A DNA stretch of 63,868 bases, the filler included, from Actinomycetota bacterium (lineage in GTDB: Bacteria > Actinomycetota > Acidimicrobiia > IMCC26256 > VFJJ01), in the NCBI GenBank assembly GCA_009886115.1. It is 4 parts of 4 records of this genome, joined end to end, with 100 filler letters (N's around TTAATTAATTAA, not from the genome) between each part and the next. Parts side by side here need not be neighbours in the genome. Positions count along the whole stretch, not along the records: positions 1 to 30,391 come from VFJJ01000151.1; positions 30,492 to 49,074 come from VFJJ01000183.1; positions 49,175 to 58,570 come from VFJJ01000211.1; 1 more part is not named here. One strand, 5' to 3'. A program made the position numbers and the translations under genes. Numbering within the stretch: position 1 is the stretch's first letter; each line of letters opens with the position of its first letter. Below, in pieces: positions 1-63,868 of the stretch. Below the pieces are notes generated by a model that worked only from the letters and a program-made list of their open reading frames with translations, did not search any database and was not told where the DNA came from.

Positions 1-75
1 CGGGCTCGGCCGGCTCGGCGTCGGCGCTGTCGGTCACACCGGCTCCGTCGGTCACGCTGACTCCCCGGGAAGCGG

Positions 76-1131
76 CTACAGGGCCAGTTCGGCCATGAGC
101 CGCAAGGCTTCGACACCGTTGACGTTGAGGTTCAACGTGCCCACGGGCGAGGCCTTCCACTCGGCGAAGCGGTCGGCGATGCGTGAGCGCGGCCCACACA
201 ACGCGACCTCGTCGACGAGCTCGTCGGGGACCGCGGCGACGGCCCCGGCGCGGTCGCCGCCGAGGAACAGCTCCTGGATCGTCTTGGCTTGCCCCTCGAA
301 GCCGTAGCGGCAGGCCAGGTCGTTGTAGAAGTTCGACCCGACGGCGCCCATGCCTCCGACGTACAGGGCGATCGTGGGCTTCACCGAGTCGCGGCACTGC
401 TCCACGTCGTCGCCGAGCACGACCGTGCACGACGCCGCGAGGTCGAATGGGCGGTCACCGACGAATCCCTTGGTGACGCCCGTCGTCGCGCGGGCCTTGT
501 CGAAGCCGGACTCGAGGGCCGGGCCGTACACGTCGAGGAAACGCTTGGGGGAGAAGAAGATCGGCAGCAGACCGTCGGCGATCTCTCCAGCCAGCTCGAC
601 GTTCTTCGGCCCGATGGCTGCGAGGTAGATCGGCACGTCGGCGCGCTCGGGGTGCACGATGAGCTTGAGTGGCTTGCCCAGACCGGTCGCGCCCGGGCCC
701 GTGTACGGGATGTCGTAGTGCTCGCCGTGGTGCTCGAGCGGCTTCTCGCGGGCCAGGATGGTCCGGACGATCTCGACGTACTCGCGGGTGCGGCCGATGG
801 GCTTGCCGTACGGAACGCCGTGCCAGCCCTCGGCGACCTGGGGCCCCGAGACACCGAGCCCGAGCAGGAAACGGCCTCCGGAGATCATGTCGAGACCGAC
901 GGCGGTCATGGCGGTCATCGCCGGCGTGCGGGCGGGGATCTGCATGATCGCCGAGCCCACCTTGATCCGCTCGGTCTTGGCCGCCAGCCAGGTGAGGCCG
1001 GTGACGACGTCGCCGCCGTAGGCCTCGGCCATCCACACCGAGTCGTAGCCGAGGCTCTCGGCCTCCCGCACGATGGGGACGTGGTCTTGCTTCGAGGAAG
1101 CCCAGTATCCGACGTTCAATCCGAGGCGCAT
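76..1131 (-). CDS. LLM-class F420-dependent oxidoreductase
   Basis: [10 protein letters not shown] start; [38 protein letters not shown] and [17 protein letters not shown] motifs of the luciferase-like family. The upstream part of the tracked ORF is antisense to the amidase. Confidence 0.92.
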
Positions 1132-1153
1132 GACGGCCATGGTCGCGCGGGCG

Positions 1154-1159
1154 TACCTT
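1154..1159 (+). promoter_or_regulatory. -10 element (TACCTT) of probable leaderless amidase promoter
   Basis: TANNNT 6 nt before ATG 1166, no Shine-Dalgarno. Confidence 0.5.
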
Positions 1160-1165
1160 GCCGGC

Positions 1166-2641
1166 ATGATCGACCCGTTCCTCGATGCCACCGCCCAGGC
1201 CGACCTCGTGCGCCGCGGTGAGGTGACGCCCCTCGACCTCGTCGAGAGCGCCATCGAACGGATCGAGCGGCTCGACCCGACGCTCAACGCCGTTGTGCAC
1301 ACCACCTTCGACCGGGCGCGGGAGGTCGCCTCCGGACGGGCCGCAGATCCCGCGCTGGCGCTGGGCGACGGGCCGTTCCGGGGCGTGCCGTTCCTGCTCA
1401 AGAACGCCGTCTGCCACTCGGCTGGCGATCCGTTCACCTGTGGGATGCAGTTCCTCAAGGACCGCGACTGGACCGAGCCCACCGACACCTTCCTGGCCGC
1501 CCGGTTCCGAGCCGCGGGGTTCGTGTTCGTCGGCAAGACCAATGCGCCCGAGCTGGCCACCTCGGCCACGACCGAGCCGCTGGCGTTCGGTGCAACACGA
1601 AACCCTTGGGATCTCGGGCGTTCGCCCGGCGGTTCGTCGGGAGGCTCCGCGGCCGCGGTCGCTGCCGGACTCGTACCGGTCGCCCACGGCAACGACATGG
1701 GCGGATCGATCCGCATCCCGGCGGCGGCGTGTGGGCTCGTGGGGCTCAAGCCCACCCGGGCCCGTTCCACGCTGGGACCGGGCTTCGGGGAGTACTGGGG
1801 CAACCTCACCCACGAGCACGTGCTCACCCGCTCGGTGCGCGACACGGCAGCTGTCCTCGACGCCATCGCCGGACGGGCCCCCGGCGATCCCTACGCCGCC
1901 GTGCCACCCATACGTCCCTTCGCTTCTGAGGTGGGAGCCGATCCCGGCCATCTGCGCATCGGTGTGCTCCCGGGCGTTCCCACCACCGACCACGAGGTTG
2001 TGGCGACCGTCGATGCCGTCGGCCGTCTCCTCGAGGAGTTGGGGCACCACGTGGAGGCGTCGTACCCGCAGGCGTTCTTCGATGGTGACCACCTGGCTGG
2101 GATGGCCGGGCTCGGCTCGGCGGTGGCCCGCGACCTCGACCGGTGGAGTCGCCGGGTCGGCGTGCCGATCGGTCCCGACGACGTGGAGCCGGCCAACTGG
2201 TGGATGGCCGAGCACGGCCGAGCGCGCACCGTCGTCGAGCAGCTCGAGGCCGAAGAGATCGCCAACGCCTGGTGCCGACGCATGGCCGCCTGGTGGGCGA
2301 GTGGCTTCGACGTGCTCGTGACGGCGACCATGCCCGCGCCCGCCATCGAGCTGGGAACGGGCTCGCCCAACCTTCCGTTGGAGACCCTGCTGCCGGTCAT
2401 CGCACGCGTGGCCAGCCTCACCTCGCCGTGGAACGTCACCGGTCAGCCGGCGGTGTCGTTGCCATTGGGATGGTCGACGGCCACGCCGACGGTCGGCGCG
2501 CTCCCCATCGGCGTGCAGCTCGTCGCCGACGACGGACGCGAGGATGTGCTGATCCGGCTGGCGTCGCAGCTCGAGGCTGCCGCACCCTGGGCCGACCGTC
2601 GACCGCCCGTCAACGCCCGGGAGCGGTCGTCGACCGAATAA
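1166..2641 (+). CDS. Amidase (amidase-signature family)
   Basis: [43 protein letters not shown] catalytic motifs. Confidence 0.93.
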
Positions 2642-2652
2642 CCTCGGGCGCC

Positions 2653-3705
2653 ATGGAACTCGTCACGAACGTCGTCAAGCAGAGCCTCACCCCCAAGCGC
2701 CTGATGCTCCTGATGCACGGGTTCGGTTCTGACGAGCGCGACCTCGCCGCGCTCGCCCCGTACCTCGACCCCAACGGGCACCTGCTGATCGTGTGCCCCC
2801 AGGGGCCGCTGAAGGTCCCGGGCGCGGGGTACTCGTGGTACGAGCTGATGAACGAGGAGCAGTTCGACACGGCGGGATTCCTCGTCACGCTCGACGCCCT
2901 CGACGACCTGCTCGATGCCCAGTGCATCGAGCACGGCCTCGACCGCTCGACGGCCATCATCGCCGGCTTCTCCCAGGGTGGCTCGATGGCCTACGCGCTC
3001 GGCTACCGCATCTCGGCCAGGCCGCGGCCGGCCGGTGTGGTGGCCCTGTCGAGCTTCATGCTCGACGACGTCGCCGGGTTGGCGTACGCCTTCGGCGACG
3101 ACGGCCTGCCGCCGGCCTTCGTGGCCCACGGCACCCAGGATCCGATGCTCCCGCTCGAGCGGGGCCGCAAGGCGGCCATCACCCTGAAGGAGCACGGGAT
3201 CCCGCTCGTGTACCGCGAGTACAAGATGCAGCACCAGGTGGCCCTCGAGGAGATCGAGGAGCTCAAGGCCTGGCTCGACGCGGTCGAGGCGGGCGAGCGT
3301 CCCGACGCTCCGCTACCGGTCTCGGCCACGGTGCCCCCGGACGCCGGTGAGGCCGACGCCGACGCCGACGCCGACGACGGCCCGATCAAGTCGGTCACGA
3401 CCCGCACGTTCGAGGACGAGGTGCTGCGCTCCGACGTGCCCGTGATCGTCGACTTCTGGGCCCCGTGGTGCGGCCCATGCAAGCAGGTCGCACCGGTGCT
3501 GGCCCAGATCGCGTCGATGCGAGGCGGCGCCTACAAGGTCGTGAAGGTCAACATCGACGAGAACCCCGAGCTGGCCCAGGCCTTCAAGGTCCAGTCGATC
3601 CCGCTCATCGCCATGTTCCGCAACGGCCGTCTCGAGCGCCAGGTGCTCGGAGCTAAGCCCCGCCAGCAGATCGAAGCCGAGCTCGGCATGCTCGTCATCC
3701 CGTAG
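2653..3705 (+). CDS. Phospholipase/carboxylesterase (alpha/beta hydrolase) fused to C-terminal thioredoxin
   Basis: N-domain has LMHGFGS, GFSQG nucleophile, HGTQDP Asp and MQH His; acidic linker; C-domain has VDFWAPWCGPCK and VQSIP. Confidence 0.88.
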   Translation: MELVTNVVKQSLTPKRLMLLMHGFGSDERDLAALAPYLDPNGHLLIVCPQGPLKVPGAGYSWYELMNEEQFDTAGFLVTLDALDDLLDAQCIEHGLDRSTAIIAGFSQGGSMAYALGYRISARPRPAGVVALSSFMLDDVAGLAYAFGDDGLPPAFVAHGTQDPMLPLERGRKAAITLKEHGIPLVYREYKMQHQVALEEIEELKAWLDAVEAGERPDAPLPVSATVPPDAGEADADADADDGPIKSVTTRTFEDEVLRSDVPVIVDFWAPWCGPCKQVAPVLAQIASMRGGAYKVVKVNIDENPELAQAFKVQSIPLIAMFRNGRLERQVLGAKPRQQIEAELGMLVIP

Positions 3706-3714
3706 CCCCTCACC

Positions 3715-3761
3715 AAATTTGTGCAGAAATCGTCGCCAGGCGACGATTTCTGCACAAATTT
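3715..3761. repeat. 47-bp perfect palindrome (REP-like / bidirectional terminator)
   Basis: AAATTTGTGCAGAAATCGTCGCC-A-GGCGACGATTTCTGCACAAATTT between convergent genes. Confidence 0.85.
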
Positions 3762-3791
3762 CGCTGGGTTGGGGGGTTTGGGGGTTGGGGC

Positions 3792-4892
3792 TCAGGAGAT
3801 GATCGTGATACGGCCGGCGTCGGTGGTGACGAGGCCGATCTCGGCGGCGGCGAGCGTGCCCGCAGCGAGCAGCTCGGCGACGAGATCGTCGACGGCGTCG
3901 GGATCGCACGAGACGAGCAGGCCACCCGAGGTCTGGGCGTCGGCCAGCAGGTACTGCTCGTCGAGCGCGAGATCGCCCCACTCGACCGCCGGCGACACGT
4001 ACGCATGGTTGCGCTGGGTACCGCCGGCGACCATCCCGGCCGCAATGAGCTCGCGCACGCCGCCGATGACGGGCACCCGTTCGAGATCGAGCTCGGCGCC
4101 CACGCCCGACGCTCGGACCAGCTCCCTGAGATGGCCGAGGAGCCCGAAGCCGGTCACGTCGGTGCCGGCATGGATGGGCGCATCGAGGGCGCCCGGTCCG
4201 GCGATGCCCACGACCACGACGGCATCGCGGGCACCGGCGTTCAGGGTGGTCATGACCCGGACGGCCGTCGCCAGGAGCTCGTCGGTGGCCGCGCCCCGCT
4301 TCAACGCCGTCGAGATCACGCCGAGGCCGATGGGCTTGGTGAGCACGAGCGCGTCACCCGGGCGGGCCCCCCGGTTGGCCATCACCCGGTCGGGATGCAC
4401 GGTTCCCACGACCGCCATGCCGTACTTGGGCTCGGCATCATCGATCGAGTGTCCACCGACCACGAGCGCGCCGGCAGCCTTCGCCACGTCGGCACCGCCA
4501 TCGAGGACACGGGCCAGGAGCTCGAAGGCCAGCCCTTCGCGAGGCCAGCCGACGAGGTTGAGCGCGATGAGCGGCGTGGCGCCCATGGCGTACACGTCAG
4601 AGAGGGCGTTGGCGGCGGCGATCCGGCCCCAGTCGTAGGGATCGTCGACGATGGGGGTGAAGAAGTCGGTGGTGAGCACGATCGCCAGGTCGTCGCGCAA
4701 CCGGTAGACGGCGGCGTCGTCGCTCGTGTCGAGGCCGACGAGGAGGTTGGGGTCGTCGGGCTTGGCGAGGCCCTTCACCATGCCCAGCACGTGGTGCAGG
4801 TCGGCGGGTGAGAGCTTGCACGCACACCCTGCGCCGTGGCTGAACGACGTGAGCCGGACCGGTGTGTCGGCTGGCGACGCCACCGTGGTCAC
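3792..4892 (-). CDS. selD: Selenide, water dikinase (selenophosphate synthetase), Cys form
   Basis: RLTSFSHGAGCACKL, DDAAVY, TTDFFTPIVDDPYDWGRIAAANALSDVYAMG, GGHS, TDVTGFGLLGH, DAQTSGGLL. Confidence 0.96.
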   Translation of the reverse strand: MTTVASPADTPVRLTSFSHGAGCACKLSPADLHHVLGMVKGLAKPDDPNLLVGLDTSDDAAVYRLRDDLAIVLTTDFFTPIVDDPYDWGRIAAANALSDVYAMGATPLIALNLVGWPREGLAFELLARVLDGGADVAKAAGALVVGGHSIDDAEPKYGMAVVGTVHPDRVMANRGARPGDALVLTKPIGLGVISTALKRGAATDELLATAVRVMTTLNAGARDAVVVVGIAGPGALDAPIHAGTDVTGFGLLGHLRELVRASGVGAELDLERVPVIGGVRELIAAGMVAGGTQRNHAYVSPAVEWGDLALDEQYLLADAQTSGGLLVSCDPDAVDDLVAELLAAGTLAAAEIGLVTTDAGRITIIS

Positions 4893-5368
4893 ACGTCCCA
4901 GCCGGGGTTGGGCTCGGGGTCGCGGGGCTCGGGGTAGATGGGCTTGGTCCAGCGCAGGGACGTGGCCAGGCTGTTGGCGATCCGCTGCCACTCGGCGGGG
5001 TTCCAACCGTCGGCGATCGCGGCCACCGATGCGTCGGACTGCACGTGGACGAACGCCGGCGTGCGGGCGACGCCGAGCTGCTTGGTGATGGTGCCGTCGG
5101 GATCGAGCCAGACGGTGTCGGAGTCGGCGGTGGCGCCGAGCACCCGTCGAGCCTGGAGCTCGGATCCCATCACCATGATCACGCACCGGGCGTCCGACTC
5201 GCGGAAGACCTTGAAGGCCCGCTGCGTCAGGGGCACGTACTGCGATGCCTCGGGCCACGACGGCAGCACGAAGAGGCACAGCTGGCCCGACGTGAGCCAG
5301 TCGTCGAGGGTGCGGGTGACACCCTTGATCGTCGTGACGGGCGTCTGAGGATCGGCGGTCTTGGCCAC
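4889..5368 (-). CDS. Hypothetical peroxiredoxin/thioredoxin-fold protein without CxxC
   Basis: WLDPDGTITKQLGVARTPAFVHV resembles the AhpC/TlpA C-terminal half; GTGA overlap with selD; start uncertain (5368 or 5449). Confidence 0.6.
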   Translation of the reverse strand: MAKTADPQTPVTTIKGVTRTLDDWLTSGQLCLFVLPSWPEASQYVPLTQRAFKVFRESDARCVIMVMGSELQARRVLGATADSDTVWLDPDGTITKQLGVARTPAFVHVQSDASVAAIADGWNPAEWQRIANSLATSLRWTKPIYPEPRDPEPNPGWDV

Positions 5369-5514
5369 GGCAGGAGCGTCCTTCGGGATGTCTTCGGGCT
5401 CTCGAATGCGGTCGCGAACAGCGGTCGCGAGAGGCGGTCCGTCAGCCATCGGATGCTAGTTCCCTACCCGACTCGACCGGCTCACCGGCGCCGAGGCGCG
5501 GATACCCTCGGGCC

Positions 5515-6438
5515 ATGGCGCGAGGTGGGCGGGGCGATCGTGACGGCACGGCACGTAGCGGCGAGACGGCGTCACTCCGGGAGATCGCCGACGGGGTCTG
5601 GGCCTGGGTCCAGCCGGTGGGTGGCTTCGGGGTCACCAACGCCGGCGTCGTCCGCGACGGCGCGGAGCTCACGGTGGTCGACGCGCTCATGGCGCCGTCG
5701 CAGTGGGAGCCCTTCGGGGCCGCCGTGGACGCACTGCGGATACCCGTCCGCCGGCTCATCCTGACCAGCTCGCACATCGAGTCCGTCGGGGGTTCGTGGC
5801 GCTTCCGGCTGGCGGCGGTGTACGGCTCGCCCCACACGTCGATGCTGCTCGACCAGGAGCCGAACATCAACGCGTACAAGGCGTTCCTGCCGGAGTACGC
5901 CGTCGAGTTCGACGAGATGTCGCGTCGACGGGAGGAGCTGCAGAACGAGGAGATCGCCGCACCCACCCGCCGTCGCCTGGGCTTCACGCGACCGGTGACC
6001 CACGTGATCGACACGGCCGTCGAGCTCACCCCCCGGATCGAGGTGCTCCCGGCGGCCGGGCACACGCCGGGTGACCTCCTGGTGCTGGTCTCCGACGCCG
6101 ACGTGCTCTTCGCCGGCGGGCTGGCCTGGTTCGGCGTGACCCCTCTGTGCTTCCAAGGCGATCCGGCCCAGTGGGCCGACGTGCTCGACGTGATCGGCGA
6201 CCTCGCCGAGACGATCGTCCCTGGGCACGGTCCCATCGGTACCGCCGCCGAGCTGGCGACGCTCCAGGGCTATCTCCGGGCCTGCGTCGATGCCGACGGC
6301 TCGGCGCTTCCCGCGGGACCATGGGACGCCTGGGGATGCCGGCTCTACGACCCCATCAACATCGAGCGAGCGGCGATGGTCGCCAAGGGCGATGACGGCC
6401 TTCCCCCCACGATGGCCCGCATCCTCGGCCTGGCCTGA
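5515..6438 (+). CDS. MBL-fold metallo-hydrolase-like protein (degenerate metal site)
   Basis: NAGVV..VVDAL, GHTPGD and VPGHG motifs; HxHxDH replaced by SSHIES; TACCCT 6 nt before ATG. Confidence 0.8.
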   Translation: MARGGRGDRDGTARSGETASLREIADGVWAWVQPVGGFGVTNAGVVRDGAELTVVDALMAPSQWEPFGAAVDALRIPVRRLILTSSHIESVGGSWRFRLAAVYGSPHTSMLLDQEPNINAYKAFLPEYAVEFDEMSRRREELQNEEIAAPTRRRLGFTRPVTHVIDTAVELTPRIEVLPAAGHTPGDLLVLVSDADVLFAGGLAWFGVTPLCFQGDPAQWADVLDVIGDLAETIVPGHGPIGTAAELATLQGYLRACVDADGSALPAGPWDAWGCRLYDPINIERAAMVAKGDDGLPPTMARILGLA

Positions 6439-6525
6439 GCACCATGAGCAGCCCCGATCAGCCCCGCCGGCCCGCCGGCCCGCCGGTGTGGGGTGGGTGT
6501 GGGCGGTCGTCGGTAGCCTGAACGC

Positions 6526-7464
6526 ATGAGCGAACGCACCCGCCACCTCCCGCGACGCACCTGTCATGCGACGCCGGGATCGTCGGAGAAGATGCTGGCG
6601 AAGGCTCCCGGTCTCGGCGCCGACATGGTGTTCCTCGACCTCGAGGACTCCGTCTCGCCACTCGAGAAGGAACCGGCGCGGGCCAAGGTGGTGCAGGCGA
6701 TTCGCGATCACGACTGGGGCGACACGGTCCTGTGCGTGCGTGTCAACTCGTGGGACACGGAGTTCACGTATCGAGACGTCATCGAAGTGGTCGAAGGCGC
6801 GGGGGAGCGGCTCGACGAGATCATGCTGCCCAAGGTCGAGACGGCAGCGCAGGTGGTGGCGCTCGATCTGTTGCTCACCCAGATCGAGAAGGCCAACGGG
6901 CACGGCCGGCGTATCGGGATCGAGGCTCAGATCGAGACGGCTCGGGGGCTCATCAACGTCGAGGAGATCTGCGCTGCGTCGACCCGCCTCGAGACGATCA
7001 TCTTCGGCCCGGCCGATTTCGCGGCGTCGGCCGAGATGCCCGTCCTCACCGGCGGGGTGCAGATCCCCGAGTACCCGGGCGATCACTTCCACTACGTGTT
7101 CTCGAAGATCCTCATGGCCGGACGAGCCAACGGGCTCCAGGTGATCGACGGGCCGTTCCTCAAGATCCGCGACCTGGAGGCGCTGCGCGACTACACGATG
7201 CGCACCCGCATCCTCGGCTACGACGGCAAGTGGTCGCTGCACCCCGATCAGATCCCGGTCATCAACGAGATCTTCACGCCCACGCAGGAGCAGTTCGACC
7301 GGGCGTTCGACATCCTCGACGCCTACGAGCGCGCCACCATGGGGAGCGAGCGCAAGGGCGCCGTGATGTTCGGTGACGAGATGATCGACGAGGCGTCGCG
7401 CAAGATGGCGACCAAGTTCGTGACCCGGGGCTCACGGGCGGGCATGAAGCGCAGCGCCGACTGA
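6526..7464 (+). CDS. CoA ester lyase (CitE / malyl-CoA lyase, HpcH family)
   Basis: VFLDLEDSV, CVRVN, MLPKV, QIETARG, FGPADF, IDGP, GYDGKWSLHPDQ. Confidence 0.92.
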   Translation: MSERTRHLPRRTCHATPGSSEKMLAKAPGLGADMVFLDLEDSVSPLEKEPARAKVVQAIRDHDWGDTVLCVRVNSWDTEFTYRDVIEVVEGAGERLDEIMLPKVETAAQVVALDLLLTQIEKANGHGRRIGIEAQIETARGLINVEEICAASTRLETIIFGPADFAASAEMPVLTGGVQIPEYPGDHFHYVFSKILMAGRANGLQVIDGPFLKIRDLEALRDYTMRTRILGYDGKWSLHPDQIPVINEIFTPTQEQFDRAFDILDAYERATMGSERKGAVMFGDEMIDEASRKMATKFVTRGSRAGMKRSAD

Positions 7465-7468
7465 ACGT

Positions 7469-8284
7469 TCAGACCCGGCCCACGATCTCGCCGTGGAGCA
7501 CGACGAACACGGCATCGGCCTCGGTGGCCCAGGCCCGCCAGCCCTCGGCGATCGAGGCCAGCTCGTCGGCGGTGGCGTAGCCGTAGGCGACGGCCTGCTC
7601 GGCGAACGACGAGCCCACCGTGCGGTCGGCCCACAGGTTCGCCCACCAGGCTCGCTCGTCGGGCGTGGCGTAGGTCCACGTGGAGGTCGTGTAGCGCACG
7701 TCGCTCAGCCCGGCCCGCTGCGCCCAGCCCAGGAGGAACCGTCCGGCACGAGCTTCTGCGCCGTTGTGTCGCGTGACCGCGATGTAGATCTCACGCCACC
7801 GGTCGAGGGCCGCGGCGTCGGGCGCCCAGGCGAACGTGGAGTAGTCGCTGTCGCGAGCGGCGACGATCCCCGAACCCGGACGGGCCAGCCGGGCCATGGC
7901 CCGCAACCCGTCGACCGGATCTTGGAGATGCTGGAGCACCTGATGTGCGTGCACCACGTCGAAGTGCCGGGGCTCACCAGCCGTTCCCAGCGTGAGCGTG
8001 CGGAAGTCGCCGGCGACGAGCTCGAGATTGGTGACGGCCCGATCGCGGGCCAGGGCCCGGGCGTCCTCGATGACGTCCTGCGAGACGTCGACGCCCACGA
8101 CCCGCCCGGGCGCGAGGAGCGCGGCCAGATCGGCGGTGATGGTCCCAGGCCCGCACCCCACATCGAGCAACGACATCCCCGCCGTGAGCTCGTCGAGCAG
8201 GTAACCGGCCGAGTTCGCCGCTGTACGCCAACGGTGCGAGCGCAGCACCGATTCCTGATGCCCATGGGTGTAGATCTCGGCCAT
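7469..8284 (-). CDS. Class I SAM-dependent methyltransferase
   Basis: YTHGH..SVLRSHRWRTA N-terminus, LLDVGCGPG, FDVVHAHQVLQH. Confidence 0.92.
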   Translation of the reverse strand: MAEIYTHGHQESVLRSHRWRTAANSAGYLLDELTAGMSLLDVGCGPGTITADLAALLAPGRVVGVDVSQDVIEDARALARDRAVTNLELVAGDFRTLTLGTAGEPRHFDVVHAHQVLQHLQDPVDGLRAMARLARPGSGIVAARDSDYSTFAWAPDAAALDRWREIYIAVTRHNGAEARAGRFLLGWAQRAGLSDVRYTTSTWTYATPDERAWWANLWADRTVGSSFAEQAVAYGYATADELASIAEGWRAWATEADAVFVVLHGEIVGRV

Positions 8285-8346
8285 GGCGGACATTGTGTCG
8301 TGCCGGCCCGTGCCCGCCCCGGACCGCCTGTGGGAAGCTGCCGTCG

Positions 8347-9207
8347 ATGACAACTGCGTTCGTGCTGTCGGGAGGAGCCAGTCTGGGCTCGGTCCAGGTC
8401 GGCATGCTCGCGGCGCTCACCGAGCACGGTATCGACCCCGACTTCGTGATCGGCTCCTCGGTCGGCGCGCTCAACGCCGCGTGGGTGGCCACCTACCCTG
8501 GGCGCCAAGGCATCGTCTCGCTGTCGGAGCTGTGGCGCTCGCTCGGTCGTAACGACGTGTTCCCCCTTCGCCCGCTGGCCGGGCTCACCGGGTTCATGGG
8601 TCGACGCAACTCCCTCGTCCCCAACGACGGCCTGCGGTCGATCCTCGTGAAGCGGCTCCGGCTCGACCGCCTCGAGAACGCCCGCGTCCCGCTCCACGTG
8701 GTGGCGACCGAGGTGACCCACGGCGACGAGGTGGTCCTGTCGCGGGGTCCGGCGGTGGAAGCGCTCCTCGCCAGTACAGCCATCCCCGGGGTCTTCCCGC
8801 CGGTCACGATCGACGGGCGCGCGCTCATGGACGGTGGCGTCGCCGACAACACGCCGGTGTCGAACGCCGTGGCCCTCGGTGCGACCCGGATCTTCGTGTT
8901 GCCGACGGGCTACGCGTGCGGGCTATCCCTCCCGCCCAAGGGAGCATTGGGGATGGTGCTGCAGGCGCTCTCGTTGCTCGTCGCCCAGCGGCTCAGCTTC
9001 GACATCGAACGCTTCGAGGACCACGTGGAACTGCACGTGATCCCCCCGTTGTGTCCCGTCGACGTGAGCCCTGTCGACTTCTCGAAATCGGCCCAGCTCA
9101 TCGAACGTTCCCATCGCGAGACGACGATCTGGTTGCACAAGCGCCATCAGGTCCACGGCCAGGCCTGCCTCGTCGCCCCCCACCACCACACCGGTCCGAT
9201 GCGCTGA
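8347..9207 (+). CDS. Patatin-like phospholipase
   Basis: LSGGASLG, GSSVG (GxSxG) and DGG motifs. Confidence 0.93.
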   Translation: MTTAFVLSGGASLGSVQVGMLAALTEHGIDPDFVIGSSVGALNAAWVATYPGRQGIVSLSELWRSLGRNDVFPLRPLAGLTGFMGRRNSLVPNDGLRSILVKRLRLDRLENARVPLHVVATEVTHGDEVVLSRGPAVEALLASTAIPGVFPPVTIDGRALMDGGVADNTPVSNAVALGATRIFVLPTGYACGLSLPPKGALGMVLQALSLLVAQRLSFDIERFEDHVELHVIPPLCPVDVSPVDFSKSAQLIERSHRETTIWLHKRHQVHGQACLVAPHHHTGPMR

Positions 9208-9233
9208 GCCGGTCGAGCGGGGCGGAGCGAGCG

Positions 9234-10085
9234 TCAGCGGTCGGCCGCCCAGGCCCAGTAGCGGCCGTTCTGGCGTTCCAGCCGGACTGCGAGGTCGTAG
9301 GCCGTGCCGAGCACTTCGGCGGTGAGCACCTCGGGGATCGGGCCCGACGCCAGAACCCGTCCGGCCTTGAGCACCAGAGCGTGGGTGAAGCCGGGCGGGA
9401 TCTCCTCGACGTGGTGGGTGATGAACACGATCGGGGGGACGGCCGGGTCGCCGGCCAGATCGGTGAGCTGGGTGACGAGCGCCTCGCGCCCGGCGAGGTC
9501 GAGCGCGGCAGTCGGCTCGTCGAGGAGGATCAGCTCCGGGTCGGGCATGAGCGAGCGGGCCAGCAGCACCCGTTGGCGCTCGCCCTCCGACAGGGTGCCG
9601 AACTCCCGCGCACCCAGCGCCCCGCAGCCCACGCGTTCGAGCAGCGTCGCAGCGCGGGCGTGGTCGTCGCTCGTGTACTGGTGCCACCACGTCTCGAGCG
9701 CGGCGTGGCGGGCCGTCACCACGACCTCGGCCGCTGTGAGGGAGGGGCGCAAGGTCGGCGACATCGACGCCGACGCGAAGGCGATGCGGGTACGCAGCGT
9801 GCGGATGTCGGTCCGGCCGATGCGCTTGCCCAGCACGGTGACCGTCCCCGTGGTCGGGTGCAGCCAGCCACCGGCCAGGCGGACGAGCGTGGTCTTGCCC
9901 GAGCCGTTGGGGCCCAGGACGACCCAGCGCTCGCCCGGGGCCACGGTCCAGGTGATGTCGCTGAGCGTCCAGCGGTCGCCGTGACGCAGGCCGACAGCCT
10001 CGAACCCGAGCGGCACGACCGGAACGGCCCCGGCCCCGGCTGCGGCCCCGGCTGCGGCCCCGGCCCCGATCGAGCCTGCCGTCAC
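9234..10085 (-). CDS. ABC transporter ATP-binding protein (ModF/YlmA-like)
   Basis: GPNGSGKTT, LSEGERQR, LILLDEP, ITHH; GTGA overlap with the upstream acyl-CoA dehydrogenase. Confidence 0.9.
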   Translation of the reverse strand: MTAGSIGAGAAAGAAAGAGAVPVVPLGFEAVGLRHGDRWTLSDITWTVAPGERWVVLGPNGSGKTTLVRLAGGWLHPTTGTVTVLGKRIGRTDIRTLRTRIAFASASMSPTLRPSLTAAEVVVTARHAALETWWHQYTSDDHARAATLLERVGCGALGAREFGTLSEGERQRVLLARSLMPDPELILLDEPTAALDLAGREALVTQLTDLAGDPAVPPIVFITHHVEEIPPGFTHALVLKAGRVLASGPIPEVLTAEVLGTAYDLAVRLERQNGRYWAWAADR

Positions 10086-11767
10086 GCTCGTGACCGTTCG
10101 AGGGCCTGGTCGACGAGGCGCCGGGCGATGACCCGAAGGCACAAGGTCTCGTCGGCGCCCTCGAAGATCGACAGCACCCGGGCGTCGACGAACAGCCGCG
10201 AGACGGCGAACTCCTCGGCGTAGCCCATGCCGCCGTGGATCTGCTGGGCCTCGCGGGCCACCCACTCAGCCGCCCGGCACACCGAAGCCTTCACCATCGA
10301 GGCGCCCAACGTGCCGGTGGGGCTCTCCATGCGTAGCGCGACGTCGTACGCGAACTGCCGGCCAAACTGGATGAGGAAGGCCATCCGGGCCAGCTTCACC
10401 TTGGTGAGCTGGTAGCGGGCGATGGGCTCGCCGAAGACCTTGCGCTCCTTGGCGTAGCGGGCCGCGGCATCGAACGCGGCTTCCATCAGCCCGACGGCCC
10501 GGGCCGCGGTCTGGAGGCGGCCGTTCTCGAAACCCTCCATCTGGAGGTAGAAACCCCGTCCGACGCCGGCCTCGCAGCCGACGAGGTTCTCAGCCGGCAC
10601 GAACCACCCGTCGAAGCTCACCTCGTAGGAGTGCATGCCCCGGTAGCCGATCGTGTCGATGGCTCGACCTTCCATGCGACCCGTCGAACCGTCCTCGTGA
10701 CCGGGACTGCCAGAGTCCTGCGCGAACGCGAACGCGTGCCCGGGGGCAACCGGCTTGTCGACGACGAACAGCGACAGGCCCCGGTGCGCCTTCGAACGGT
10801 CGGGATCGGTCCGGGCCAGCAGCATCAAGGTGTTGGCCCGCCCGGCGAAGGTGGCCCAGGTCTTCACGCCGCTCACGAGGTAGCCCCGACCGTCGCCCGT
10901 GGGGACGGCCGCAGTCACGACGCCGGCGACGTCGGAGCCGAAGTCGGGCTCCGTCACCATGACCCCGATCATCCGCTCACCCGAGGCGATCGCCGGGAGC
11001 CAGCGGCGCTTCTGCTCGTTGGTACCGCCCTTGACGATCGCCCGGGTGAGGATCTCGGGGCGGGTGATGAGCGAGCCGCCGATGCCGAGCGACGCCCGTG
11101 ACAGCTCCTCGGTGGCGACGACCATGGCCAGGTAGTCGGCGTCGCTGCCCGTGGCGAAGCCGCCGTGTTCCTCGGGGACCGAGAGGCCGAAGCCACCAAT
11201 GGCGGCCAGCCCGGCGATCACGTCCTCGGGTACGTCGGCGTTGGTGCGATGGACGTGCTCGGCGTGGGGGCGGATCTTGTCGTCACCGAAGCGGCGAAAG
11301 GTGTCGCGGGCCAGCTCGAACTCGTCGGAGAGGTGTGCCGGCCCGGTGCTCGGGGCCGGCTCGACCAGGGCGGTGCGATCGGCCAGCGATTCGAGGAACG
11401 CCGGCGCCCGTCCGGCCTCGAGGAAGGGGATCGTGGGCGCCAGGAGGGCCGTCGCCGCGCCCCATGCTGCAGATCGGCCGAGCGTGCGAGCCGTGAGCTC
11501 GGCGATGGCATCGGCGATGGACGCGAAGGCCAGGTGCGACTCGAGCTCACCGTGCTCGGCGTATCCCAGCATGATTCGGCAGCCTTCGACCGCGCTCGCC
11601 GCGTGGGCCAGGTCGTAGGCGAAGACCTGGTGCTCGTCGAGCAGATCGACCGAAGGCACCCCTCCCGTGGGGGCCGCATGGTGGGTGAGGCGGGCCGTCG
11701 CGGTCTCCACGACCGCGTCCGCGGCCTCGACAGCGCTTCGGGCGGCGGCCAGTGAGAGCTCTCCCAT
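10082..11767 (-). CDS. Acyl-CoA dehydrogenase with N-terminal extension
   Basis: TEPDFGSD, SGVKTW, QIHGGMGY, IFEG motifs. Confidence 0.92.
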   Translation of the reverse strand: MGELSLAAARSAVEAADAVVETATARLTHHAAPTGGVPSVDLLDEHQVFAYDLAHAASAVEGCRIMLGYAEHGELESHLAFASIADAIAELTARTLGRSAAWGAATALLAPTIPFLEAGRAPAFLESLADRTALVEPAPSTGPAHLSDEFELARDTFRRFGDDKIRPHAEHVHRTNADVPEDVIAGLAAIGGFGLSVPEEHGGFATGSDADYLAMVVATEELSRASLGIGGSLITRPEILTRAIVKGGTNEQKRRWLPAIASGERMIGVMVTEPDFGSDVAGVVTAAVPTGDGRGYLVSGVKTWATFAGRANTLMLLARTDPDRSKAHRGLSLFVVDKPVAPGHAFAFAQDSGSPGHEDGSTGRMEGRAIDTIGYRGMHSYEVSFDGWFVPAENLVGCEAGVGRGFYLQMEGFENGRLQTAARAVGLMEAAFDAAARYAKERKVFGEPIARYQLTKVKLARMAFLIQFGRQFAYDVALRMESPTGTLGASMVKASVCRAAEWVAREAQQIHGGMGYAEEFAVSRLFVDARVLSIFEGADETLCLRVIARRLVDQALERSRA

Positions 11768-11902
11768 GCACCGGAGGGTACCGACGGGTTCGGAGAGCGA
11801 ACGAAATTCAGGGGCTCGGCCCTTGGTGGGAGGGCTCGACACCAGCGGCGGTCATCCGGTCTGCGGCCTTCGGTCGTGGACGGTGGATTTCGACGGGATC
11901 CG

Positions 11903-11929
11903 CTCAGGGTGTCCGGTTCGTCGGCCGAT
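11903..11929 (+). promoter_or_regulatory. Putative sigma-28 (FliA/WhiG)-type promoter
   Basis: CTCA-N17-GCCGAT. Confidence 0.55.
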
Positions 11930-11934
11930 GCACC

Positions 11935-14559
11935 ATGCGTGACACCCTCTCCGGCTCCTCGCGGTCTCGCGCCGCTCAGACATCCTCGACCCTCGTGACG
12001 CGCTCCAGGCGCTCGGTCCGCGTGGTCAGTTGTGTGGTGGTCGTGCTCGGTGCGCTGCTCGTGGGCGCGGGCTCGGCGCGAGCGGCCGGTCCCGGAGCCA
12101 CGAGTCGCGTCAGCACCGACAGCGAGGGTTCCCAGGTCAACGGGCCGAGCGGCGACGTGGCTGTGAGCGGAGACGGACGGGTCGTGGCCTTCGCCTCCGA
12201 TGCCACCAACCTGGTCGTCGGCGATACGAACGCCACGGCCGACGTGTTCGTCAAGCACCTGGCAACCGGCACGGTGGTGCGGATCTCGGCCGGGAACACC
12301 CCGATCGCCGATCCCCACCTCAACGGCGACGGACGCATCCTCACCTACACCACCGATGCGGCGATGCTGGCCTCCGACACCAACGGCGTCGCCGACGTCT
12401 ACCGGATCGACCTCAATGCCGGCGTGACCGAGCGGGTCTCGGTCGGCGCCGGAGGCACCGAGGCGACCGTGGCGTCGACGGGTGGCTCGATGAGCGCCGA
12501 CGGTCGATTCGTCGTCTTCTCCTCGGGCTCGGACGGGCTCGTCGCCAGCGATGTCAACGGCGTGGGTGACGTGTTCGTGCGCGATGCAGCCCTGCAGACG
12601 ACCACGCTCGTCTCGGTCGCTGCGAACGGCACGGCTGGCAACGCTGCGTCGGCGAACCCGACCATCAGCGCCGACGGCGTCGTCGTGGCCTTCGAGTCTG
12701 GCGCGGGCACGCTTGGTCCCTTCGACGCCGACAACGTGGTCGACATCTACGTGAAGGATCGCGAGAGCGGGGCCGTGCACCGGGCCTCGGTGTCGTCGTC
12801 GGGTACCGGGGGCAACGGCGCATCGTCCCGTCCGGCGATCAGCGCCGGGGGCACAGCTGTGGCGTTCGAGTCGCTGGCTCGGAACCTGGTTCCCGGCGAC
12901 AGCAACGGTTTCCGTGACATCTTCGTGCGCAACCTGGCGAGTGGCCGAACCACCAGGGCCAGCGTTGTCGACGTGACCGGTGCCCAGTCGGCCGGCCAGG
13001 CCAGCGGCCCAGCTGTCTCGGGCGACGGCCGGCGCGTGGTGTTCGAGTCGGGCGACCCCGATCTCGCTCCCGGCGACACCAACAACACCTTCGACATCTT
13101 CGTCCACGACCTTCCGACAGGTCGCACCTTCCGTGCGTCTGTGTCGTCGACCAGTGTGCAGAGCGGCCACGCGTCGCGTGCTCCGGTGATCGCCGACGAC
13201 GGGCGGACCATCGCGTTCGAGTCGGCCGGCACCACCCTGGTGAGCGGCGACAGCAACAGCACCTACGACGTGTTCATCCGGACCACGGGGTTCCCGTCGA
13301 TCTCGTCGGTCGAGCCGGCGTTGGTCGCCGGCACGGTCGGCCAGCAGGTGAGTGTCGTCGGGACCGAGCTGCATCCCGGGGCTGTCTTCTCGTTCGGCTT
13401 CGGCATCACGGTGACCGGGGTGAGCGTCACGTCGACCACGACGGCCACGGTGACCGTCGACGTCATGCCCGGTCTCACGCTCGGGGTCCGCCCGGCGACG
13501 GTCACCTATGCCGTGGGCGATCCTGGCGGATGTCCGGCCTGCGTGCGGATCGTGGCCCCGCTGCCGCCACCACCGCCACCGCCACCGCCTCCCCCCCCGA
13601 CTCCGCCGGCCCCGCCGCCGGCTCCTCCGGGGGTCCCGCCCGCTCCGGGAACCCCGCCTGCACCGCCCGGGCCCGGCGGAGCCACTCCCGCTCCGCCTGG
13701 GGTCGGCACCGATTCTCGTGGCGTCTCGGCGCCCGCTGTGGGCACCGACTCGGGCGGGCCCGCGGTACCGCCCATTGGGGTCAAGGGCCGTTCGGGATAC
13801 TGGATGCTGGGCAGCGACGGGCGGGTCTACCCCTTCGGCGACGCCCGGCTCCTCGGAGACCCGTCAGCGGCGATCGCCCCTGTTGCCGCTGCGGGTGTCG
13901 CGGCCGTCGACCTCGAGCCGACGTCAGACACAGGGGGCTACTGGGTGCTCGACACCGCGGGACGCGTGTTCGCCTACGGCACTGCTCGTCCCTTCGGCGA
14001 CCTCGACCGGTCGGGGCTGCACCGGGGCGAGCTCGCCGCGTCGATCTCGGCGACTCCCACCGGCAACGGGTACTGGGTCTTCACCACCCGGGGGCGGGTC
14101 ATCGCCTTCGGTGACGCGGTCTGGCTCGGTGACGTGGTGTCTTTGTCGCTCAACGGGATCGTGCTCGACTCGATCGCCACGCCTACGGGTCGGGGGTACT
14201 ACCTCGTTGCGGCGGACGGCGGGATCTTCGCGTTCGGCGACGCCCGCTTCGTGGGTTCGATGGGTGCCCGCCGTCTCAACTCAGCCGTGCAGTCGCTCGT
14301 CCCCGATGCCGACGGGATCGGCTATTGGTTGGTGGCGTCCGACGGCGGTGTGTTCGCCTTCGATGCCGCGTTCCGGGGCTCGATGGGCGGTCGCACCCTC
14401 AACGCCTCCGTCACCGGCATGGTCCGCTTCGGGACCGGGTATCTGATGGTGAGCGCCGACGGCGGCATCTTCAACTTCAGCGACCAGGACTTCAGCGGCT
14501 CGCTCGGCTCTTCGCCGCCCGAGCGCCCCATCACGTCCGTGGCCGCCTTCGGCGGCTGA
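11935..14559 (+). CDS. Secreted TolB/PD40-like beta-propeller protein with Ig-like domain, Pro-rich linker and C-terminal DGG-repeat domain
   Basis: Signal peptide ending ARA-A (start may be GTG 11995); repeated S.DGR.VAF.S.A.NLV.GDTN...D+FV blades; poly-Pro; GYWLVASDGGVFAFD repeats. Confidence 0.85.
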   Translation: MRDTLSGSSRSRAAQTSSTLVTRSRRSVRVVSCVVVVLGALLVGAGSARAAGPGATSRVSTDSEGSQVNGPSGDVAVSGDGRVVAFASDATNLVVGDTNATADVFVKHLATGTVVRISAGNTPIADPHLNGDGRILTYTTDAAMLASDTNGVADVYRIDLNAGVTERVSVGAGGTEATVASTGGSMSADGRFVVFSSGSDGLVASDVNGVGDVFVRDAALQTTTLVSVAANGTAGNAASANPTISADGVVVAFESGAGTLGPFDADNVVDIYVKDRESGAVHRASVSSSGTGGNGASSRPAISAGGTAVAFESLARNLVPGDSNGFRDIFVRNLASGRTTRASVVDVTGAQSAGQASGPAVSGDGRRVVFESGDPDLAPGDTNNTFDIFVHDLPTGRTFRASVSSTSVQSGHASRAPVIADDGRTIAFESAGTTLVSGDSNSTYDVFIRTTGFPSISSVEPALVAGTVGQQVSVVGTELHPGAVFSFGFGITVTGVSVTSTTTATVTVDVMPGLTLGVRPATVTYAVGDPGGCPACVRIVAPLPPPPPPPPPPPPTPPAPPPAPPGVPPAPGTPPAPPGPGGATPAPPGVGTDSRGVSAPAVGTDSGGPAVPPIGVKGRSGYWMLGSDGRVYPFGDARLLGDPSAAIAPVAAAGVAAVDLEPTSDTGGYWVLDTAGRVFAYGTARPFGDLDRSGLHRGELAASISATPTGNGYWVFTTRGRVIAFGDAVWLGDVVSLSLNGIVLDSIATPTGRGYYLVAADGGIFAFGDARFVGSMGARRLNSAVQSLVPDADGIGYWLVASDGGVFAFDAAFRGSMGGRTLNASVTGMVRFGTGYLMVSADGGIFNFSDQDFSGSLGSSPPERPITSVAAFGG

Positions 14560-14567
14560 ACCGCTCT

Positions 14568-14618
14568 CGTTCTTTGCGTCTCGCGCCGCGCATGGAGCCG
14601 GCGGGGCCGCAAAGAACG
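14568..14618. terminator. Inverted repeat between convergent genes
   Basis: CGTTCTTTGCG ... CGCAAAGAACG arms. Confidence 0.5.
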
Positions 14619-14671
14619 CGTCGGGGGTCGGGGAGATGGCGGGCTCTCGTGCGGCCCTGTGGGCCCGCGGG

Positions 14672-16537
14672 TCAGTGGTCGTACTGGGTGTGGTAGAGGT
14701 CGGCGTAGAGGCCCTCCCGGGCGAGGAGCTCGTCGTGGGTGCCCTGGTCGCGCACACGGCCGTCGTCGATGACCACGATGCGGTCGGCGGTGACGATGGT
14801 CGAGAGGCGATGGGCGATCACCAGGGCCGTGCGCCCATCGAGTGCCTCCGAGAGAGCCAGCTGGATGAGCGATTCGGTCTCGGAATCGAGGTGCGCTGTC
14901 GCTTCGTCGAGAATCACGATGGCCGGTCGCTTGAGCATGGCCCGGGCGATGGCCAGGCGCTGCTTCTCGCCGCCCGAGAACCGGTAGCCGCGCTCGCCGA
15001 CGACGGTCTCGTAGCCATCGGGCAGGGCGGCGATCACGTCGTGGATGCGCGCTCGGCGGCACGTCTCGACGAGCTCTTCGTCGCTGGCGTCGGGTCGGGC
15101 GTAGCGGAGGTTGGCCGCCACCGTGTCGTGGAAGAGATGCGGGTCCTGGGGTACCACGGCGATCACCGAGCGCAACGACTCCTGGGTGAGCGAGCGCACG
15201 TCGTGGTCGTCGACCAACACGGCGCCGCACCCCACGTCGTACAGGCGCGACACGAGCGCGGCGATCGTCGACTTCCCCGCGCCCGAAGGGCCGACGAGGG
15301 CGACCGTCTCGCCCGGCTCGGCCACGAACGAGACCCCGGACAGCACGTCTCCGGCAGCCTGGGTCGACAGCGATGCGGCCTCGTGGAGTGAGGCGAGGGT
15401 GGCGTCGGCCGGGGCCGGGTATCCGAAGTGCACGTCGCGCAGCTCGACCCGTCCGACCGCCGGGATGGGCAGGGGACGGGCGTCGGGCCGGTCGGCCACC
15501 CGGAGGGGCAGGTCGAGCACCTCGAAGACCCGCTCGAAGCTCACCAGCGAGGTGAGCAGCTCCACCCGGGCGTTGGTGAGCTGGATCAACGGTTGGTACA
15601 CGCGGGCCACGTACACCGAGAACGCCGCCACGTCGCCCACGGTCATCTCGCCCGAAGCTGCGAGCCGGCCACCGAACCAGAAGACGGTCACCGTGCCGAT
15701 CGCCACGACGAGCGACAGGGCCACGATGAGTTGCTGGGTGATGAGCGCCTGCTTGATGCCCAGGTCCCGGACCTCGTCCGCTCGAGCCGCGAAGGCCGAC
15801 CGTTCCCGCGAGTACGAGCCGAAGACCTTCACCAGGACTGCGCCGGCCACGTTGAACCGTTCGCTGGTCGTGGTGTTCATGGCCGCGTTGTGCTGCATGG
15901 TCTCGCGGGCGGCGTCTTGGAGTCGGAAGCCGATCCGGCGGGCGATCAGGAGGAACACGGGCACCACGGCCAGCATTCCAAGGGTCAACCTCCACTCGAG
16001 GGTGAGCATCACCGGAATGGCGAAGACCAGCACGAACGCGTTCTGGGTGAGTGATCCGAGCGTGGTGGTGACGGCACGTTGGGCGCCGATCACGTCGTTG
16101 TTCAGCCGGCTCATCAGCGCCCCGGTCTGGGCGTGGGTGAAGAACTGGATCGGCATGCGCTGCACGTGATCGAACAGCTCAACCCTCAAGTCGCAGATGA
16201 GACCTTCACCGATGCGGGCCGAGAACCAGCGCTGGATCAACCGGAGCACGCTTTCGGCGATCGCCAGGCCCAAGGCCCCAAGCCCGAGCCACGTCACGAG
16301 CCGTTGGTCGCCTCGGGGGATGGCCGTGTCGAGCAGGGCCTTGAACAACAGCGGCGTGACCGTGGACACGGCGGCCACGCCGATGACGGTGACCAGGAAC
16401 GCGGCCATCCGGCCCCAGTACGGCCGGGCATGGCGAAGCACCCGCATGATGAGCGCCCGTTCGAAGTGCCGGTCGCGCACAGCAGAGGAGTCGCGCCGGA
16501 ACCCCGGCACCACACCACCTCCAGCGAAGCCACCCAT
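14672..16537 (-). CDS. ABC exporter, fused permease/ATPase
   Basis: Multi-TM N-terminal domain, GPSGAGKST, FSGGEKQR, ILDEAT, IAHRL. Confidence 0.93.
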   Translation of the reverse strand: MGGFAGGGVVPGFRRDSSAVRDRHFERALIMRVLRHARPYWGRMAAFLVTVIGVAAVSTVTPLLFKALLDTAIPRGDQRLVTWLGLGALGLAIAESVLRLIQRWFSARIGEGLICDLRVELFDHVQRMPIQFFTHAQTGALMSRLNNDVIGAQRAVTTTLGSLTQNAFVLVFAIPVMLTLEWRLTLGMLAVVPVFLLIARRIGFRLQDAARETMQHNAAMNTTTSERFNVAGAVLVKVFGSYSRERSAFAARADEVRDLGIKQALITQQLIVALSLVVAIGTVTVFWFGGRLAASGEMTVGDVAAFSVYVARVYQPLIQLTNARVELLTSLVSFERVFEVLDLPLRVADRPDARPLPIPAVGRVELRDVHFGYPAPADATLASLHEAASLSTQAAGDVLSGVSFVAEPGETVALVGPSGAGKSTIAALVSRLYDVGCGAVLVDDHDVRSLTQESLRSVIAVVPQDPHLFHDTVAANLRYARPDASDEELVETCRRARIHDVIAALPDGYETVVGERGYRFSGGEKQRLAIARAMLKRPAIVILDEATAHLDSETESLIQLALSEALDGRTALVIAHRLSTIVTADRIVVIDDGRVRDQGTHDELLAREGLYADLYHTQYDH

Positions 16538-16563
16538 CGCCGTCGACGCTTACCGGGGCCGGC

Positions 16564-18531
16564 TCAGAGCGGAGCGGTCGCGCGCTCGAACTGGGTCCGG
16601 TAGAGCTCGCTGTAGAGGCCGCCGGCGTCGACGAGGTCGTCGTGTCGTCCTCGCTCGACGATGCGGCCGGCGTTCACCACCAGGATCTGGTCGGCGGCGA
16701 CGATCGTCGAGAGGCGATGGGCGATCACCAGCGACGTGCGTCCGGCCAGCGCCTCACCGAGGGCCTGCTGGATGAGCGATTCGGTCTCGGAATCGAGATG
16801 ACTCGTGGCCTCGTCGAGGATCACGATGGCCGGGTCCTTGAGGAGGGCCCGGGCGATGGCGATCCGTTGCTTCTCGCCGCCCGAGAACCGGTAGCCCCGC
16901 TCGCCGACCACGGTGTCGTAGCCGCTGGGGAGCGACGCGATGAGATCGTGGATGCGGGCCTTACGACACGCATCCACGATCTCGGCGTCGGTCGCTGCCG
17001 GACGGGCATAGCGCAGGTTCATCCGCACCGAGTCGTGGAACATGTGTGGGTCCTGGTTGACGACGGCGATGACGCTGCGAAGCGAGTCGAGGGTGAGCGT
17101 GCGCACGTCGTGCCCGTCGACGCGTACCGAACCGCCGGTGACGTCGTACAGCCGCGAGACCAGCGAGACGATCGTCGACTTCCCGGCGCCCGACGGCCCG
17201 ACCAGCGCCACCATCTGTCCCGGCTCGGCCACGAACGACAGGCCGTCGAGCGTCGGCGCCATGGCCCCCGCCGAGCGGTCGTCAGGTGCCAGGGTCGCCG
17301 ACGCGGCCCCCGTCGCCGGCCGGGCCCCGTTGCCGTTGGCGCCTTGGCCTGGCGGGCCCGCACCGTGACCGTGCCCCTGTCCGCCCGACCCGCCCGCCAG
17401 CGACACGGCGGCGGCGTCGAAGGCCGGGTACCTGAACACGACCTCGTCGAACTCGACCCGCCCGGCCGCCGGCGTGACCAGGCGCTCGGCATCGGGCGCG
17501 TCGACGATCGGGTTGGGCAGGTCGAGCAGCTCGAACACGCGCTCGAACGACACCAACGACGTGAGGAAGTCGACCCGGGCGTTCGTGAGCTGGATCAGGG
17601 GGGCGTAGGCCTGGCCCGTGTAGGCGACGAGGGCGACGAGCGTCCCGATCTCGATGGAGCCGTCGATGACGAGATCGCCGCCGAGCCAGTACACGACGAC
17701 CGTGCCCAGAGCGGTGATGAGGCTCAAGGCGATCATCAGGATGCGGCTGTAGAACGCCTGGCGGACCCCGATGTCGCGTACGTCGCCGGCTCGGCTCCCG
17801 AAGTCGTCGCGCTCTGCGTCGGGCGAGCCGAAGTACTTCACGAGCAGCGCCCCCGAGACGTTGAAGCGCTCGGTCATCTGCGAGTTCATCTCGGCGTTGA
17901 GCATCATCCCCTGGCGGGTGAGCCCCTGGAGTCGCCGGCCCAGCCGTTTGGCGAGCACCACGAACACCGGCAGCACCGCCATGGCCAGCAGGGTGATGCG
18001 CCATTCCAGCGCCAACATGAACGACAGGGCGAAGGCCAGCATGAAGATGTTCGAGACCAGGGTGCCCAGGGTGCCGGTGAGGGCCCGCTGGGCACCGATG
18101 ACGTCGTTGTTGAGCCGGGAGATGAGCGCCCCGGTCTGGGTCGCGGTGAAGAACGCCAGGGGCATCCGTTGCACGTGGTCGTACAGCGCCACGCGGAGGT
18201 CGTAGATGAGCGACTCGCCGATCCGCGACGAGTACATCCGCGACATGAGGTCGAGGAGCGAGCCCACGAGCGACACACCGAGCAGCGACAGGGCCAACCA
18301 GGCGAGCAGCCGCCGGTCGCTGTCGGGGATGGCGTCGTCGATGATCGCCCGGTACACGAGCGGGCTGAGTGCGCCCACGCCCGCGCTCAGCAGCAGCAGC
18401 ACCCCGTAGATGATGAGCGCGGGCCGGTGTGGACGAGCGAAGCGGAAGACCCTACGGAGCAGGCCCTTGGCGAACTTCTTGTCCCTGAACTCGCGGCCGT
18501 CTTGTTGGAACAACCAGAACATGGAATGCAC
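16564..18531 (-). CDS. ABC exporter, fused permease/ATPase (paralog of the downstream gene)
   Basis: Same architecture and motifs; Gly/Ala-rich insertion before Walker A. Confidence 0.93.
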   Translation of the reverse strand: MHSMFWLFQQDGREFRDKKFAKGLLRRVFRFARPHRPALIIYGVLLLLSAGVGALSPLVYRAIIDDAIPDSDRRLLAWLALSLLGVSLVGSLLDLMSRMYSSRIGESLIYDLRVALYDHVQRMPLAFFTATQTGALISRLNNDVIGAQRALTGTLGTLVSNIFMLAFALSFMLALEWRITLLAMAVLPVFVVLAKRLGRRLQGLTRQGMMLNAEMNSQMTERFNVSGALLVKYFGSPDAERDDFGSRAGDVRDIGVRQAFYSRILMIALSLITALGTVVVYWLGGDLVIDGSIEIGTLVALVAYTGQAYAPLIQLTNARVDFLTSLVSFERVFELLDLPNPIVDAPDAERLVTPAAGRVEFDEVVFRYPAFDAAAVSLAGGSGGQGHGHGAGPPGQGANGNGARPATGAASATLAPDDRSAGAMAPTLDGLSFVAEPGQMVALVGPSGAGKSTIVSLVSRLYDVTGGSVRVDGHDVRTLTLDSLRSVIAVVNQDPHMFHDSVRMNLRYARPAATDAEIVDACRKARIHDLIASLPSGYDTVVGERGYRFSGGEKQRIAIARALLKDPAIVILDEATSHLDSETESLIQQALGEALAGRTSLVIAHRLSTIVAADQILVVNAGRIVERGRHDDLVDAGGLYSELYRTQFERATAPL

Positions 18532-18614
18532 CCGGTCAGGCTACGCGATCACGGCCCCGCCTCCCGACGCCGTCGTGTCGCGGGTCGGGTGAACCGGCGC
18601 GTACTGTCGAGCCC

Positions 18615-19787
18615 ATGCCCGAGCCCCGACTGCCCATGCCCCCCGCAACCGATCCCGAGACGAGGGACGAGATCGTGGCGACGGTGCGAGCCTTCGTCAG
18701 ACGCGACGTGATCCCGGTGGCATCGGCCTTCGAGCACGCCGACGAGTTCCCTGTGGCGCTCGTCGAGACCATGAAGCAGATGGGACTCTTCGGCGTGATG
18801 ATCCCCGAGGAGCGCGGTGGGCTCGGACTCGACCTGCCCACCTACGTGGGGGTCATCGAGGAGCTCAGCTACGGATGGATGTCGCTCTCGGGAGTGTTGA
18901 ACACGCACTTCATCACCGCCTTGTTGCTCATGTGGCACGGCAGCCCCGACCAGCAGGCCCGGTGGCTGCCGCGACTGGCGACGGGCGAGCTGCGCGGGTG
19001 CCTGTCGTTGAGCGAGGCCGACGCCGGCACCGACACGCGCAACATCTCGTGCCGGGCCACCCGCGACGGCGACGAGTACACGATCTCGGGCACGAAGATG
19101 TGGGTCACCAACGGGCTGCGGGCCGGGCTGATCACACTGGCCGCCCGCACCGACGAGGGCATCACCTGCTTCATGGTCGAGAAAGAGCCCGACCAGGCCT
19201 CGACGGCCGGGATCACCGTCTCGCGCAACATTGCCAAGCTCGGCTACAAGGGTCTCGAGACCGTCGAGATGGTCTACGACGGCCACCGCCTGCCCGCCGA
19301 CCGGGTGCTCGGGGGCGCCGAGGGACTCGGACGGGGGCTCCCGTACATCCTGGGCGCGCTCGAGGTGGGGCGCATCAACATCGCGGCGCGTGCCGTCGGC
19401 GTGGCCCGGGCCGCGCTCGACGCTTCGCTGGCCTATGCCAAGCAGCGCGTCACCATGGGCAAGCCCATCGGCGAGCACCAGGCGATCCAGCTCAAGCTGG
19501 CTGACATGGCCACCAAGGTCGAGGCCTCCCGTCTGCTCGTGGCCAACGCCGCGGCCAAGAAGCAGGCCGGGTTGCGCTGCGACCTCGAAGCGGGGATGGC
19601 CAAGCTGTTCGCCTCCGAGACCGCGCTCGAGGTGGCCACCGACGCCATGCGGATCCATGGGGGCGTCGGGTACACGACCGACCTCCCCATCGAGCGCTAC
19701 TACCGCGACGCGCCGCTCATGATCATCGGCGAGGGAACCAACGAGATCCAGCGGCTGGTCATCGCCCGCAACCTCCTGGCCCGGTAG
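18615..19787 (+). CDS. Acyl-CoA dehydrogenase
   Basis: SLSEADAGTD, GTKMWVTNG, RIHGGVGY, IGEGTNEIQ; TACTGT 7 nt before ATG. Confidence 0.94.
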   Translation: MPEPRLPMPPATDPETRDEIVATVRAFVRRDVIPVASAFEHADEFPVALVETMKQMGLFGVMIPEERGGLGLDLPTYVGVIEELSYGWMSLSGVLNTHFITALLLMWHGSPDQQARWLPRLATGELRGCLSLSEADAGTDTRNISCRATRDGDEYTISGTKMWVTNGLRAGLITLAARTDEGITCFMVEKEPDQASTAGITVSRNIAKLGYKGLETVEMVYDGHRLPADRVLGGAEGLGRGLPYILGALEVGRINIAARAVGVARAALDASLAYAKQRVTMGKPIGEHQAIQLKLADMATKVEASRLLVANAAAKKQAGLRCDLEAGMAKLFASETALEVATDAMRIHGGVGYTTDLPIERYYRDAPLMIIGEGTNEIQRLVIARNLLAR

Positions 19788-19865
19788 GGCGAACCTGGTC
19801 GCGCCGGCCGTGCCGGTGCGTTCGATGCCGCGTTCGATGCCGGCGGGCCCGGACCGCCCGACCAC

Positions 19866-19912
19866 GAGCGCCCGAGCGCCCGGAGCGCCCGAGCGCCCGA
19901 GCGCCCGGAGCG
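19866..19912. repeat. Short tandem repeat (GAGCGCCC[G]) about x5
   Basis: Directly visible, intergenic. Confidence 0.7.
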
Positions 19913-20012
19913 AATCGGGTCGGGTGGCGCGTCCTAGACTCCCTCGGGCCGGTCGCTCAGCGGCGAGCCGCCTGCCCGTCTCATTCCGACGATTCGACGA
20001 GGCTCGTGACGC

Positions 20013-21554
20013 ATGGCTGAACAACCCGCTGGACGCACCGTCGCCGACTTGATGAGCCGGCCGGTCGTCACGGCCAGTGGCGCCGAGACGATCGCCGTCG
20101 TCGGCACCCGGATGACCGATGCCCACGTGGGCTCGGTGGTCGTGATCGAGGGTGACCGGCCTGCCGGGATCCTCACCGAGCGCGATCTGGTTCGGATCGC
20201 CGCCGCCGGAGCCGACCCCACGATCGCCCGGGTCGCCGAGTGGATGACCGTCGATCCCGACACCGTCGCTTCGACGGTGACGGCGCAGCAAGCCTTCGAG
20301 AACCTGTCCTCGCACCACTACCGGCACATCCCGGTGGTCGACGACGGTCACCTCGTGGGAATCGTGTCGATGCGTGACCTCATGAAGGTCTCCCAGATCC
20401 TGCCGGTGGAGAAGATGGCTGTGGAAGTTCCGCCTGGGCTCGAAGGCGTCGTCGTGGCCGACACCACCATCGGCGAGGTGCGCGGCGACGAGGGCTTCTA
20501 CCACTACCGCCAGTACGACGCGGTCGAGCTCAACGAGCAGCGTTCGTTCGAGGACTGTTGGTTCCTGCTCTACGAAGGCGAGCTCCCCGACCGTGCCCAG
20601 CAGGCCGAATGGCTGGCCAAGATCGCTCCGTTGCGGGTGATCCCGTCCGACGTGAAGGAGTTCCTCCCGCACATCGCCAAGGCGACAGGGGCCCATTTCC
20701 GGCCACTCGACGCCATGCGGACGGCCTACGCAGCGATCGTCTCCGGATGGCCGTCCTGGCTCGACACCGACCGCGACGAGCTCATACGGCAAGCGATGGT
20801 CACCTGCGCCGTCCTGCCGAGCATGCTCATGGCGCTCTACCGGTTGAATGAGGGCCAGCAGCCCGTCGATCCCGACCCCGAGCTCAGCTATGCGGCGAAC
20901 TACCTGTACATGCTCACCGGCGAGCGCCCGTCCGACGAGGACGCCTGGGGCCTCGAGCGCTACCTCATCTCGACCATCGACCACGGCTTCAACGCCTCGA
21001 CATTCACGTCCCGGGTCATCACCTCGACCGGTTCCGACCTCGGCGGTGCCGTCCTCGGCGCCATGGGCGCACTGTCGGGTCCGCTCCATGGCGGCGCGCC
21101 GAGCCGGGCGCTCGACATGATCGACGAGGTCGGCACCCGCGAGAACGCCGACACCTGGATCCGCAATTCCATCGAGTCGGGCTCGAAGCTGATGGGCTTC
21201 GGGCACCGAGTTTACAAGACCGACGACCCGAGATCGGTGTTGCTGCGAAAGGTCGCCGCCAAGCTGGGCGGACCCAATTTCGAGCTCGCCGAGTACATCG
21301 AGGGGCGGGCCGTCGCCCTGCTGCACGAGCTCAAGCCCGGCCGAAAGCTCTACACGAATGTCGAGTTCTACGGCGGTCTGGTGATGGAGCGGGTGGGTCT
21401 GCCCCGCACCATGTTCACGCCCACGTTCACCTGCAGCCGCGCGGTGGGCTGGACCACCAACATCATCGAACAGGCGTCCGACAACCGACTCATCCGGCCC
21501 AAGGCCAAGTACATCGGCCCGCCGCCGCCCCAGCCCGTCCCCACGCTCGACTGA
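20013..21554 (+). CDS. CBS-pair domain fused to citrate/2-methylcitrate synthase
   Basis: N-terminal TVADLMSRPVV..GILTERD..RHIPVVD..GIVSMRD; then GLEGV, DHGFNAST, GPLHGGA, GFGHRVYK, NVEFY. Confidence 0.9.
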   Translation: MAEQPAGRTVADLMSRPVVTASGAETIAVVGTRMTDAHVGSVVVIEGDRPAGILTERDLVRIAAAGADPTIARVAEWMTVDPDTVASTVTAQQAFENLSSHHYRHIPVVDDGHLVGIVSMRDLMKVSQILPVEKMAVEVPPGLEGVVVADTTIGEVRGDEGFYHYRQYDAVELNEQRSFEDCWFLLYEGELPDRAQQAEWLAKIAPLRVIPSDVKEFLPHIAKATGAHFRPLDAMRTAYAAIVSGWPSWLDTDRDELIRQAMVTCAVLPSMLMALYRLNEGQQPVDPDPELSYAANYLYMLTGERPSDEDAWGLERYLISTIDHGFNASTFTSRVITSTGSDLGGAVLGAMGALSGPLHGGAPSRALDMIDEVGTRENADTWIRNSIESGSKLMGFGHRVYKTDDPRSVLLRKVAAKLGGPNFELAEYIEGRAVALLHELKPGRKLYTNVEFYGGLVMERVGLPRTMFTPTFTCSRAVGWTTNIIEQASDNRLIRPKAKYIGPPPPQPVPTLD

Positions 21555-21595
21555 CCTGCGACCGACGCATTCCTCGCACCGGGGGACGAACACCG

Positions 21596-22090
21596 ATGAG
21601 CATCGAACCGTTGCCCACGATCGACAGCGCCGCGTTCCGGACCGTCATGGGCCACTTCGCCAGCGGGGTCACCGTGATCACCGCCGTCGACGGCGACGAA
21701 CCCGTTGGCATGGCCGCGAACTCCTTCACGTCGGTGTCGCTCGACCCGCCCCTCGTGCTGTTCTGCGCCGCGTACTCGTCGAGCACCTGGCCCCGCATCC
21801 AGAAGGCCGGGGCGTTCTGCGTGAACATCCTGGCCGACGACCAGGAGCACGTCTGTCGGCTCATGGCCCAAAAGGGCATCGACCGCTTCGCCCAGATCGG
21901 CTGGCACGCCGGGCCGACAGGGTCTCCCGTGCTCGACGGCGCGCTTGCGCACATCGACTGCACCACCGTCGCCGAGCACGATGCCGGCGACCACGTGATC
22001 GTGGTCGGACGGGTCCTCGAGCTCGCCGTGCACCACGAGGGCGGCCCGTTGTGCTTCTATCGGGGTGGGTACGGCTCGTTCGCCAGCTAG
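21596..22090 (+). CDS. Flavin reductase family protein
   Basis: FRTVMGHFASGVTVIT, SFTSVSLDPPLV, AGDH. Confidence 0.93.
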   Translation: MSIEPLPTIDSAAFRTVMGHFASGVTVITAVDGDEPVGMAANSFTSVSLDPPLVLFCAAYSSSTWPRIQKAGAFCVNILADDQEHVCRLMAQKGIDRFAQIGWHAGPTGSPVLDGALAHIDCTTVAEHDAGDHVIVVGRVLELAVHHEGGPLCFYRGGYGSFAS

Positions 22091-22094
22091 CACG

Positions 22095-22132
22095 GAGCAA
22101 CGAGTACCGAGCAACGAGTACCGAGCAACGAG
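22095..22132. repeat. 14-bp tandem repeat GAGCAACGAGTACC about x3
   Basis: Directly visible just after the stop codon. Confidence 0.75.
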
Positions 22133-22192
22133 CCCCGAGCGGTCGACGGCGACCCCGGTCCCGAGTCCCGTCCCCGAGCCCCGTCGAGGTAA

Positions 22193-22666
22193 GTGTCAAC
22201 CGTGGCCCCGCTCACCCTGGCCTGTCGGCTCGTGCTCGCCGGGGTATTCGCGTACTCGGGGAGCGCCAAGCTCGTCGCCCGCGCGGCCTTCCGGCAATCG
22301 CTGGTCGCCTTCCGTCTGCCACGATGGCTCACGACGGTCGTGCCCGTCGTCGAGCTGGCGATCGCCGTCGTGTTGATCGTGGGCCTCCGCCGAGCCTGGC
22401 CCGCCGCAACCGCTGCGGTGCTCGTGGTGGTGTTCACCCTGGCGATCGTCCGGAGCCTGCTCGCCGGGGTCCGGGCGCCGTGTCTGTGCTTCGGCGCGCG
22501 TCCGAGTGACGAGGTCTCGGCCTGGACGATCGTCCGCAACGGCTGGCTGCTCGCCCTGGCGATCGTTGGCACCGGTTCGGCGAGCTCGGCGGGCGGGGTG
22601 GTCACGGCTCTGGCGACCTTGGGAACAGCGACGATCACCGTGGCCGTCATCGGGAAGCTCCCGTGA
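22193..22666 (+). CDS. MauE/DoxX family membrane protein
   Basis: RLVLAGVFAYSGSAKL, PVVEL, PCLCFG, IVRN. Confidence 0.8.
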   Translation: MSTVAPLTLACRLVLAGVFAYSGSAKLVARAAFRQSLVAFRLPRWLTTVVPVVELAIAVVLIVGLRRAWPAATAAVLVVVFTLAIVRSLLAGVRAPCLCFGARPSDEVSAWTIVRNGWLLALAIVGTGSASSAGGVVTALATLGTATITVAVIGKLP

Positions 22667-22686
22667 GTGACGTAGGCTGATCGGCC

Positions 22687-23238
22687 ATGGCCAAGGTGAT
22701 CGAGTCGACGCAGATCGTCGGCGTGCACATCGTCGAGCCCGACGTGTATGGCGACGACCGCGGCCGATTCGTCGAGACGTACCGGCGCGAATGGATTCCC
22801 GAAGCACACGAGATGATCCAGTCGAATCGGGCCGATCGCCGGGCCGGAGCGCTCGTGGGACTGCACTACCACCTGCACCAGGCCGACTATTGGTACGTGC
22901 CGTTCGGACGGGCCCTGGTCGCCCTGCACGATCTCCGTCTGGGCTCACCGACCGACGGCCGCTCCCAGACCTTGGAGATCGGCGAGCACGACCACCGAGG
23001 TGTGTACATCCCGCGGGGCGTCGCCCACGGCTTCTACGCCGTCACCGACCTCACCATCACCTACCTGGTCGACGGCTACTACGACCCGCTCGATGAGCTC
23101 GGTGTGGCGTGGGACGATCCCGAGCTGGCGATCACCTGGCCCAGCGAGTCGCCCGTCTGTTCCCCGCGTGACCAGTCGAATCCCAAGCGTTCGGAGATCA
23201 TCGACTTCCAGCGTCCCCGGTACTCCCGAGGGCGCTGA
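22687..23238 (+). CDS. rmlC: dTDP-4-dehydrorhamnose 3,5-epimerase family protein
   Basis: GDDRGRFVE, GLHYH, DLRLGSPT, YIPRGVAHGF, WDDPELAITWP. Confidence 0.88.
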   Translation: MAKVIESTQIVGVHIVEPDVYGDDRGRFVETYRREWIPEAHEMIQSNRADRRAGALVGLHYHLHQADYWYVPFGRALVALHDLRLGSPTDGRSQTLEIGEHDHRGVYIPRGVAHGFYAVTDLTITYLVDGYYDPLDELGVAWDDPELAITWPSESPVCSPRDQSNPKRSEIIDFQRPRYSRGR

Positions 23239-23260
23239 GCCCGAGCGCTCGGCGCCTGGG

Positions 23261-23692
23261 TCAGCGGTTGCGGTCTCGGAGCCGCTCGTAGACCTCGCAG
23301 CCCAGGCACACGCTGGTGATCGCCATCGTGGCGGCCACCACTGCGACGAGGAGCCCGAACACCCAGGCCAGGCTGTTGACGCCGGCAACGACGAACACGG
23401 TGGCGGCGCCCAGCGTGATCGCTTCGGCCACGGTCGAGGTCCGCAGCGCCTGCGGGTCTTCGAGCCGGGCGGGCCGGCGCGGTGTACCAGGGCGGTGACC
23501 GAAACCGCGTGCGACCAGCGACGTCGACAGCCGCGACAACGGGTCGTTGGCGGGGCCGGCGATGGCGCCGATGCCGACCACGACCATGGCGATCGGGATG
23601 ATCACCGGTGCCGAGAACACGAACCCCACGACCAATGCCACGGCGATGATCGTCTGGCCGACGCGTGGGCCCCGGCTGTCGATCATCGTCAC
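23261..23692 (-). CDS. DUF4395-like membrane protein
   Basis: IDSRGPR start, hydrophobic helices, C-terminal CLGCEVY. Confidence 0.75.
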   Translation of the reverse strand: MTMIDSRGPRVGQTIIAVALVVGFVFSAPVIIPIAMVVVGIGAIAGPANDPLSRLSTSLVARGFGHRPGTPRRPARLEDPQALRTSTVAEAITLGAATVFVVAGVNSLAWVFGLLVAVVAATMAITSVCLGCEVYERLRDRNR

Positions 23693-23710
23693 GACGCAGG
23701 ATGCTACCGA

Positions 23711-26251
23711 TCAAGCCGAGGTGATCAGGTCACCGGCCGGAGTGGGGGGCGTGGCCGGGTCGACCGGGTCGGTGCCCGTTGCCGACGGCGCCGCGGGGAC
23801 CGAGCCAGCCTGTTCGATGGGCCTCTGCCCCGGCGCCGACGAGGAGACAGAGCCCGAGGGACCGAGGTCGAGGAGGCCGGTCGAGCCGTGGGTCAGACGG
23901 TCCCTGGCCCAGGCGAGCGTCTCCTCGTCCGCAGTGAGGTAGATCACCTGGGCGGCGTCGCCGAGGCGGGCGAGCAGGTCGAGCATGCGGTACTTCTGGT
24001 GCTGGGGCATCGAGCGCAGGATGTCGTCGACGAGCACGGGCACCGGCTCGCCGATCGGGCCGACACGGCGCGCCGAGGCGATCCGGCCCAGGAGGTACAT
24101 CTCGAGCTCCTTGGGCTCGGGGATCGGGTAGGCCTCGCCGGTACCGACCTCCATCATGTGGACGCGCCGCCTGAGGCTCTCGAGTCGATCGGATGAGCTC
24201 GTGAGATCGGGTGCTTCGCGCTCGACGAGGACGAGCTCGGCCGACAGCTGCTCGAACTCCGCCTTGATGTCTCGGGGATCGCGGGAGTCGCTGGGCGCCT
24301 CGACGAAGGCCTGGTCGATGCCGGCGAGCTCGAAGCGTTCGAGGATCTGATCGATGCGGCCCAGATCGACCTCGACCTCCGAGATCGCCCGACCGCTCCC
24401 GATGGTGTTCTCCCGTGCGTCGACGGCGGCCATGATCTGCTTGTAGCGGAGCTCGACGGTCGCCAGCTTGGCGTCCACGTTGTTGAGGTCCTCAGAGGGA
24501 GCTTCGCCCGCCTCGGCGAGGAGCCGGACCACGTCGGCGACCGCGTACTCCTCTTCGCGCTCGGCCACCTCGAGCTCGAGCTGGAGCCGAGCGCTGCGGG
24601 CCTCGAACACCAACGCCGCCACCTCCGACAGCGCGTGCTCGGGATCGACACCGAAGGGAGCGCAGATCTCGAGCAGTGCCCGTTCGGCGCGTTCGAACGC
24701 GGGCTCGACCTCTTCGAGGAGCTCTCGGCGTAGGGCATCGGAAGCGTCGGTCGAGTTGCGGAGCATGTTCAGGTGCTCTGCGTAGCGGCCGATCTCCTCG
24801 TGCTTGTCGAGCGCCTGCTCGGGCGTGATGTTGCCCGCGAGCTCGTACCAGGCCGTCGAGGCCAGCTGGTCCTCGAGCTCGGCCACCTGCAGCGTCTCTC
24901 GGGCGTTGACGTCGATGAGGGTCTCGACCCATCGCAGCTTGAATCCGAGCCAGCTCGTGAACCCGGCGTGTTCGAGGGCGACCGTCTCGGCCCGCTCGGC
25001 CATCGCCAGGCGGCGTCGCGCCCGGAGTACCCGGAGCTCTGCCCACAGCGCAGCGCCGACGAGCGGCACGGCGGCGATCGGCTCGACGAGGGCGATCGCC
25101 GCCGATGCGACACCACCGCCGAGTGCCAACAGCACCGGCCGTCGTCCGATGCCTTGGAGCGAGCGCTCGGCCCGGTCGACCGAATCGTGGGTCGACTCGA
25201 TCTCGGCGACGAGATCGGCGTGGCGGCCGGCTCCGCCCAGGGCCACCGACATCTGATTGACCCGGCGGCGGGTCTCGATGGCCCGATCAGCCCGTTCCCA
25301 GAGATCGAGCTGATTCACCCGGTCCAGCGTGAGAACCCATGGCTCGGAGGGGGAGGGCATGTCGTTGGCGGCGCTGTCGTCGAGGCGTTCGAGGAGTTCG
25401 ACCCGTCTGATCCGGGCCTCCAGGTATTGCTCGTGCAGCCCGGGAAGCTCGGGCGGGACGTCGGTCGAGAGGGTGAGCGCGTGCTCGAGCGCGTCCCGAC
25501 TCAGTCGACGGCGGTTCCCGAAGCCGGTGCGGCGTTCGGCCACCCGCTGGGCCTCGGCGTCGACCAGATCGAGCTGGTCGAGCACAGCTTCGTAGCGGGC
25601 CAGCGCTTCCTCGTCGACGGGATCCTCGCCGCGCAGGACGGCCAGCTCGGCGACGAGTCGTGCCTTCTCGACCTGCGCTGCGATGTACTTCTTGTGCGCC
25701 CGGTACTCGTCGGCTCGTCCCAGCTCGCGTTCAAGGACCCGCAGACGGCTCCGGATCTCGTCGACCTGCACGTTGGCCTCGAGGGCCAACTGGTGATCGG
25801 CCTCGACCTGGGCCAGGAGGTGGCGGGCCTCGAGCAGCTCGTCGGGCAGCACCTCGGTCTCGCACGCGGGAACGGCCGCGGCGACCTCGGCGGGACGGAT
25901 GACCGACAATCGGGCGATCTCGTCCCGATCGAGCTCGAGCATCTGGAGCAGGTCGACCCGGTCGCCAGCTCGCGCCAGCTCCGTGACGTCTTCGCCGGTG
26001 TCGACGTCGCTCAGACGCGGCGCGCCGGGGCGGTGCTCGAGCCGCAGTGCTCGACCGGTCCCGTCGACGAAGGTGATGGTCATGTCCTCGACGAGCGTGC
26101 CGTCGAGGCTGGCCAGCAGTCGATCTATCCAGGCGTCGCGCGCCGGCAGATCCAACGGACCGATCACGGTCATCGTCCGGTGGAACTGAGCGGGTACGGC
26201 GCCGATCTCGTCGTGGACCGCGCTGAGAGAGGCGAGTTCCAAGAAGCGCAT
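23711..26251 (-). CDS. SMC/YhaN-like long coiled-coil protein with degenerate ATPase head and central hydrophobic hairpin
   Basis: N-terminal FHRTMTVIG without GKS/T; Glu/Ala/Leu-rich heptads; C-terminal PVLVDD and QVIYLT. Confidence 0.65.
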   Translation of the reverse strand: MRFLELASLSAVHDEIGAVPAQFHRTMTVIGPLDLPARDAWIDRLLASLDGTLVEDMTITFVDGTGRALRLEHRPGAPRLSDVDTGEDVTELARAGDRVDLLQMLELDRDEIARLSVIRPAEVAAAVPACETEVLPDELLEARHLLAQVEADHQLALEANVQVDEIRSRLRVLERELGRADEYRAHKKYIAAQVEKARLVAELAVLRGEDPVDEEALARYEAVLDQLDLVDAEAQRVAERRTGFGNRRRLSRDALEHALTLSTDVPPELPGLHEQYLEARIRRVELLERLDDSAANDMPSPSEPWVLTLDRVNQLDLWERADRAIETRRRVNQMSVALGGAGRHADLVAEIESTHDSVDRAERSLQGIGRRPVLLALGGGVASAAIALVEPIAAVPLVGAALWAELRVLRARRRLAMAERAETVALEHAGFTSWLGFKLRWVETLIDVNARETLQVAELEDQLASTAWYELAGNITPEQALDKHEEIGRYAEHLNMLRNSTDASDALRRELLEEVEPAFERAERALLEICAPFGVDPEHALSEVAALVFEARSARLQLELEVAEREEEYAVADVVRLLAEAGEAPSEDLNNVDAKLATVELRYKQIMAAVDARENTIGSGRAISEVEVDLGRIDQILERFELAGIDQAFVEAPSDSRDPRDIKAEFEQLSAELVLVEREAPDLTSSSDRLESLRRRVHMMEVGTGEAYPIPEPKELEMYLLGRIASARRVGPIGEPVPVLVDDILRSMPQHQKYRMLDLLARLGDAAQVIYLTADEETLAWARDRLTHGSTGLLDLGPSGSVSSSAPGQRPIEQAGSVPAAPSATGTDPVDPATPPTPAGDLITSA

Positions 26252-26289
26252 GGGTTCCGTCTCGAATGTCGGATGAAGGCAACTCGCGT

Positions 26290-26315
26290 ATCGGCATGAG
26301 GTGTCGGCTCCTGAA
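26290..26315 (-). promoter_or_regulatory. Putative sigma-28-type promoter
   Basis: Minus strand TTCA-N16-GCCGATAC, 38 nt before ATG 26251. Confidence 0.5.
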
Positions 26316-26372
26316 CCGGTGATGGTGCTCGACGCCGGGTTCGTCGGATAGGGCCCGTACGATCGGGGGGTC

Positions 26373-27122
26373 ATGAGCGACGTGTCGATCCCCGCAGCCT
26401 TCGGCGGCGGCCTGATCTCCTTCTTGAGCCCGTGCGTCCTCCCGATCGTGCCGGGCTATCTGTCGATCGTTTCCGGGCTCACCGTCGCCGAGCTCGCCGA
26501 GGGCTCTCGGCGCCACATCGTGCGGATCACGGCCACGACGGGCCTGTTCATCACCGGCTTCACCCTGATCTTCACGTTCCTCGGGGTCGGGATCGGTGCC
26601 GTCGGCGACGCGTTCTACGACCATCAGAGCACCTTCACCAGGATCTCGGGGCTCGTCGTCGTGGCCATGGCCCTGTATCTGGCCGGGTCGCAGCTGCTCA
26701 TGAAGCCCGCGCTGTACCAGGAGTTCCGGATCCATCCTCGGCTCGAACGCTTCGGCCCGTTCGCCGCGTTCGCCGCCGGCGCCGCCTTCGCGTTCGGGTG
26801 GACGCCCTGTCTCGGACCGGTTCTGGGCGGCATCCTCACGTTGGCGGCCCAGGAGAGCTCGACCTCGCGGGCCGCCTTCCTCATGGTGGTCTACTCCCTG
26901 GGGCTCGGCGTCCCTTTCCTGATCGCCGGCCTGGCCTTCGGTCGCCTCACGGGGGTCTTCGCCTGGATGCGTCGCCGAGGCCGCGCCATCACGTTCGTCT
27001 CGGCGGCCGTCCTCGCGGCGTTCGGAGTGTTGCTCGCGCTCGACGAGTTCACCTGGTTCACCCGCGAGTTCACCCAGGCCATGGATGCCGTCGGCCTCGG
27101 CTTCCTCCAAGAGCTGGGCTGA
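26373..27122 (+). CDS. ccdA: Cytochrome c biogenesis protein CcdA
   Basis: SFLSPCVLPIVPGY and GWTPCLGPVL redox Cys motifs. Confidence 0.92.
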   Translation: MSDVSIPAAFGGGLISFLSPCVLPIVPGYLSIVSGLTVAELAEGSRRHIVRITATTGLFITGFTLIFTFLGVGIGAVGDAFYDHQSTFTRISGLVVVAMALYLAGSQLLMKPALYQEFRIHPRLERFGPFAAFAAGAAFAFGWTPCLGPVLGGILTLAAQESSTSRAAFLMVVYSLGLGVPFLIAGLAFGRLTGVFAWMRRRGRAITFVSAAVLAAFGVLLALDEFTWFTREFTQAMDAVGLGFLQELG

Positions 27123-27219
27123 GCTGAACTGAGCCAGCTGAGCCGGACTGAGCTGAGGTGCTGTCCATATTGTCCGTATGTGGTCATGGGTGGGTCACGC
27201 GCTGGGCTACCTTCCCGAG

Positions 27220-29433
27220 ATGTCGCTCGTGCGTTTGGCTCAATGGTCGTTCCGTCGACGCCGCTTGGTGCTGGGGGCGTGGATCGTCGCCATGGTCGGC
27301 GTGGTCGGGCTCTCCGGGGCCGGCGGGACAGAGGCCGTCGACAACTTCGAGCTCCCCGGCTCCGACAGTCAGGACGCCTACGACCTTCTCGGGGAACGGT
27401 TTTCCGTCAATGCCGGCGACTCGGCCCGCATCGTCTTGCGGGCCGAGCGCGAGGTCGGAGGGATCGACGGCACCGCCGCTCGATCTGCCTTCGCTGCCGT
27501 GCTGGCCGAGGTCGCGGCATTCGAGCACGTCCTCAGTGTTGACTCGCCGTACGAGTCGGGATTCGAACTCCAACGCTCCGATGACGGGCTGACGGCCTAC
27601 GCGACGGTGCAGTTCGACGCCCGTTCGGCCCAGGTACCCGTGGATGTGGCTGTCGACCTGATCGATCTCGTGGAGCGTGCCGACGAGCCAGGGCTTCGAT
27701 TCGAGGCGGGCGGCTCGCCCTTGAACGAGGCAGAAAAGGAACCGCCGGGGACGGCCGAGATCATCGGTTTGCTCGCGGCTGTGGTCATCCTGATCGTGGC
27801 GTTCGGCTCGTTGCTCGCCATGGTGCTGCCGATCGTCACTGCCCTCTTCGGGATCGCGATCGGCATCGCCCTTATCGGGCTGCTCGGTCATCTCCTCGAC
27901 ATGCCATCGTTCGCGCCCCAGGTCGCGGCGATGATCGGCATCGGTGTGGGCATCGACTACGCGCTGCTCGTGGTCACGCGCTTTCGTGATGCCCTCCAGC
28001 GCGGGCATACGCCCGAGGACGCCACCGCCGTGGCCATGGGTACGGCGGGTCGGTCGGTGGTGTTCGCCGGTTCCGTGGTCGTCGTGTCGCTGTTGGGCAT
28101 GCTGCTGATGGACTTCGCTGTGGTGCGCGGCATCGCCATCTCGGCCGCCGCTGCGGTGCTGGTGACCATGCTGGCGTCGATCACCCTCCTCCCGGCGCTG
28201 CTCGGCATGGCCGGCAGCCGCATCGACCGGTTCCAGGTGCCGCTCCTGCACCGCCGGAGCCGCGCCGCCGACGGACGGGCATCGCTCTCGTACCGCTGGA
28301 GTCGCGTGGTGCAGCAGCGACCGTGGCCTGCGGCCGTCCTGGGCGCGGGGGTGCTCGTCCTTCTGGCGATCCCCCTGTTCGACATGCGGCTCGGGACGGC
28401 CGACGAGGGCAACGGCCCGACTTCGCGCACCTCGAGACGGGCCTACGACCTCCTGGCCGAGGGGTTCGGTCCGGGCTTCAACGGTCCACTTCTCCTCGTC
28501 GCCGATCTCCCGAAGGTCGGCTTTGAAGGCGCAGCGGTGATCGACGAACTCCGTGCGACGCTGTTCGACACTCCCGGTGTGGCAGAGGTGTTGAACACCG
28601 TCGTCATCGGCGGCGGCGACACGGCGATCGTCACGGTGATCCCCACGACCGCGCCCCAGGATGCGGCGACGGACGCGCTCGTTGACGATCTCCGACATCG
28701 CGTCGTCCCATCGGTGTTGGCGGGTCACAGCCCCGGCATCGACGTGTCGGTCGGCGGCGTCAACGCCAGCTTCAAGGACTTCTCCGACAAGATCAGCGAT
28801 CGATTGCCCCTCTTCGTCGGCGCCGTGATCGTGCTGTCGTTCCTCGTGCTGATGGCCGTCTTCCGTTCGCTGCTCGTGCCACTCAAGGCGGCGATCATGA
28901 ACCTGCTCTCGATCGGGTCGGCGTACGGCGTGATCGTTGCCGTCTTCCAATGGGGCTGGCTGAGCGAGGTGTTCGGCGTTGCCAAGGAGGGGCCCATCGA
29001 GTCGTGGGTTCCGATGATGATGTTCGCGCTGTTGTTCGGCTTGTCGATGGACTACGAGGTTTTCCTGCTTTCGCGCATCCGTGAGGAGTACGTCAGCACG
29101 GGCGACAACACCGGCGCTGTCGCCGACGGCCTCGCCGCCACGGCCCGGGTGATCACCACAGCCGCCGCGATCATGATCGCCGTGTTCGCCTCATTCGCCC
29201 TGAACGAGATACGGGTGTTGAGCCTGCTCGGTGTGGGCATGGCGACGGCCGTCTTCGTCGACGCCACCATCGTGCGGATGGTGCTGGTGCCGGCCACGAT
29301 GGAGCTCCTCGGTGATGCCAACTGGTGGTTGCCCCGTTGGCTCGCTCGCCTGTTGCCCGAGGTGCGCGTCGAAGCCCGGGTCGATGCCACGACGACATCT
29401 CCCGAGGAATCCCGCGCCGCAGCCGCAATGTGA
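27220..29433 (+). CDS. MMPL (RND) family transporter
   Basis: GIGVGIDYALL, AGRSVVFAG, GFGPGFNGP, FGLSMDYEVFL, DATIVRMVLVPA. Confidence 0.94.
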   Translation: MSLVRLAQWSFRRRRLVLGAWIVAMVGVVGLSGAGGTEAVDNFELPGSDSQDAYDLLGERFSVNAGDSARIVLRAEREVGGIDGTAARSAFAAVLAEVAAFEHVLSVDSPYESGFELQRSDDGLTAYATVQFDARSAQVPVDVAVDLIDLVERADEPGLRFEAGGSPLNEAEKEPPGTAEIIGLLAAVVILIVAFGSLLAMVLPIVTALFGIAIGIALIGLLGHLLDMPSFAPQVAAMIGIGVGIDYALLVVTRFRDALQRGHTPEDATAVAMGTAGRSVVFAGSVVVVSLLGMLLMDFAVVRGIAISAAAAVLVTMLASITLLPALLGMAGSRIDRFQVPLLHRRSRAADGRASLSYRWSRVVQQRPWPAAVLGAGVLVLLAIPLFDMRLGTADEGNGPTSRTSRRAYDLLAEGFGPGFNGPLLLVADLPKVGFEGAAVIDELRATLFDTPGVAEVLNTVVIGGGDTAIVTVIPTTAPQDAATDALVDDLRHRVVPSVLAGHSPGIDVSVGGVNASFKDFSDKISDRLPLFVGAVIVLSFLVLMAVFRSLLVPLKAAIMNLLSIGSAYGVIVAVFQWGWLSEVFGVAKEGPIESWVPMMMFALLFGLSMDYEVFLLSRIREEYVSTGDNTGAVADGLAATARVITTAAAIMIAVFASFALNEIRVLSLLGVGMATAVFVDATIVRMVLVPATMELLGDANWWLPRWLARLLPEVRVEARVDATTTSPEESRAAAAM

Positions 29434-29533
29434 CGCCGCCGTCCAGCCGTGCGTCTCCGGCGGGCGTCCATCGCTGTACCCCGTCCTCGGCTCGTTGCCG
29501 GGATGTCCGGGGTGGCACAGAGCCTGGGGCGGC

Positions 29534-29977
29534 TCAGAAACCGAGGCGTTCGAAGGCGTAGGCCGAGTCGGCGTGCTCCCAGACCTCGGCGATGAGCCCG
29601 TCCTCGACGCGGTAGAGGAAGTGGTAATGGTTCAGGTAGTCGTTGCCCGAGGCCGTGGTGCCGGCCATGTGCATGTGGGCGGCGACGTGGTCGCCCTCGG
29701 CGATGAGGAGGTCGATCGTCCAGCTCATGTCCGAGAAGAAGACCTGCGATCCACCCACCAGCGCAACCACGGCATCCCGACCGACGAGCGGCCGCTCGAT
29801 CCCGGCTCGCAAGCACGCGGACTGCGGCACCCACCACCTGGCGTCGGCGCCGAACACCGCGGCCAGCGCGTCGGCGTCGCGAGCCTCCATCGCCGCCACC
29901 TGGCGACGGACGAGTGCCTTGTTGGGCTCGACGTCGAGAGTAACGGCGTCGGTTCCACCGTCGATCCGCCCGCTCAT
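29534..29977 (-). CDS. SnoaL/NTF2-like protein
   Basis: NKALVRR, IAEGDHVA, GNDYLNHY, DGLIAEVWEHADS. Confidence 0.85.
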   Translation of the reverse strand: MSGRIDGGTDAVTLDVEPNKALVRRQVAAMEARDADALAAVFGADARWWVPQSACLRAGIERPLVGRDAVVALVGGSQVFFSDMSWTIDLLIAEGDHVAAHMHMAGTTASGNDYLNHYHFLYRVEDGLIAEVWEHADSAYAFERLGF

Positions 29978-30025
29978 CGGTCCCTCCACCTCATCGGTCC
30001 CTCCACCTCATCAGTCCCTCCACCT
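29975..30025 (-). repeat. 17-bp triple repeat, each copy containing SD + ATG
   Basis: AGGTGGAGGGAC(T/C)GATG x3 on the minus strand. Confidence 0.85.
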
Positions 30026-30223
30026 CGGCACCCACATGCTCGATGCTCACCTGCTCGGCGCTCACCCGGTTCCGACACCGGGACCAGCAGGCCCGCCGCA
30101 CCCTACGACGATCAGGCCGGGCGCGGCTCGCCGTTCGGCGACATCGGCACGAACCGGTCGCCCGCCGTTCCCCGGCCCCGAACTTGAGATCTCCCAGATC
30201 AGCGCGTATCATCCACGACACGC

Positions 30224-30300
<77 letters not shown>

Positions 30301-30316
30301 ACGAAGTAGCAGGTCA

Positions 30317-30341
30317 GAGGCCCCGCCTGGTGCGGGGCCTC
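30317..30341 (+). terminator. Hairpin downstream of tRNA-fMet
   Basis: GAGGCCCCGC-CTGGT-GCGGGGCCTC. Confidence 0.6.
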
Positions 30342-30391
30342 GGCGCGTCCGGTTGCGTTCTACCGGGAGTTCCACCGGGTGGAACCGGTAG

Positions 30392-30491
30392 NNNNNNNNN
30401 NNNNNNNNNNNNNNNNNNNNNNNNNNNNNNNNNNNTTAATTAATTAANNNNNNNNNNNNNNNNNNNNNNNNNNNNNNNNNNNNNNNNNNNN
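30392..30491. other. Artificial contig linker
   Basis: N44-TTAATTAATTAA-N44 (stops in all six frames). Confidence 0.98.
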
Positions 30492-30492
30492 C

Positions 30493-30984
30493 CTGGCCGC
30501 GCGCTCGTTCTCGATCGTGCTCCACCAGGCCGGTCAGCTCGAACGGGCCCGCCAGATGGCGCGATCAGCCATCGAACCGGCCCGACAGGCCGGGCCGATC
30601 GCCCATTCCACAGCCCTCTGTAGTGTCGCCGCTTTCGACGCGCTCGCCGGCGACACCGACACGGCCCGAACGGCCGCCGCCGAGGCTCTGCGCATCGCCC
30701 GGGACGAAGGGATCACCGCGCAAGCGATTGGCGATGTGTTCGTCGCCGCCGCGGTCGCCGCCCACCGTAACGACATCGAGACCGCAGCCGTGCTCCTCGC
30801 CGGCGCCGCCCACCATGCCGACCGGCTCGGCGGCAGCCATAGCGCCCTGGCCCGCGCCTGCCGGGTCGAAGCCCAGGTTGCGGTCGACGCCTTCGGCGGC
30901 GACCTCACCGCCGCCCACCGGCAAGGCGCCGCCGCCATGACCCTCGACGACCTGATCACCTACGCCCTCGACACCCTCACCTGA
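30493..30984 (+). CDS. C-terminal TPR-like tail of an ATPase/regulator (partial, contig edge)
   Basis: Ala-rich helices ending AAVLLAGAA...GAAAMTLDDLITYAL, typical of actinobacterial STAND regulators. Confidence 0.6.
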   Translation: MAARSFSIVLHQAGQLERARQMARSAIEPARQAGPIAHSTALCSVAAFDALAGDTDTARTAAAEALRIARDEGITAQAIGDVFVAAAVAAHRNDIETAAVLLAGAAHHADRLGGSHSALARACRVEAQVAVDAFGGDLTAAHRQGAAAMTLDDLITYALDTLT

Positions 30985-31092
30985 ACACTTTTCGGGCGAG
31001 TAGCCAACCAGGCTGGGGGTGCGGAGCGGCCGGTCTTCACCCCTGTTTCGGGTTGAGACCGCTGGCGTTCTGTGCGGTCTCGAGGTGAGGGG

Positions 31093-31230
31093 TCAGCTCC
31101 AACCGCGACGAGGCCGGATGGTGACACCGATGCGGTGAAGCTCGTGTCGGATCGTTGTCGCGTCGACGTTGAACGTGGATGCGATTGTGGTGAGCGAGTC
31201 GCCGGCGCGGTAGCGGCGGGCGGCCGTACG
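31093..31230 (-). pseudogene. Helix-turn-helix protein remnant
   Basis: RRYRAGDSLTTIASTFNVDATTIRHELHRIGVTIRPR; no credible N-terminus. Confidence 0.5.
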
Positions 31231-31262
31231 GGTGGGGCCCCACGAGGCCACCGGGGCGCAAC

Positions 31263-32318
31263 ATGGTCGCGGCATCGCGGCTGCTCGTCGAGCTCGTGAT
31301 CAGGGAGCGCGCCGCTGCCCTCACCAACGTGGAAGTCCGGCCCACCACCGAGGTCGTGGGACTCGTCCTCTCCGACGACGGCAGGCACGTCACGGGTGTC
31401 CGTACCGAAGCCCCTTCCAGGGTCGAGCAAGCCGACCTCGTCGTCGATGCGAGCGGACGGGCCGCGCTGGCCGCGCACTGGTTGCCGGGGCTCGGATTCC
31501 CGGCTCCCGAGACCACCGAGGTCAACGCCCACTGGGGATACGCCAGCCGCTTCTACCGGCTCCCTGAGGGCGTGATCGGGCCCGTCGTCGGCGGGTTCCC
31601 TCTGGGACGGGCGGGGTCCGGTCCCCCGTCGACCCGCGGGGGCTTCCTCCTGCTCCAGGAGAACGACCCGTGGCTCGTCACGCTCTCCGGCTGCGCCAAG
31701 GACTTCCCGCCCGGCGACGAGACGGGGTTTCTCGCGTTCGCCCGGTCGCTGGCCTTCCCGCAGATCGGTGAGGTGATCCCGGTGGCCGAGGCCATCTCAC
31801 CGATTCGAACCTGGCGCAACACGGTGAATCGACGCCGTCATTTCGAGCGGGTCGCCGACCGTCCCGAAGGACTCGTGGTGATGAGCGACGCCGCGTGCGC
31901 GTTCAACCCGATCTACGGCCAGGGGATGAGCGTGGCGTCGATCGGCGCCATCGATCTGCACACCGAGCTCGAAACCCAGCGCGGGCTCGCGGGTCGGTCG
32001 ATGGTCGGCCTGGCGGGCCGGTACGCAGCTCGGTCGGCCGAGTCGATCAGATACGCCTGGGACGCCGCGTGTCGAGCCGACTACCGCGTCCCCGGCTTCG
32101 TCGGTGCGCCACCACCCGAGGGGTACCTCGATGCGCAGTCGTACTACGACCGGGTCGTCGCGCTCAGCCGCGACGACCTCGGGGTCTACGAGAAGCTGAG
32201 CGGGACCAATCAGCTCATCCACGGCCCCGAGTGGCTCGACGATCCCGACCTCCGAGCGACCGTGCGTGCCCGTTGGGACGAGCTCGGCGCGCTCATGGGC
32301 TACGAACAAGGGTCGTGA
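31263..32318 (+). pseudogene. FAD-dependent oxidoreductase/epoxidase, 5'-truncated
   Basis: ADLVVDASGR and DAACAFNPIYGQGMS present; N-terminal GxGxxG FAD motif absent. Confidence 0.7.
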
Positions 32319-32328
32319 CCGGAGCCGC

Positions 32329-33543
32329 TCAGATCCTCACGGGGAGCGCGTCGATGGTCGTGAACATCAGTGATGGTGGGGTGTACGTGACGGCGTCCTC
32401 GATGAGCTCGGAGTCGGGGCTGATGATCTCGAGTGCCTGCCGGTAGATTGCGGCCAGCTCGGCCTTGGCCAGGTTGGCGCCGAGGCAGTAGTGCGGTCCG
32501 CGGCCGAACACGATCACGTCTGACGTGTCGCGCTCGAGGTCGAGCCGGTCGGGTGCGGTGAACACGGCCGGATCGCGATGTGCGCCCAGCAACGAGAGGA
32601 ACACCGCCTGACCCTTGCGGATGGTCGCTCCGGCGATCTCGCAGTCGTCGAGCGCGTAGCGGGGGAGCGCGCCAGCTCCCACCTCGTAACGCATCAGCTC
32701 CAGCACGGCGTTGGGCATCAGGTCGGGCCGCTCGACGAGCAGCGCGAGTTGATCGCGGTTGCGCAGCAGCGACCGCAGCCCGTACGTGGAGGCGAAGGTC
32801 GTCGTGTCGGTGCCCGCCGCGATCAGAGCGAAGATGATCAGCACCACCTCGTCGTCGCTCAGCCGGTCGTCGGCGTCGTATGCAGCGACCAGGTCGGTGA
32901 CGAGGTCGTCGCGGGGCGACCGTCGGCGGTCTTCGGCGATCGCCCGTACGTAGGCGACGAGCTCTTCGGCCGCGGCGTCGACGGCGGCTCGTTCATCGTC
33001 GGCCAGCAGCGGGTTGGCCGAGCGGATCGGCGCGGAGGCCAGCTCGCGGAAGCGTCGTTCGTCGTCGCCGAGCGGCGCTACGCCCATCACCCGGCTGATG
33101 ACCGTGTTGGGGATCACCCGGGTGAAGCGGTTGGCGATGTCGACCACCTCGCCCCGGGTCGCGTCGATGCGGCCGGCGTGCTCGGCACAGACGGCGGCGA
33201 TCTGCTCGTCCATGCGCCTCACAGCGGCCGGTGTGAACGCGTGTGATGCCAGGCGACGGGTACGGGTGTGCTCGCCCCCTGTCTTGGCGAACAGGCTCGT
33301 GTTCGATGCCCATTCGGCCACCGAGCCCGGTCGAGGCGTGCGGTAGTGCTCCCACGCCCGCATGTCGTTGGTGAACGACGGATGGGTGAAGAGCTCGCTC
33401 ACCTCCCGATACGACACCACGAACCACGAGCCCACGCCGGCGAGGAAGTGCAGGGGTGCGACGTCGCGGGCTCGGGCCAGGCACGCAGCCGGGTCGTGCC
33501 GGTACTCGTCGCTCAGGGGATCGAGGATCGCCGTGTCGCCCAT
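32329..33543 (-). CDS. Cytochrome P450
   Basis: AGTDTT, ELMR (ExxR), FGRGPHYCLG. Confidence 0.95.
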   Translation of the reverse strand: MGDTAILDPLSDEYRHDPAACLARARDVAPLHFLAGVGSWFVVSYREVSELFTHPSFTNDMRAWEHYRTPRPGSVAEWASNTSLFAKTGGEHTRTRRLASHAFTPAAVRRMDEQIAAVCAEHAGRIDATRGEVVDIANRFTRVIPNTVISRVMGVAPLGDDERRFRELASAPIRSANPLLADDERAAVDAAAEELVAYVRAIAEDRRRSPRDDLVTDLVAAYDADDRLSDDEVVLIIFALIAAGTDTTTFASTYGLRSLLRNRDQLALLVERPDLMPNAVLELMRYEVGAGALPRYALDDCEIAGATIRKGQAVFLSLLGAHRDPAVFTAPDRLDLERDTSDVIVFGRGPHYCLGANLAKAELAAIYRQALEIISPDSELIEDAVTYTPPSLMFTTIDALPVRI

Positions 33544-33570
33544 GGCCGCAGACCCTAGCGAAGGCCTCGC

Positions 33571-34122
33571 TCAGGATGCCGTGGCGAGCGCCGCCAACCG
33601 GGTCACGGTGTTCCAGTTGCGAGCCGTGGCGGGCGTTCCCAACCGGTCGAAGGTGAGTTTCGACCGTCCGGCTCCATCGCCGTACCAGACGTAGATCTCT
33701 CGACCGCGCACCTCGAACTCCTCCGACGCCGACCGTCGACCGTCGAGGGCCGCGACGGCGCCGGGTTCGGGATCGCCCTTGAGGAAGACGACGTGCAGCT
33801 TGGCGGCTTCGGCCTCGTTGGCGGCGAACGGATGGGCGCTGGCGATCCGTGTCATCTCCTCGGGAGCCCGCAGCACGATCGCCGTCGCGAACCCGAACCG
33901 CTCCTCGAACGCCCGCTCCAGGTCGGCCGCGATCGCCGCCGGTGACCCAAGGCGGGCATGGGGTTCGGGTGCGAACACCGCGTTGCCGCTCTGCAGATGG
34001 GTCTGCACCTCGCTGTGGCCGAGTGCCTCGAACACGGCACGGAGCGCAGCCATCGAAACGAGGTTGCGACCACCCACGTTCACCGCCCGGAGCAGCGCCA
34101 CGTGACGCCCGGACGAGCTCAC
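33571..34122 (-). CDS. DUF1697 family protein
   Basis: VALLRAVNVGGRN, QSGN, TARNWNTV. Confidence 0.88.
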   Translation of the reverse strand: MSSSGRHVALLRAVNVGGRNLVSMAALRAVFEALGHSEVQTHLQSGNAVFAPEPHARLGSPAAIAADLERAFEERFGFATAIVLRAPEEMTRIASAHPFAANEAEAAKLHVVFLKGDPEPGAVAALDGRRSASEEFEVRGREIYVWYGDGAGRSKLTFDRLGTPATARNWNTVTRLAALATAS

Positions 34123-34257
34123 CGGCAGGGCTCCGGGAGCACGTCGGCCCCCTGCGTGCTGAGGTTGCAGTAGGTGCGGTGCGACACCAGCCACGTCCCG
34201 TCGATCAGGACCGCCTCCCGTTCTTGAGGGCCCAGCACGACGCTACCCCGACCCTTC

Positions 34258-34304
34258 AAATGTGCGCGGAAATGCTCACCCCACGCGCATTTCCGCGCAC
34301 ATTT
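34258..34304. repeat. 47-bp palindrome, second member of the REP-like family
   Basis: AAATGTGCGCGGAAATGC-N11-GCATTTCCGCGCACATTT. Confidence 0.8.
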
Positions 34305-34330
34305 CGGGAGGGGCGGGGGTGGCGGGGGCC

Positions 34331-35539
34331 TCAGACCGTGATCGGGAGGCGCAAGTAGCCGCGCACGGTGCTGGTGTAGAGCAGCTCGGACTGGTCGCGG
34401 TCGACGGTCCATGTGGGAAAACGCTTGAGGGTCTCCTCGATGCCGACTCGGCCTTCGAGGCGGGCCAAGGCCGCGCCGAGGCAGTAGTGGAGCCCGAAAC
34501 CCAGTGCCACGTGGTGGTCGAAACGCCGGTGGATGTCGAACCGGTCGGGGTCGTCGTAGGCCCGCTCGTCGCGGCCGGCCGCCCCCGTGAGGAGGATCAC
34601 CTTGGAATCCTTGGGGATCGTCTGGCCGTGGACGTCGACCGGTTCCATCGTCCAGCGGGCCTGTACGGGCGACGGGGCCTCGAAGCGCAGGAGCTCTTCG
34701 ACCGTGTTCGGGATGAGCGACCGGTCGGCGGCCAGCTCGGCCCGTTGGTCGGGATGCTCTTCGAGCACCGAGCCGAACCAGCCGAGCAGCCGCGCGACGG
34801 TCTCCGAGCCGGCGGTGAACAGCATCAGCCCGAACTCGGCCGCTGTCATCGGCGTGAGACGGTGGGTCCCCTCCTCGTCGGTGAACTCGGCGTGCACGAG
34901 GTGGCTGAGGAGGTCGTCGCGGGGTGCGGTCCGGCGCTCGTCCATGGCGGCGATCAGGTACTCGCGGAGGTCGGCGTTGGCCTTGAACGACGTCTCGTTC
35001 ATCATGCCCACGCCGTCCTCGTTGTGGAAGATGTCGTCGACGACCCGGCGCATGTAGTCACGGTCCGACGGCGGGATCCCCAGCAACGACGAGATGACGG
35101 TCGGCGGAAGCACCGCGGCGAAATCCTCGACGTAGTCGAAGGTGCCCTTGGCCGCGCCGGCGTCGAGCAGCTCCCCGGCGATCACGCGGACCCGCTCTTC
35201 GAGATGGCCGATGGCCCGGGGCGTGAACGCCCGGGCCACGAGCGAGCGGTACCGGGTGTGCTTGGGCGGGTCGAGCCAGATGAACAGCCCGGTGTCGTCG
35301 ATGGGATCGGGCCCCATCATCTCGAGGGTCGTGGTGTGGTTCGAGCTGAAACGCCCGTGGTCCTTGTGCGCCCTCTCGATGTCGGCATAGCGCGAGAGCG
35401 TCCAGAAGTCGTAGCGCTCGTTGTGGTACAGCGGCGCCTCGTCGCGTAGACGCTTCCACAGGGGATAGGGATCGTTGCGCAGCGCGGGGTCGATGGGGTC
35501 CCAGTAGAGCTCGCTCGAGGTGGATGTTGGGTTCGACAT
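34331..35539 (-). CDS. Cytochrome P450
   Basis: DPPKHTRYR, AGSET, EELLR, FGLHYCLGAALARLE. Confidence 0.95.
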   Translation of the reverse strand: MSNPTSTSSELYWDPIDPALRNDPYPLWKRLRDEAPLYHNERYDFWTLSRYADIERAHKDHGRFSSNHTTTLEMMGPDPIDDTGLFIWLDPPKHTRYRSLVARAFTPRAIGHLEERVRVIAGELLDAGAAKGTFDYVEDFAAVLPPTVISSLLGIPPSDRDYMRRVVDDIFHNEDGVGMMNETSFKANADLREYLIAAMDERRTAPRDDLLSHLVHAEFTDEEGTHRLTPMTAAEFGLMLFTAGSETVARLLGWFGSVLEEHPDQRAELAADRSLIPNTVEELLRFEAPSPVQARWTMEPVDVHGQTIPKDSKVILLTGAAGRDERAYDDPDRFDIHRRFDHHVALGFGLHYCLGAALARLEGRVGIEETLKRFPTWTVDRDQSELLYTSTVRGYLRLPITV

Positions 35540-35653
35540 CGAGATCTCGACCACGGTTGCTCCTCGTTCTGGTTCTCGGTTCAGGCGGTCACCATCAATG
35601 GACACGGCAAGTCAACCACGCCGAGGAGTGCCGACGAGCGAGCGCCACGCAGC

Positions 35654-36532
35654 TCACTCGTAGGCGTGCAGGACGGGAGGCAGCTCGCCGCGGCCGATGG
35701 CCTCGGCTCGGTCGTGCAACAACGCCGTGATCGTCTCGAGGCCGTGGCTGATCACGAAACGGCCCTCCTTGATGCCGGCGATGGCGAACCGGCCGAGCTC
35801 GAGCACGTCCATCGTCTGAAGGGGCCGCCCGGCCTTGGCCATGGCCTCCTTGAACTCGGCGATGGTGGTCATGGGCGCCGCCGGCCGGGGACGGACCCGA
35901 GCCAACGCCTCGGGACGGTTGCGCTGCGCCGTCCAGAGCCCCGTCTCGAGCAACCCGCCGGAGGGATAGAAGACGCACGCCCTCACGTTGGTGGCCTGGG
36001 AGATCAGGTTGTGCGCCAGAGCCTCGGTGAAGCACGACACGGCGGCCTTGCTCGCGGCGTACACCGATGCGTTGGGAACGGGAGCGAAACCGCCGTCGCC
36101 CGACGACGTGTTGACCACCAGCCCCTCGTCGCCGGTGGCGATCATCCGAGGGACGAAGGCCAACGTGCAGTTGGCAACCCCGAAGACGTTGACCGAAAAG
36201 CACCAGCGCCAGTCGTTGGGCTCCTGCTCCCACGGAAGCCCGCCCCCGCCCGAGGTGACCCCGGCGTTGTTGAACAGGAGGTTGCAGGTTCCGTAGCGGT
36301 CGAACACCGCGTCGACGAGCGCTTCGACGGAGGCCTCGTCGGCCACGTCGGTGACGATCCCCGAGACCTCACCCCGGTCGGCGAGGTCGCGCAGCGCCGC
36401 ATCGAGCACCGGCCGTTCGATGTCGGCGATGACGACCCGGGCTCCTTCACCGAGCAGGGCCTCGACGAGGCGCCGGCCGACGCCGTTGGCCCCACCGGTC
36501 ACGACGGCGACCTTCCCGTGTAGGTCTCTCAC
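35654..36532 (-). CDS. SDR family oxidoreductase
   Basis: TGGANGVG, NNAG, NTSS, YAASK. Confidence 0.93.
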   Translation of the reverse strand: MRDLHGKVAVVTGGANGVGRRLVEALLGEGARVVIADIERPVLDAALRDLADRGEVSGIVTDVADEASVEALVDAVFDRYGTCNLLFNNAGVTSGGGGLPWEQEPNDWRWCFSVNVFGVANCTLAFVPRMIATGDEGLVVNTSSGDGGFAPVPNASVYAASKAAVSCFTEALAHNLISQATNVRACVFYPSGGLLETGLWTAQRNRPEALARVRPRPAAPMTTIAEFKEAMAKAGRPLQTMDVLELGRFAIAGIKEGRFVISHGLETITALLHDRAEAIGRGELPPVLHAYE

Positions 36533-36750
36533 GGATCTCCCCTGTGCGGACGCCCTGTGGCCCCGGCCTGTCGTCCCGCACGCTATCGGGGCCGAACCGG
36601 GGCTGCCCGACGCCACTCTTGGGGGGATTCACCCGGTGCCTTTGTGGCCCGGCGGCTGGACGGGAGCACGGCTGGTGGGGTTGTCTGGTGTGCCGGGTTG
36701 CGGCGGGATCGACCACCCACCGAGGTCACGCCCGGCCTGAGGGGCCCACC

Positions 36751-37602
36751 ATGAGACGGAGTTCGGCGATCATCGCCGCCGCGGGAATGGCGCTCGTGCT
36801 CGGCTCCTGCGCCGTGGTGCCCGTCGCCACCCCGGAGAACAGCGGAGGCTCCGATGCCCCCGCCGAGTCCCCGGCTCCCCCTGAGCCTGCGCCCGCCCCG
36901 CCGGAGCCCGTCCCCGCTCCCCCCGAACCCGCGCCGACTCCGCCGCAACCCGCGCCGGTTCCTCCCGAGCCTGCGCCGCCACCCCCGACGACCACGACGG
37001 CGCCACCACCGACCACCACGACCACGACTGCCTCTGGCCGGGGAACCGGTCCCGTCGGTGTCGTCGGGTGCTCGATCACCGAAGACGCCATGGCGGGCTA
37101 CGTCGCGGTCGGCGGAACACGCTTGTGGGCCGATCCCAGCCCGGCCACGGGCAGCTACGGCTACGGCCTCGGGTTCGTCGATCGGTGGGCCGATCCGAAT
37201 GGCGTGGGTGGCTATCTCTGGTCGATGTTCGACCAGATGGCGCGAGCCACGCCGACAGCCATCTGGTGGCAGCTGTGCATGGATCTCTCGCCGGCCAAGC
37301 CCACCGTCGAGGGCACCCACGCCCAGGCGGTCACGACGATCGGATTGCTCCGGAACCGATTCCCCGGCACGCCGGTCTTCGTGTCGGCGTTTCCCTCGTA
37401 CGACCCCCCGTTGCACTGTGGCTACGACGAGTTCACGTGGATCGCCAACCAGGTCGTGGCCCGGTTGATCGCCGACGGGGTGGCATCAGCCGGCCCGGTG
37501 CTCAGCCCACTCGACGTCGACACGCAGCTGCGCGATTGGTGTCACCCCAACACCGTGGGCATCACCAACTGGGGGAACCAGCTCCGATCCTTCTTCGGCT
37601 GA
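36751..37602 (+). CDS. Lipoprotein with Pro/Thr linker and SGNH-like domain
   Basis: Lipobox LGSC; PEPAP repeats; VGCSIT and DWCHP motifs. Confidence 0.65.
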   Translation: MRRSSAIIAAAGMALVLGSCAVVPVATPENSGGSDAPAESPAPPEPAPAPPEPVPAPPEPAPTPPQPAPVPPEPAPPPPTTTTAPPPTTTTTTASGRGTGPVGVVGCSITEDAMAGYVAVGGTRLWADPSPATGSYGYGLGFVDRWADPNGVGGYLWSMFDQMARATPTAIWWQLCMDLSPAKPTVEGTHAQAVTTIGLLRNRFPGTPVFVSAFPSYDPPLHCGYDEFTWIANQVVARLIADGVASAGPVLSPLDVDTQLRDWCHPNTVGITNWGNQLRSFFG

Positions 37603-37614
37603 CGAACCGGCGGT

Positions 37615-37672
37615 CACGCTGCGCCGACCGGCTCACGCTGCGCCGACCGGCCCACGCTCGCCGACCGGCTCA
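37615..37672. repeat. 18-19-bp tandem repeat CACGCTGCGCCGACCGGCT x3
   Basis: Directly visible between convergent genes. Confidence 0.75.
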
Positions 37673-38905
37673 CGGCGAGCCGTGGAAGCGGGCGTCGCCG
37701 TAGGAGAAGATGCCGCCGTCGGTGGCGACGAGCCAGTAGCCGTTGCCTGTGGGGGTGGGGGCCATGCCGACGATGGGTTGGTTGAGTTTGATGTTGCCGG
37801 TGGAGCCGTGGAAGCGGGCGTCGCCGTAGCTGAAGATGCCGCCGTCGGTGGCGACGAGCCACAGGCCGCGGGCAGTCGGGGTCCTCGTCGCGGTGGCGAT
37901 GGGTTGGCTCAGCGACGAGCCGGTGGCGGGGAAGGGCATGGCGTCACCGAAGGCCGCGATCGTCGCGTCACCCTCGATCGACCAGTAGCCGTTGCCGCTC
38001 GGCGTCGCCACGAGCGCGACGGTCCGGGTTGCGCTGGCCGGTGTGGTGATCGTGGTCGTGATCCACGACGTGCTCGCCGAGACCTTGGTGTACGCAGCGG
38101 CGGCGTCGCAGGGTCCGAAGCTCGTGACACCGACGGCGACGTACTGGCCGTCGATCGTGCGGGCGAGCAGCGGCCCCCCGCTGTCGCCGAGGCACGTGTT
38201 GCGCGTGGCTGTGCCGGCGCAGACCATCAGCTCGGCGACGAACGCGGTTCCCAGCGTCGACACGCACGCCGCACCCGGTTGGATCGGCAGCGTCGTCTGC
38301 TGCAGGCGGGACGGGTAGTCGCCGATCGCCGGGACGATCGCTGTCGCTCCCCAACCCAGCGTGGTGGCGACCGTTCCCGGGCTCGTCAGATCGGCATCGT
38401 CGACGCCGGCGATGCGGACGGGCGACGAACCCGAAGGTTGGCGGGCCAGCTCGACCAGGGCGAGGTCGTTGACCTGGGTTTGGGGGTCGTACCCGGGGTG
38501 GATGACGATCCGGTTCACACCGACGCGGTCGCCGCTCCCCGCCACGAGGGTGACGGTCCCGGCCAGAACCTGAAGATCGCCAGGGGTCGCATCGTCGACG
38601 CAGTGGCCCGCAGTGAGCACCCACGTCGGACCGATCAGCGAACCCCCGCAGAACTGGCCTTGGAGCGGGCTGGCGATCCGGGCATCGATCAACGCCACCA
38701 TCGCGGGCCAGGTGTCGGACGCCGCCGCGGTCCCTCCGATGATCGCCGTCTCGACCTCAGGGCCCACCACCGGGCCGGTCGCACGCTCGATTCCGGGCCC
38801 GAGGACCGGCGCTGCGCTCGCCGTCCGGGCCGCTGCGTCGGTGGCGGCGAGCCCGATGGCCGCGACGAGCACGAGCCCCATACTCAGCCGCTGACTCAGA
38901 CGCAC
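37670..38905 (-). CDS. Secreted trypsin-like (S1) serine protease with C-terminal DGG repeats
   Basis: IIGG, CGGSLI, TAGHC, NDLAL, GDSGGP; tail GYWLVATDGGIFSYGDARFHGS; AGGAG SD before GTG. Confidence 0.92.
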   Translation of the reverse strand: MRLSQRLSMGLVLVAAIGLAATDAAARTASAAPVLGPGIERATGPVVGPEVETAIIGGTAAASDTWPAMVALIDARIASPLQGQFCGGSLIGPTWVLTAGHCVDDATPGDLQVLAGTVTLVAGSGDRVGVNRIVIHPGYDPQTQVNDLALVELARQPSGSSPVRIAGVDDADLTSPGTVATTLGWGATAIVPAIGDYPSRLQQTTLPIQPGAACVSTLGTAFVAELMVCAGTATRNTCLGDSGGPLLARTIDGQYVAVGVTSFGPCDAAAAYTKVSASTSWITTTITTPASATRTVALVATPSGNGYWSIEGDATIAAFGDAMPFPATGSSLSQPIATATRTPTARGLWLVATDGGIFSYGDARFHGSTGNIKLNQPIVGMAPTPTGNGYWLVATDGGIFSYGDARFHGSP

Positions 38906-39059
38906 GCCCGCTCCTGGGTGGGGATCGACGACGGTGTCACCGATACCACGGACGGGCACTCGAGCCCGCCCGTTCGGTGATCACGTGATGACGCAGCGTA
39001 GCTCGACCGGATCGGGCCCTTGGCCTGCCGCTGCGCTCGTCCAGACGGCCGAGACGCGT

Positions 39060-39797
39060 CTAGCGGTCGATGCGATGGATGGTGACCGTGTGCTCGAGTT
39101 CACCATCCCCGATGGTGACCCGGATGGTCTTGCGGAAGGTCGCGTTCGTGAAGCTCACGGTGATCGCGGCTGGGCCGGGGTCTCTGATCTCGGCTGCATA
39201 GTCGCCGGCCGCTCTCACCGAGGCGAGCGCGACACTCGTGCCGTCGAAGCTGACGTCGATCGACCCACCGGCAGTGCTGAACGTGTGGATCACGCTGGTG
39301 GAAGCGGTCGTGGGGGCCTCGGGAGGAGGGGGCTGGGCGACGAGGGCCGCTGCGGTGCTCGAGGTCGCCGAGGGCTGTGACTCCTCGGTCGGCGCGCTCG
39401 GCGGCGCGACGACGGCGGCTGGGGCCGTGGCTGCGGTCGTCGTGGTGGTGGCGGCCCGGGGTCGGCCCGCCGAGCCCAGCGCGAGGCTGCTCGCCGCGGG
39501 GGGTGCGAGGGTCGTCGGCGAGACGGTCGTCGTGGTCGTCGGGGGCATCGTGGTGGTGGTGGCCGCGGCGCTCGACGGCGACGGCGACGACGAGACATCG
39601 ACGGCCAGGGTCGTCGCCGTCGTGGTGCTGATCGCCGCGAGCCGACGGATCTCGGCCTTGACAGCGCTCTGCGACATGGCGTTGGGCCGATTCTCGACGA
39701 ACTGGCCGTCGACGAGCGCCACGCCCTGGAGAGCGAGACCCACCGCGAGCACGGCCCCCACCATCCAGGTGATCACGAGGAGTGACGTCTTGCGCAC
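39060..39797 (-). CDS. Hypothetical membrane-anchored Thr/Pro/Ala-rich protein
   Basis: N-terminal TM helix, low-complexity stalk, C-terminal beta-rich domain (GGSIDV). Confidence 0.65.
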   Translation of the reverse strand: MRKTSLLVITWMVGAVLAVGLALQGVALVDGQFVENRPNAMSQSAVKAEIRRLAAISTTTATTLAVDVSSSPSPSSAAATTTTMPPTTTTTVSPTTLAPPAASSLALGSAGRPRAATTTTTAATAPAAVVAPPSAPTEESQPSATSSTAAALVAQPPPPEAPTTASTSVIHTFSTAGGSIDVSFDGTSVALASVRAAGDYAAEIRDPGPAAITVSFTNATFRKTIRVTIGDGELEHTVTIHRIDR

Positions 39798-39949
39798 CAA
39801 TCACCAACATTTCGATGTGCGGCTGGCAAGCGCGAAGCGTTCTCGCTCCGCCCGCCCGTGGCAGTCCAGGCAGGCTACCCTGTTCACAAGCCCCAGTGCA
39901 TCGCCGGGGTCGGTCCCACACCGCGAGACCACCGACCACCGGAGTTGGA

Positions 39950-40645
39950 ATGGCATCTGTCGTCCTCGTCGAAGACGATCATCGCATCCGAGCGGCGCTG
40001 GTACGGGCCCTGAGCGAGCGAGGCCATGACGTCGTGGCCTCGGCAACCGGGATGGAGGGGCTGAACCGCATCGTCGAGCGGTCTCCCGACCTGGTGATCC
40101 TCGATCTCGGCCTCCCCGACATCCAAGGGAGCGAGCTGCTCAAGATGGTCCGAGCGGTGAGCGCGGTGCCGGTGATCGTGGCGACGGCTCGTGACGACGA
40201 CGCGGAGATCGTCCGCACGCTCGACGCCGGGGCCGACGACTACGTGGTGAAGCCGTTCTCGGCTGAGCACCTCGACGCTCGCATGCGCGCCGTGTTGCGA
40301 CGAGGCCAGGGCGACCAGGCCGATGGCGAAGGAACCCCGCCGCTCGAGGTCGGCGATCTGGTCGTCGACGAGCGTTCGCGTGTTGCCACGATGGACGGTC
40401 GACTGCTCGACCTCACCCGCAAGGAGTTCGACGTGCTCGTGTACCTGGCCGCCCGGCCCGGTACCGTCGTGAGCCGCCGGGAGCTCCTCGCCGAGGTGTG
40501 GCGGCAGCCCTATGGGGGGGCCGACAAGACCGTCGACGTGCACCTCTCATGGTTGCGCCGCAAGCTGGGTGAGACGGCCGCCGAACCCCGGTACCTGCAC
40601 ACGGTGCGCGGTGTGGGAGTCAAGCTCGTCGCTCCCGAGCTCTGA
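39950..40645 (+). CDS. OmpR-family response regulator
   Basis: LVEDD, ILDLGLP, GADDYVVKPF, winged helix VDVHLSWLRRKL..TVRGVG. Confidence 0.95.
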   Translation: MASVVLVEDDHRIRAALVRALSERGHDVVASATGMEGLNRIVERSPDLVILDLGLPDIQGSELLKMVRAVSAVPVIVATARDDDAEIVRTLDAGADDYVVKPFSAEHLDARMRAVLRRGQGDQADGEGTPPLEVGDLVVDERSRVATMDGRLLDLTRKEFDVLVYLAARPGTVVSRRELLAEVWRQPYGGADKTVDVHLSWLRRKLGETAAEPRYLHTVRGVGVKLVAPEL

Positions 40646-40719
40646 TCCCCGCGACACCCCATGGTCGATCTCCCGTGGTGCGATCCCAACGGTGACGGTG
40701 CCGGTCACCTGAGCCGCCC

Positions 40720-42039
40720 ATGAGGCGCCAGCTCGTCGCGGTCGCGGCAGCCACGACCTCGTTGGTGGCGCTGGCGTTCCTGATCCCGCTGGCGGTGCTG
40801 CTCGGCGGTGTGGCGCACGACCGGGCCGAGGCTGCGGCCGAGCGGGACGCTCAGGCGGTCGCGCCGGTGTTGGCCATCACCGAGGATGCACGCGAGATCC
40901 AGCTCGCGATCAGCAAGACGGTCACGGGTGGGGAAGGGCGCCTCACCGTGGTGCTCGCCGACGGCCACACCGTGGGCGCTCCGCTCGAGACGATCGGCGA
41001 CAGCATCGAGTTCGCCCGGACGAACCAGGCCTTCTCCGCCGAGATCGACGGCGGGCTCGAGGTGCTCGTCCCGGTGATCGTCGAGAAGGACCGGGAGGAG
41101 TCGATCATCGTCCTCCGGGCGTTCGTCCCGGGCAGCCGGCTGAACAAGGGCGTGTACCGCGCGTGGCTGGTCCTCACCGTCTTGGGGGTCGCCCTCGTGC
41201 TCGTCGCCGTGGGCGTCGGCGATCGGCTCGCTCGCTCGGTCGTACGGCCGGTGCTCGGACTGGCCGACGCGGCGCGCCGGCTGGGACGGGGTGATCTCAC
41301 GGCCCGCATCGCCCCGAGCGGGCCCCCCGAGATCGCCGAGGTGGGGCGGGCCTTCAACCGACTCGCCGTTCGCATCGCCGACCTGCTGGCCCAAGAGCGC
41401 GAGCTCGTCGCCGATCTCTCCCATCGTCTCCGAACGCCGCTCACCGCACTGGCGCTCGACGCCGAGGGCATCGACGACGAGGACGTGGCTCGACGCCTCA
41501 CCGACGACGTGGCCGAGCTCGAGCGGGTCGTCGATTCGATCATCGCCGAGGCTCGCCGACCGGTTCGTGAAGGCGTCGGTGTCACCTCCGACCTCTCAGC
41601 TGTCACCCGCAACCGGGTCGACTTCTGGTCGGCCCTGGCCGAAGATCAGGGACGGATGTGGGCCGTCGAGATCTCGCCCGGACTCCACGTGGTCGACGTG
41701 CACCCGAACGATCTCGAGGCGCTCGTCGACGCGCTCCTCGGCAACGTCTTCGCCCACACCGACGAGGCGGTCGGATTCCGGGTCACCGTCGCTGGCCGGA
41801 GGAACCGCTCGAGCGTGCTGGTGGTGGAGGACAACGGGCCGGGGTTCCGCCAGCCCGACGACGCCGACGAGGGGCTCGAATCGCTGACGGTGCGCGGGGT
41901 GAGCTTCGCCGGATCGAGCGGGCTCGGTCTCGACATCGTTCGCCGCACCGCCGAGGCGGCCGGCGGTTCCGTCCTCCTCTCGAATCGACCCTCTGGTGGC
42001 GCCCGGGTCGAGGTCGAGTTTCCTCCCCCCGAGAGCTGA
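40720..42039 (+). CDS. HAMP-domain sensor histidine kinase
   Basis: Two TM segments, HAMP, SHRLRTPL H-box, EDNGPG, SGLGL. Confidence 0.94.
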   Translation: MRRQLVAVAAATTSLVALAFLIPLAVLLGGVAHDRAEAAAERDAQAVAPVLAITEDAREIQLAISKTVTGGEGRLTVVLADGHTVGAPLETIGDSIEFARTNQAFSAEIDGGLEVLVPVIVEKDREESIIVLRAFVPGSRLNKGVYRAWLVLTVLGVALVLVAVGVGDRLARSVVRPVLGLADAARRLGRGDLTARIAPSGPPEIAEVGRAFNRLAVRIADLLAQERELVADLSHRLRTPLTALALDAEGIDDEDVARRLTDDVAELERVVDSIIAEARRPVREGVGVTSDLSAVTRNRVDFWSALAEDQGRMWAVEISPGLHVVDVHPNDLEALVDALLGNVFAHTDEAVGFRVTVAGRRNRSSVLVVEDNGPGFRQPDDADEGLESLTVRGVSFAGSSGLGLDIVRRTAEAAGGSVLLSNRPSGGARVEVEFPPPES

Positions 42040-42125
42040 GCGCTCGGCGGGCCGGGGCGACCGCGGCGTGGGCCCGGCTGCTCAGCCCATGGCCGCCCGA
42101 CGGCTGACTGTCGCGACGGTCGATA

Positions 42126-42755
42126 TCAAGAAGCCGTGACCGACTCGGCGATCGCCAGGAGCTCGTCGCGCCCGACCGCTCCGCCGGCGACGATCCGGAT
42201 GGTGATCTCCGGCGTCTCGTCCCAGGTGACGGTGCGCACGGCGCCGGTCAGCTCGGTGGTCTCGATGATCGCTCGGTGGTTGCCGACGGCTACCTCCTCG
42301 ATCTGGGCGCTCGACGGGGCGTTCGACCCGACCCCGGCACCCGACGTCGATGTCGACGACGGCAGGGTCGACTCGACGGCGCCGTGGTCGATCGTGAGCA
42401 CGTCGATCGTGTCGGACGCGGTGTCCAGACCGCCGGGCGAGCGCTCGTAGTGCAGCACGTAGACGGCGGTCGGCTCGCCGAGGGCCGGTCCGTCACGCGC
42501 GGGACCGGGGAGCGCGACGTCGGCCGCCGCGCCACCCTGCTCGTTCACGAGGGTGAAGCCCGCGGGCGCCGGCGACGGCCGGTACACCTGCCGGACCTGC
42601 GTTGCGGGCTGCGAGGTCGGTCGGGGACCGATCGTCTGCGTCGGATCGAGCCGCGAACGTTCGGGTCGGTGCAGCGTGAGGGCCAGCATCACCACGACGG
42701 CGACGGGGAGGGCCACCGATACGGCTCTGACGGCCGCTCGCCTCCTGAGACGCAC
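42126..42755 (-). CDS. Hypothetical single-TM exported protein
   Basis: N-terminal TM helix; ends ELLAIAESV; TACGCT 6 nt before GTG. Confidence 0.6.
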   Translation of the reverse strand: MRLRRRAAVRAVSVALPVAVVVMLALTLHRPERSRLDPTQTIGPRPTSQPATQVRQVYRPSPAPAGFTLVNEQGGAAADVALPGPARDGPALGEPTAVYVLHYERSPGGLDTASDTIDVLTIDHGAVESTLPSSTSTSGAGVGSNAPSSAQIEEVAVGNHRAIIETTELTGAVRTVTWDETPEITIRIVAGGAVGRDELLAIAESVTAS

Positions 42756-42770
42756 GAGTGCAGCGTAGCG

Positions 42771-44009
42771 TCACCCTCTGATGGCGCCTTCCAGCGCCTC
42801 GGCGAAGCGGTCGAGCTCGTCGTCGGTGTTGTAGTAGTGCACCGATGCCCGCAGGAGCGTGTCGAGGCCCCGGGCGCCCATGTCGAGCAGGGCCGAGGGT
42901 GCCGACGCCACCGAGGTGTTGAAACCGCGGGAGCGGAGGATCGTCTTGAGCTCGGCGTGGTCGGCGCCGTCGACCCGGCAGGTGACGATGCCGCTGCGGA
43001 CGTGTCCGGTGTCGGTGAGCTCCACGCGAGCCAGCGCGCCGAGTCGGGCTCGCAGACCGGTCGCGAGCATGTCGATCCTCTCGGCGACGGCGTCGATGCC
43101 CAGGTCGAGCAGGTAGTCGATGGCCACGCCGAGCCCGAGCTTGGCGGCCTGGGACGTCTCGAACTGCTCGAAGCGTCGAGCGCCGGCTCGCAGCTCGTAG
43201 CGGTCGGGGGCTGTCCAGTCGGCGGAGTGGTAGTCGAGCCCGATCGGTTCGACGGCTTCTGCCAGCTCCCGCCGCACGTACAAGAACCCCGTCCCCCGAG
43301 GGCCGCGCAGGAACTTGCGGCCCGGGACCGCCAACGCGTCGCAGCCGATCGCCTCCACGTCGACGGGGAGCTGCCCGATCGACTGGCAGGCGTCGAGCAG
43401 GTACGGCACCCCGGCGCTCCGACAGACCACGCCGGCCTCGGCGACCGGGTTGACGAGGCCGCCGTGGGTGGGGACGTGGGTGAGCGCGACCAGGCGGGTG
43501 CGGTCGTCGATGCTGGCCCGGAGGCCCTCGATGTCGAGCGCGCCGGCCTCGTCGGTGGGGGCGACGACGATCTCGATCCCGAGCAGGCGGCGGGCCTGGA
43601 GGAAGCCGAGATAGTTGCTCGCGTACTCCGCACGGCTGCAGACGACCCGGTCGCCGGGCTGCCATCGTTGACCGAGGGCGAGCGCCCAGAACACCGCGTT
43701 CCAGGCCCGGGTGGCGTTCTCGGAGAAGGCGATCTCGTCAGGCGATGCGCCGATCAACTCGGCCGCGGCATCGGCGTAGCGATCGAGACGGGGTGCTTCG
43801 AGGTCCGCGGCCTCGTAGCCGCCGGTGAGCGCCTCGAGCTCGAGATGGCCGATCATCGCCTCGAGCACGGCCCGCGTCGGCAGCGAAGCCCCGGCGTTGT
43901 TCAGGTGCACGACGCGTTCGCAACCCGGGGTGTCGCTCCGGGCCTTCTCGACATCGATCGACCGGGTGCGGGGTCGGTCTGTTCCCTCGGGATTGCGGGT
44001 GTGTGCCAT
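42771..44009 (-). CDS. Class V PLP aminotransferase (cysteine desulfurase/selenocysteine lyase-like)
   Basis: HLNNAGA, DACQSIGQ, GRKFLRGPRGTG, RASVHYYN. Confidence 0.92.
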   Translation of the reverse strand: MAHTRNPEGTDRPRTRSIDVEKARSDTPGCERVVHLNNAGASLPTRAVLEAMIGHLELEALTGGYEAADLEAPRLDRYADAAAELIGASPDEIAFSENATRAWNAVFWALALGQRWQPGDRVVCSRAEYASNYLGFLQARRLLGIEIVVAPTDEAGALDIEGLRASIDDRTRLVALTHVPTHGGLVNPVAEAGVVCRSAGVPYLLDACQSIGQLPVDVEAIGCDALAVPGRKFLRGPRGTGFLYVRRELAEAVEPIGLDYHSADWTAPDRYELRAGARRFEQFETSQAAKLGLGVAIDYLLDLGIDAVAERIDMLATGLRARLGALARVELTDTGHVRSGIVTCRVDGADHAELKTILRSRGFNTSVASAPSALLDMGARGLDTLLRASVHYYNTDDELDRFAEALEGAIRG

Positions 44010-44096
44010 GGGTCATCTTGGCTGACCGACCGGCGCCGGCCACGGTGAGTTTCGGCGGCTGCAGCGACCGGGGGAGGCCACGGTAGGCTCGCCGCA

Positions 44097-44810
44097 ATGG
44101 GCCAGCTCGACGATCTCCTCGCGGTGCAGCACCACGACACAGCGAGCGACGGGCTGCGGCGCCGGCGCGATCGGCTCCCGGTCCGGGCCGAGGTGACGGC
44201 ACGAGAGCTCGAGGCGTCGGCGGTGCTGGTGACCATCGCCGAGGTCAAGTCCGAGCGCGACGTCGTCCTGCGCCGTGAGAAGGCCCTCGACGACGAGGCC
44301 CGATCGCTCGAGGCCAAGGCCGCTGAAGCCGACGCCGTGCTCTACTCCGGCTCGATCACCAGTCCCAAGGAGTTGCAGGCGCTCCAGGCCGACGTCGAGT
44401 CGATCCACCGGCACCGCCGGGCGGTCGAGGACGACGAGCTCGAGGTGATCGTCGAGCGCGAGGAGCTCGACAACCGCGTGAAGGACCTCGAGGACGAGCT
44501 GGCCACGATCTCGACCGGCGCTGACGAGCTCCGCGCTGCCCTGGCCGAGGATGAGCGAGAGATCGACTCGGCGCTGGCCGAGCACGCCGCGGCCCGAGCC
44601 GAGCTGGTCGTCCATCTCCCGCCGTCGTTGCTCGAGCTGTACGAGAAGATCAGGATCAAGAACGACGGCATCGGCGCGGGCAAGCTCGTCGGCACCACCT
44701 GTCAGGGCTGCCATCTCGTGCTCCCGACCGTCGAGGTCGACCACGCCCGACGGGCGCCGGCCGACGAGGTCGTGCAGTCGAGCACCTGCGGCTGCATCCT
44801 CGTGCGCTGA
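44097..44810 (+). CDS. Coiled-coil C4-type zinc-ribbon protein (Rv2229c/DUF164-like)
   Basis: LYSGSITSPKELQALQ, LYEKIR, CQGC...STCGCIL. Confidence 0.85.
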   Translation: MGQLDDLLAVQHHDTASDGLRRRRDRLPVRAEVTARELEASAVLVTIAEVKSERDVVLRREKALDDEARSLEAKAAEADAVLYSGSITSPKELQALQADVESIHRHRRAVEDDELEVIVEREELDNRVKDLEDELATISTGADELRAALAEDEREIDSALAEHAAARAELVVHLPPSLLELYEKIRIKNDGIGAGKLVGTTCQGCHLVLPTVEVDHARRAPADEVVQSSTCGCILVR

Positions 44811-44835
44811 CACCGGGCCACCCGGGTAGCTGGCG

Positions 44836-45327
44836 ATGATCCTCTGGCATCTCGGCCTCACACCGATCGTCGTGTGGTCGGTGTTTCGTGATCCCAGGAT
44901 GGACTTCCGGTTCCTGCTCGTGGGCTCGCTGCTCCCCGACGTCGTCGATCTCGTCGCGCTCGATCCGGCCTGGGGCCATTCGCTGGTCGTCAACGCCGGA
45001 GCCCTCGTCGTCGCCCTGGTTGCCGGACGGGGGCGAAAGGCGGTGCGGCGGGCCCTGGTGGCACTGATCATCGGATCGCTGCTGCATCTGTTCCTCGACG
45101 CCGTCTGGACCGATCGTGACGTGTTCTGGTGGCCGCTCTTCGGCGCCGACGTCCCCTCGGGGAGACTGTGGCCCCGGGGCTGGAACCTCGTCGGCGAGGA
45201 GTTGGTGGGGCTCGTCGCCGTCGCCTGGTTCGTCGGGCGGTTCTCGCTGGGCGAGCCCTCCCGCCGGAGCCTGTTCCTGCGCACGGGCACCCTCGTGCCG
45301 CCCGAGAACCCCGAGGAGGCCCCGTGA
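44836..45327 (+). CDS. Membrane metal-dependent hydrolase-like protein (YdjM-like)
   Basis: GSLLPDVVD, GHSL, HLFLD, WWPL. Confidence 0.75.
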   Translation: MILWHLGLTPIVVWSVFRDPRMDFRFLLVGSLLPDVVDLVALDPAWGHSLVVNAGALVVALVAGRGRKAVRRALVALIIGSLLHLFLDAVWTDRDVFWWPLFGADVPSGRLWPRGWNLVGEELVGLVAVAWFVGRFSLGEPSRRSLFLRTGTLVPPENPEEAP

Positions 45328-45962
45328 CCCCCGTGACCCCCACGGCACCCATGATCCTGTGGGTGCGCCACGGGGAGACTGCTGCCAACCGGGACGGGCT
45401 CCTGCTGGGGCGGGACGATCCCGACCTCACCGACCATGGTCGGGAGCAGGCTCGCCAACTCGCGGCGGCTCTGGGAGCGTCGCTCCACGGTGTCGACGGA
45501 GTCCAGATCGTCAGCAGTCCCTTGCAGCGGGCCCTGACGACGGCGGCGATCGTCGCCGAGGCCGTAGCCGGCGCGTCGGTGGCGGTCGACGACCGGATCG
45601 TGGAGATGAGGTACGGCCACTACGAAGGGCGCCGGTTGAGCGAGCTTCCCGACGACGTGGTGCGACGGTGGCGCGCCGACCCCGACTTCGCTCCTCCGGA
45701 AGGCGAGAGCCTGCGGTCCGTTGGTGTTCGGGTCGGCGCGATGTGCCGTGAATGGGCCACGACCGGAGCGCCGATCCTGATCGCCGTGTCGCACGTCTCG
45801 CCGATCAAGGCGGCGGTGTGCTGGGCGCTCGGGGTCGACGATCTCGTCTCGTGGAACATGCACGTCTCCGTGGCCTCGATCACCCGTGTCGGCCAGCGGG
45901 CGGGACGGGGCTTCCTGGCCGGCTTCAACGACACGACCCACGTGCAGGTGCCGCTGCGGTGA
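45324..45962 (+). CDS. Histidine phosphatase family protein
   Basis: VRHGET, SSPLQRA, PEGES, VSH; GTGA overlap with the upstream gene. Confidence 0.92.
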   Translation: MTPVTPTAPMILWVRHGETAANRDGLLLGRDDPDLTDHGREQARQLAAALGASLHGVDGVQIVSSPLQRALTTAAIVAEAVAGASVAVDDRIVEMRYGHYEGRRLSELPDDVVRRWRADPDFAPPEGESLRSVGVRVGAMCREWATTGAPILIAVSHVSPIKAAVCWALGVDDLVSWNMHVSVASITRVGQRAGRGFLAGFNDTTHVQVPLR

Positions 45963-46067
45963 GCTCGGGGACCCGATGGGGAGCCCGCGGTTTCCCACGC
46001 TCCGTCATCGGGTAGACAACTTTTCGATTCGGGCAAGTCGCGCGCCGTTGCCTTTCGGCTGCGGAGC

Positions 46068-47333
46068 GTGATGATTACGCTCAGCTGGGAGCAGTGCGAG
46101 GGGAGCGAAACGGTGAGCAACGACACGCTCAGGGGCCTGATGGTCCGGGCGGCTGAGCTGCACGGATCCCGGCCGGTTCTGGTCGGGTCCCACGATTCGA
46201 TGTCGTTCGAGGAGCTCGCTCGAGCCCTCGACAACGCTGAGGGCACCTGTCGATCCTCGCCGGGCACCGGCATTCGCGGCGCTCGTACCGGCTGGAGACC
46301 CGGCGACGCGGAGCTCCCAGGATGTCACGCCCGAGCCGCCGGCGTCGGAGCTCTCGTCGCCGGGGCAGGCGTGGGCTCATGGCCCGCTACCCGTCAGGGT
46401 GCGGTGGTTCGGTCGGCCCGAGCCATGGCGCAGCAGTGCTCGATCGGTCCCGACGACGTCATCGAGGTCGGCGTCGCCATCGTGGAGCCCCTGGGCTTCG
46501 GGATGCTGCTCGTGGCGCTGGCATCCGGCGCCACGGTGTCGTTGCGCCCCTCGCCCGACACCACGGTGATGGTTCTCGATCAGGCCGCCCTGGTTCGCGG
46601 GCTCGGCGTGGGCTCCACAGACCGCCGAGCGTCGAAGCTCCGGTGGGCGCTGTCGAGCCCCCGGGCTTCCACCTCGCTGGCCGAGGCGTTCCGCCGGCAC
46701 TACGGGGTTCCCCTGCGCCACGTGTTCCAGACAGGGGGGGCCTTCGTGGCCGCCGATCTCGGGGCCGAGCCCACGGTTGCCGGAGGATCGGTGGGCGATC
46801 CCCTGGAGTTCAGCGGCCTCATCGTCGACGTCGTCGATCGGCAGGGCACGCGCTGCCCTCCCGGCCGCAGCGGCGACCTCGTCGTCCATCTCGGCGAGCA
46901 GTGCCCCTGCGGCAGCGGCGGTCGCCGGGTGGCGCCCGTCGCCGATGCTCGAGTCGATGGCGACCGGGCGTGCACCGACTGGGTGCCGTCGGGACAGGTC
47001 GCGCGCTTCGAGCCCTGCGGGCGTCTCCACGTGCTCGGGGCCCGTCCCGGTGCACGCAACGCGGCGGGCCGCCCGGTCGACGGGGAGCTGATCGAGCAGG
47101 TGATCTCGGCCGCCTCCGGCGTCCGTGACGTCGCGGTGGTCGAGCAGCTCATCGGCCGCGATCGCATGATCCGGGCCATCGTCGAGGTGGAGCCGGGATG
47201 CGACCGTCCGGCACTGGTCGCGTGGTGCCGCCGGCACCTCCCCGAGGATGCGGTCCCCGCCCTCTTCGAGCTCCACGCTGCTCGGGGAGCCCCGCGGTTC
47301 GTGGAGACGCGCACCCTGGGAGCGTCTCGCTGA
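46068..47333 (+). CDS. Highly degenerate AMP-binding (ANL) enzyme-like protein
   Basis: Residual SMSFEEL, LVALASGATV, EAFRRHYGVPL, IEQVISAASGVRDVAVV; P-loop and catalytic Lys lost. Confidence 0.55.
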   Translation: MMITLSWEQCEGSETVSNDTLRGLMVRAAELHGSRPVLVGSHDSMSFEELARALDNAEGTCRSSPGTGIRGARTGWRPGDAELPGCHARAAGVGALVAGAGVGSWPATRQGAVVRSARAMAQQCSIGPDDVIEVGVAIVEPLGFGMLLVALASGATVSLRPSPDTTVMVLDQAALVRGLGVGSTDRRASKLRWALSSPRASTSLAEAFRRHYGVPLRHVFQTGGAFVAADLGAEPTVAGGSVGDPLEFSGLIVDVVDRQGTRCPPGRSGDLVVHLGEQCPCGSGGRRVAPVADARVDGDRACTDWVPSGQVARFEPCGRLHVLGARPGARNAAGRPVDGELIEQVISAASGVRDVAVVEQLIGRDRMIRAIVEVEPGCDRPALVAWCRRHLPEDAVPALFELHAARGAPRFVETRTLGASR

Positions 47334-47373
47334 GAGCTGAGGCCTGGCTGAGGCCTGGCTGAGGCCCGACGCG

Positions 47374-47404
47374 CCGAGGGGGCGCCGGCCGGGCGCCCCC
47401 TCGG
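47374..47404. terminator. GC-rich hairpin between convergent genes
   Basis: CCGAGGGGGCGCC...GGCGCCCCCTCGG. Confidence 0.65.
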
Positions 47405-47436
47405 GTGCTGCGGGACTGCGGGACGGATCGGGAGGG

Positions 47437-48987
47437 CTACTCCTCGACGTCGACCCAGGTGCCGGTGACGGGGATCCAGCAGTTCACCGGAGCCGCGCAG
47501 CCGTTGTAGGTGTCGCCGTTGGCGTCGAGCGCCTGCTCCTTGGTGTTGATCTGGAGCTGCACGGCCTGCACCCTGGTGGCGTAGTACGGCTTGTCGGGGC
47601 CGAACGCGCCCTGCCCATCCGACATCATCGCGGCAGGTCCGGGCGGCAAGGCCAGGAAGGCCTCGTACAGGGACTCGTGGGTGAGGTCGGGGCCGGCGTT
47701 GGTGAGGGCCTGCTTGAGCAAGTTCACCATCGTGCACTCGTTCTGGCCGAAGTCGTTGATGAGCAGACGGCCGTCGGAGGTCTCGATGTCGTCACCGGAC
47801 GGGACGCCGGGGTACGACTCCTCGTCGTAGGTGGCGTCCCAGTGCTCGCGACACTCGGTCTCGAACTCGTTGTGCTCGCGAATGCCGCTCTTGTCGGCGA
47901 GGGCCCAGCTGTTCCAGGTCGTGATGCACGGGGCACCGGCGGCCTCGGCCGGGGTTCGGCTGGCGCCGAACGCGGTGCAGGCGGAGCTGGCGACGTCGAC
48001 GATCGTGTAGTCGAACGACGACCCGGAGGCACCGGCCTCGGTGAAGAACCCCTGGACGTTGGTGAACGGCAGCAGCACGAACACGAACTCGACCTCGGCG
48101 GCCTCGAACGTGGAGACGGCCGCCGCGGTCTCGAGGTTGATGGCCGCGGCGTCAGCCTGGAGGTTGTTGACCTCGATCTTCTCGACCTCGAAGCCCAGGT
48201 CGGTGATGTACTCCTCGACCACGTTCCCGCCGGCCTGGACACCCGGCTCGTTGCCCGAGAGGATGCCGACCTTGGCGCCTTCGGCGAGGAACCCGTCCTC
48301 GATGGCGAGCTTGGCGCCCGAACGGGCCGAGACCTCGATGGGCGTTCCCAGCGTGATCACGTTCGGGCCCGACGCTTCGATCACCGACTCGCTCAGCGAC
48401 TCGCCGTAGAACACGAAGGTGTCGTTGTCGACGGTGAGGCACGGGATGGCGCCGTTGCGGAACCCGTTGCCGTTGACGACCATGAAGACCTCTTCGTCGA
48501 GGGCGGCCGCGTTGCAGGCCTGCTCGAAGCTGGCCGGGTCGATCGGGTCCCACACGACGGTGACGTACTCGATCTGGCGCCCGTTGATGCCGCCCTCGGC
48601 GTTCCAGTCGTCGAAGTAGCTGCTCCAACGCAGGGTCAGGTTGTCGGTGGTGAGCTTCTCGGGGAGGTTGATACCGGCGTCGCGGAGCCCGTCGAGGTCG
48701 GCCACGAGCATGGCGATCTTGATCGAGTCCTCGGTGACACCGGTGTCGGATGCGGTGAGCTCGACGGGCGCGGTCGTGGTCGTTTCTTCGACCGACGGGG
48801 CCGTCGTGGTCGCGTCGCCCCCGGCGGCCGCGGTGGTGGTCACCTCGACCGGAGCCGTCGTCTGGGCCGCCGTGGTGTCGGTGCCTGCGGTGTCGTCGTC
48901 GTCATCGCCACATGCGGCGGCGACCAACGACATGACGGCAACCAGCCCGATGGCGGCGATCGTTCGCCTTCTGTCTCCGAAACTCAT
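47437..48987 (-). CDS. ABC transporter substrate-binding lipoprotein (type I PBP, LivK-like)
   Basis: Lipobox AAAC-GDDDD, Thr-rich linker, GVTEDSIKI, NAEGGINGRQIE. Confidence 0.88.
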   Translation of the reverse strand: MSFGDRRRTIAAIGLVAVMSLVAAACGDDDDDTAGTDTTAAQTTAPVEVTTTAAAGGDATTTAPSVEETTTTAPVELTASDTGVTEDSIKIAMLVADLDGLRDAGINLPEKLTTDNLTLRWSSYFDDWNAEGGINGRQIEYVTVVWDPIDPASFEQACNAAALDEEVFMVVNGNGFRNGAIPCLTVDNDTFVFYGESLSESVIEASGPNVITLGTPIEVSARSGAKLAIEDGFLAEGAKVGILSGNEPGVQAGGNVVEEYITDLGFEVEKIEVNNLQADAAAINLETAAAVSTFEAAEVEFVFVLLPFTNVQGFFTEAGASGSSFDYTIVDVASSACTAFGASRTPAEAAGAPCITTWNSWALADKSGIREHNEFETECREHWDATYDEESYPGVPSGDDIETSDGRLLINDFGQNECTMVNLLKQALTNAGPDLTHESLYEAFLALPPGPAAMMSDGQGAFGPDKPYYATRVQAVQLQINTKEQALDANGDTYNGCAAPVNCWIPVTGTWVDVEE

Positions 48988-49074
48988 GAATATCCCCCTG
49001 GTGAAGTGTCCCGATGTGGACGCGAAACGATAGCGCCACCGAGCGCGTTGGGCGCGGCGCACGGCGCGGCGCAC

Positions 49075-49174
49075 NNNNNNNNNNNNNNNNNNNNNNNNNN
49101 NNNNNNNNNNNNNNNNNNTTAATTAATTAANNNNNNNNNNNNNNNNNNNNNNNNNNNNNNNNNNNNNNNNNNNN
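49075..49174. other. Artificial contig linker
   Basis: N44-TTAATTAATTAA-N44. Confidence 0.98.
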
Positions 49175-49176
49175 CC

Positions 49177-50043
49177 GATCTCATGCGCATCTACGTCTCG
49201 TTCGACAGCGGGTTCCTGCTCGACGCTCTGCCCGGATGGGCCAAGGCCATGACGGCCCCGGCCGACGAGAAGCTGCGCATCCTGTCCGATCCCGAGGAGC
49301 GACAGAAGCTCGACGACCTCGCTCAGGGCCCCGAGAACAAGGGGCTGCGCACCATCTCGAACTGGGCGGAGGCGACGATCCTCGACACGGTGCATCCCAG
49401 CCATGCGGGATACGTCGGACGCACCGTCGGCGACATCGCAGCCGAGCGGGGCGAGAAGCCGTGGGACTGCCTGTGCGGCATCGTCGTGCGTGACCAGCTC
49501 AAGACGGTGTTCCGACCCATGACCATGGGCGACGACGAGGAGTCATGGGAGGCCCGCCGCGACCTGTGGCGAGACCCGCGTGTGATCCTCGGCGCCTCCG
49601 ATGCCGGCGCACACCTCGATTTCATCGCCACCTTCAACTTCACGACGGCGTTCCTCGGCCAACACGTACGCGACAAGGGCCTCATGCCCCTCGAGGAGGC
49701 CGTGCACCGCCTGACCGACGTGCAGGCCCGCATCTACGGGATCACCGAGCGGGGACGGGTGACCGAGGGCTGGCATGCCGACCTCGTGATCTTCGACGAG
49801 CACACCATCGACGCCGGACCGGTGGCCATGCGCTACGACCTGCCCGGCGGCGCTGGCCGTCTGTACGGCGCCGCCGAGGGCATCGCCCACGTGTTCGTCA
49901 ACGGCACCGAGATCGTGCGGGGCAAGGAGCTGACGGGGAACAACCCGGGAACGCTGCTGCGCTCTGGACGCGACACCGAGACGGTGACGGCGAACGGGGT
50001 CACGGCGCTGGCCGTAGCTGCGGCAGCCGCCGCACGGCTCTAG
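49177..50043 (+). CDS. N-acyl-D-amino-acid deacylase family amidohydrolase (5' partial)
   Basis: SDAGAH, LEEAVHRLT, ADLVIFD, DLPGGAGRL, VFVNG. Confidence 0.88.
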   Translation, partial: DLMRIYVSFDSGFLLDALPGWAKAMTAPADEKLRILSDPEERQKLDDLAQGPENKGLRTISNWAEATILDTVHPSHAGYVGRTVGDIAAERGEKPWDCLCGIVVRDQLKTVFRPMTMGDDEESWEARRDLWRDPRVILGASDAGAHLDFIATFNFTTAFLGQHVRDKGLMPLEEAVHRLTDVQARIYGITERGRVTEGWHADLVIFDEHTIDAGPVAMRYDLPGGAGRLYGAAEGIAHVFVNGTEIVRGKELTGNNPGTLLRSGRDTETVTANGVTALAVAAAAAARL

Positions 50044-50055
50044 GCCCGGATCGCG

Positions 50056-51297
50056 ATGGCGCGCTCCCGGGCGCTCGAGCACCTGCGAATCTGCGATTTC
50101 ACGGGTCAGCTCGCCGGCGCCGGTGCCACTCGTTTCCTCGCGGCGTTCGGGGCCGAGGTGATCCGGGTCGAAGACCCCGTACGGCAAGGGATGTGGGACA
50201 TCTTGCGCGGGGTGCCTCCCTACGTCGACGAACGCCGCGGTCTCGACCTCGGTGGCGGTTTCAACAACCACAACGTCGAGAAATACGGCATCACCTTGAA
50301 CCTACGGAAAGAAGCTGCCCGCGAGATCCTGCGGGAGTTGATTGCGATCTCCGATGTCGTCACCGAGAACTTCGCCGCCGGGGTGTTGGCCCGTATGGGG
50401 TTCCCGTACGACGAGCTCCGGCGGATCAAGCCCGACATCGTGTATGTGTCCAATTGTGGGTTCGGCCACACCGGCCCCTACCAGACCTACAAGACCTGGG
50501 GCCCGATCGTGCAGGCCATGTGCGGGCTCACGTTCTCGTCGGGCCTCCCCGACATGCCGTCGGCCGGCTGGGGGTTCAGCTACATGGACCACCACGGTGG
50601 CAACTTCATGGCCATCGCCATCATGTGCGGGCTCATCCACCGCAACCGCACCGGCGAGGGCCAATGGATCGACATGGCATGCACCGAGGCGGGGGCGACG
50701 CTCAACGGCCCCGCGCTCCTCGACTTCACGGTGAACGGCCGCCGGATGCGCCGCCCGGGCATGCCCAACTCCAACCACAGCCAGTTCCCGGCCATGGCCC
50801 CGCACAACATCTACGCCACCGACGGCGACGACAACTGGGTCGCGATCTCGTGCCGCGACGACGCCGACTGGATCGCGCTCGCGAAGGTCGTTGGCGAACC
50901 CTGGACGGCCGACGTGCGTTTCGCGAGCCCTGACGGCCGTCTGGCCGACGAGGCCGAGCTCGACGGCCGGCTCGCAACCTGGTGCCGATCGCTCGAGCGT
51001 CATGCCGTCGCCGCCGACCTCCAGGCGGTAGGCGTCCCTGCGGCCGCGGTCGCCCGTCCCCAGGAACGTGTCGACCTCGACCCCAACACCGCGGCGTGGG
51101 GCCTGTGGCCGACGGTGTCGCACCGAGAGATGGGCGATGTGCAGGTCGACGGGTTGCCTGTGCACTTCAGCGAGACCGACTGGGTTCTCGAACGCGGCGC
51201 ACCATGCCTGGGCGAGCACACCGAGGAGATTCTGGTGCGCCTGCTCGGTCGAACGCCGGCCGAGGTGGCCTCGCTCCACGCCGAGGGTGTGCTGTGA
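50056..51297 (+). CDS. CaiB/BaiF family III CoA-transferase (catalytic subunit)
   Basis: LAAFGAEVIRVE, DVVTENF, GFGHTGPY, YMDH Asp, APCLGEHT. Confidence 0.93.
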   Translation: MARSRALEHLRICDFTGQLAGAGATRFLAAFGAEVIRVEDPVRQGMWDILRGVPPYVDERRGLDLGGGFNNHNVEKYGITLNLRKEAAREILRELIAISDVVTENFAAGVLARMGFPYDELRRIKPDIVYVSNCGFGHTGPYQTYKTWGPIVQAMCGLTFSSGLPDMPSAGWGFSYMDHHGGNFMAIAIMCGLIHRNRTGEGQWIDMACTEAGATLNGPALLDFTVNGRRMRRPGMPNSNHSQFPAMAPHNIYATDGDDNWVAISCRDDADWIALAKVVGEPWTADVRFASPDGRLADEAELDGRLATWCRSLERHAVAADLQAVGVPAAAVARPQERVDLDPNTAAWGLWPTVSHREMGDVQVDGLPVHFSETDWVLERGAPCLGEHTEEILVRLLGRTPAEVASLHAEGVL

Positions 51298-52598
51298 GCG
51301 CCGCCGATACGAACGCCGTCGCCGAGGCGATGCCCGCAGCCCTGGCGATGCCCGCGGCCCTGCCGGGACCGCTCGTCGGGCTGACGGTGGTCGAGCTGGC
51401 ATCCGAGCACGGCGCCTTCGCCGGCAAGCTACTGGCCGATCTCGGCGCCGATGTCGTGCTGGTCGAGCCGCCGGGCGGACACCACACGCGTGCGTTCGAG
51501 CCGTTCCTCGACGACCGGCCGGGCCCCGAACGCAGCTTGTGGTGGTGGCACTACAACACGTCCAAGCGCGGGATCGTGCTCGATCTCCAATCGCCCCAAG
51601 GGGCGGCGTCATTCGCCCGCCTCGTGGCCGACGCCGACGTCGTGCTCGAGGCCGAACCACCCGACCGTCTCGTCGGTCTGGGTCTCGACCACCCGCAGCT
51701 CCGAGCAGCTCACGAGGAGCTGATCTGGGTGTCGATCACCCCGTTCGGACGGGCGGCCGGCCTGCCTCGTCGCAACGAGCTGGCCACCGACCTCACCGTG
51801 CTCGCGGCCGGCGGGCCGGTCTGGAACTGCGGCTACGACGACCACACGCTCCCGCCGGTGCGCGGCGGTGGCAACCAGGGCTATCAGACGGCCTGCCTGT
51901 GGGCCGTGTCGTCGGCACTGGCCGCCGTGTTGCAACGAGAGCTCTCAGGCCGGGGCCAGCATTGCGACGTGAGCATGCACGCCGCAGCCAACGTCACCAC
52001 CGAGGCCGGATCGTACGAATGGCTCGTGGCCAACGCGACCGTGCAGCGCCAGACGGGCCGTCATGCCGCGACGGTCGTCACCCAGTTCACCCGCACCACC
52101 GGCACCGACGGCATCGACATCCACACGGGTTTCCCGCCCCGCTCGGTGGCCGAGTACCAAGGGGTCATCGACTGGCTCGACGAGCTCGGCGCCCGCGACG
52201 AGTTCGCCGACATCGTCTTGCTGGAGATGGCCGTCGAGCGGGGCGGGGTGCAGCTCTGGGAGCTGGCCTCCGATCCGTTGGCCATGGAGATGTTCGGCGC
52301 CGGGCGTGACGCGTTCATCTTCATCGCCCAGCGGCTCGGGGCCTACGAGTTCTTCCACGGATCACAACAGCGCGGTCTGGCCTGTGCGGTCATCCTGGCA
52401 CCCGAGGAGGTGTTCGAGGACGAGCACTACCGGGCCCGGGGCTTCCCGGTCGATGTCGAGCATCCCGAGCTGGGCCGTGCGTTCACGTACCCGGGTGCGC
52501 CCTTCCTCATGCCGGCCTCGCCCTGGCGGATCGGGTCACGGGCGCCGCTGTTGGGCGAGCACCAGCACCTGGTCGACTTCGCCGACGAAAAAGGATAG
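51294..52598 (+). CDS. CaiB/BaiF family CoA-transferase (second, probably non-catalytic subunit)
   Basis: LADLGADVVLVEPP, NTSKRG, SITPFG, APLLGEH; GTGA overlap. Confidence 0.88.
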   Translation: MSAADTNAVAEAMPAALAMPAALPGPLVGLTVVELASEHGAFAGKLLADLGADVVLVEPPGGHHTRAFEPFLDDRPGPERSLWWWHYNTSKRGIVLDLQSPQGAASFARLVADADVVLEAEPPDRLVGLGLDHPQLRAAHEELIWVSITPFGRAAGLPRRNELATDLTVLAAGGPVWNCGYDDHTLPPVRGGGNQGYQTACLWAVSSALAAVLQRELSGRGQHCDVSMHAAANVTTEAGSYEWLVANATVQRQTGRHAATVVTQFTRTTGTDGIDIHTGFPPRSVAEYQGVIDWLDELGARDEFADIVLLEMAVERGGVQLWELASDPLAMEMFGAGRDAFIFIAQRLGAYEFFHGSQQRGLACAVILAPEEVFEDEHYRARGFPVDVEHPELGRAFTYPGAPFLMPASPWRIGSRAPLLGEHQHLVDFADEKG

Positions 52599-52600
52599 AT

Positions 52601-53608
52601 ATGGGGGTAGCGCTCCGAGCGGGTGACGAAGGCGCCCATCGGGTCGGTGCCGAGATCAACTGGAACGAGAGCCGCTACGTCGACTTCTGGGATCCGGTCT
52701 CGCGGATCGGCGGCTGGTTCCGCATCGGTAACCGTCCGAATGCCGGCTGGGCCGAGATGTCGGCGTGCGTGAACCTGCCCGACGGAAGCATCGCGTTCAT
52801 GTTCGAGCGGCCGTCGATCGAGAACAACACGCTTACCTCGGGAGACCAGTCGTGGGAGGTCGTCGACGAGTGGCGGCTCAGCCGGATGTGTTACAACGGT
52901 CCGCTGCTGGTGCTCGCCGATCCGTGGCTGCTCACGAACCCCAAGCGGGCCTTCACCGAGAGCCCCCGCACCACCGGCGAGATCGACCTCCAGTGTCGCT
53001 CCACCGGGCTGTCGACGGTGCTCGGACACGACCAGGATCACATCGACCGGATCTTCCTGCCCGGCCAGGCTGATTTCCACTATCAACATCTCGTGCACGT
53101 CACAGGTACCGTGCGCGTGGGCGACGTCGTCCACCAGGTCGACGGCCGAGGCGGCAAAGACCACTCCTGGGGTCCGAGGAACTGGCACGCCAAGCGCTGG
53201 TTCCGCTGGCTCATCGCCGGTGTCGACGACGACCACGGCTTCATGCTCTCGCGCGGTGTGGGCCCCACGAAGCAGACCCGCGGCGGCTTCGTGCTCCACG
53301 GCGGACGTTTTCACGAGGTCGACGACTTCTCGATGCGCAATACCTACACGGGCGCACCCAACTTCGAGGTGACGGGCGTCGAGGTCACCATCACGGCCGG
53401 TGGAGGAGCCGTCTCGGTGACCGCCACGGGCACGCCCCGCGGCTGGCTCCCCTTACGCCACCGGCAGAAGGACGCCGCCGGCGAGGAGGCCATCCTCCGC
53501 ATCGTCAAGTCGCCCACCGACTGGACGGTCGACGGGCGCCACGCAGCGGGCATGCTCGAATATCACGATCTCGTCGAGGACGGCCGGCCCATCGGTTTGC
53601 ACGAGTAA
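52601..53608 (+). CDS. Hypothetical beta-barrel protein (tocopherol cyclase/AttH-like)
   Basis: WNESRYVDF, RIGNRPN, HYQH, DHSWGPRNW. Confidence 0.65.
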   Translation: MGVALRAGDEGAHRVGAEINWNESRYVDFWDPVSRIGGWFRIGNRPNAGWAEMSACVNLPDGSIAFMFERPSIENNTLTSGDQSWEVVDEWRLSRMCYNGPLLVLADPWLLTNPKRAFTESPRTTGEIDLQCRSTGLSTVLGHDQDHIDRIFLPGQADFHYQHLVHVTGTVRVGDVVHQVDGRGGKDHSWGPRNWHAKRWFRWLIAGVDDDHGFMLSRGVGPTKQTRGGFVLHGGRFHEVDDFSMRNTYTGAPNFEVTGVEVTITAGGGAVSVTATGTPRGWLPLRHRQKDAAGEEAILRIVKSPTDWTVDGRHAAGMLEYHDLVEDGRPIGLHE

Positions 53609-53621
53609 TCGGCAGAGAGCC

Positions 53622-54203
53622 TCAGCGGGTGGTGGTGAGGCCGTCGTGGACGCGGGCGATGAGCCCCTCCGCCAGAGACTTGTCGAGTAGCCAGGACAGA
53701 CGTCCACTGTGGGAGGCACCGATCGTGACCTCGAACCACACAGTCACGGTGGGACCGACCTCGTGGTCCTCGGGAATCGCTATGTGATCGCACATCTCTA
53801 TCGTCGGTGGGGTGATGTCGACGAGACCGCCCAGGGCCGCCGCCAGTCCCCTCACGGCGCCGGCCATGAGCTGGTTCATGGCCTCGGAGATAGCCGACAT
53901 CCCGAGCTCACCCAAGAGCTCCTCGTCGGGCACCTCGATACCCATCGCCGACATCATGATGCCGACGATCTCCTTCACCTGCTCGGCGGGGAGGATGAAC
54001 ACCGATCGACCCTGGGCCGCACCGAAGAACCCGATCCTGACCACGGCGAACGGACCGGTGCCGGGGTCCCAGAAACCGGTGGCGACCTGCGGGGTCGTGA
54101 TCTCGACCGGCGCACCCAGGAGCCCGGCCAGGTTGGTGGCGGCCGAGCCCATCATGATGTTGCCGATCTCACCGACAGCGTCTTCGAAATCGGCTTCGTT
54201 CAT
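53622..54203 (-). CDS. CheC/FliY-family aspartyl-phosphate phosphatase
   Basis: Two D/S-x3-E-x2-N-x22-P-like repeats: DAVGEIGNIMMGSAAT...ITTP and SAISEAMNQLMAG...ITPP. Confidence 0.85.
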   Translation of the reverse strand: MNEADFEDAVGEIGNIMMGSAATNLAGLLGAPVEITTPQVATGFWDPGTGPFAVVRIGFFGAAQGRSVFILPAEQVKEIVGIMMSAMGIEVPDEELLGELGMSAISEAMNQLMAGAVRGLAAALGGLVDITPPTIEMCDHIAIPEDHEVGPTVTVWFEVTIGASHSGRLSWLLDKSLAEGLIARVHDGLTTTR

Positions 54204-54212
54204 CGGGTGTAC

Positions 54213-54239
54213 TACGGCCTCGCAGCGGTGCGGCTTGAG
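54213..54239 (-). promoter_or_regulatory. Putative sigma-28-type promoter
   Basis: Minus strand CTCA-N17-GCCGTA, 9 nt before the ATG of the CheC-like gene. Confidence 0.5.
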
Positions 54240-54268
54240 TGCTCGTTCACGCGCGTCTTGCGGCAGCG

Positions 54269-55495
54269 ATGACACAATCTCGCTTCGTGAGCGAGATCAA
54301 CGATTCCCCGTCCCCCCGATCTGTCGTGAACGGCCCGCTCAGCGGGGTCACGGTCCTGGAGCTGGCCGGGATCGGCGCCTTGCCGTTCGGGGCGATGATG
54401 CTCGCCGACATGGGCGCCGATGTGATCCGCGTTGATCGGGCCGCCGAGGTCCCGCTCGAGCCGCCGGCGCAACGCGGGCGCAGCGCGCTCGATCGCGGGC
54501 GACTCTCGATCGGCGTCGATTTGAAGACCAAGACCGGGGTCGAGACCGTGCTCCGGCTCGTCGAGCAGGTCGACGTGCTCGTGGAGTCGAACCGCCCCGG
54601 CGTGGCCGAGCGTCTCGGCGTCGGGCCCGACGTCTGTCTCGCCCGCAACCCTCGTCTCGTGTACGGCCGACTCACCGGGTGGGGCCAGGACGGGCCGCTC
54701 GCCCAAGCAGCCGGGCACGATCTCAACTATGTGTCGCTCACCGGCGCCGTGCACTCGATCGGTCCTGCGGGCGGGGCGCCCGTCCCTCCGCTGCAGATCC
54801 TGGGCGACTTCGCCGGAGGCGGGATGCTGCTCGCCTACGGAGTGGCCTGCGCCCTCGTCGAGGTGTCGCGCAGCGGTCGGGGCCAGGTCGTCGACGCCGC
54901 CATGGTCGACGGGGTGATGGCCATCATGGGCATCTATTACTCGATGGCCAACGGCGGGATGTGGACCGAACAGCGCGGCACGAACCTCTTCGATGGGGGA
55001 TCGCATTTCTACAACGTGTACGAGACGGCCGATGGCCGGTACGTGTCGGTCGCTCCGGTCGAGCCCCAGTTCTACGCCCTCTTGCTCGAGGCGACGGGGC
55101 TCGAGAGCGATCCCGATTTCACCGGCGCCGCTTCGCAGTGGGACCGGGCCCGCTGGCCGGTGATGCGAGCGAAGCTGGCCGCCGTGTTCGCGACCCGCAC
55201 CCGCGACGAGTGGTGCGCACTCCTCGAAGGGACCGACACCTGCTTCGCCCCGGTCCTCACGCTCGGCGAGGCCCAGACCCATCCCCACACGGTGGCCCGC
55301 TCGACGCTCGTCCCGCTCGATCCCGAGACCGGGCAAGGGATCCAGGTCACCGCGGTACCCCGTTTCTCGCGGACGCCCGGGTCCGTGCGCCCGGGCTCGC
55401 ACCATCCCGGGGCCGACACCGACGAGGTCCTCTCGGCCCACGGGTTCTCCCACGACGAGATCGCGTCGCTGCGATCTTCGGGGGCCATACGCTGA
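54269..55495 (+). CDS. Alpha-methylacyl-CoA racemase-like CaiB/BaiF protein
   Basis: GPLSGVTVLELAGIG, TGWGQDGP, AGHDLNY, GDFAGG; start uncertain. Confidence 0.9.
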   Translation: MTQSRFVSEINDSPSPRSVVNGPLSGVTVLELAGIGALPFGAMMLADMGADVIRVDRAAEVPLEPPAQRGRSALDRGRLSIGVDLKTKTGVETVLRLVEQVDVLVESNRPGVAERLGVGPDVCLARNPRLVYGRLTGWGQDGPLAQAAGHDLNYVSLTGAVHSIGPAGGAPVPPLQILGDFAGGGMLLAYGVACALVEVSRSGRGQVVDAAMVDGVMAIMGIYYSMANGGMWTEQRGTNLFDGGSHFYNVYETADGRYVSVAPVEPQFYALLLEATGLESDPDFTGAASQWDRARWPVMRAKLAAVFATRTRDEWCALLEGTDTCFAPVLTLGEAQTHPHTVARSTLVPLDPETGQGIQVTAVPRFSRTPGSVRPGSHHPGADTDEVLSAHGFSHDEIASLRSSGAIR

Positions 55496-55539
55496 CGACT
55501 CCGTAAACTCCGCATCCACACATCGACCAGGGGGATGGC

Positions 55540-55788
55540 ATGGGGCTGTTCGGCAAGATCAAGAAGTTGGCCGGGAAGAACGCGTCGACGATCACCAAGG
55601 CGGTCGAAAAGGCGGGCGACGTGGTCGACAAGAAGACCAAGGGCAAGCACCACGACAAGATCGAGAAGGCCGAGGACGCAGCGACCAAGGCACTGGGCAA
55701 CCTCGCCGACCCCAAGGGCGCAGCGGGCGCAGCGAGTGCCAAGGTCGACAACGTTGCCGGCAACGCGGGCCCGCCGACCGCCAAGTAA
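55540..55788 (+). CDS. MT0933/Rv0909-like putative antitoxin
   Basis: MGLFGKIK...EKAGDVVDKKTKGKHHDKIEKA pattern. Confidence 0.75.
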   Translation: MGLFGKIKKLAGKNASTITKAVEKAGDVVDKKTKGKHHDKIEKAEDAATKALGNLADPKGAAGAASAKVDNVAGNAGPPTAK

Positions 55789-55803
55789 CGCGGACCGGGC
55801 GTC

Positions 55804-56598
55804 GTGGGCACCCTCGAAGGCTTCACCGAGACCGAGTTCACCCACGAGGGGGTCACCAGGCCCGTCCACGTCGGCGGCGCCGGCCCGGCGGTGGTCGTGA
55901 TCCATGAGATCCCGGGTATCACCCCGAAGGTCGCCGAGTTCGGCCGCAAAGTTGTCGATGCGGGCTTTCGCGCCTACCTCCCGTCGCTCGTCGGTGATCC
56001 CGGGCGCGAGCCGGGAGCCCGATACCTCGTCTCGTCGCTGTGGAAGGTCTGCGTCTCCAAGGAGTTCACGACCTGGGCGACCGGCCGAACGAGCCCGGTG
56101 ATCGGCTGGCTCCGTGCCCTCGCGGCACAGGCGCACACCGAGTGTGGCGGCCCGGGCGTCGGTGCGGTCGGTATGTGCTTCTCGGGCGGCTTCGCTCTGG
56201 GGATGATGCTCGACGATCGGATGCTGGCCCCGGTGCTGAGCCAGCCGTCACTACCGTTTGCCTTGGGCCGCAAGCGTTCGGGCTCGGTCGGGCTCTCCGA
56301 CGACGATCTCGCCGCCGTGAGGCGCCGCGTCGAGCGCGACGACACCGCGTGCGTTCTGGGCCTGCGCTTCACGAGCGACAAGACCGTCCCGCCGGCGCGG
56401 TTCGCGGCGTACCGCGAGCTGCTCGGCGACCGGTTCGTCGGCGTCGAGATCTCCTCACCCGACGCCGCTCGGGGCATCGGGAAGTCGGCCCACTCGGTGC
56501 TCACCGAGCACCTCGTCGACGAGCCCGGGCATCCCACGGTCGAGGCGCTGAACCAGGTCCTCGAGTTCTTTCGGGCTCGTCTCAACCCGGGAGCCTGA
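55804..56598 (+). CDS. Dienelactone hydrolase family protein
   Basis: VIHEIPG, GMCFSG nucleophile, AHSVLT. Confidence 0.88.
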   Translation: MGTLEGFTETEFTHEGVTRPVHVGGAGPAVVVIHEIPGITPKVAEFGRKVVDAGFRAYLPSLVGDPGREPGARYLVSSLWKVCVSKEFTTWATGRTSPVIGWLRALAAQAHTECGGPGVGAVGMCFSGGFALGMMLDDRMLAPVLSQPSLPFALGRKRSGSVGLSDDDLAAVRRRVERDDTACVLGLRFTSDKTVPPARFAAYRELLGDRFVGVEISSPDAARGIGKSAHSVLTEHLVDEPGHPTVEALNQVLEFFRARLNPGA

Positions 56599-56696
56599 AG
56601 CCGGGCCTCACCCTTCGAGGGTTCGGATCGACGGCGCCCCCTGGGTCGCTCGGGTCGGGTACCCCAGGACTGCGCCGACTGCCGGTCACCGGCACT

Positions 56697-56723
56697 CTCA
56701 AGCCGCTCCCATCGCGCGCCGAC
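56697..56723 (+). promoter_or_regulatory. Putative sigma-28-type promoter
   Basis: CTCA-N17-GCCGAC. Confidence 0.55.
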
Positions 56724-56764
56724 GTTCTCCCTGAGAGTTGTCGCGCCATGGATGGCGTCGATCC

Positions 56765-58570
56765 GTGACCGCAGAACGCGGGGAACGACCGTCGTCCGGA
56801 GGCCTGGTGGGAAGGGTTCGCAGCAGCAGAGCGCGCCTCGCGGCCACCGCCGCGGTTCTCGTCACCCTGGCGTCAACGGTGAGCATGTTCTGGCCCGAGG
56901 TCTCGGCTGAGGCTGCCCCGGGAGGCACGACGGTCAGGGTCTCGCTAGGGCCCGGTGGCGCCGAAGCCGCGGGAGCCAACTCGGGTGAGCCCACGGTGTC
57001 GGGCGACGGGCGCTACGTGGCGTTCGTCAGCGGCGCGACCAACCTCGTTGCCGGTGACACCAACGGCGCCGGCGACGTGTTCGTGCGCGACACGGTCGGC
57101 GGCGTCACCAGCCGCGACAGCGTGCACACCTCCGAGGCCCAGGGTGACGGTGCCTCGGGCTCGCCCTCGTTGTCGAGCAACGCCCAGTGGGTGGCCTTCC
57201 ATTCGGCGGCCACGAACCTCGTCGCCGGCGACACGAACGGCACGATCGACGTCTTCCTGCGTGACCGCTCGGGTGCCGGGATGACCATCCGCGTCAGCGT
57301 TGCGACCGGCGGCGGCGAAGCAACCGGGGGCGACAGCACGGCGCCCTCGGTCAGCGGAGACGGTCGATACGTGGTGTTCACCTCGACGTCCACGAATCTG
57401 GTCGCCGGTGACACCAATGGCGTGGCCGACGTGTTCCTGCGCGACACCGTGGACGGAACGACCGTCAAGGTCTCGTCGGCCCCTGCGGGAGTCGACGCCA
57501 ACGGCGTGAGCGGCCAGGCAACCATCAGCGCAGACGGCACGACCGTGGCGTTCTCGTCGACCGCGTCGAACCTCACGGCCGACGTCAACGGCCAATCCGA
57601 CGTGTTCACCTACGGCACAGCGTCGGGAACGATCTCGCTCGTGTCGTTGACGAGCGCGGGCGCACAGAGCTCGGGCTTCGGCAGCTACAACCCCGCGTTG
57701 TCGGCCGACGGCAGGTACGTGGCCTTCGAGTCGCTCGCCGGCACTCTCGTCGCGGGCGACACCAACGCCTTGTACGACGTCTTCGTCCGTGACCGAACCG
57801 CAGCCACCACGAGCCGCGAGAGTGTGACGAGCAACGGTGCCCAGGGAATCGTCGGAGGGAGTGGCCAGCCCCGGATCTCCGCCGACGGGCGGTTCGTGGC
57901 GTTCGACTCGACGGCGACCAACCTCGTCGGCGGCGACACCAACGGGGTCGCCGACCTGTTCCTGCGGGATCGCACGCTCGGGGTGACTACGCGTGTGAGC
58001 GTGACACCCCTGGGGCAACAGGCGAACGGACCGTCGACGAAGGCTTCGATCTCGCTCGACGGTCAGAACGTGGCGTTCGCCTCCTCGGCCTCGAACCTCG
58101 TCTCGGGCGACACCAACGCCATCGCCGACTCGTTCCTCCGCAGCCGCGCCCCGGCGGAGCTGACCCTGCTGACCCCCGACATCGTGGCTCCGGGTGCCAC
58201 CGGTGTCACGGTCACGCTCAACGGCACAGGGTTCGCCGCAAGTCCCGTCGTCACCTTCGGCCAGGGCGTCACGGTGGCCTCGGTGGTGTCGGCATCGGCC
58301 ACCCAGATCGTGCTCACCGTGAACGTCGCGCCCGGCGCGGCGACGCAGTACAACGATGTCGTCGTGACATCGGGTGGCGCCGAAGCCTGGTGCTACGCCT
58401 GCGTGTGGGTGGGCAACAGTGCCCCGTCGGGCGCCACCACCACATCGGTGTCGTCATCGACGACCTCGACCACGGTGGCCCCGACGACGACGACCACGGT
58501 GCCCGAGTCGACGACGACCACGGTGCCCGTCACGACCACGACCACGGTGCCCGTCACGACCACGACCACG
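56765..58570 (+). CDS. Secreted TolB-like beta-propeller + Ig-like domain + Thr-rich stalk (3' truncated at contig end)
   Basis: Signal peptide ending AEA-A, about 8 SGDGRYVAF.S.ATNLVAGDTNG..DVF repeats, CYAC, PVTTTTTV repeats; start uncertain. Confidence 0.85.
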
Positions 58571-58670
58571 NNNNNNNNNNNNNNNNNNNNNNNNNNNNNN
58601 NNNNNNNNNNNNNNTTAATTAATTAANNNNNNNNNNNNNNNNNNNNNNNNNNNNNNNNNNNNNNNNNNNN
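58571..58670. other. Artificial contig linker
   Basis: N44-TTAATTAATTAA-N44. Confidence 0.98.
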
Positions 58671-58703
58671 AATCAGATAGCTCCGACTGGTGACGCGGCG
58701 GAT

Positions 58704-59153
58704 TCAGCCGCCCAAGCGGGCCTTCACGAGGTCGGCGACGGTCTTGCCGTCGGCTCGACCCTTGACCTTGGCGTTGACGGCCTTCATGGCCTGACCCATC
58801 TGGGCCGGGGCGTTGAATCCCCCTTCGGCCAGCGTCTCGGCCACGATCGTCTCGAGCTCGTCGGCGCCGAGCGCCTCGGGGAGGTAGGCGCCCAGGATCG
58901 CAGCCTCGGCCCGCTCCTTGGCCTCGAGCTCGTCGCGGCCCGCGGCCTTGAAGGCCTCGGCCGACTCGAGCCGCTTCTTGGCCTCCTTGGCGATGACGGC
59001 CACGACCTCGTCGTCGGTGAGCGCACGGACCTCCTTCCCCGACACCTCGGCGGCCTTGATCGCGGCCATGGTCATCCGCAGCGTCGACACGGTGAGGTCG
59101 TCGCGCCGCTTCATGGCGGCGGTCATCGATTCACGGATCTGGTCGACGAGCAT
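58704..59153 (-). CDS. GatB/YqeY domain protein
   Basis: KEAKKRLES, GRDEL..E..E..IL.AYLP, MGQAMK, GRADG. Confidence 0.92.
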   Translation of the reverse strand: MLVDQIRESMTAAMKRRDDLTVSTLRMTMAAIKAAEVSGKEVRALTDDEVVAVIAKEAKKRLESAEAFKAAGRDELEAKERAEAAILGAYLPEALGADELETIVAETLAEGGFNAPAQMGQAMKAVNAKVKGRADGKTVADLVKARLGG

Positions 59154-59302
59154 GGGCCCACCGTACCCGGCTTCGGCTCCCCGGTCGGTGCGATACCTCG
59201 AGCCCGGCACGGTGCGATGGCGGGGGTCCCGCGGAGGCCGAGCACGCCCAAACGGTCGTTTGGTAGGGTCCGCGAAAGCCCGATGTTTTCTGAGGGGGAG
59301 CG

Positions 59303-60619
59303 ATGCCCGAGACCGCCGACCAGATCAGCTTCTTCGATCCGGCAACCAACGACTGCCCGTACCCGGCGTACCAGACGTTGCGCGACGAGGCCCCCGTCTG
59401 GCAGGACCCGGCCACGGGCATGTTCGTGCTCACCCGCCACGAGGACATCCGCAACGCGCTCGTCGACACGGCCCGCTACACGAATCGGGTCGGCAGCGCT
59501 GCGGGCATGACCGAGAAGGCCGTGCGCCCGACCGACCCCGAAGAGATCCGCAAGATGGACGAGGCGGCGGCCACCGATCGGCACATCGCCCGGCTCTACG
59601 ACGAGCAGGGTTGGACGCCCACGGCCACGCTCGACGCCTACGACGGCGCCGAGCACGACCAGTTGCGGCGGATGTTCGACCATGCCTTCCGGCCCGGCCG
59701 CATCAAGCTGCTCGACCCGTACGTGGAAGGGCTCGCCCATCGCCTCATCGACGCCTTCATCGACGAGGGCCGCTGCGACTGGGTGCAGGCCTTCGCCATC
59801 CCGCTGCCGCTGTACACGATCGGCAAGCAGATGGGTGTGCCCGAAGGCGACATGATGCGCATCAAGGCCTGGACCGACGCCTGGGTGCAGCGGCTGGGCC
59901 TGATGCAGACCGACGAGGAGCGGGTCTGGTCGGTCGAGCAGGAGATCGAGGCCCAGCAGTACTTCCAGCCGATCTTCGAGCGTCTCCGCAAGGAGCCCGA
60001 GGAGACCGTGCTGAGCGACCTCGTGAACCGGGAGATCCCCGAGTGGGGCCGGCCGCTCAACGACAACGAGCTGCACTCCGAGATGATGGCCGACCTGTTC
60101 GTCGGGGGTTCGGAGACGACCACCAACGCGCTCTCGGCCGGAGTCCAGATCCTCATCGAGGAGCCGCACCTCTGGCAGGCGCTCAAGGCCGATCCCGAGA
60201 AGCACATCCCCGTGTTCATCGAGGAGGTCGTGCGCGTCGAGGGCCCGGTCCAGGGACTGCTGCGCGAGCTGGCCGTCGACGTCGAGCTGCACGGGGTGAC
60301 CATGCCGGCAGGCTCGATCGTCAACCTCCGTTTCGCGGCGGCGAATCGCGACGAGCGCGAGTTCCCCAACGCCGACAAGGTCGACCTCGATCGCCCGCGG
60401 GCCAAGAGCCACTTGGCCTACGGGTTTGGCAAGCATTTCTGCCTCGGAGCGCCGCTGGCTCGTCGTGAGCTCTACTGGGGTTTCAGGGCGCTCACCGACC
60501 GGGTCGAGTCGATGCGCTTCGTCGAGGGCGCCAACGATTTCGGCATCGCCCCGAGTTACTTCCTGCGTTCGCTCAAGGCGCTCCACATCGAAGTGACCCC
60601 CGTGGCGGCCAAGAGCTGA
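59303..60619 (+). CDS. Cytochrome P450
   Basis: GGSETT, EEVVR, AANRD, YGFGKHFCLG. Confidence 0.95.
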   Translation: MPETADQISFFDPATNDCPYPAYQTLRDEAPVWQDPATGMFVLTRHEDIRNALVDTARYTNRVGSAAGMTEKAVRPTDPEEIRKMDEAAATDRHIARLYDEQGWTPTATLDAYDGAEHDQLRRMFDHAFRPGRIKLLDPYVEGLAHRLIDAFIDEGRCDWVQAFAIPLPLYTIGKQMGVPEGDMMRIKAWTDAWVQRLGLMQTDEERVWSVEQEIEAQQYFQPIFERLRKEPEETVLSDLVNREIPEWGRPLNDNELHSEMMADLFVGGSETTTNALSAGVQILIEEPHLWQALKADPEKHIPVFIEEVVRVEGPVQGLLRELAVDVELHGVTMPAGSIVNLRFAAANRDEREFPNADKVDLDRPRAKSHLAYGFGKHFCLGAPLARRELYWGFRALTDRVESMRFVEGANDFGIAPSYFLRSLKALHIEVTPVAAKS

Positions 60620-60688
60620 TCGCCGGGCCGCGGACCGCGCCGCCAGGCGGGTCCGGCGCATCCGGACGCTCCTCGGTTACGTTCTGGC

Positions 60689-61423
60689 ATGCCGCGCGTC
60701 TACATCCACGAGCTCGTCTACGTCACCGGGCACAACCGGGCCAAGTACTTCCAGCACATCACGGCCAACTGGTCGCCGATCGGCCAGCACGAGCGGGGCC
60801 AGCAGTGCTTCGGGATCTGGGGAACGGTGGGCTCCACGGCGCGTTGGCCCGAGGTGGTGAACCTGTGGGAGTACCGCGACTGGGAGCACCTGGGCGAGAA
60901 CTTCCGCATCGAGTTCAACCATCCCACGCTGCAGGACCCGTCGTTGGCCGAGTGGTGGGCCGCGGCCGACACCCTGCGCAGCGGCGGATGGGACCGGGTG
61001 CTCGTGGCTGCCGACTTCAGCCCCTCGATCGCCGAGCTCACGGCCAACGGGGTGAACGGCGAGTTGTACCTGCACGAGATCTACGACGTGGAGCCGGGCA
61101 CGAGCCCGCGCTTGCTCGATGCCATCGCCGAGAAGGCGGTCCCGGCCTACGCGGCCCACGGGGCGACGTTGGTGGGCGCGTTCCGCACCGGGCTGGTCGA
61201 CGACCGTGAGTGCGTGTGCCTGTGGGCCCTGCCGAGCTGGTCGACGTGGGCCGCGTTCGAAGCCGCTCTCGACGCGGCGGCCGACCTGCGCGTGTGGCGC
61301 GCCCAGGCGCGAACGTGGGTCAGACGCACGCACCGCTTCCTGATGGTCGACGCGCCGCTCAGCCCGCTCCGCACCGGTCGCCAACCCCAGGAGTCGGATC
61401 GCGTCGCCCGGTTCGAGGCTTGA
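60689..61423 (+). CDS. NIPSNAP-like dimeric alpha/beta barrel protein
   Basis: Two repeats beginning VYIHE / LYLHE; GSTARWPEVVNLWE. Confidence 0.7.
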   Translation: MPRVYIHELVYVTGHNRAKYFQHITANWSPIGQHERGQQCFGIWGTVGSTARWPEVVNLWEYRDWEHLGENFRIEFNHPTLQDPSLAEWWAAADTLRSGGWDRVLVAADFSPSIAELTANGVNGELYLHEIYDVEPGTSPRLLDAIAEKAVPAYAAHGATLVGAFRTGLVDDRECVCLWALPSWSTWAAFEAALDAAADLRVWRAQARTWVRRTHRFLMVDAPLSPLRTGRQPQESDRVARFEA

Positions 61424-61499
61424 GTTTCACGACCGGGGAGGGCAACGTAGGCTTCAGCCGCAGGCCCGTTCCGTCCGTGTGCAGCGAGAGCAGGCAGCT

Positions 61500-62603
61500 A
61501 TGAAGGCATCCGTCGATCGGCTCATCTCATCCGACTCGCACGTGAACCCGCCCACCGAGATGTGGGAGCGGTACCTGCCCGAGGAGTTCCGCGATCGGGC
61601 ACCCCGGGTCGAACGCACCGACGAGGCCGACTACGAGGTCTTCGAGGGCCGCCGCAAGCCCATCGCCAGCCTCTCGTCGGTGGCCGGCCGCCGGCCCGAG
61701 GAGTACACCTCGGCGATCCGTCGCTTCAGCGAGGTGCGCCCCGGCGGGTGGGACCCGGCCGCTCGCCTGGAAGACCAGGATCTCGACGGCGTCTCGGCCG
61801 AGGTGCTCTTCGGCGCTGTCGGAGACGCTCCGTTGGCGAGCCAGGACCCTCGCCTCACCCGAGCCGGTTTCAGCGCCTACAACCGGTGGCTGGCCGACTT
61901 CTGCGCGCACGACCGATCCCGGCTCGTCGGTATCGCGGTGATCCCCTGCGACGATCCCGACGACGCCGTCGCCGAGGTTGGCGCCAGTGCCGCCTTGGGA
62001 TTGCGGGGAGCGATGATCCCGCACACGCCCGGCGTCGGCGAATGGCGCGACGACATGTGGACGCCGCTCTGGCGCGAGCTCGTCGCCCGGGGCTGGCCCG
62101 CGCACCTCCACGTGAGCGCCGGGACCAAGCGGTCGATCGCCCCCACGCCCGGGCGCGGCGACCTGTTCATGAACCATGTCGTGAGCACCAAGTTCGAGAT
62201 GCCCGTCACCTTGGGGCGCTTCGTGTTCGGGGGTGTGCTGGCGGCGAACCCGGAGCTTCGGCTGGTGTCGGTCGAGGCCCAGATCGGGTGGATCCCGTTC
62301 TGGAAGCACTACATCGACCACGTCTACGAGAAGCACCGCTACTGGACCGAGACCCACATGCCCGAGTTGCCGTCGGCCTACGTCGAGCGCCAGGTGTGGT
62401 TCACGTTCATGGAGGATCCCCACGGCATCGACAGCGTGCGGGCCTGCGGACCCGACCGCATCATGTGGTCGAGCGACTACCCGCACTCCGAGACCACCTG
62501 GCCCCACAGCCGCAAGATCGTGGGCGAGATCTTCGAGCGCATCCCCGCCGATCTCGTCCGCCGCATCGCCCACGACAACTGCGCCGACCTCTACGGTGTC
62601 TGA
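61500..62603 (+). CDS. Amidohydrolase 2 family protein
   Basis: ISSDSH, AYNRWLADFC, HLH, MWSSDYPH. Confidence 0.92.
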   Translation: MKASVDRLISSDSHVNPPTEMWERYLPEEFRDRAPRVERTDEADYEVFEGRRKPIASLSSVAGRRPEEYTSAIRRFSEVRPGGWDPAARLEDQDLDGVSAEVLFGAVGDAPLASQDPRLTRAGFSAYNRWLADFCAHDRSRLVGIAVIPCDDPDDAVAEVGASAALGLRGAMIPHTPGVGEWRDDMWTPLWRELVARGWPAHLHVSAGTKRSIAPTPGRGDLFMNHVVSTKFEMPVTLGRFVFGGVLAANPELRLVSVEAQIGWIPFWKHYIDHVYEKHRYWTETHMPELPSAYVERQVWFTFMEDPHGIDSVRACGPDRIMWSSDYPHSETTWPHSRKIVGEIFERIPADLVRRIAHDNCADLYGV

Positions 62604-62711
62604 CGCCGTGCCTCGCTCGTTGCGGGGCAATTGCGGTGGTGGGTCACCATGAGGAATGAGCGCTCGCGAGGTCGCGTTGATACTGTGCGCGCGCAAATAC
62701 GGGCGCAGGGT

Positions 62712-63531
62712 TGAAGTTCGAGCTTCGCGGCGTGGTCGGGCCCCGATCGGCTGAGCAGGTCGTCGAAGCCCGAGAAGTGCATGAACGCCACGGTGACTCG
62801 GCGGTGCTCGGGCTGGGCATCGGCGCCGGCGATCACCGAACGTTGGGCGACGGGCACGAGAGCGCTCAGGTCGGCCCGGGCGTCGTAGAACTCCACTCCA
62901 CTCCGCTGCGCTGGGCGCCGGTGATGACGCCGCGAAGCAGGTGGCCGGGGCCGATCGCTGCACCGAGGTTGCGAGGAGCGAGCGCGGACGCGGTCGCGTG
63001 GCTCACGACGATCTGCCCCGTGCTCGCAGCGCCCTCGACGGCCTCGGCCGCGGTGGCTGTGGGCCCGGCGATCATCAGCTCGCGATGCGATCCCCCGACG
63101 AGGAAGAAGTCGAAGTCGCCGCTGTGCACACCGGCGGTCATGCGTAGCGTGACCAGCCCGGCCTCGGTCGAGAACCGGCCGATCTCGCGCAGGGTCCGAC
63201 GCATCTCCAGCGCCGCAGCGGCTGCCCTGCGTTCGTGGTCGGGGCCCGAGAAGAACAGCAGGAGCGCGTCGCCGCCGAACTTGAGCAGCGTGGCCCCGTA
63301 GTCGTAGGCGTCGGCGAGCAGGCGACTGAAGCAGGTTCCGATCAGCTCGGTGACGTGCTCGGCGCCGACCTTGCCGAGCTTGCCCAGGCGTTCCGACATG
63401 GCCGTGAACCCGGAGATGTCGACGAACACGACCGAGCCCGCGATGCGACGGTGCAGCTCGTCGCTCATCGCCGAGTCGAGCCACTCGCGAGCGACCCGTG
63501 GGACGTACGGGGCGAGCGATCGGGCCGTCAT
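62712..63531 (-). pseudogene. Adenylate/guanylate cyclase (class III) pseudogene, frameshifted and truncated
   Basis: FVDISGFT, LKFGGDA, GVHSG; frame shifts at the GGAGT x3 repeat; second cyclase domain begins EHRRVTVAFMHFSG, then similarity stops. Confidence 0.8.
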
Positions 63532-63640
63532 CGTGTGAGCCGTCGGTGCCGGTCGCGACCCATGTCCTCCAGCCTACGACCGCTCCCGAGGCCCCCGACC
63601 GAGCCGCTCTGGCACCGCTGGTTCGCCACGGCCGGGAACG

Positions 63641-63675
63641 CGGGTCAGGGGCCCTTCGGGAGGGCCCCTGACCCG
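63641..63675 (-). terminator. Hairpin downstream of tRNA-Pro
   Basis: 15-bp arms CGGGTCAGGGGCCCT / AGGGCCCCTGACCCG. Confidence 0.7.
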
Positions 63676-63690
63676 GGTGTTCGTGGTGCT

Positions 63691-63767
63691 TGGTCGGGAC
63701 GGCGGGACTCGAACCCGCGACCTCAGCGTCCCGAACGCTGCGCGCTACCAAGCTGCGCTACGTCCCG
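63691..63767 (-). tRNA. tRNA-Pro (CGG)
   Basis: CGGGACGTAGCGCAGCTTGGTAGCGC...CAGCG-TTCGGGA-CGCTG...GGTTCGAGTCCC...CCA. Confidence 0.96.
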
Positions 63768-63830
63768 AGCGGTTCGTCAGTCTAGCGGCTGGCGTCCGGC
63801 TCCCCTCGGCTGGGTAGGCTTCCGCTCATC

Positions 63831-63868
63831 ATGCGCATAGGTCTGATCTGTCCGCCGTGGCTCGCGGT
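63831..63868 (+). CDS. Probable GT4 glycosyltransferase, N-terminus only
   Basis: MRIGLICPPWLA matches the usual GT4 start; only 12 codons visible. Confidence 0.5.
   Translation, partial: MRIGLICPPWLA

Follow-up and report, generated by a model that had tools for sequence, protein, structure and literature searches.

A WhiG-type promoter signature predicted in front of some 70-80 genes of an uncultured actinobacterium

The window, meaning the whole stretch of DNA analysed (63,868 nucleotides, filler included), consists of four joined contigs of an actinobacterial genome of the class Acidimicrobiia. Two of these contigs (C57 and C66) carry four promoter-like sites, each preceding a gene whose product is assigned a function by prediction. 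The sites and genes are listed with their matrix scores and, where relevant, with their state in a sister species (G001).

11903..11931, plus strand: WhiG-type promoter, long spacer (TCAG-N16-GCCGATGC); 21.5 bits, 21.0 held-out; retained in G001 at 21.9 bits
11995..14559, plus strand: secreted PD40 beta-propeller protein 1; start at 11995 or 12034, the ATG at 11935 being absent from G001
23711..26251, minus strand: 846-aa SMC/Rad50-fold coiled-coil protein; degenerate P-loop, hydrophobic hairpin at aa 371-404, no Pfam family
26287..26315, minus strand: WhiG/FliA-type promoter, short spacer in this genome (TCAG-N15-GCCGATAC); 16.4 bits, 15.5 held-out; ATG 39 nt downstream
53622..54203, minus strand: stand-alone CheC-like phosphatase without a FliN part; shares 57% identity with the CheC domain in the FliY of this genome
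54211..54239, minus strand: variant WhiG-type promoter (CTCAAG-N15-GCCGTAGT); 11.4 bits, 11.5 held-out
56697..56725, plus strand: WhiG-type promoter, long spacer (CTCAAG-N15-GCCGACGT); 20.0 bits, 19.8 held-out; retained in G001 at 19.1 bits with a diverged spacer
56765..58570, plus strand: secreted PD40 beta-propeller protein 2; tail rich in Thr, Ig-like domain, gene truncated where the contig ends, uncertain start (56738-56807)

A sequence-only reading had placed one shared sigma-28-like motif in front of these four genes, and direct inspection of the sequence confirmed the coordinates, strand and orientation of all four strings. When the window contigs are left out of the training set, the 42 upstream regions of the window yield only these four sites above 9 bits. 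The gene calls also held, Pfam returning two PD40 propellers and one CheC/CheX protein and a fold search bearing out the SMC-like call, and the TANNNT boxes noted before other genes are common, with 464 lying 6-8 nt from called starts genome-wide.

The loose pattern YTCA-N15-17-GCCGA matches the genome 757 times (12 in the window, only 115 in intergenic DNA), which is too frequent to serve as evidence; it was therefore dropped in favour of a matrix checked by shifting the spacer, by shuffling and by hold-out. Among 3333 sense upstream regions the stricter CTCA-N17-GCCGA occurs 25 times, against 0-9 times for other spacers from 10 to 24. The held-out matrix, TCAAG-N15-GCCGAT, reaches at least 16 bits in 69 of 3559 upstream regions compared with about 4 in shuffled sequence (0-5 per half-genome shuffle), an enrichment the earlier reading had called for, and at least 18 bits at 68 sites compared with 0-4 when the spacer is shifted. 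Although intergenic DNA makes up just 11.8% of the genome, 81 of 119 matrix sites are intergenic, and in 22 of those 81 an ATG or GTG lies exactly 10 nt past GCCGA (0-7 at other distances). The -35 T(A/C)AA, the GCCGATAA-like -10, the fixed N15-16 spacing and the enrichment upstream of genes are those of a sigma-28 promoter, the -10 of the CheC-like gene (GCCGTA) deviating. WhiG is present in all 41 genomes of the order that were compared, and in 40 of them the long pattern is more frequent than its control. The shared motif thus stands as a real sigma-28/WhiG-type class, a signature predicted from sequence in front of about 70-80 genes of this actinobacterium, and its conservation upstream of orthologues is observed both in G001 and at SMC-like loci.

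The whiG and rsiG genes to which the sequence-only reading had looked are both present in the genome. The WhiG encoded on contig C39 matches TIGR02479 at 280 bits, has Streptomyces WhiG as its best PDB match and retains every one of the eight contact residues that PMC12871210 lists for WhiG2 (K57, G61, R62, T235, L236, Y239, E240 and L242 in S. venezuelae numbering); by these residues and the presence of RsiG it is assigned to the WhiG2 clade. A second sigma-28 (C142:22130-22969) adjoins flhA/flhF-like genes, has none of the eight residues and scores 168 bits against TIGR02479, under the cut-off, and by location and missing contact residues it is classed as the flagellar WhiG1. RsiG (C110:19028-19543, PF22802) carries twin E(X)3S(X)2R(X)3Q(X)3D motifs, one exact and one with H for Q. 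No FlgM was found in this genome or in G001.

By target, the best 68 sites divide into flagellar, chemotaxis and pilus genes (10), signalling (8), envelope and polysaccharide (15), regulators (4), metabolism and other functions (13) and unknown (18). Predicted targets include fliF, flhB, whiG1, motAB, cheW-mcp-cheA, cheB-cheR, pilin-pilD, pilT and tadE, so that the proposed link to motility and pili was borne out, flagellar, che and pilus genes being both present in the genome and among the targets. GGDEF genes carry a site in 4 of 19 cases (p=0.001); pilus ATPases as a class do so in 1 of 7, which is not significant. "Surface/motility" nonetheless proved too narrow a label for what is motility-rich but broader, as top sites also precede glgX, glgP, zwf, dnaK, NRPS, BldC-family and WhiB genes. 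Thirteen of the 68 stand before genes without a clear tie to dispersal (dnaK, Pup ligase, HipA and Fic, for example), which counts against a dispersal reading.

The reading we favour, with a probability of roughly 0.7, is that the four sites are members of a class of sigma-28 promoters, some 70-80 across the genome, likely read mainly by WhiG2 under RsiG/c-di-GMP control and driving a dispersal-type programme. RsiG would hold WhiG2 inactive at high c-di-GMP, and falling c-di-GMP would free it to transcribe early flagellar operons with the flagellar sigma gene whiG1, chemotaxis genes and type IV/Tad pili; GGDEF-EAL, HD-GYP, PilZ and HDOD proteins, which could provide feedback; and genes for polysaccharide and surface proteins, glycogen breakdown, G6PD and BldC- and WhiB-family regulators. 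Within this programme, the window propellers would be surface proteins of the dispersal state. The CheC-like protein would act as a soluble CheY-P phosphatase that arose as a copy from FliY, and the SMC-like protein as a coiled-coil scaffold anchored in the membrane, its ATPase head likely dead.

For the SMC-like protein the single-sequence model was poor (pLDDT 45), and the alignment-based model (pLDDT 87) was used instead; its fold search matches are Rad50, MukB and Smc5/6, while a PDB sequence search with alignment A2 gave only two weak coiled-coil matches. Active SMC/Rad50 ATPases have an intact Walker A lysine and H-loop. The 44-member alignment shows G-L/P-x-x-x-E/D-R where Walker A would stand and YLTDD at the H-loop position, leaving a match to the fold alone. 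YhaN/AAA_27-type SMC-like proteins and Rad50 share with it a split ATPase head linked by long coiled coils, and Atlas AAA_27 clusters at 0.94; it differs from them in the replaced Walker A, in lacking an AAA_27 Pfam match and in standing behind a sigma-28 promoter. No nuclease gene adjoins it in the window. Eleven of 12 homologous loci retain the promoter site (nine with the long spacer, two with the short one), including loci in genomes that gave no match to flagellin or FliD; the SMC-like protein is therefore probably not a flagellar part. Family f19 genomes holding the gene have extra sigma-28-like paralogues, which counts against the favoured reading.

That the matches are merely GC-rich background chosen by eye, with no promoter class behind them, has the 757 loose matches in its favour, but as an account of the whole class it is refuted by cross-validation, by an enrichment specific to spacer, intergenic DNA, strand and start distance, and by conservation at protein identities of 35-39%. 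A doubtful, if more serious, alternative is that WhiG promoters stand only before the propellers and the SMC-like gene, the CheC site belonging to another sigma factor or to chance and the propellers sharing theirs by duplication rather than common function. The propellers are indeed paralogous (42% identical). Propeller 1 comprises a signal-like hydrophobic segment, the propeller, an Ig-like part (by eye), a Pro-rich linker and a C-terminal repeat domain common to 33 called genes, of which only 2 are preceded by the site, so that a general surface-protein programme was rejected; among distant propeller homologues the site occurs in 1 of 11 loci, which also counts against shared function. As candidate adhesins, the role proposed in the sequence-only reading, the propellers show an N-terminal hydrophobic segment and the domain layout given here. 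The CheC -10 lacks the invariant CGA, and the site's 11.4 bits are, taken alone, at background, matched by hundreds of positions; its conservation is seen in one close relative only, and this query found no CheC-like orthologue outside the genus in 59 further genomes. Against these points, its -35 is perfect (12 bits), the ATG lies exactly 10 nt after GCCGT, as expected of a transcript predicted to be leaderless, and CTCAAG-N15-GCCG-N11-ATG occurs at only 2 positions in the genome. In G001 the boxes and the 10-nt distance of the CheC site are kept while its spacer, like that of propeller 2, has changed. CheC/FliY phosphatases carry two D/S-X3-E-X2-N-X22-P sites. The CheC-like protein has both (D8-E12-N15-P38 and S103-E107-N110-P133), with PF04509 matching in two stretches, and is, as judged from its sequence, a duplicate of the FliY domain.

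It is unlikely, too, that WhiG1 and WhiG2 simply overlap, reading the same promoters with a spacer that only tunes strength and a shared output without hierarchy. Both consensus queries do overlap in flagellar clusters (PMC12871210), the SMC-like site changes spacer among its homologues, and a short-spacer excess appears in one-WhiG genomes as well (55 over control, 28 genomes). According to PMC7005675, WhiG promoters have TCAA-N16 spacing and those of flagellar sigmas N15. The N16 spacing is found in 67 of the 86 sites of at least 16 bits in this genome and the short spacer in 12, whereas in relatives flgB has a one-base shorter spacer in 11 of 11 flagellated genomes and flagellin in 9 of 12 scoring sites; fliS, flbD and the flgK operon here have TAAA/TTAA-N15. 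This one-base difference may tell WhiG2 targets from those of WhiG1. The long spacers of cheW and cheB, late genes elsewhere, count against such a division, and no difference in short-spacer excess was seen according to whether a genome has a second sigma-28 (p=0.32), a crude grouping in that flgB went unmatched in several of the genomes concerned. Flagellin is represented here by C-terminal fragments only, at two contig ends.

With the flagellar promoters of relatives short and those of whiG1, fliF, flhB and flgB here long and of WhiG2 type, a lineage-specific WhiG2-to-WhiG1 cascade is suggested. An order-wide cascade was rejected, a strong long site lying upstream of whiG1 only in G001 among 15 loci, and is also contradicted by the short flgB spacers of the 11 other genomes. 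Tentatively, and at somewhat less than even odds, these strands may be joined: one-base spacing would separate the two regulons, and in this genus c-di-GMP-gated WhiG2 would have captured whiG1, fliF, flhB and flgB. The resulting cascade, from a drop in c-di-GMP through WhiG2 to WhiG1, would replace the missing FlgM checkpoint and tie flagella to pili, to remodelling of the surface and to the burning of glycogen, with the membrane-anchored pseudo-ATPase SMC-like family as a conserved, undescribed WhiG2 core target.

The programme is not as uncharacterised as had been supposed, since the WhiG regulons described in PMC12871210 and PMC8325347 take in targets from flagella, chemotaxis, pili, c-di-GMP signalling, WhiB and NRPS; the kind is therefore already known, and what is added is the lineage. 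Rubrobacter radiotolerans, in which an (RsiG)2-(c-di-GMP)2-WhiG regulon of 12 TSS-confirmed promoters is described (PMC8325347), likewise pairs a non-streptomycete actinobacterial WhiG with RsiG, and its promoters, sought by consensus, precede type IV pilus and DGC/PDE genes. It differs in a single-motif RsiG, where ours has twin motifs, and in a -35 of TAAA, where ours is mostly TCAAG; here about 70-80 sites are predicted, with genes for flagella, chemotaxis, glycogen and polysaccharide among the targets. The Actinomycetota survey of WhiG1 and WhiG2 also finds WhiG2 with RsiG and WhiG1 in the flagellar cluster and shares flagella, chemotaxis, pili, DGC/PDE, WhiB-like, NRPS and whiG itself as targets, and it was unable to split the two regulons (PMC12871210). 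The words "Acidimicrob", "spacer" and "leaderless" are absent from its main text, where "glycogen" occurs in one reference only; SMC-like, propeller and FliY-derived CheC targets are not named there either, though its target table may hold some. Streptomyces venezuelae has the same WhiG clade, N16 spacing and RsiG control, but its three targets (whiH, whiI, vnz15005) serve sporulation, not motility (PMC7005675). The FliA-family promoters of Actinoplanes missouriensis, CTCA-N16-17-GCCGAACT as quoted in PMC12871210, share the CTCA -35, both spacer lengths and flagellar and pilus targets, and differ in belonging to WhiG1 paralogues without RsiG and in a -10 ending GAACT, here mostly GAT(A/G). No regulon study for this lineage was found in the literature on Acidimicrobiia/Acidimicrobiales WhiG, Actinoplanes promoters and spacer length.

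On the favoured reading, that of a WhiG2-led dispersal-type programme, the only known c-di-GMP-controlled sigma switch would extend to an uncultured actinobacterial lineage. The analysis yields a ranked list of about 70 predicted targets, 18 of the top 68 of which have no Pfam family, and would offer a first functional context for an SMC-like family without a Pfam match.

The sequence-only reading placed one sigma-28-like motif ahead of four genes of the window, and all four motifs lie at the places it described, sites 1 and 2 on contig C57 and sites 3 and 4 on C66, with runs of N separating the window's four contigs. The genes are:

11995..14559, plus strand, beta-propeller protein (propeller 1)
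23711..26251, minus strand, SMC-like protein
53622..54203, minus strand, CheC-like protein
56765..58570, plus strand, beta-propeller protein (propeller 2)

The loose motif pattern is frequent in the whole genome (G000; 5.45 Mb, 69.5% GC, 95.6% complete), with 757 matches. Its spacing is specific: in 3333 upstream regions CTCA-N17-GCCGA occurs 25 times against 0-9 with other spacers, and CTCA-N17-GCCGAT 15 times against 0-4. A matrix refined by iteration settled on (g)CTCAAG-N15-G(C/T)CGAT(A/G) and reached at least 15 bits in 90 of 3559 upstream regions (7-15 with shifted spacers) and at least 18 bits at 68 upstream sites (0-4), the underlying 4887 gene calls coming from a purpose-written hexamer model with approximate start positions. 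Genome-wide, 81 of the 119 sites of at least 18 bits are intergenic, intergenic DNA being 11.8% of the genome. An ATG or GTG stands exactly 10 nt past GCCGA in 22 of these 81 (other distances, 0-7), the geometry expected of leaderless transcripts, which is also used in G000 by TANNNT boxes at 6-8 nt in 464 genes. Two-fold cross-validation split by contig found 69 held-out sites of at least 16 bits, compared with 0-5 for each half of the genome in 16 dinucleotide shuffles. A matrix trained without the window contigs gives the four sites 21.0, 19.8, 15.5 and 11.5 bits, and no other of the window's 42 upstream regions exceeds 9 bits.

The regulators that such a motif calls for are encoded in G000, namely two sigma-28 genes and RsiG. 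The sigma on C39 (TIGR02479, 280 bits, the sole match over cut-off) lies between a xerC-like gene and M23-rpsB-tsf-pyrH-frr genes, and the second (168 bits) within the flagellar cluster on C142. Streptomyces WhiG is the best PDB match of the G000 WhiG, in keeping with an actinobacterium, one that may belong to the Acidimicrobiia to judge by its surface-repeat proteins. The eight c-di-GMP/RsiG contact residues listed in PMC12871210 are present 8/8 in the C39 protein (WhiG2) and 0/8 in the C142 protein (WhiG1). RsiG (C110:19028-19543) has one exact motif and another with H for Q; twin-motif RsiG is described for three of four Acidimicrobiales (PMC8325347). WhiG orthologues occur in 40/40 relatives of the order and RsiG in 5/5 relatives tested. 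FlgM had no match in G000 or its sister genome G001, and weak PF04316 matches over cut-off occur in two flagellated relatives (G004:C11:5472-5579, G022:C2:360156-360248); to our knowledge, FlgM is reported absent from almost all actinobacterial flagellar clusters. Flagellin is present in G000 as C-terminal fragments only, at two contig ends, and fliD is intact.

Gene classes behind all 68 sites of at least 18 bits (our own classification)
Flagellum, chemotaxis and pilus, 10 sites: fliF, flhB, whiG1, motA, cheW, cheB, the sole MCP, a pilin before pilD, pilT, tadE
c-di-GMP and other signalling, 8 sites: three GGDEF-EAL, one EAL-like, PilZ, two HDOD, one kinase
Envelope, surface and polysaccharide, 15 sites: both propellers included
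Regulators, 4 sites: WhiB, two BldC-family, one HTH
Metabolism and other, 13 sites: glgX, glgP, G6PD, dnaK, NRPS, Pup ligase, HipA, Fic, others
Without Pfam family, 18 sites

From these counts, the proposed surface and motility regulon is indeed rich in such genes, but the programme is wider than that title, extending to regulators, metabolism and genes without a family. GGDEF genes are enriched among the sites (4/19, p=0.001) and both PD40 propellers of G000 have one; no enrichment was seen for G000 pilus ATPases (1/7 with a site) or for proteins with the C-terminal repeat domain of propeller 1 (2/33). One PilB-type ATPase (L245, C200:987-3257) has no WhiG-type site directly upstream; its MshEN domain is possibly a second c-di-GMP input on pili. 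The strongest site of all (27.5 bits) belongs to the WhiB-family gene. This gene and the two BldC-family genes (the three loci are L048, C156:33031-33231; L072, C202:10147-10359; L014, C193:3325-3573) put Streptomyces developmental regulator families behind WhiG-type sites in a flagellated lineage. Strong sites also precede glgX, glgP-glgB and G6PD (L018, L049, L028), and since Streptomyces GlgX is reported to bind c-di-GMP (PMC9530166), c-di-GMP may bear on glycogen use at two levels.

Conservation differs among the four window genes. The SMC-like gene occurs in 14/151 genomes, all from two families, and 11 of the 12 loci with an intact start keep the site (11.3-21.9 bits, 13-56 nt ahead of the ATG, each over its own shifted-spacer controls, nine with the long TCAA-N16 spacer); the twelfth keeps the -10 alone. 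The family (proteins of ~790 aa, 357 cluster matches, Atlas clusters from Actinomycetota) has no Pfam match and a degenerate P-loop in 44 aligned members; an alignment-based model (pLDDT 87) matches Rad50, MukB and Smc5/6 in fold, with a hydrophobic hairpin at aa 371-404. Because two carrier genomes (G019 and G051, both 92% complete) have no match to flagellin or FliD, this gene is likely to be a target of WhiG2 and not a flagellar one, an assignment tempered by the additional sigma-28-like paralogues of their family. Most orthologous promoters (L213-L239) carry AGCC(T) just inside the spacer, possibly an extra recognition element or factor site. The propellers are paralogues (42% identity), each with an N-terminal hydrophobic segment; G001 retains the two sites, although the spacer at propeller 2 has diverged, whereas among 11 distant propeller loci just one has a site of at least 15 bits. 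Propeller 1 ends in a ~260-aa domain (window 13780-14559) of repeated YW(L/V)VASDGG(I/V)F units, with no Pfam match over it, found in 33 called G000 genes including propeller 1 and giving at most 30 matches per relative. The CheC-like protein shares 57% identity with the CheC domain in G000's own FliY, bears both of what we take to be the CheC active-site motifs, and occurs in G000 and G001 only, of 61 genomes searched. Its site combines a perfect -35 with a GCCGTA -10 and scores 11.4 bits, a background level, but it has the +10 spacing of leaderless starts and G001 retains it; the site is probably, not securely, a genuine promoter of the class.

Streptomyces WhiG promoters are described as N16 and those of true flagellar sigmas as N15 (PMC7005675). 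The 86 G000 sites of at least 16 bits comprise 67 N16, 12 N15 and 7 N17. The short N15 spacer is found at motA and the MCP, in TAAA/TTAA-N15 sites at fliS, flbD and the operon ending flgK-flgL, and at flgB in 11/11 relatives. Among 25 flagellin loci in relatives, 12 have a site of at least 8 bits, nine of them short; against 12/86 in G000 this gives a Fisher p=3e-5, overstated because related genomes are not independent. In contrast to the relatives, flgB, flhB and whiG1 are long in both G000 and G001, and fliF in G000. The long pattern exceeds its own control in 40/41 genomes (579 vs 238) and the short in 29/41 (342). Against a clean split, the short-spacer excess did not differ between genomes that have a second sigma-28 and those that lack one (p=0.32), cheW and cheB are long in G000, and the SMC-like site varies between spacers. 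Of 15 whiG1 loci in relatives only that of G001 has a strong upstream site, so any WhiG2-to-WhiG1 cascade would be lineage-specific. Divergent from whiG1 lies a 175-aa gene of no family (L010:13126-13653; C142:23125-23652) preceded by a short-spacer site of its own in leaderless position (20.8 bits), which G001 retains; the gene is a candidate WhiG1 partner or regulator. In tandem flagellins of family f9 (L177, L178, L180, L184) downstream copies carry a variant, CTACAG-N15-GCCGA(A/G), unlike the first copy's site. GGA-containing motifs, CA(C/T)GGA, overlap the ribosome-binding site in flagellin leaders across the order (L160-L184), and csrA and fliW lie in the G000 flagellar cluster; CsrA control of these leaders appears likely.

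c-di-GMP-loaded RsiG sequesters WhiG2 (PMC7005675, PMC8325347). A fall in c-di-GMP would thus free WhiG2 in G000 to transcribe long-spacer genes, including phosphodiesterase-domain genes (a feedback), basal-body operons and whiG1; WhiG1 would in turn transcribe the late genes with short spacers. The motile, dispersing cell would draw its fuel from glycogen breakdown and G6PD. An early WhiG role in leaving biofilms has already been suggested (PMC4255298). In this picture the motif, its enrichment, the genes behind it and its conservation are observed, and the assignment of sites to a sigma, the gating by c-di-GMP and the physiology are inferred.

The Rubrobacter WhiG regulon, with pili and DGC/PDE genes, is TSS-confirmed (PMC8325347), whereas the G000 sites are predicted; WhiG targets predicted phylum-wide include flagella, chemotaxis, pili, c-di-GMP enzymes, WhiB-like proteins and NRPS (PMC12871210, accessible text). 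In the literature we found no regulon study of this lineage, nor a spacer-based split of WhiG1 and WhiG2. WhiG regulons of such content are therefore already known, and G000 adds another case; two leads are fresh: the spacer rule, along with a cascade that may be confined to this lineage, and the SMC-like gene as a conserved target.
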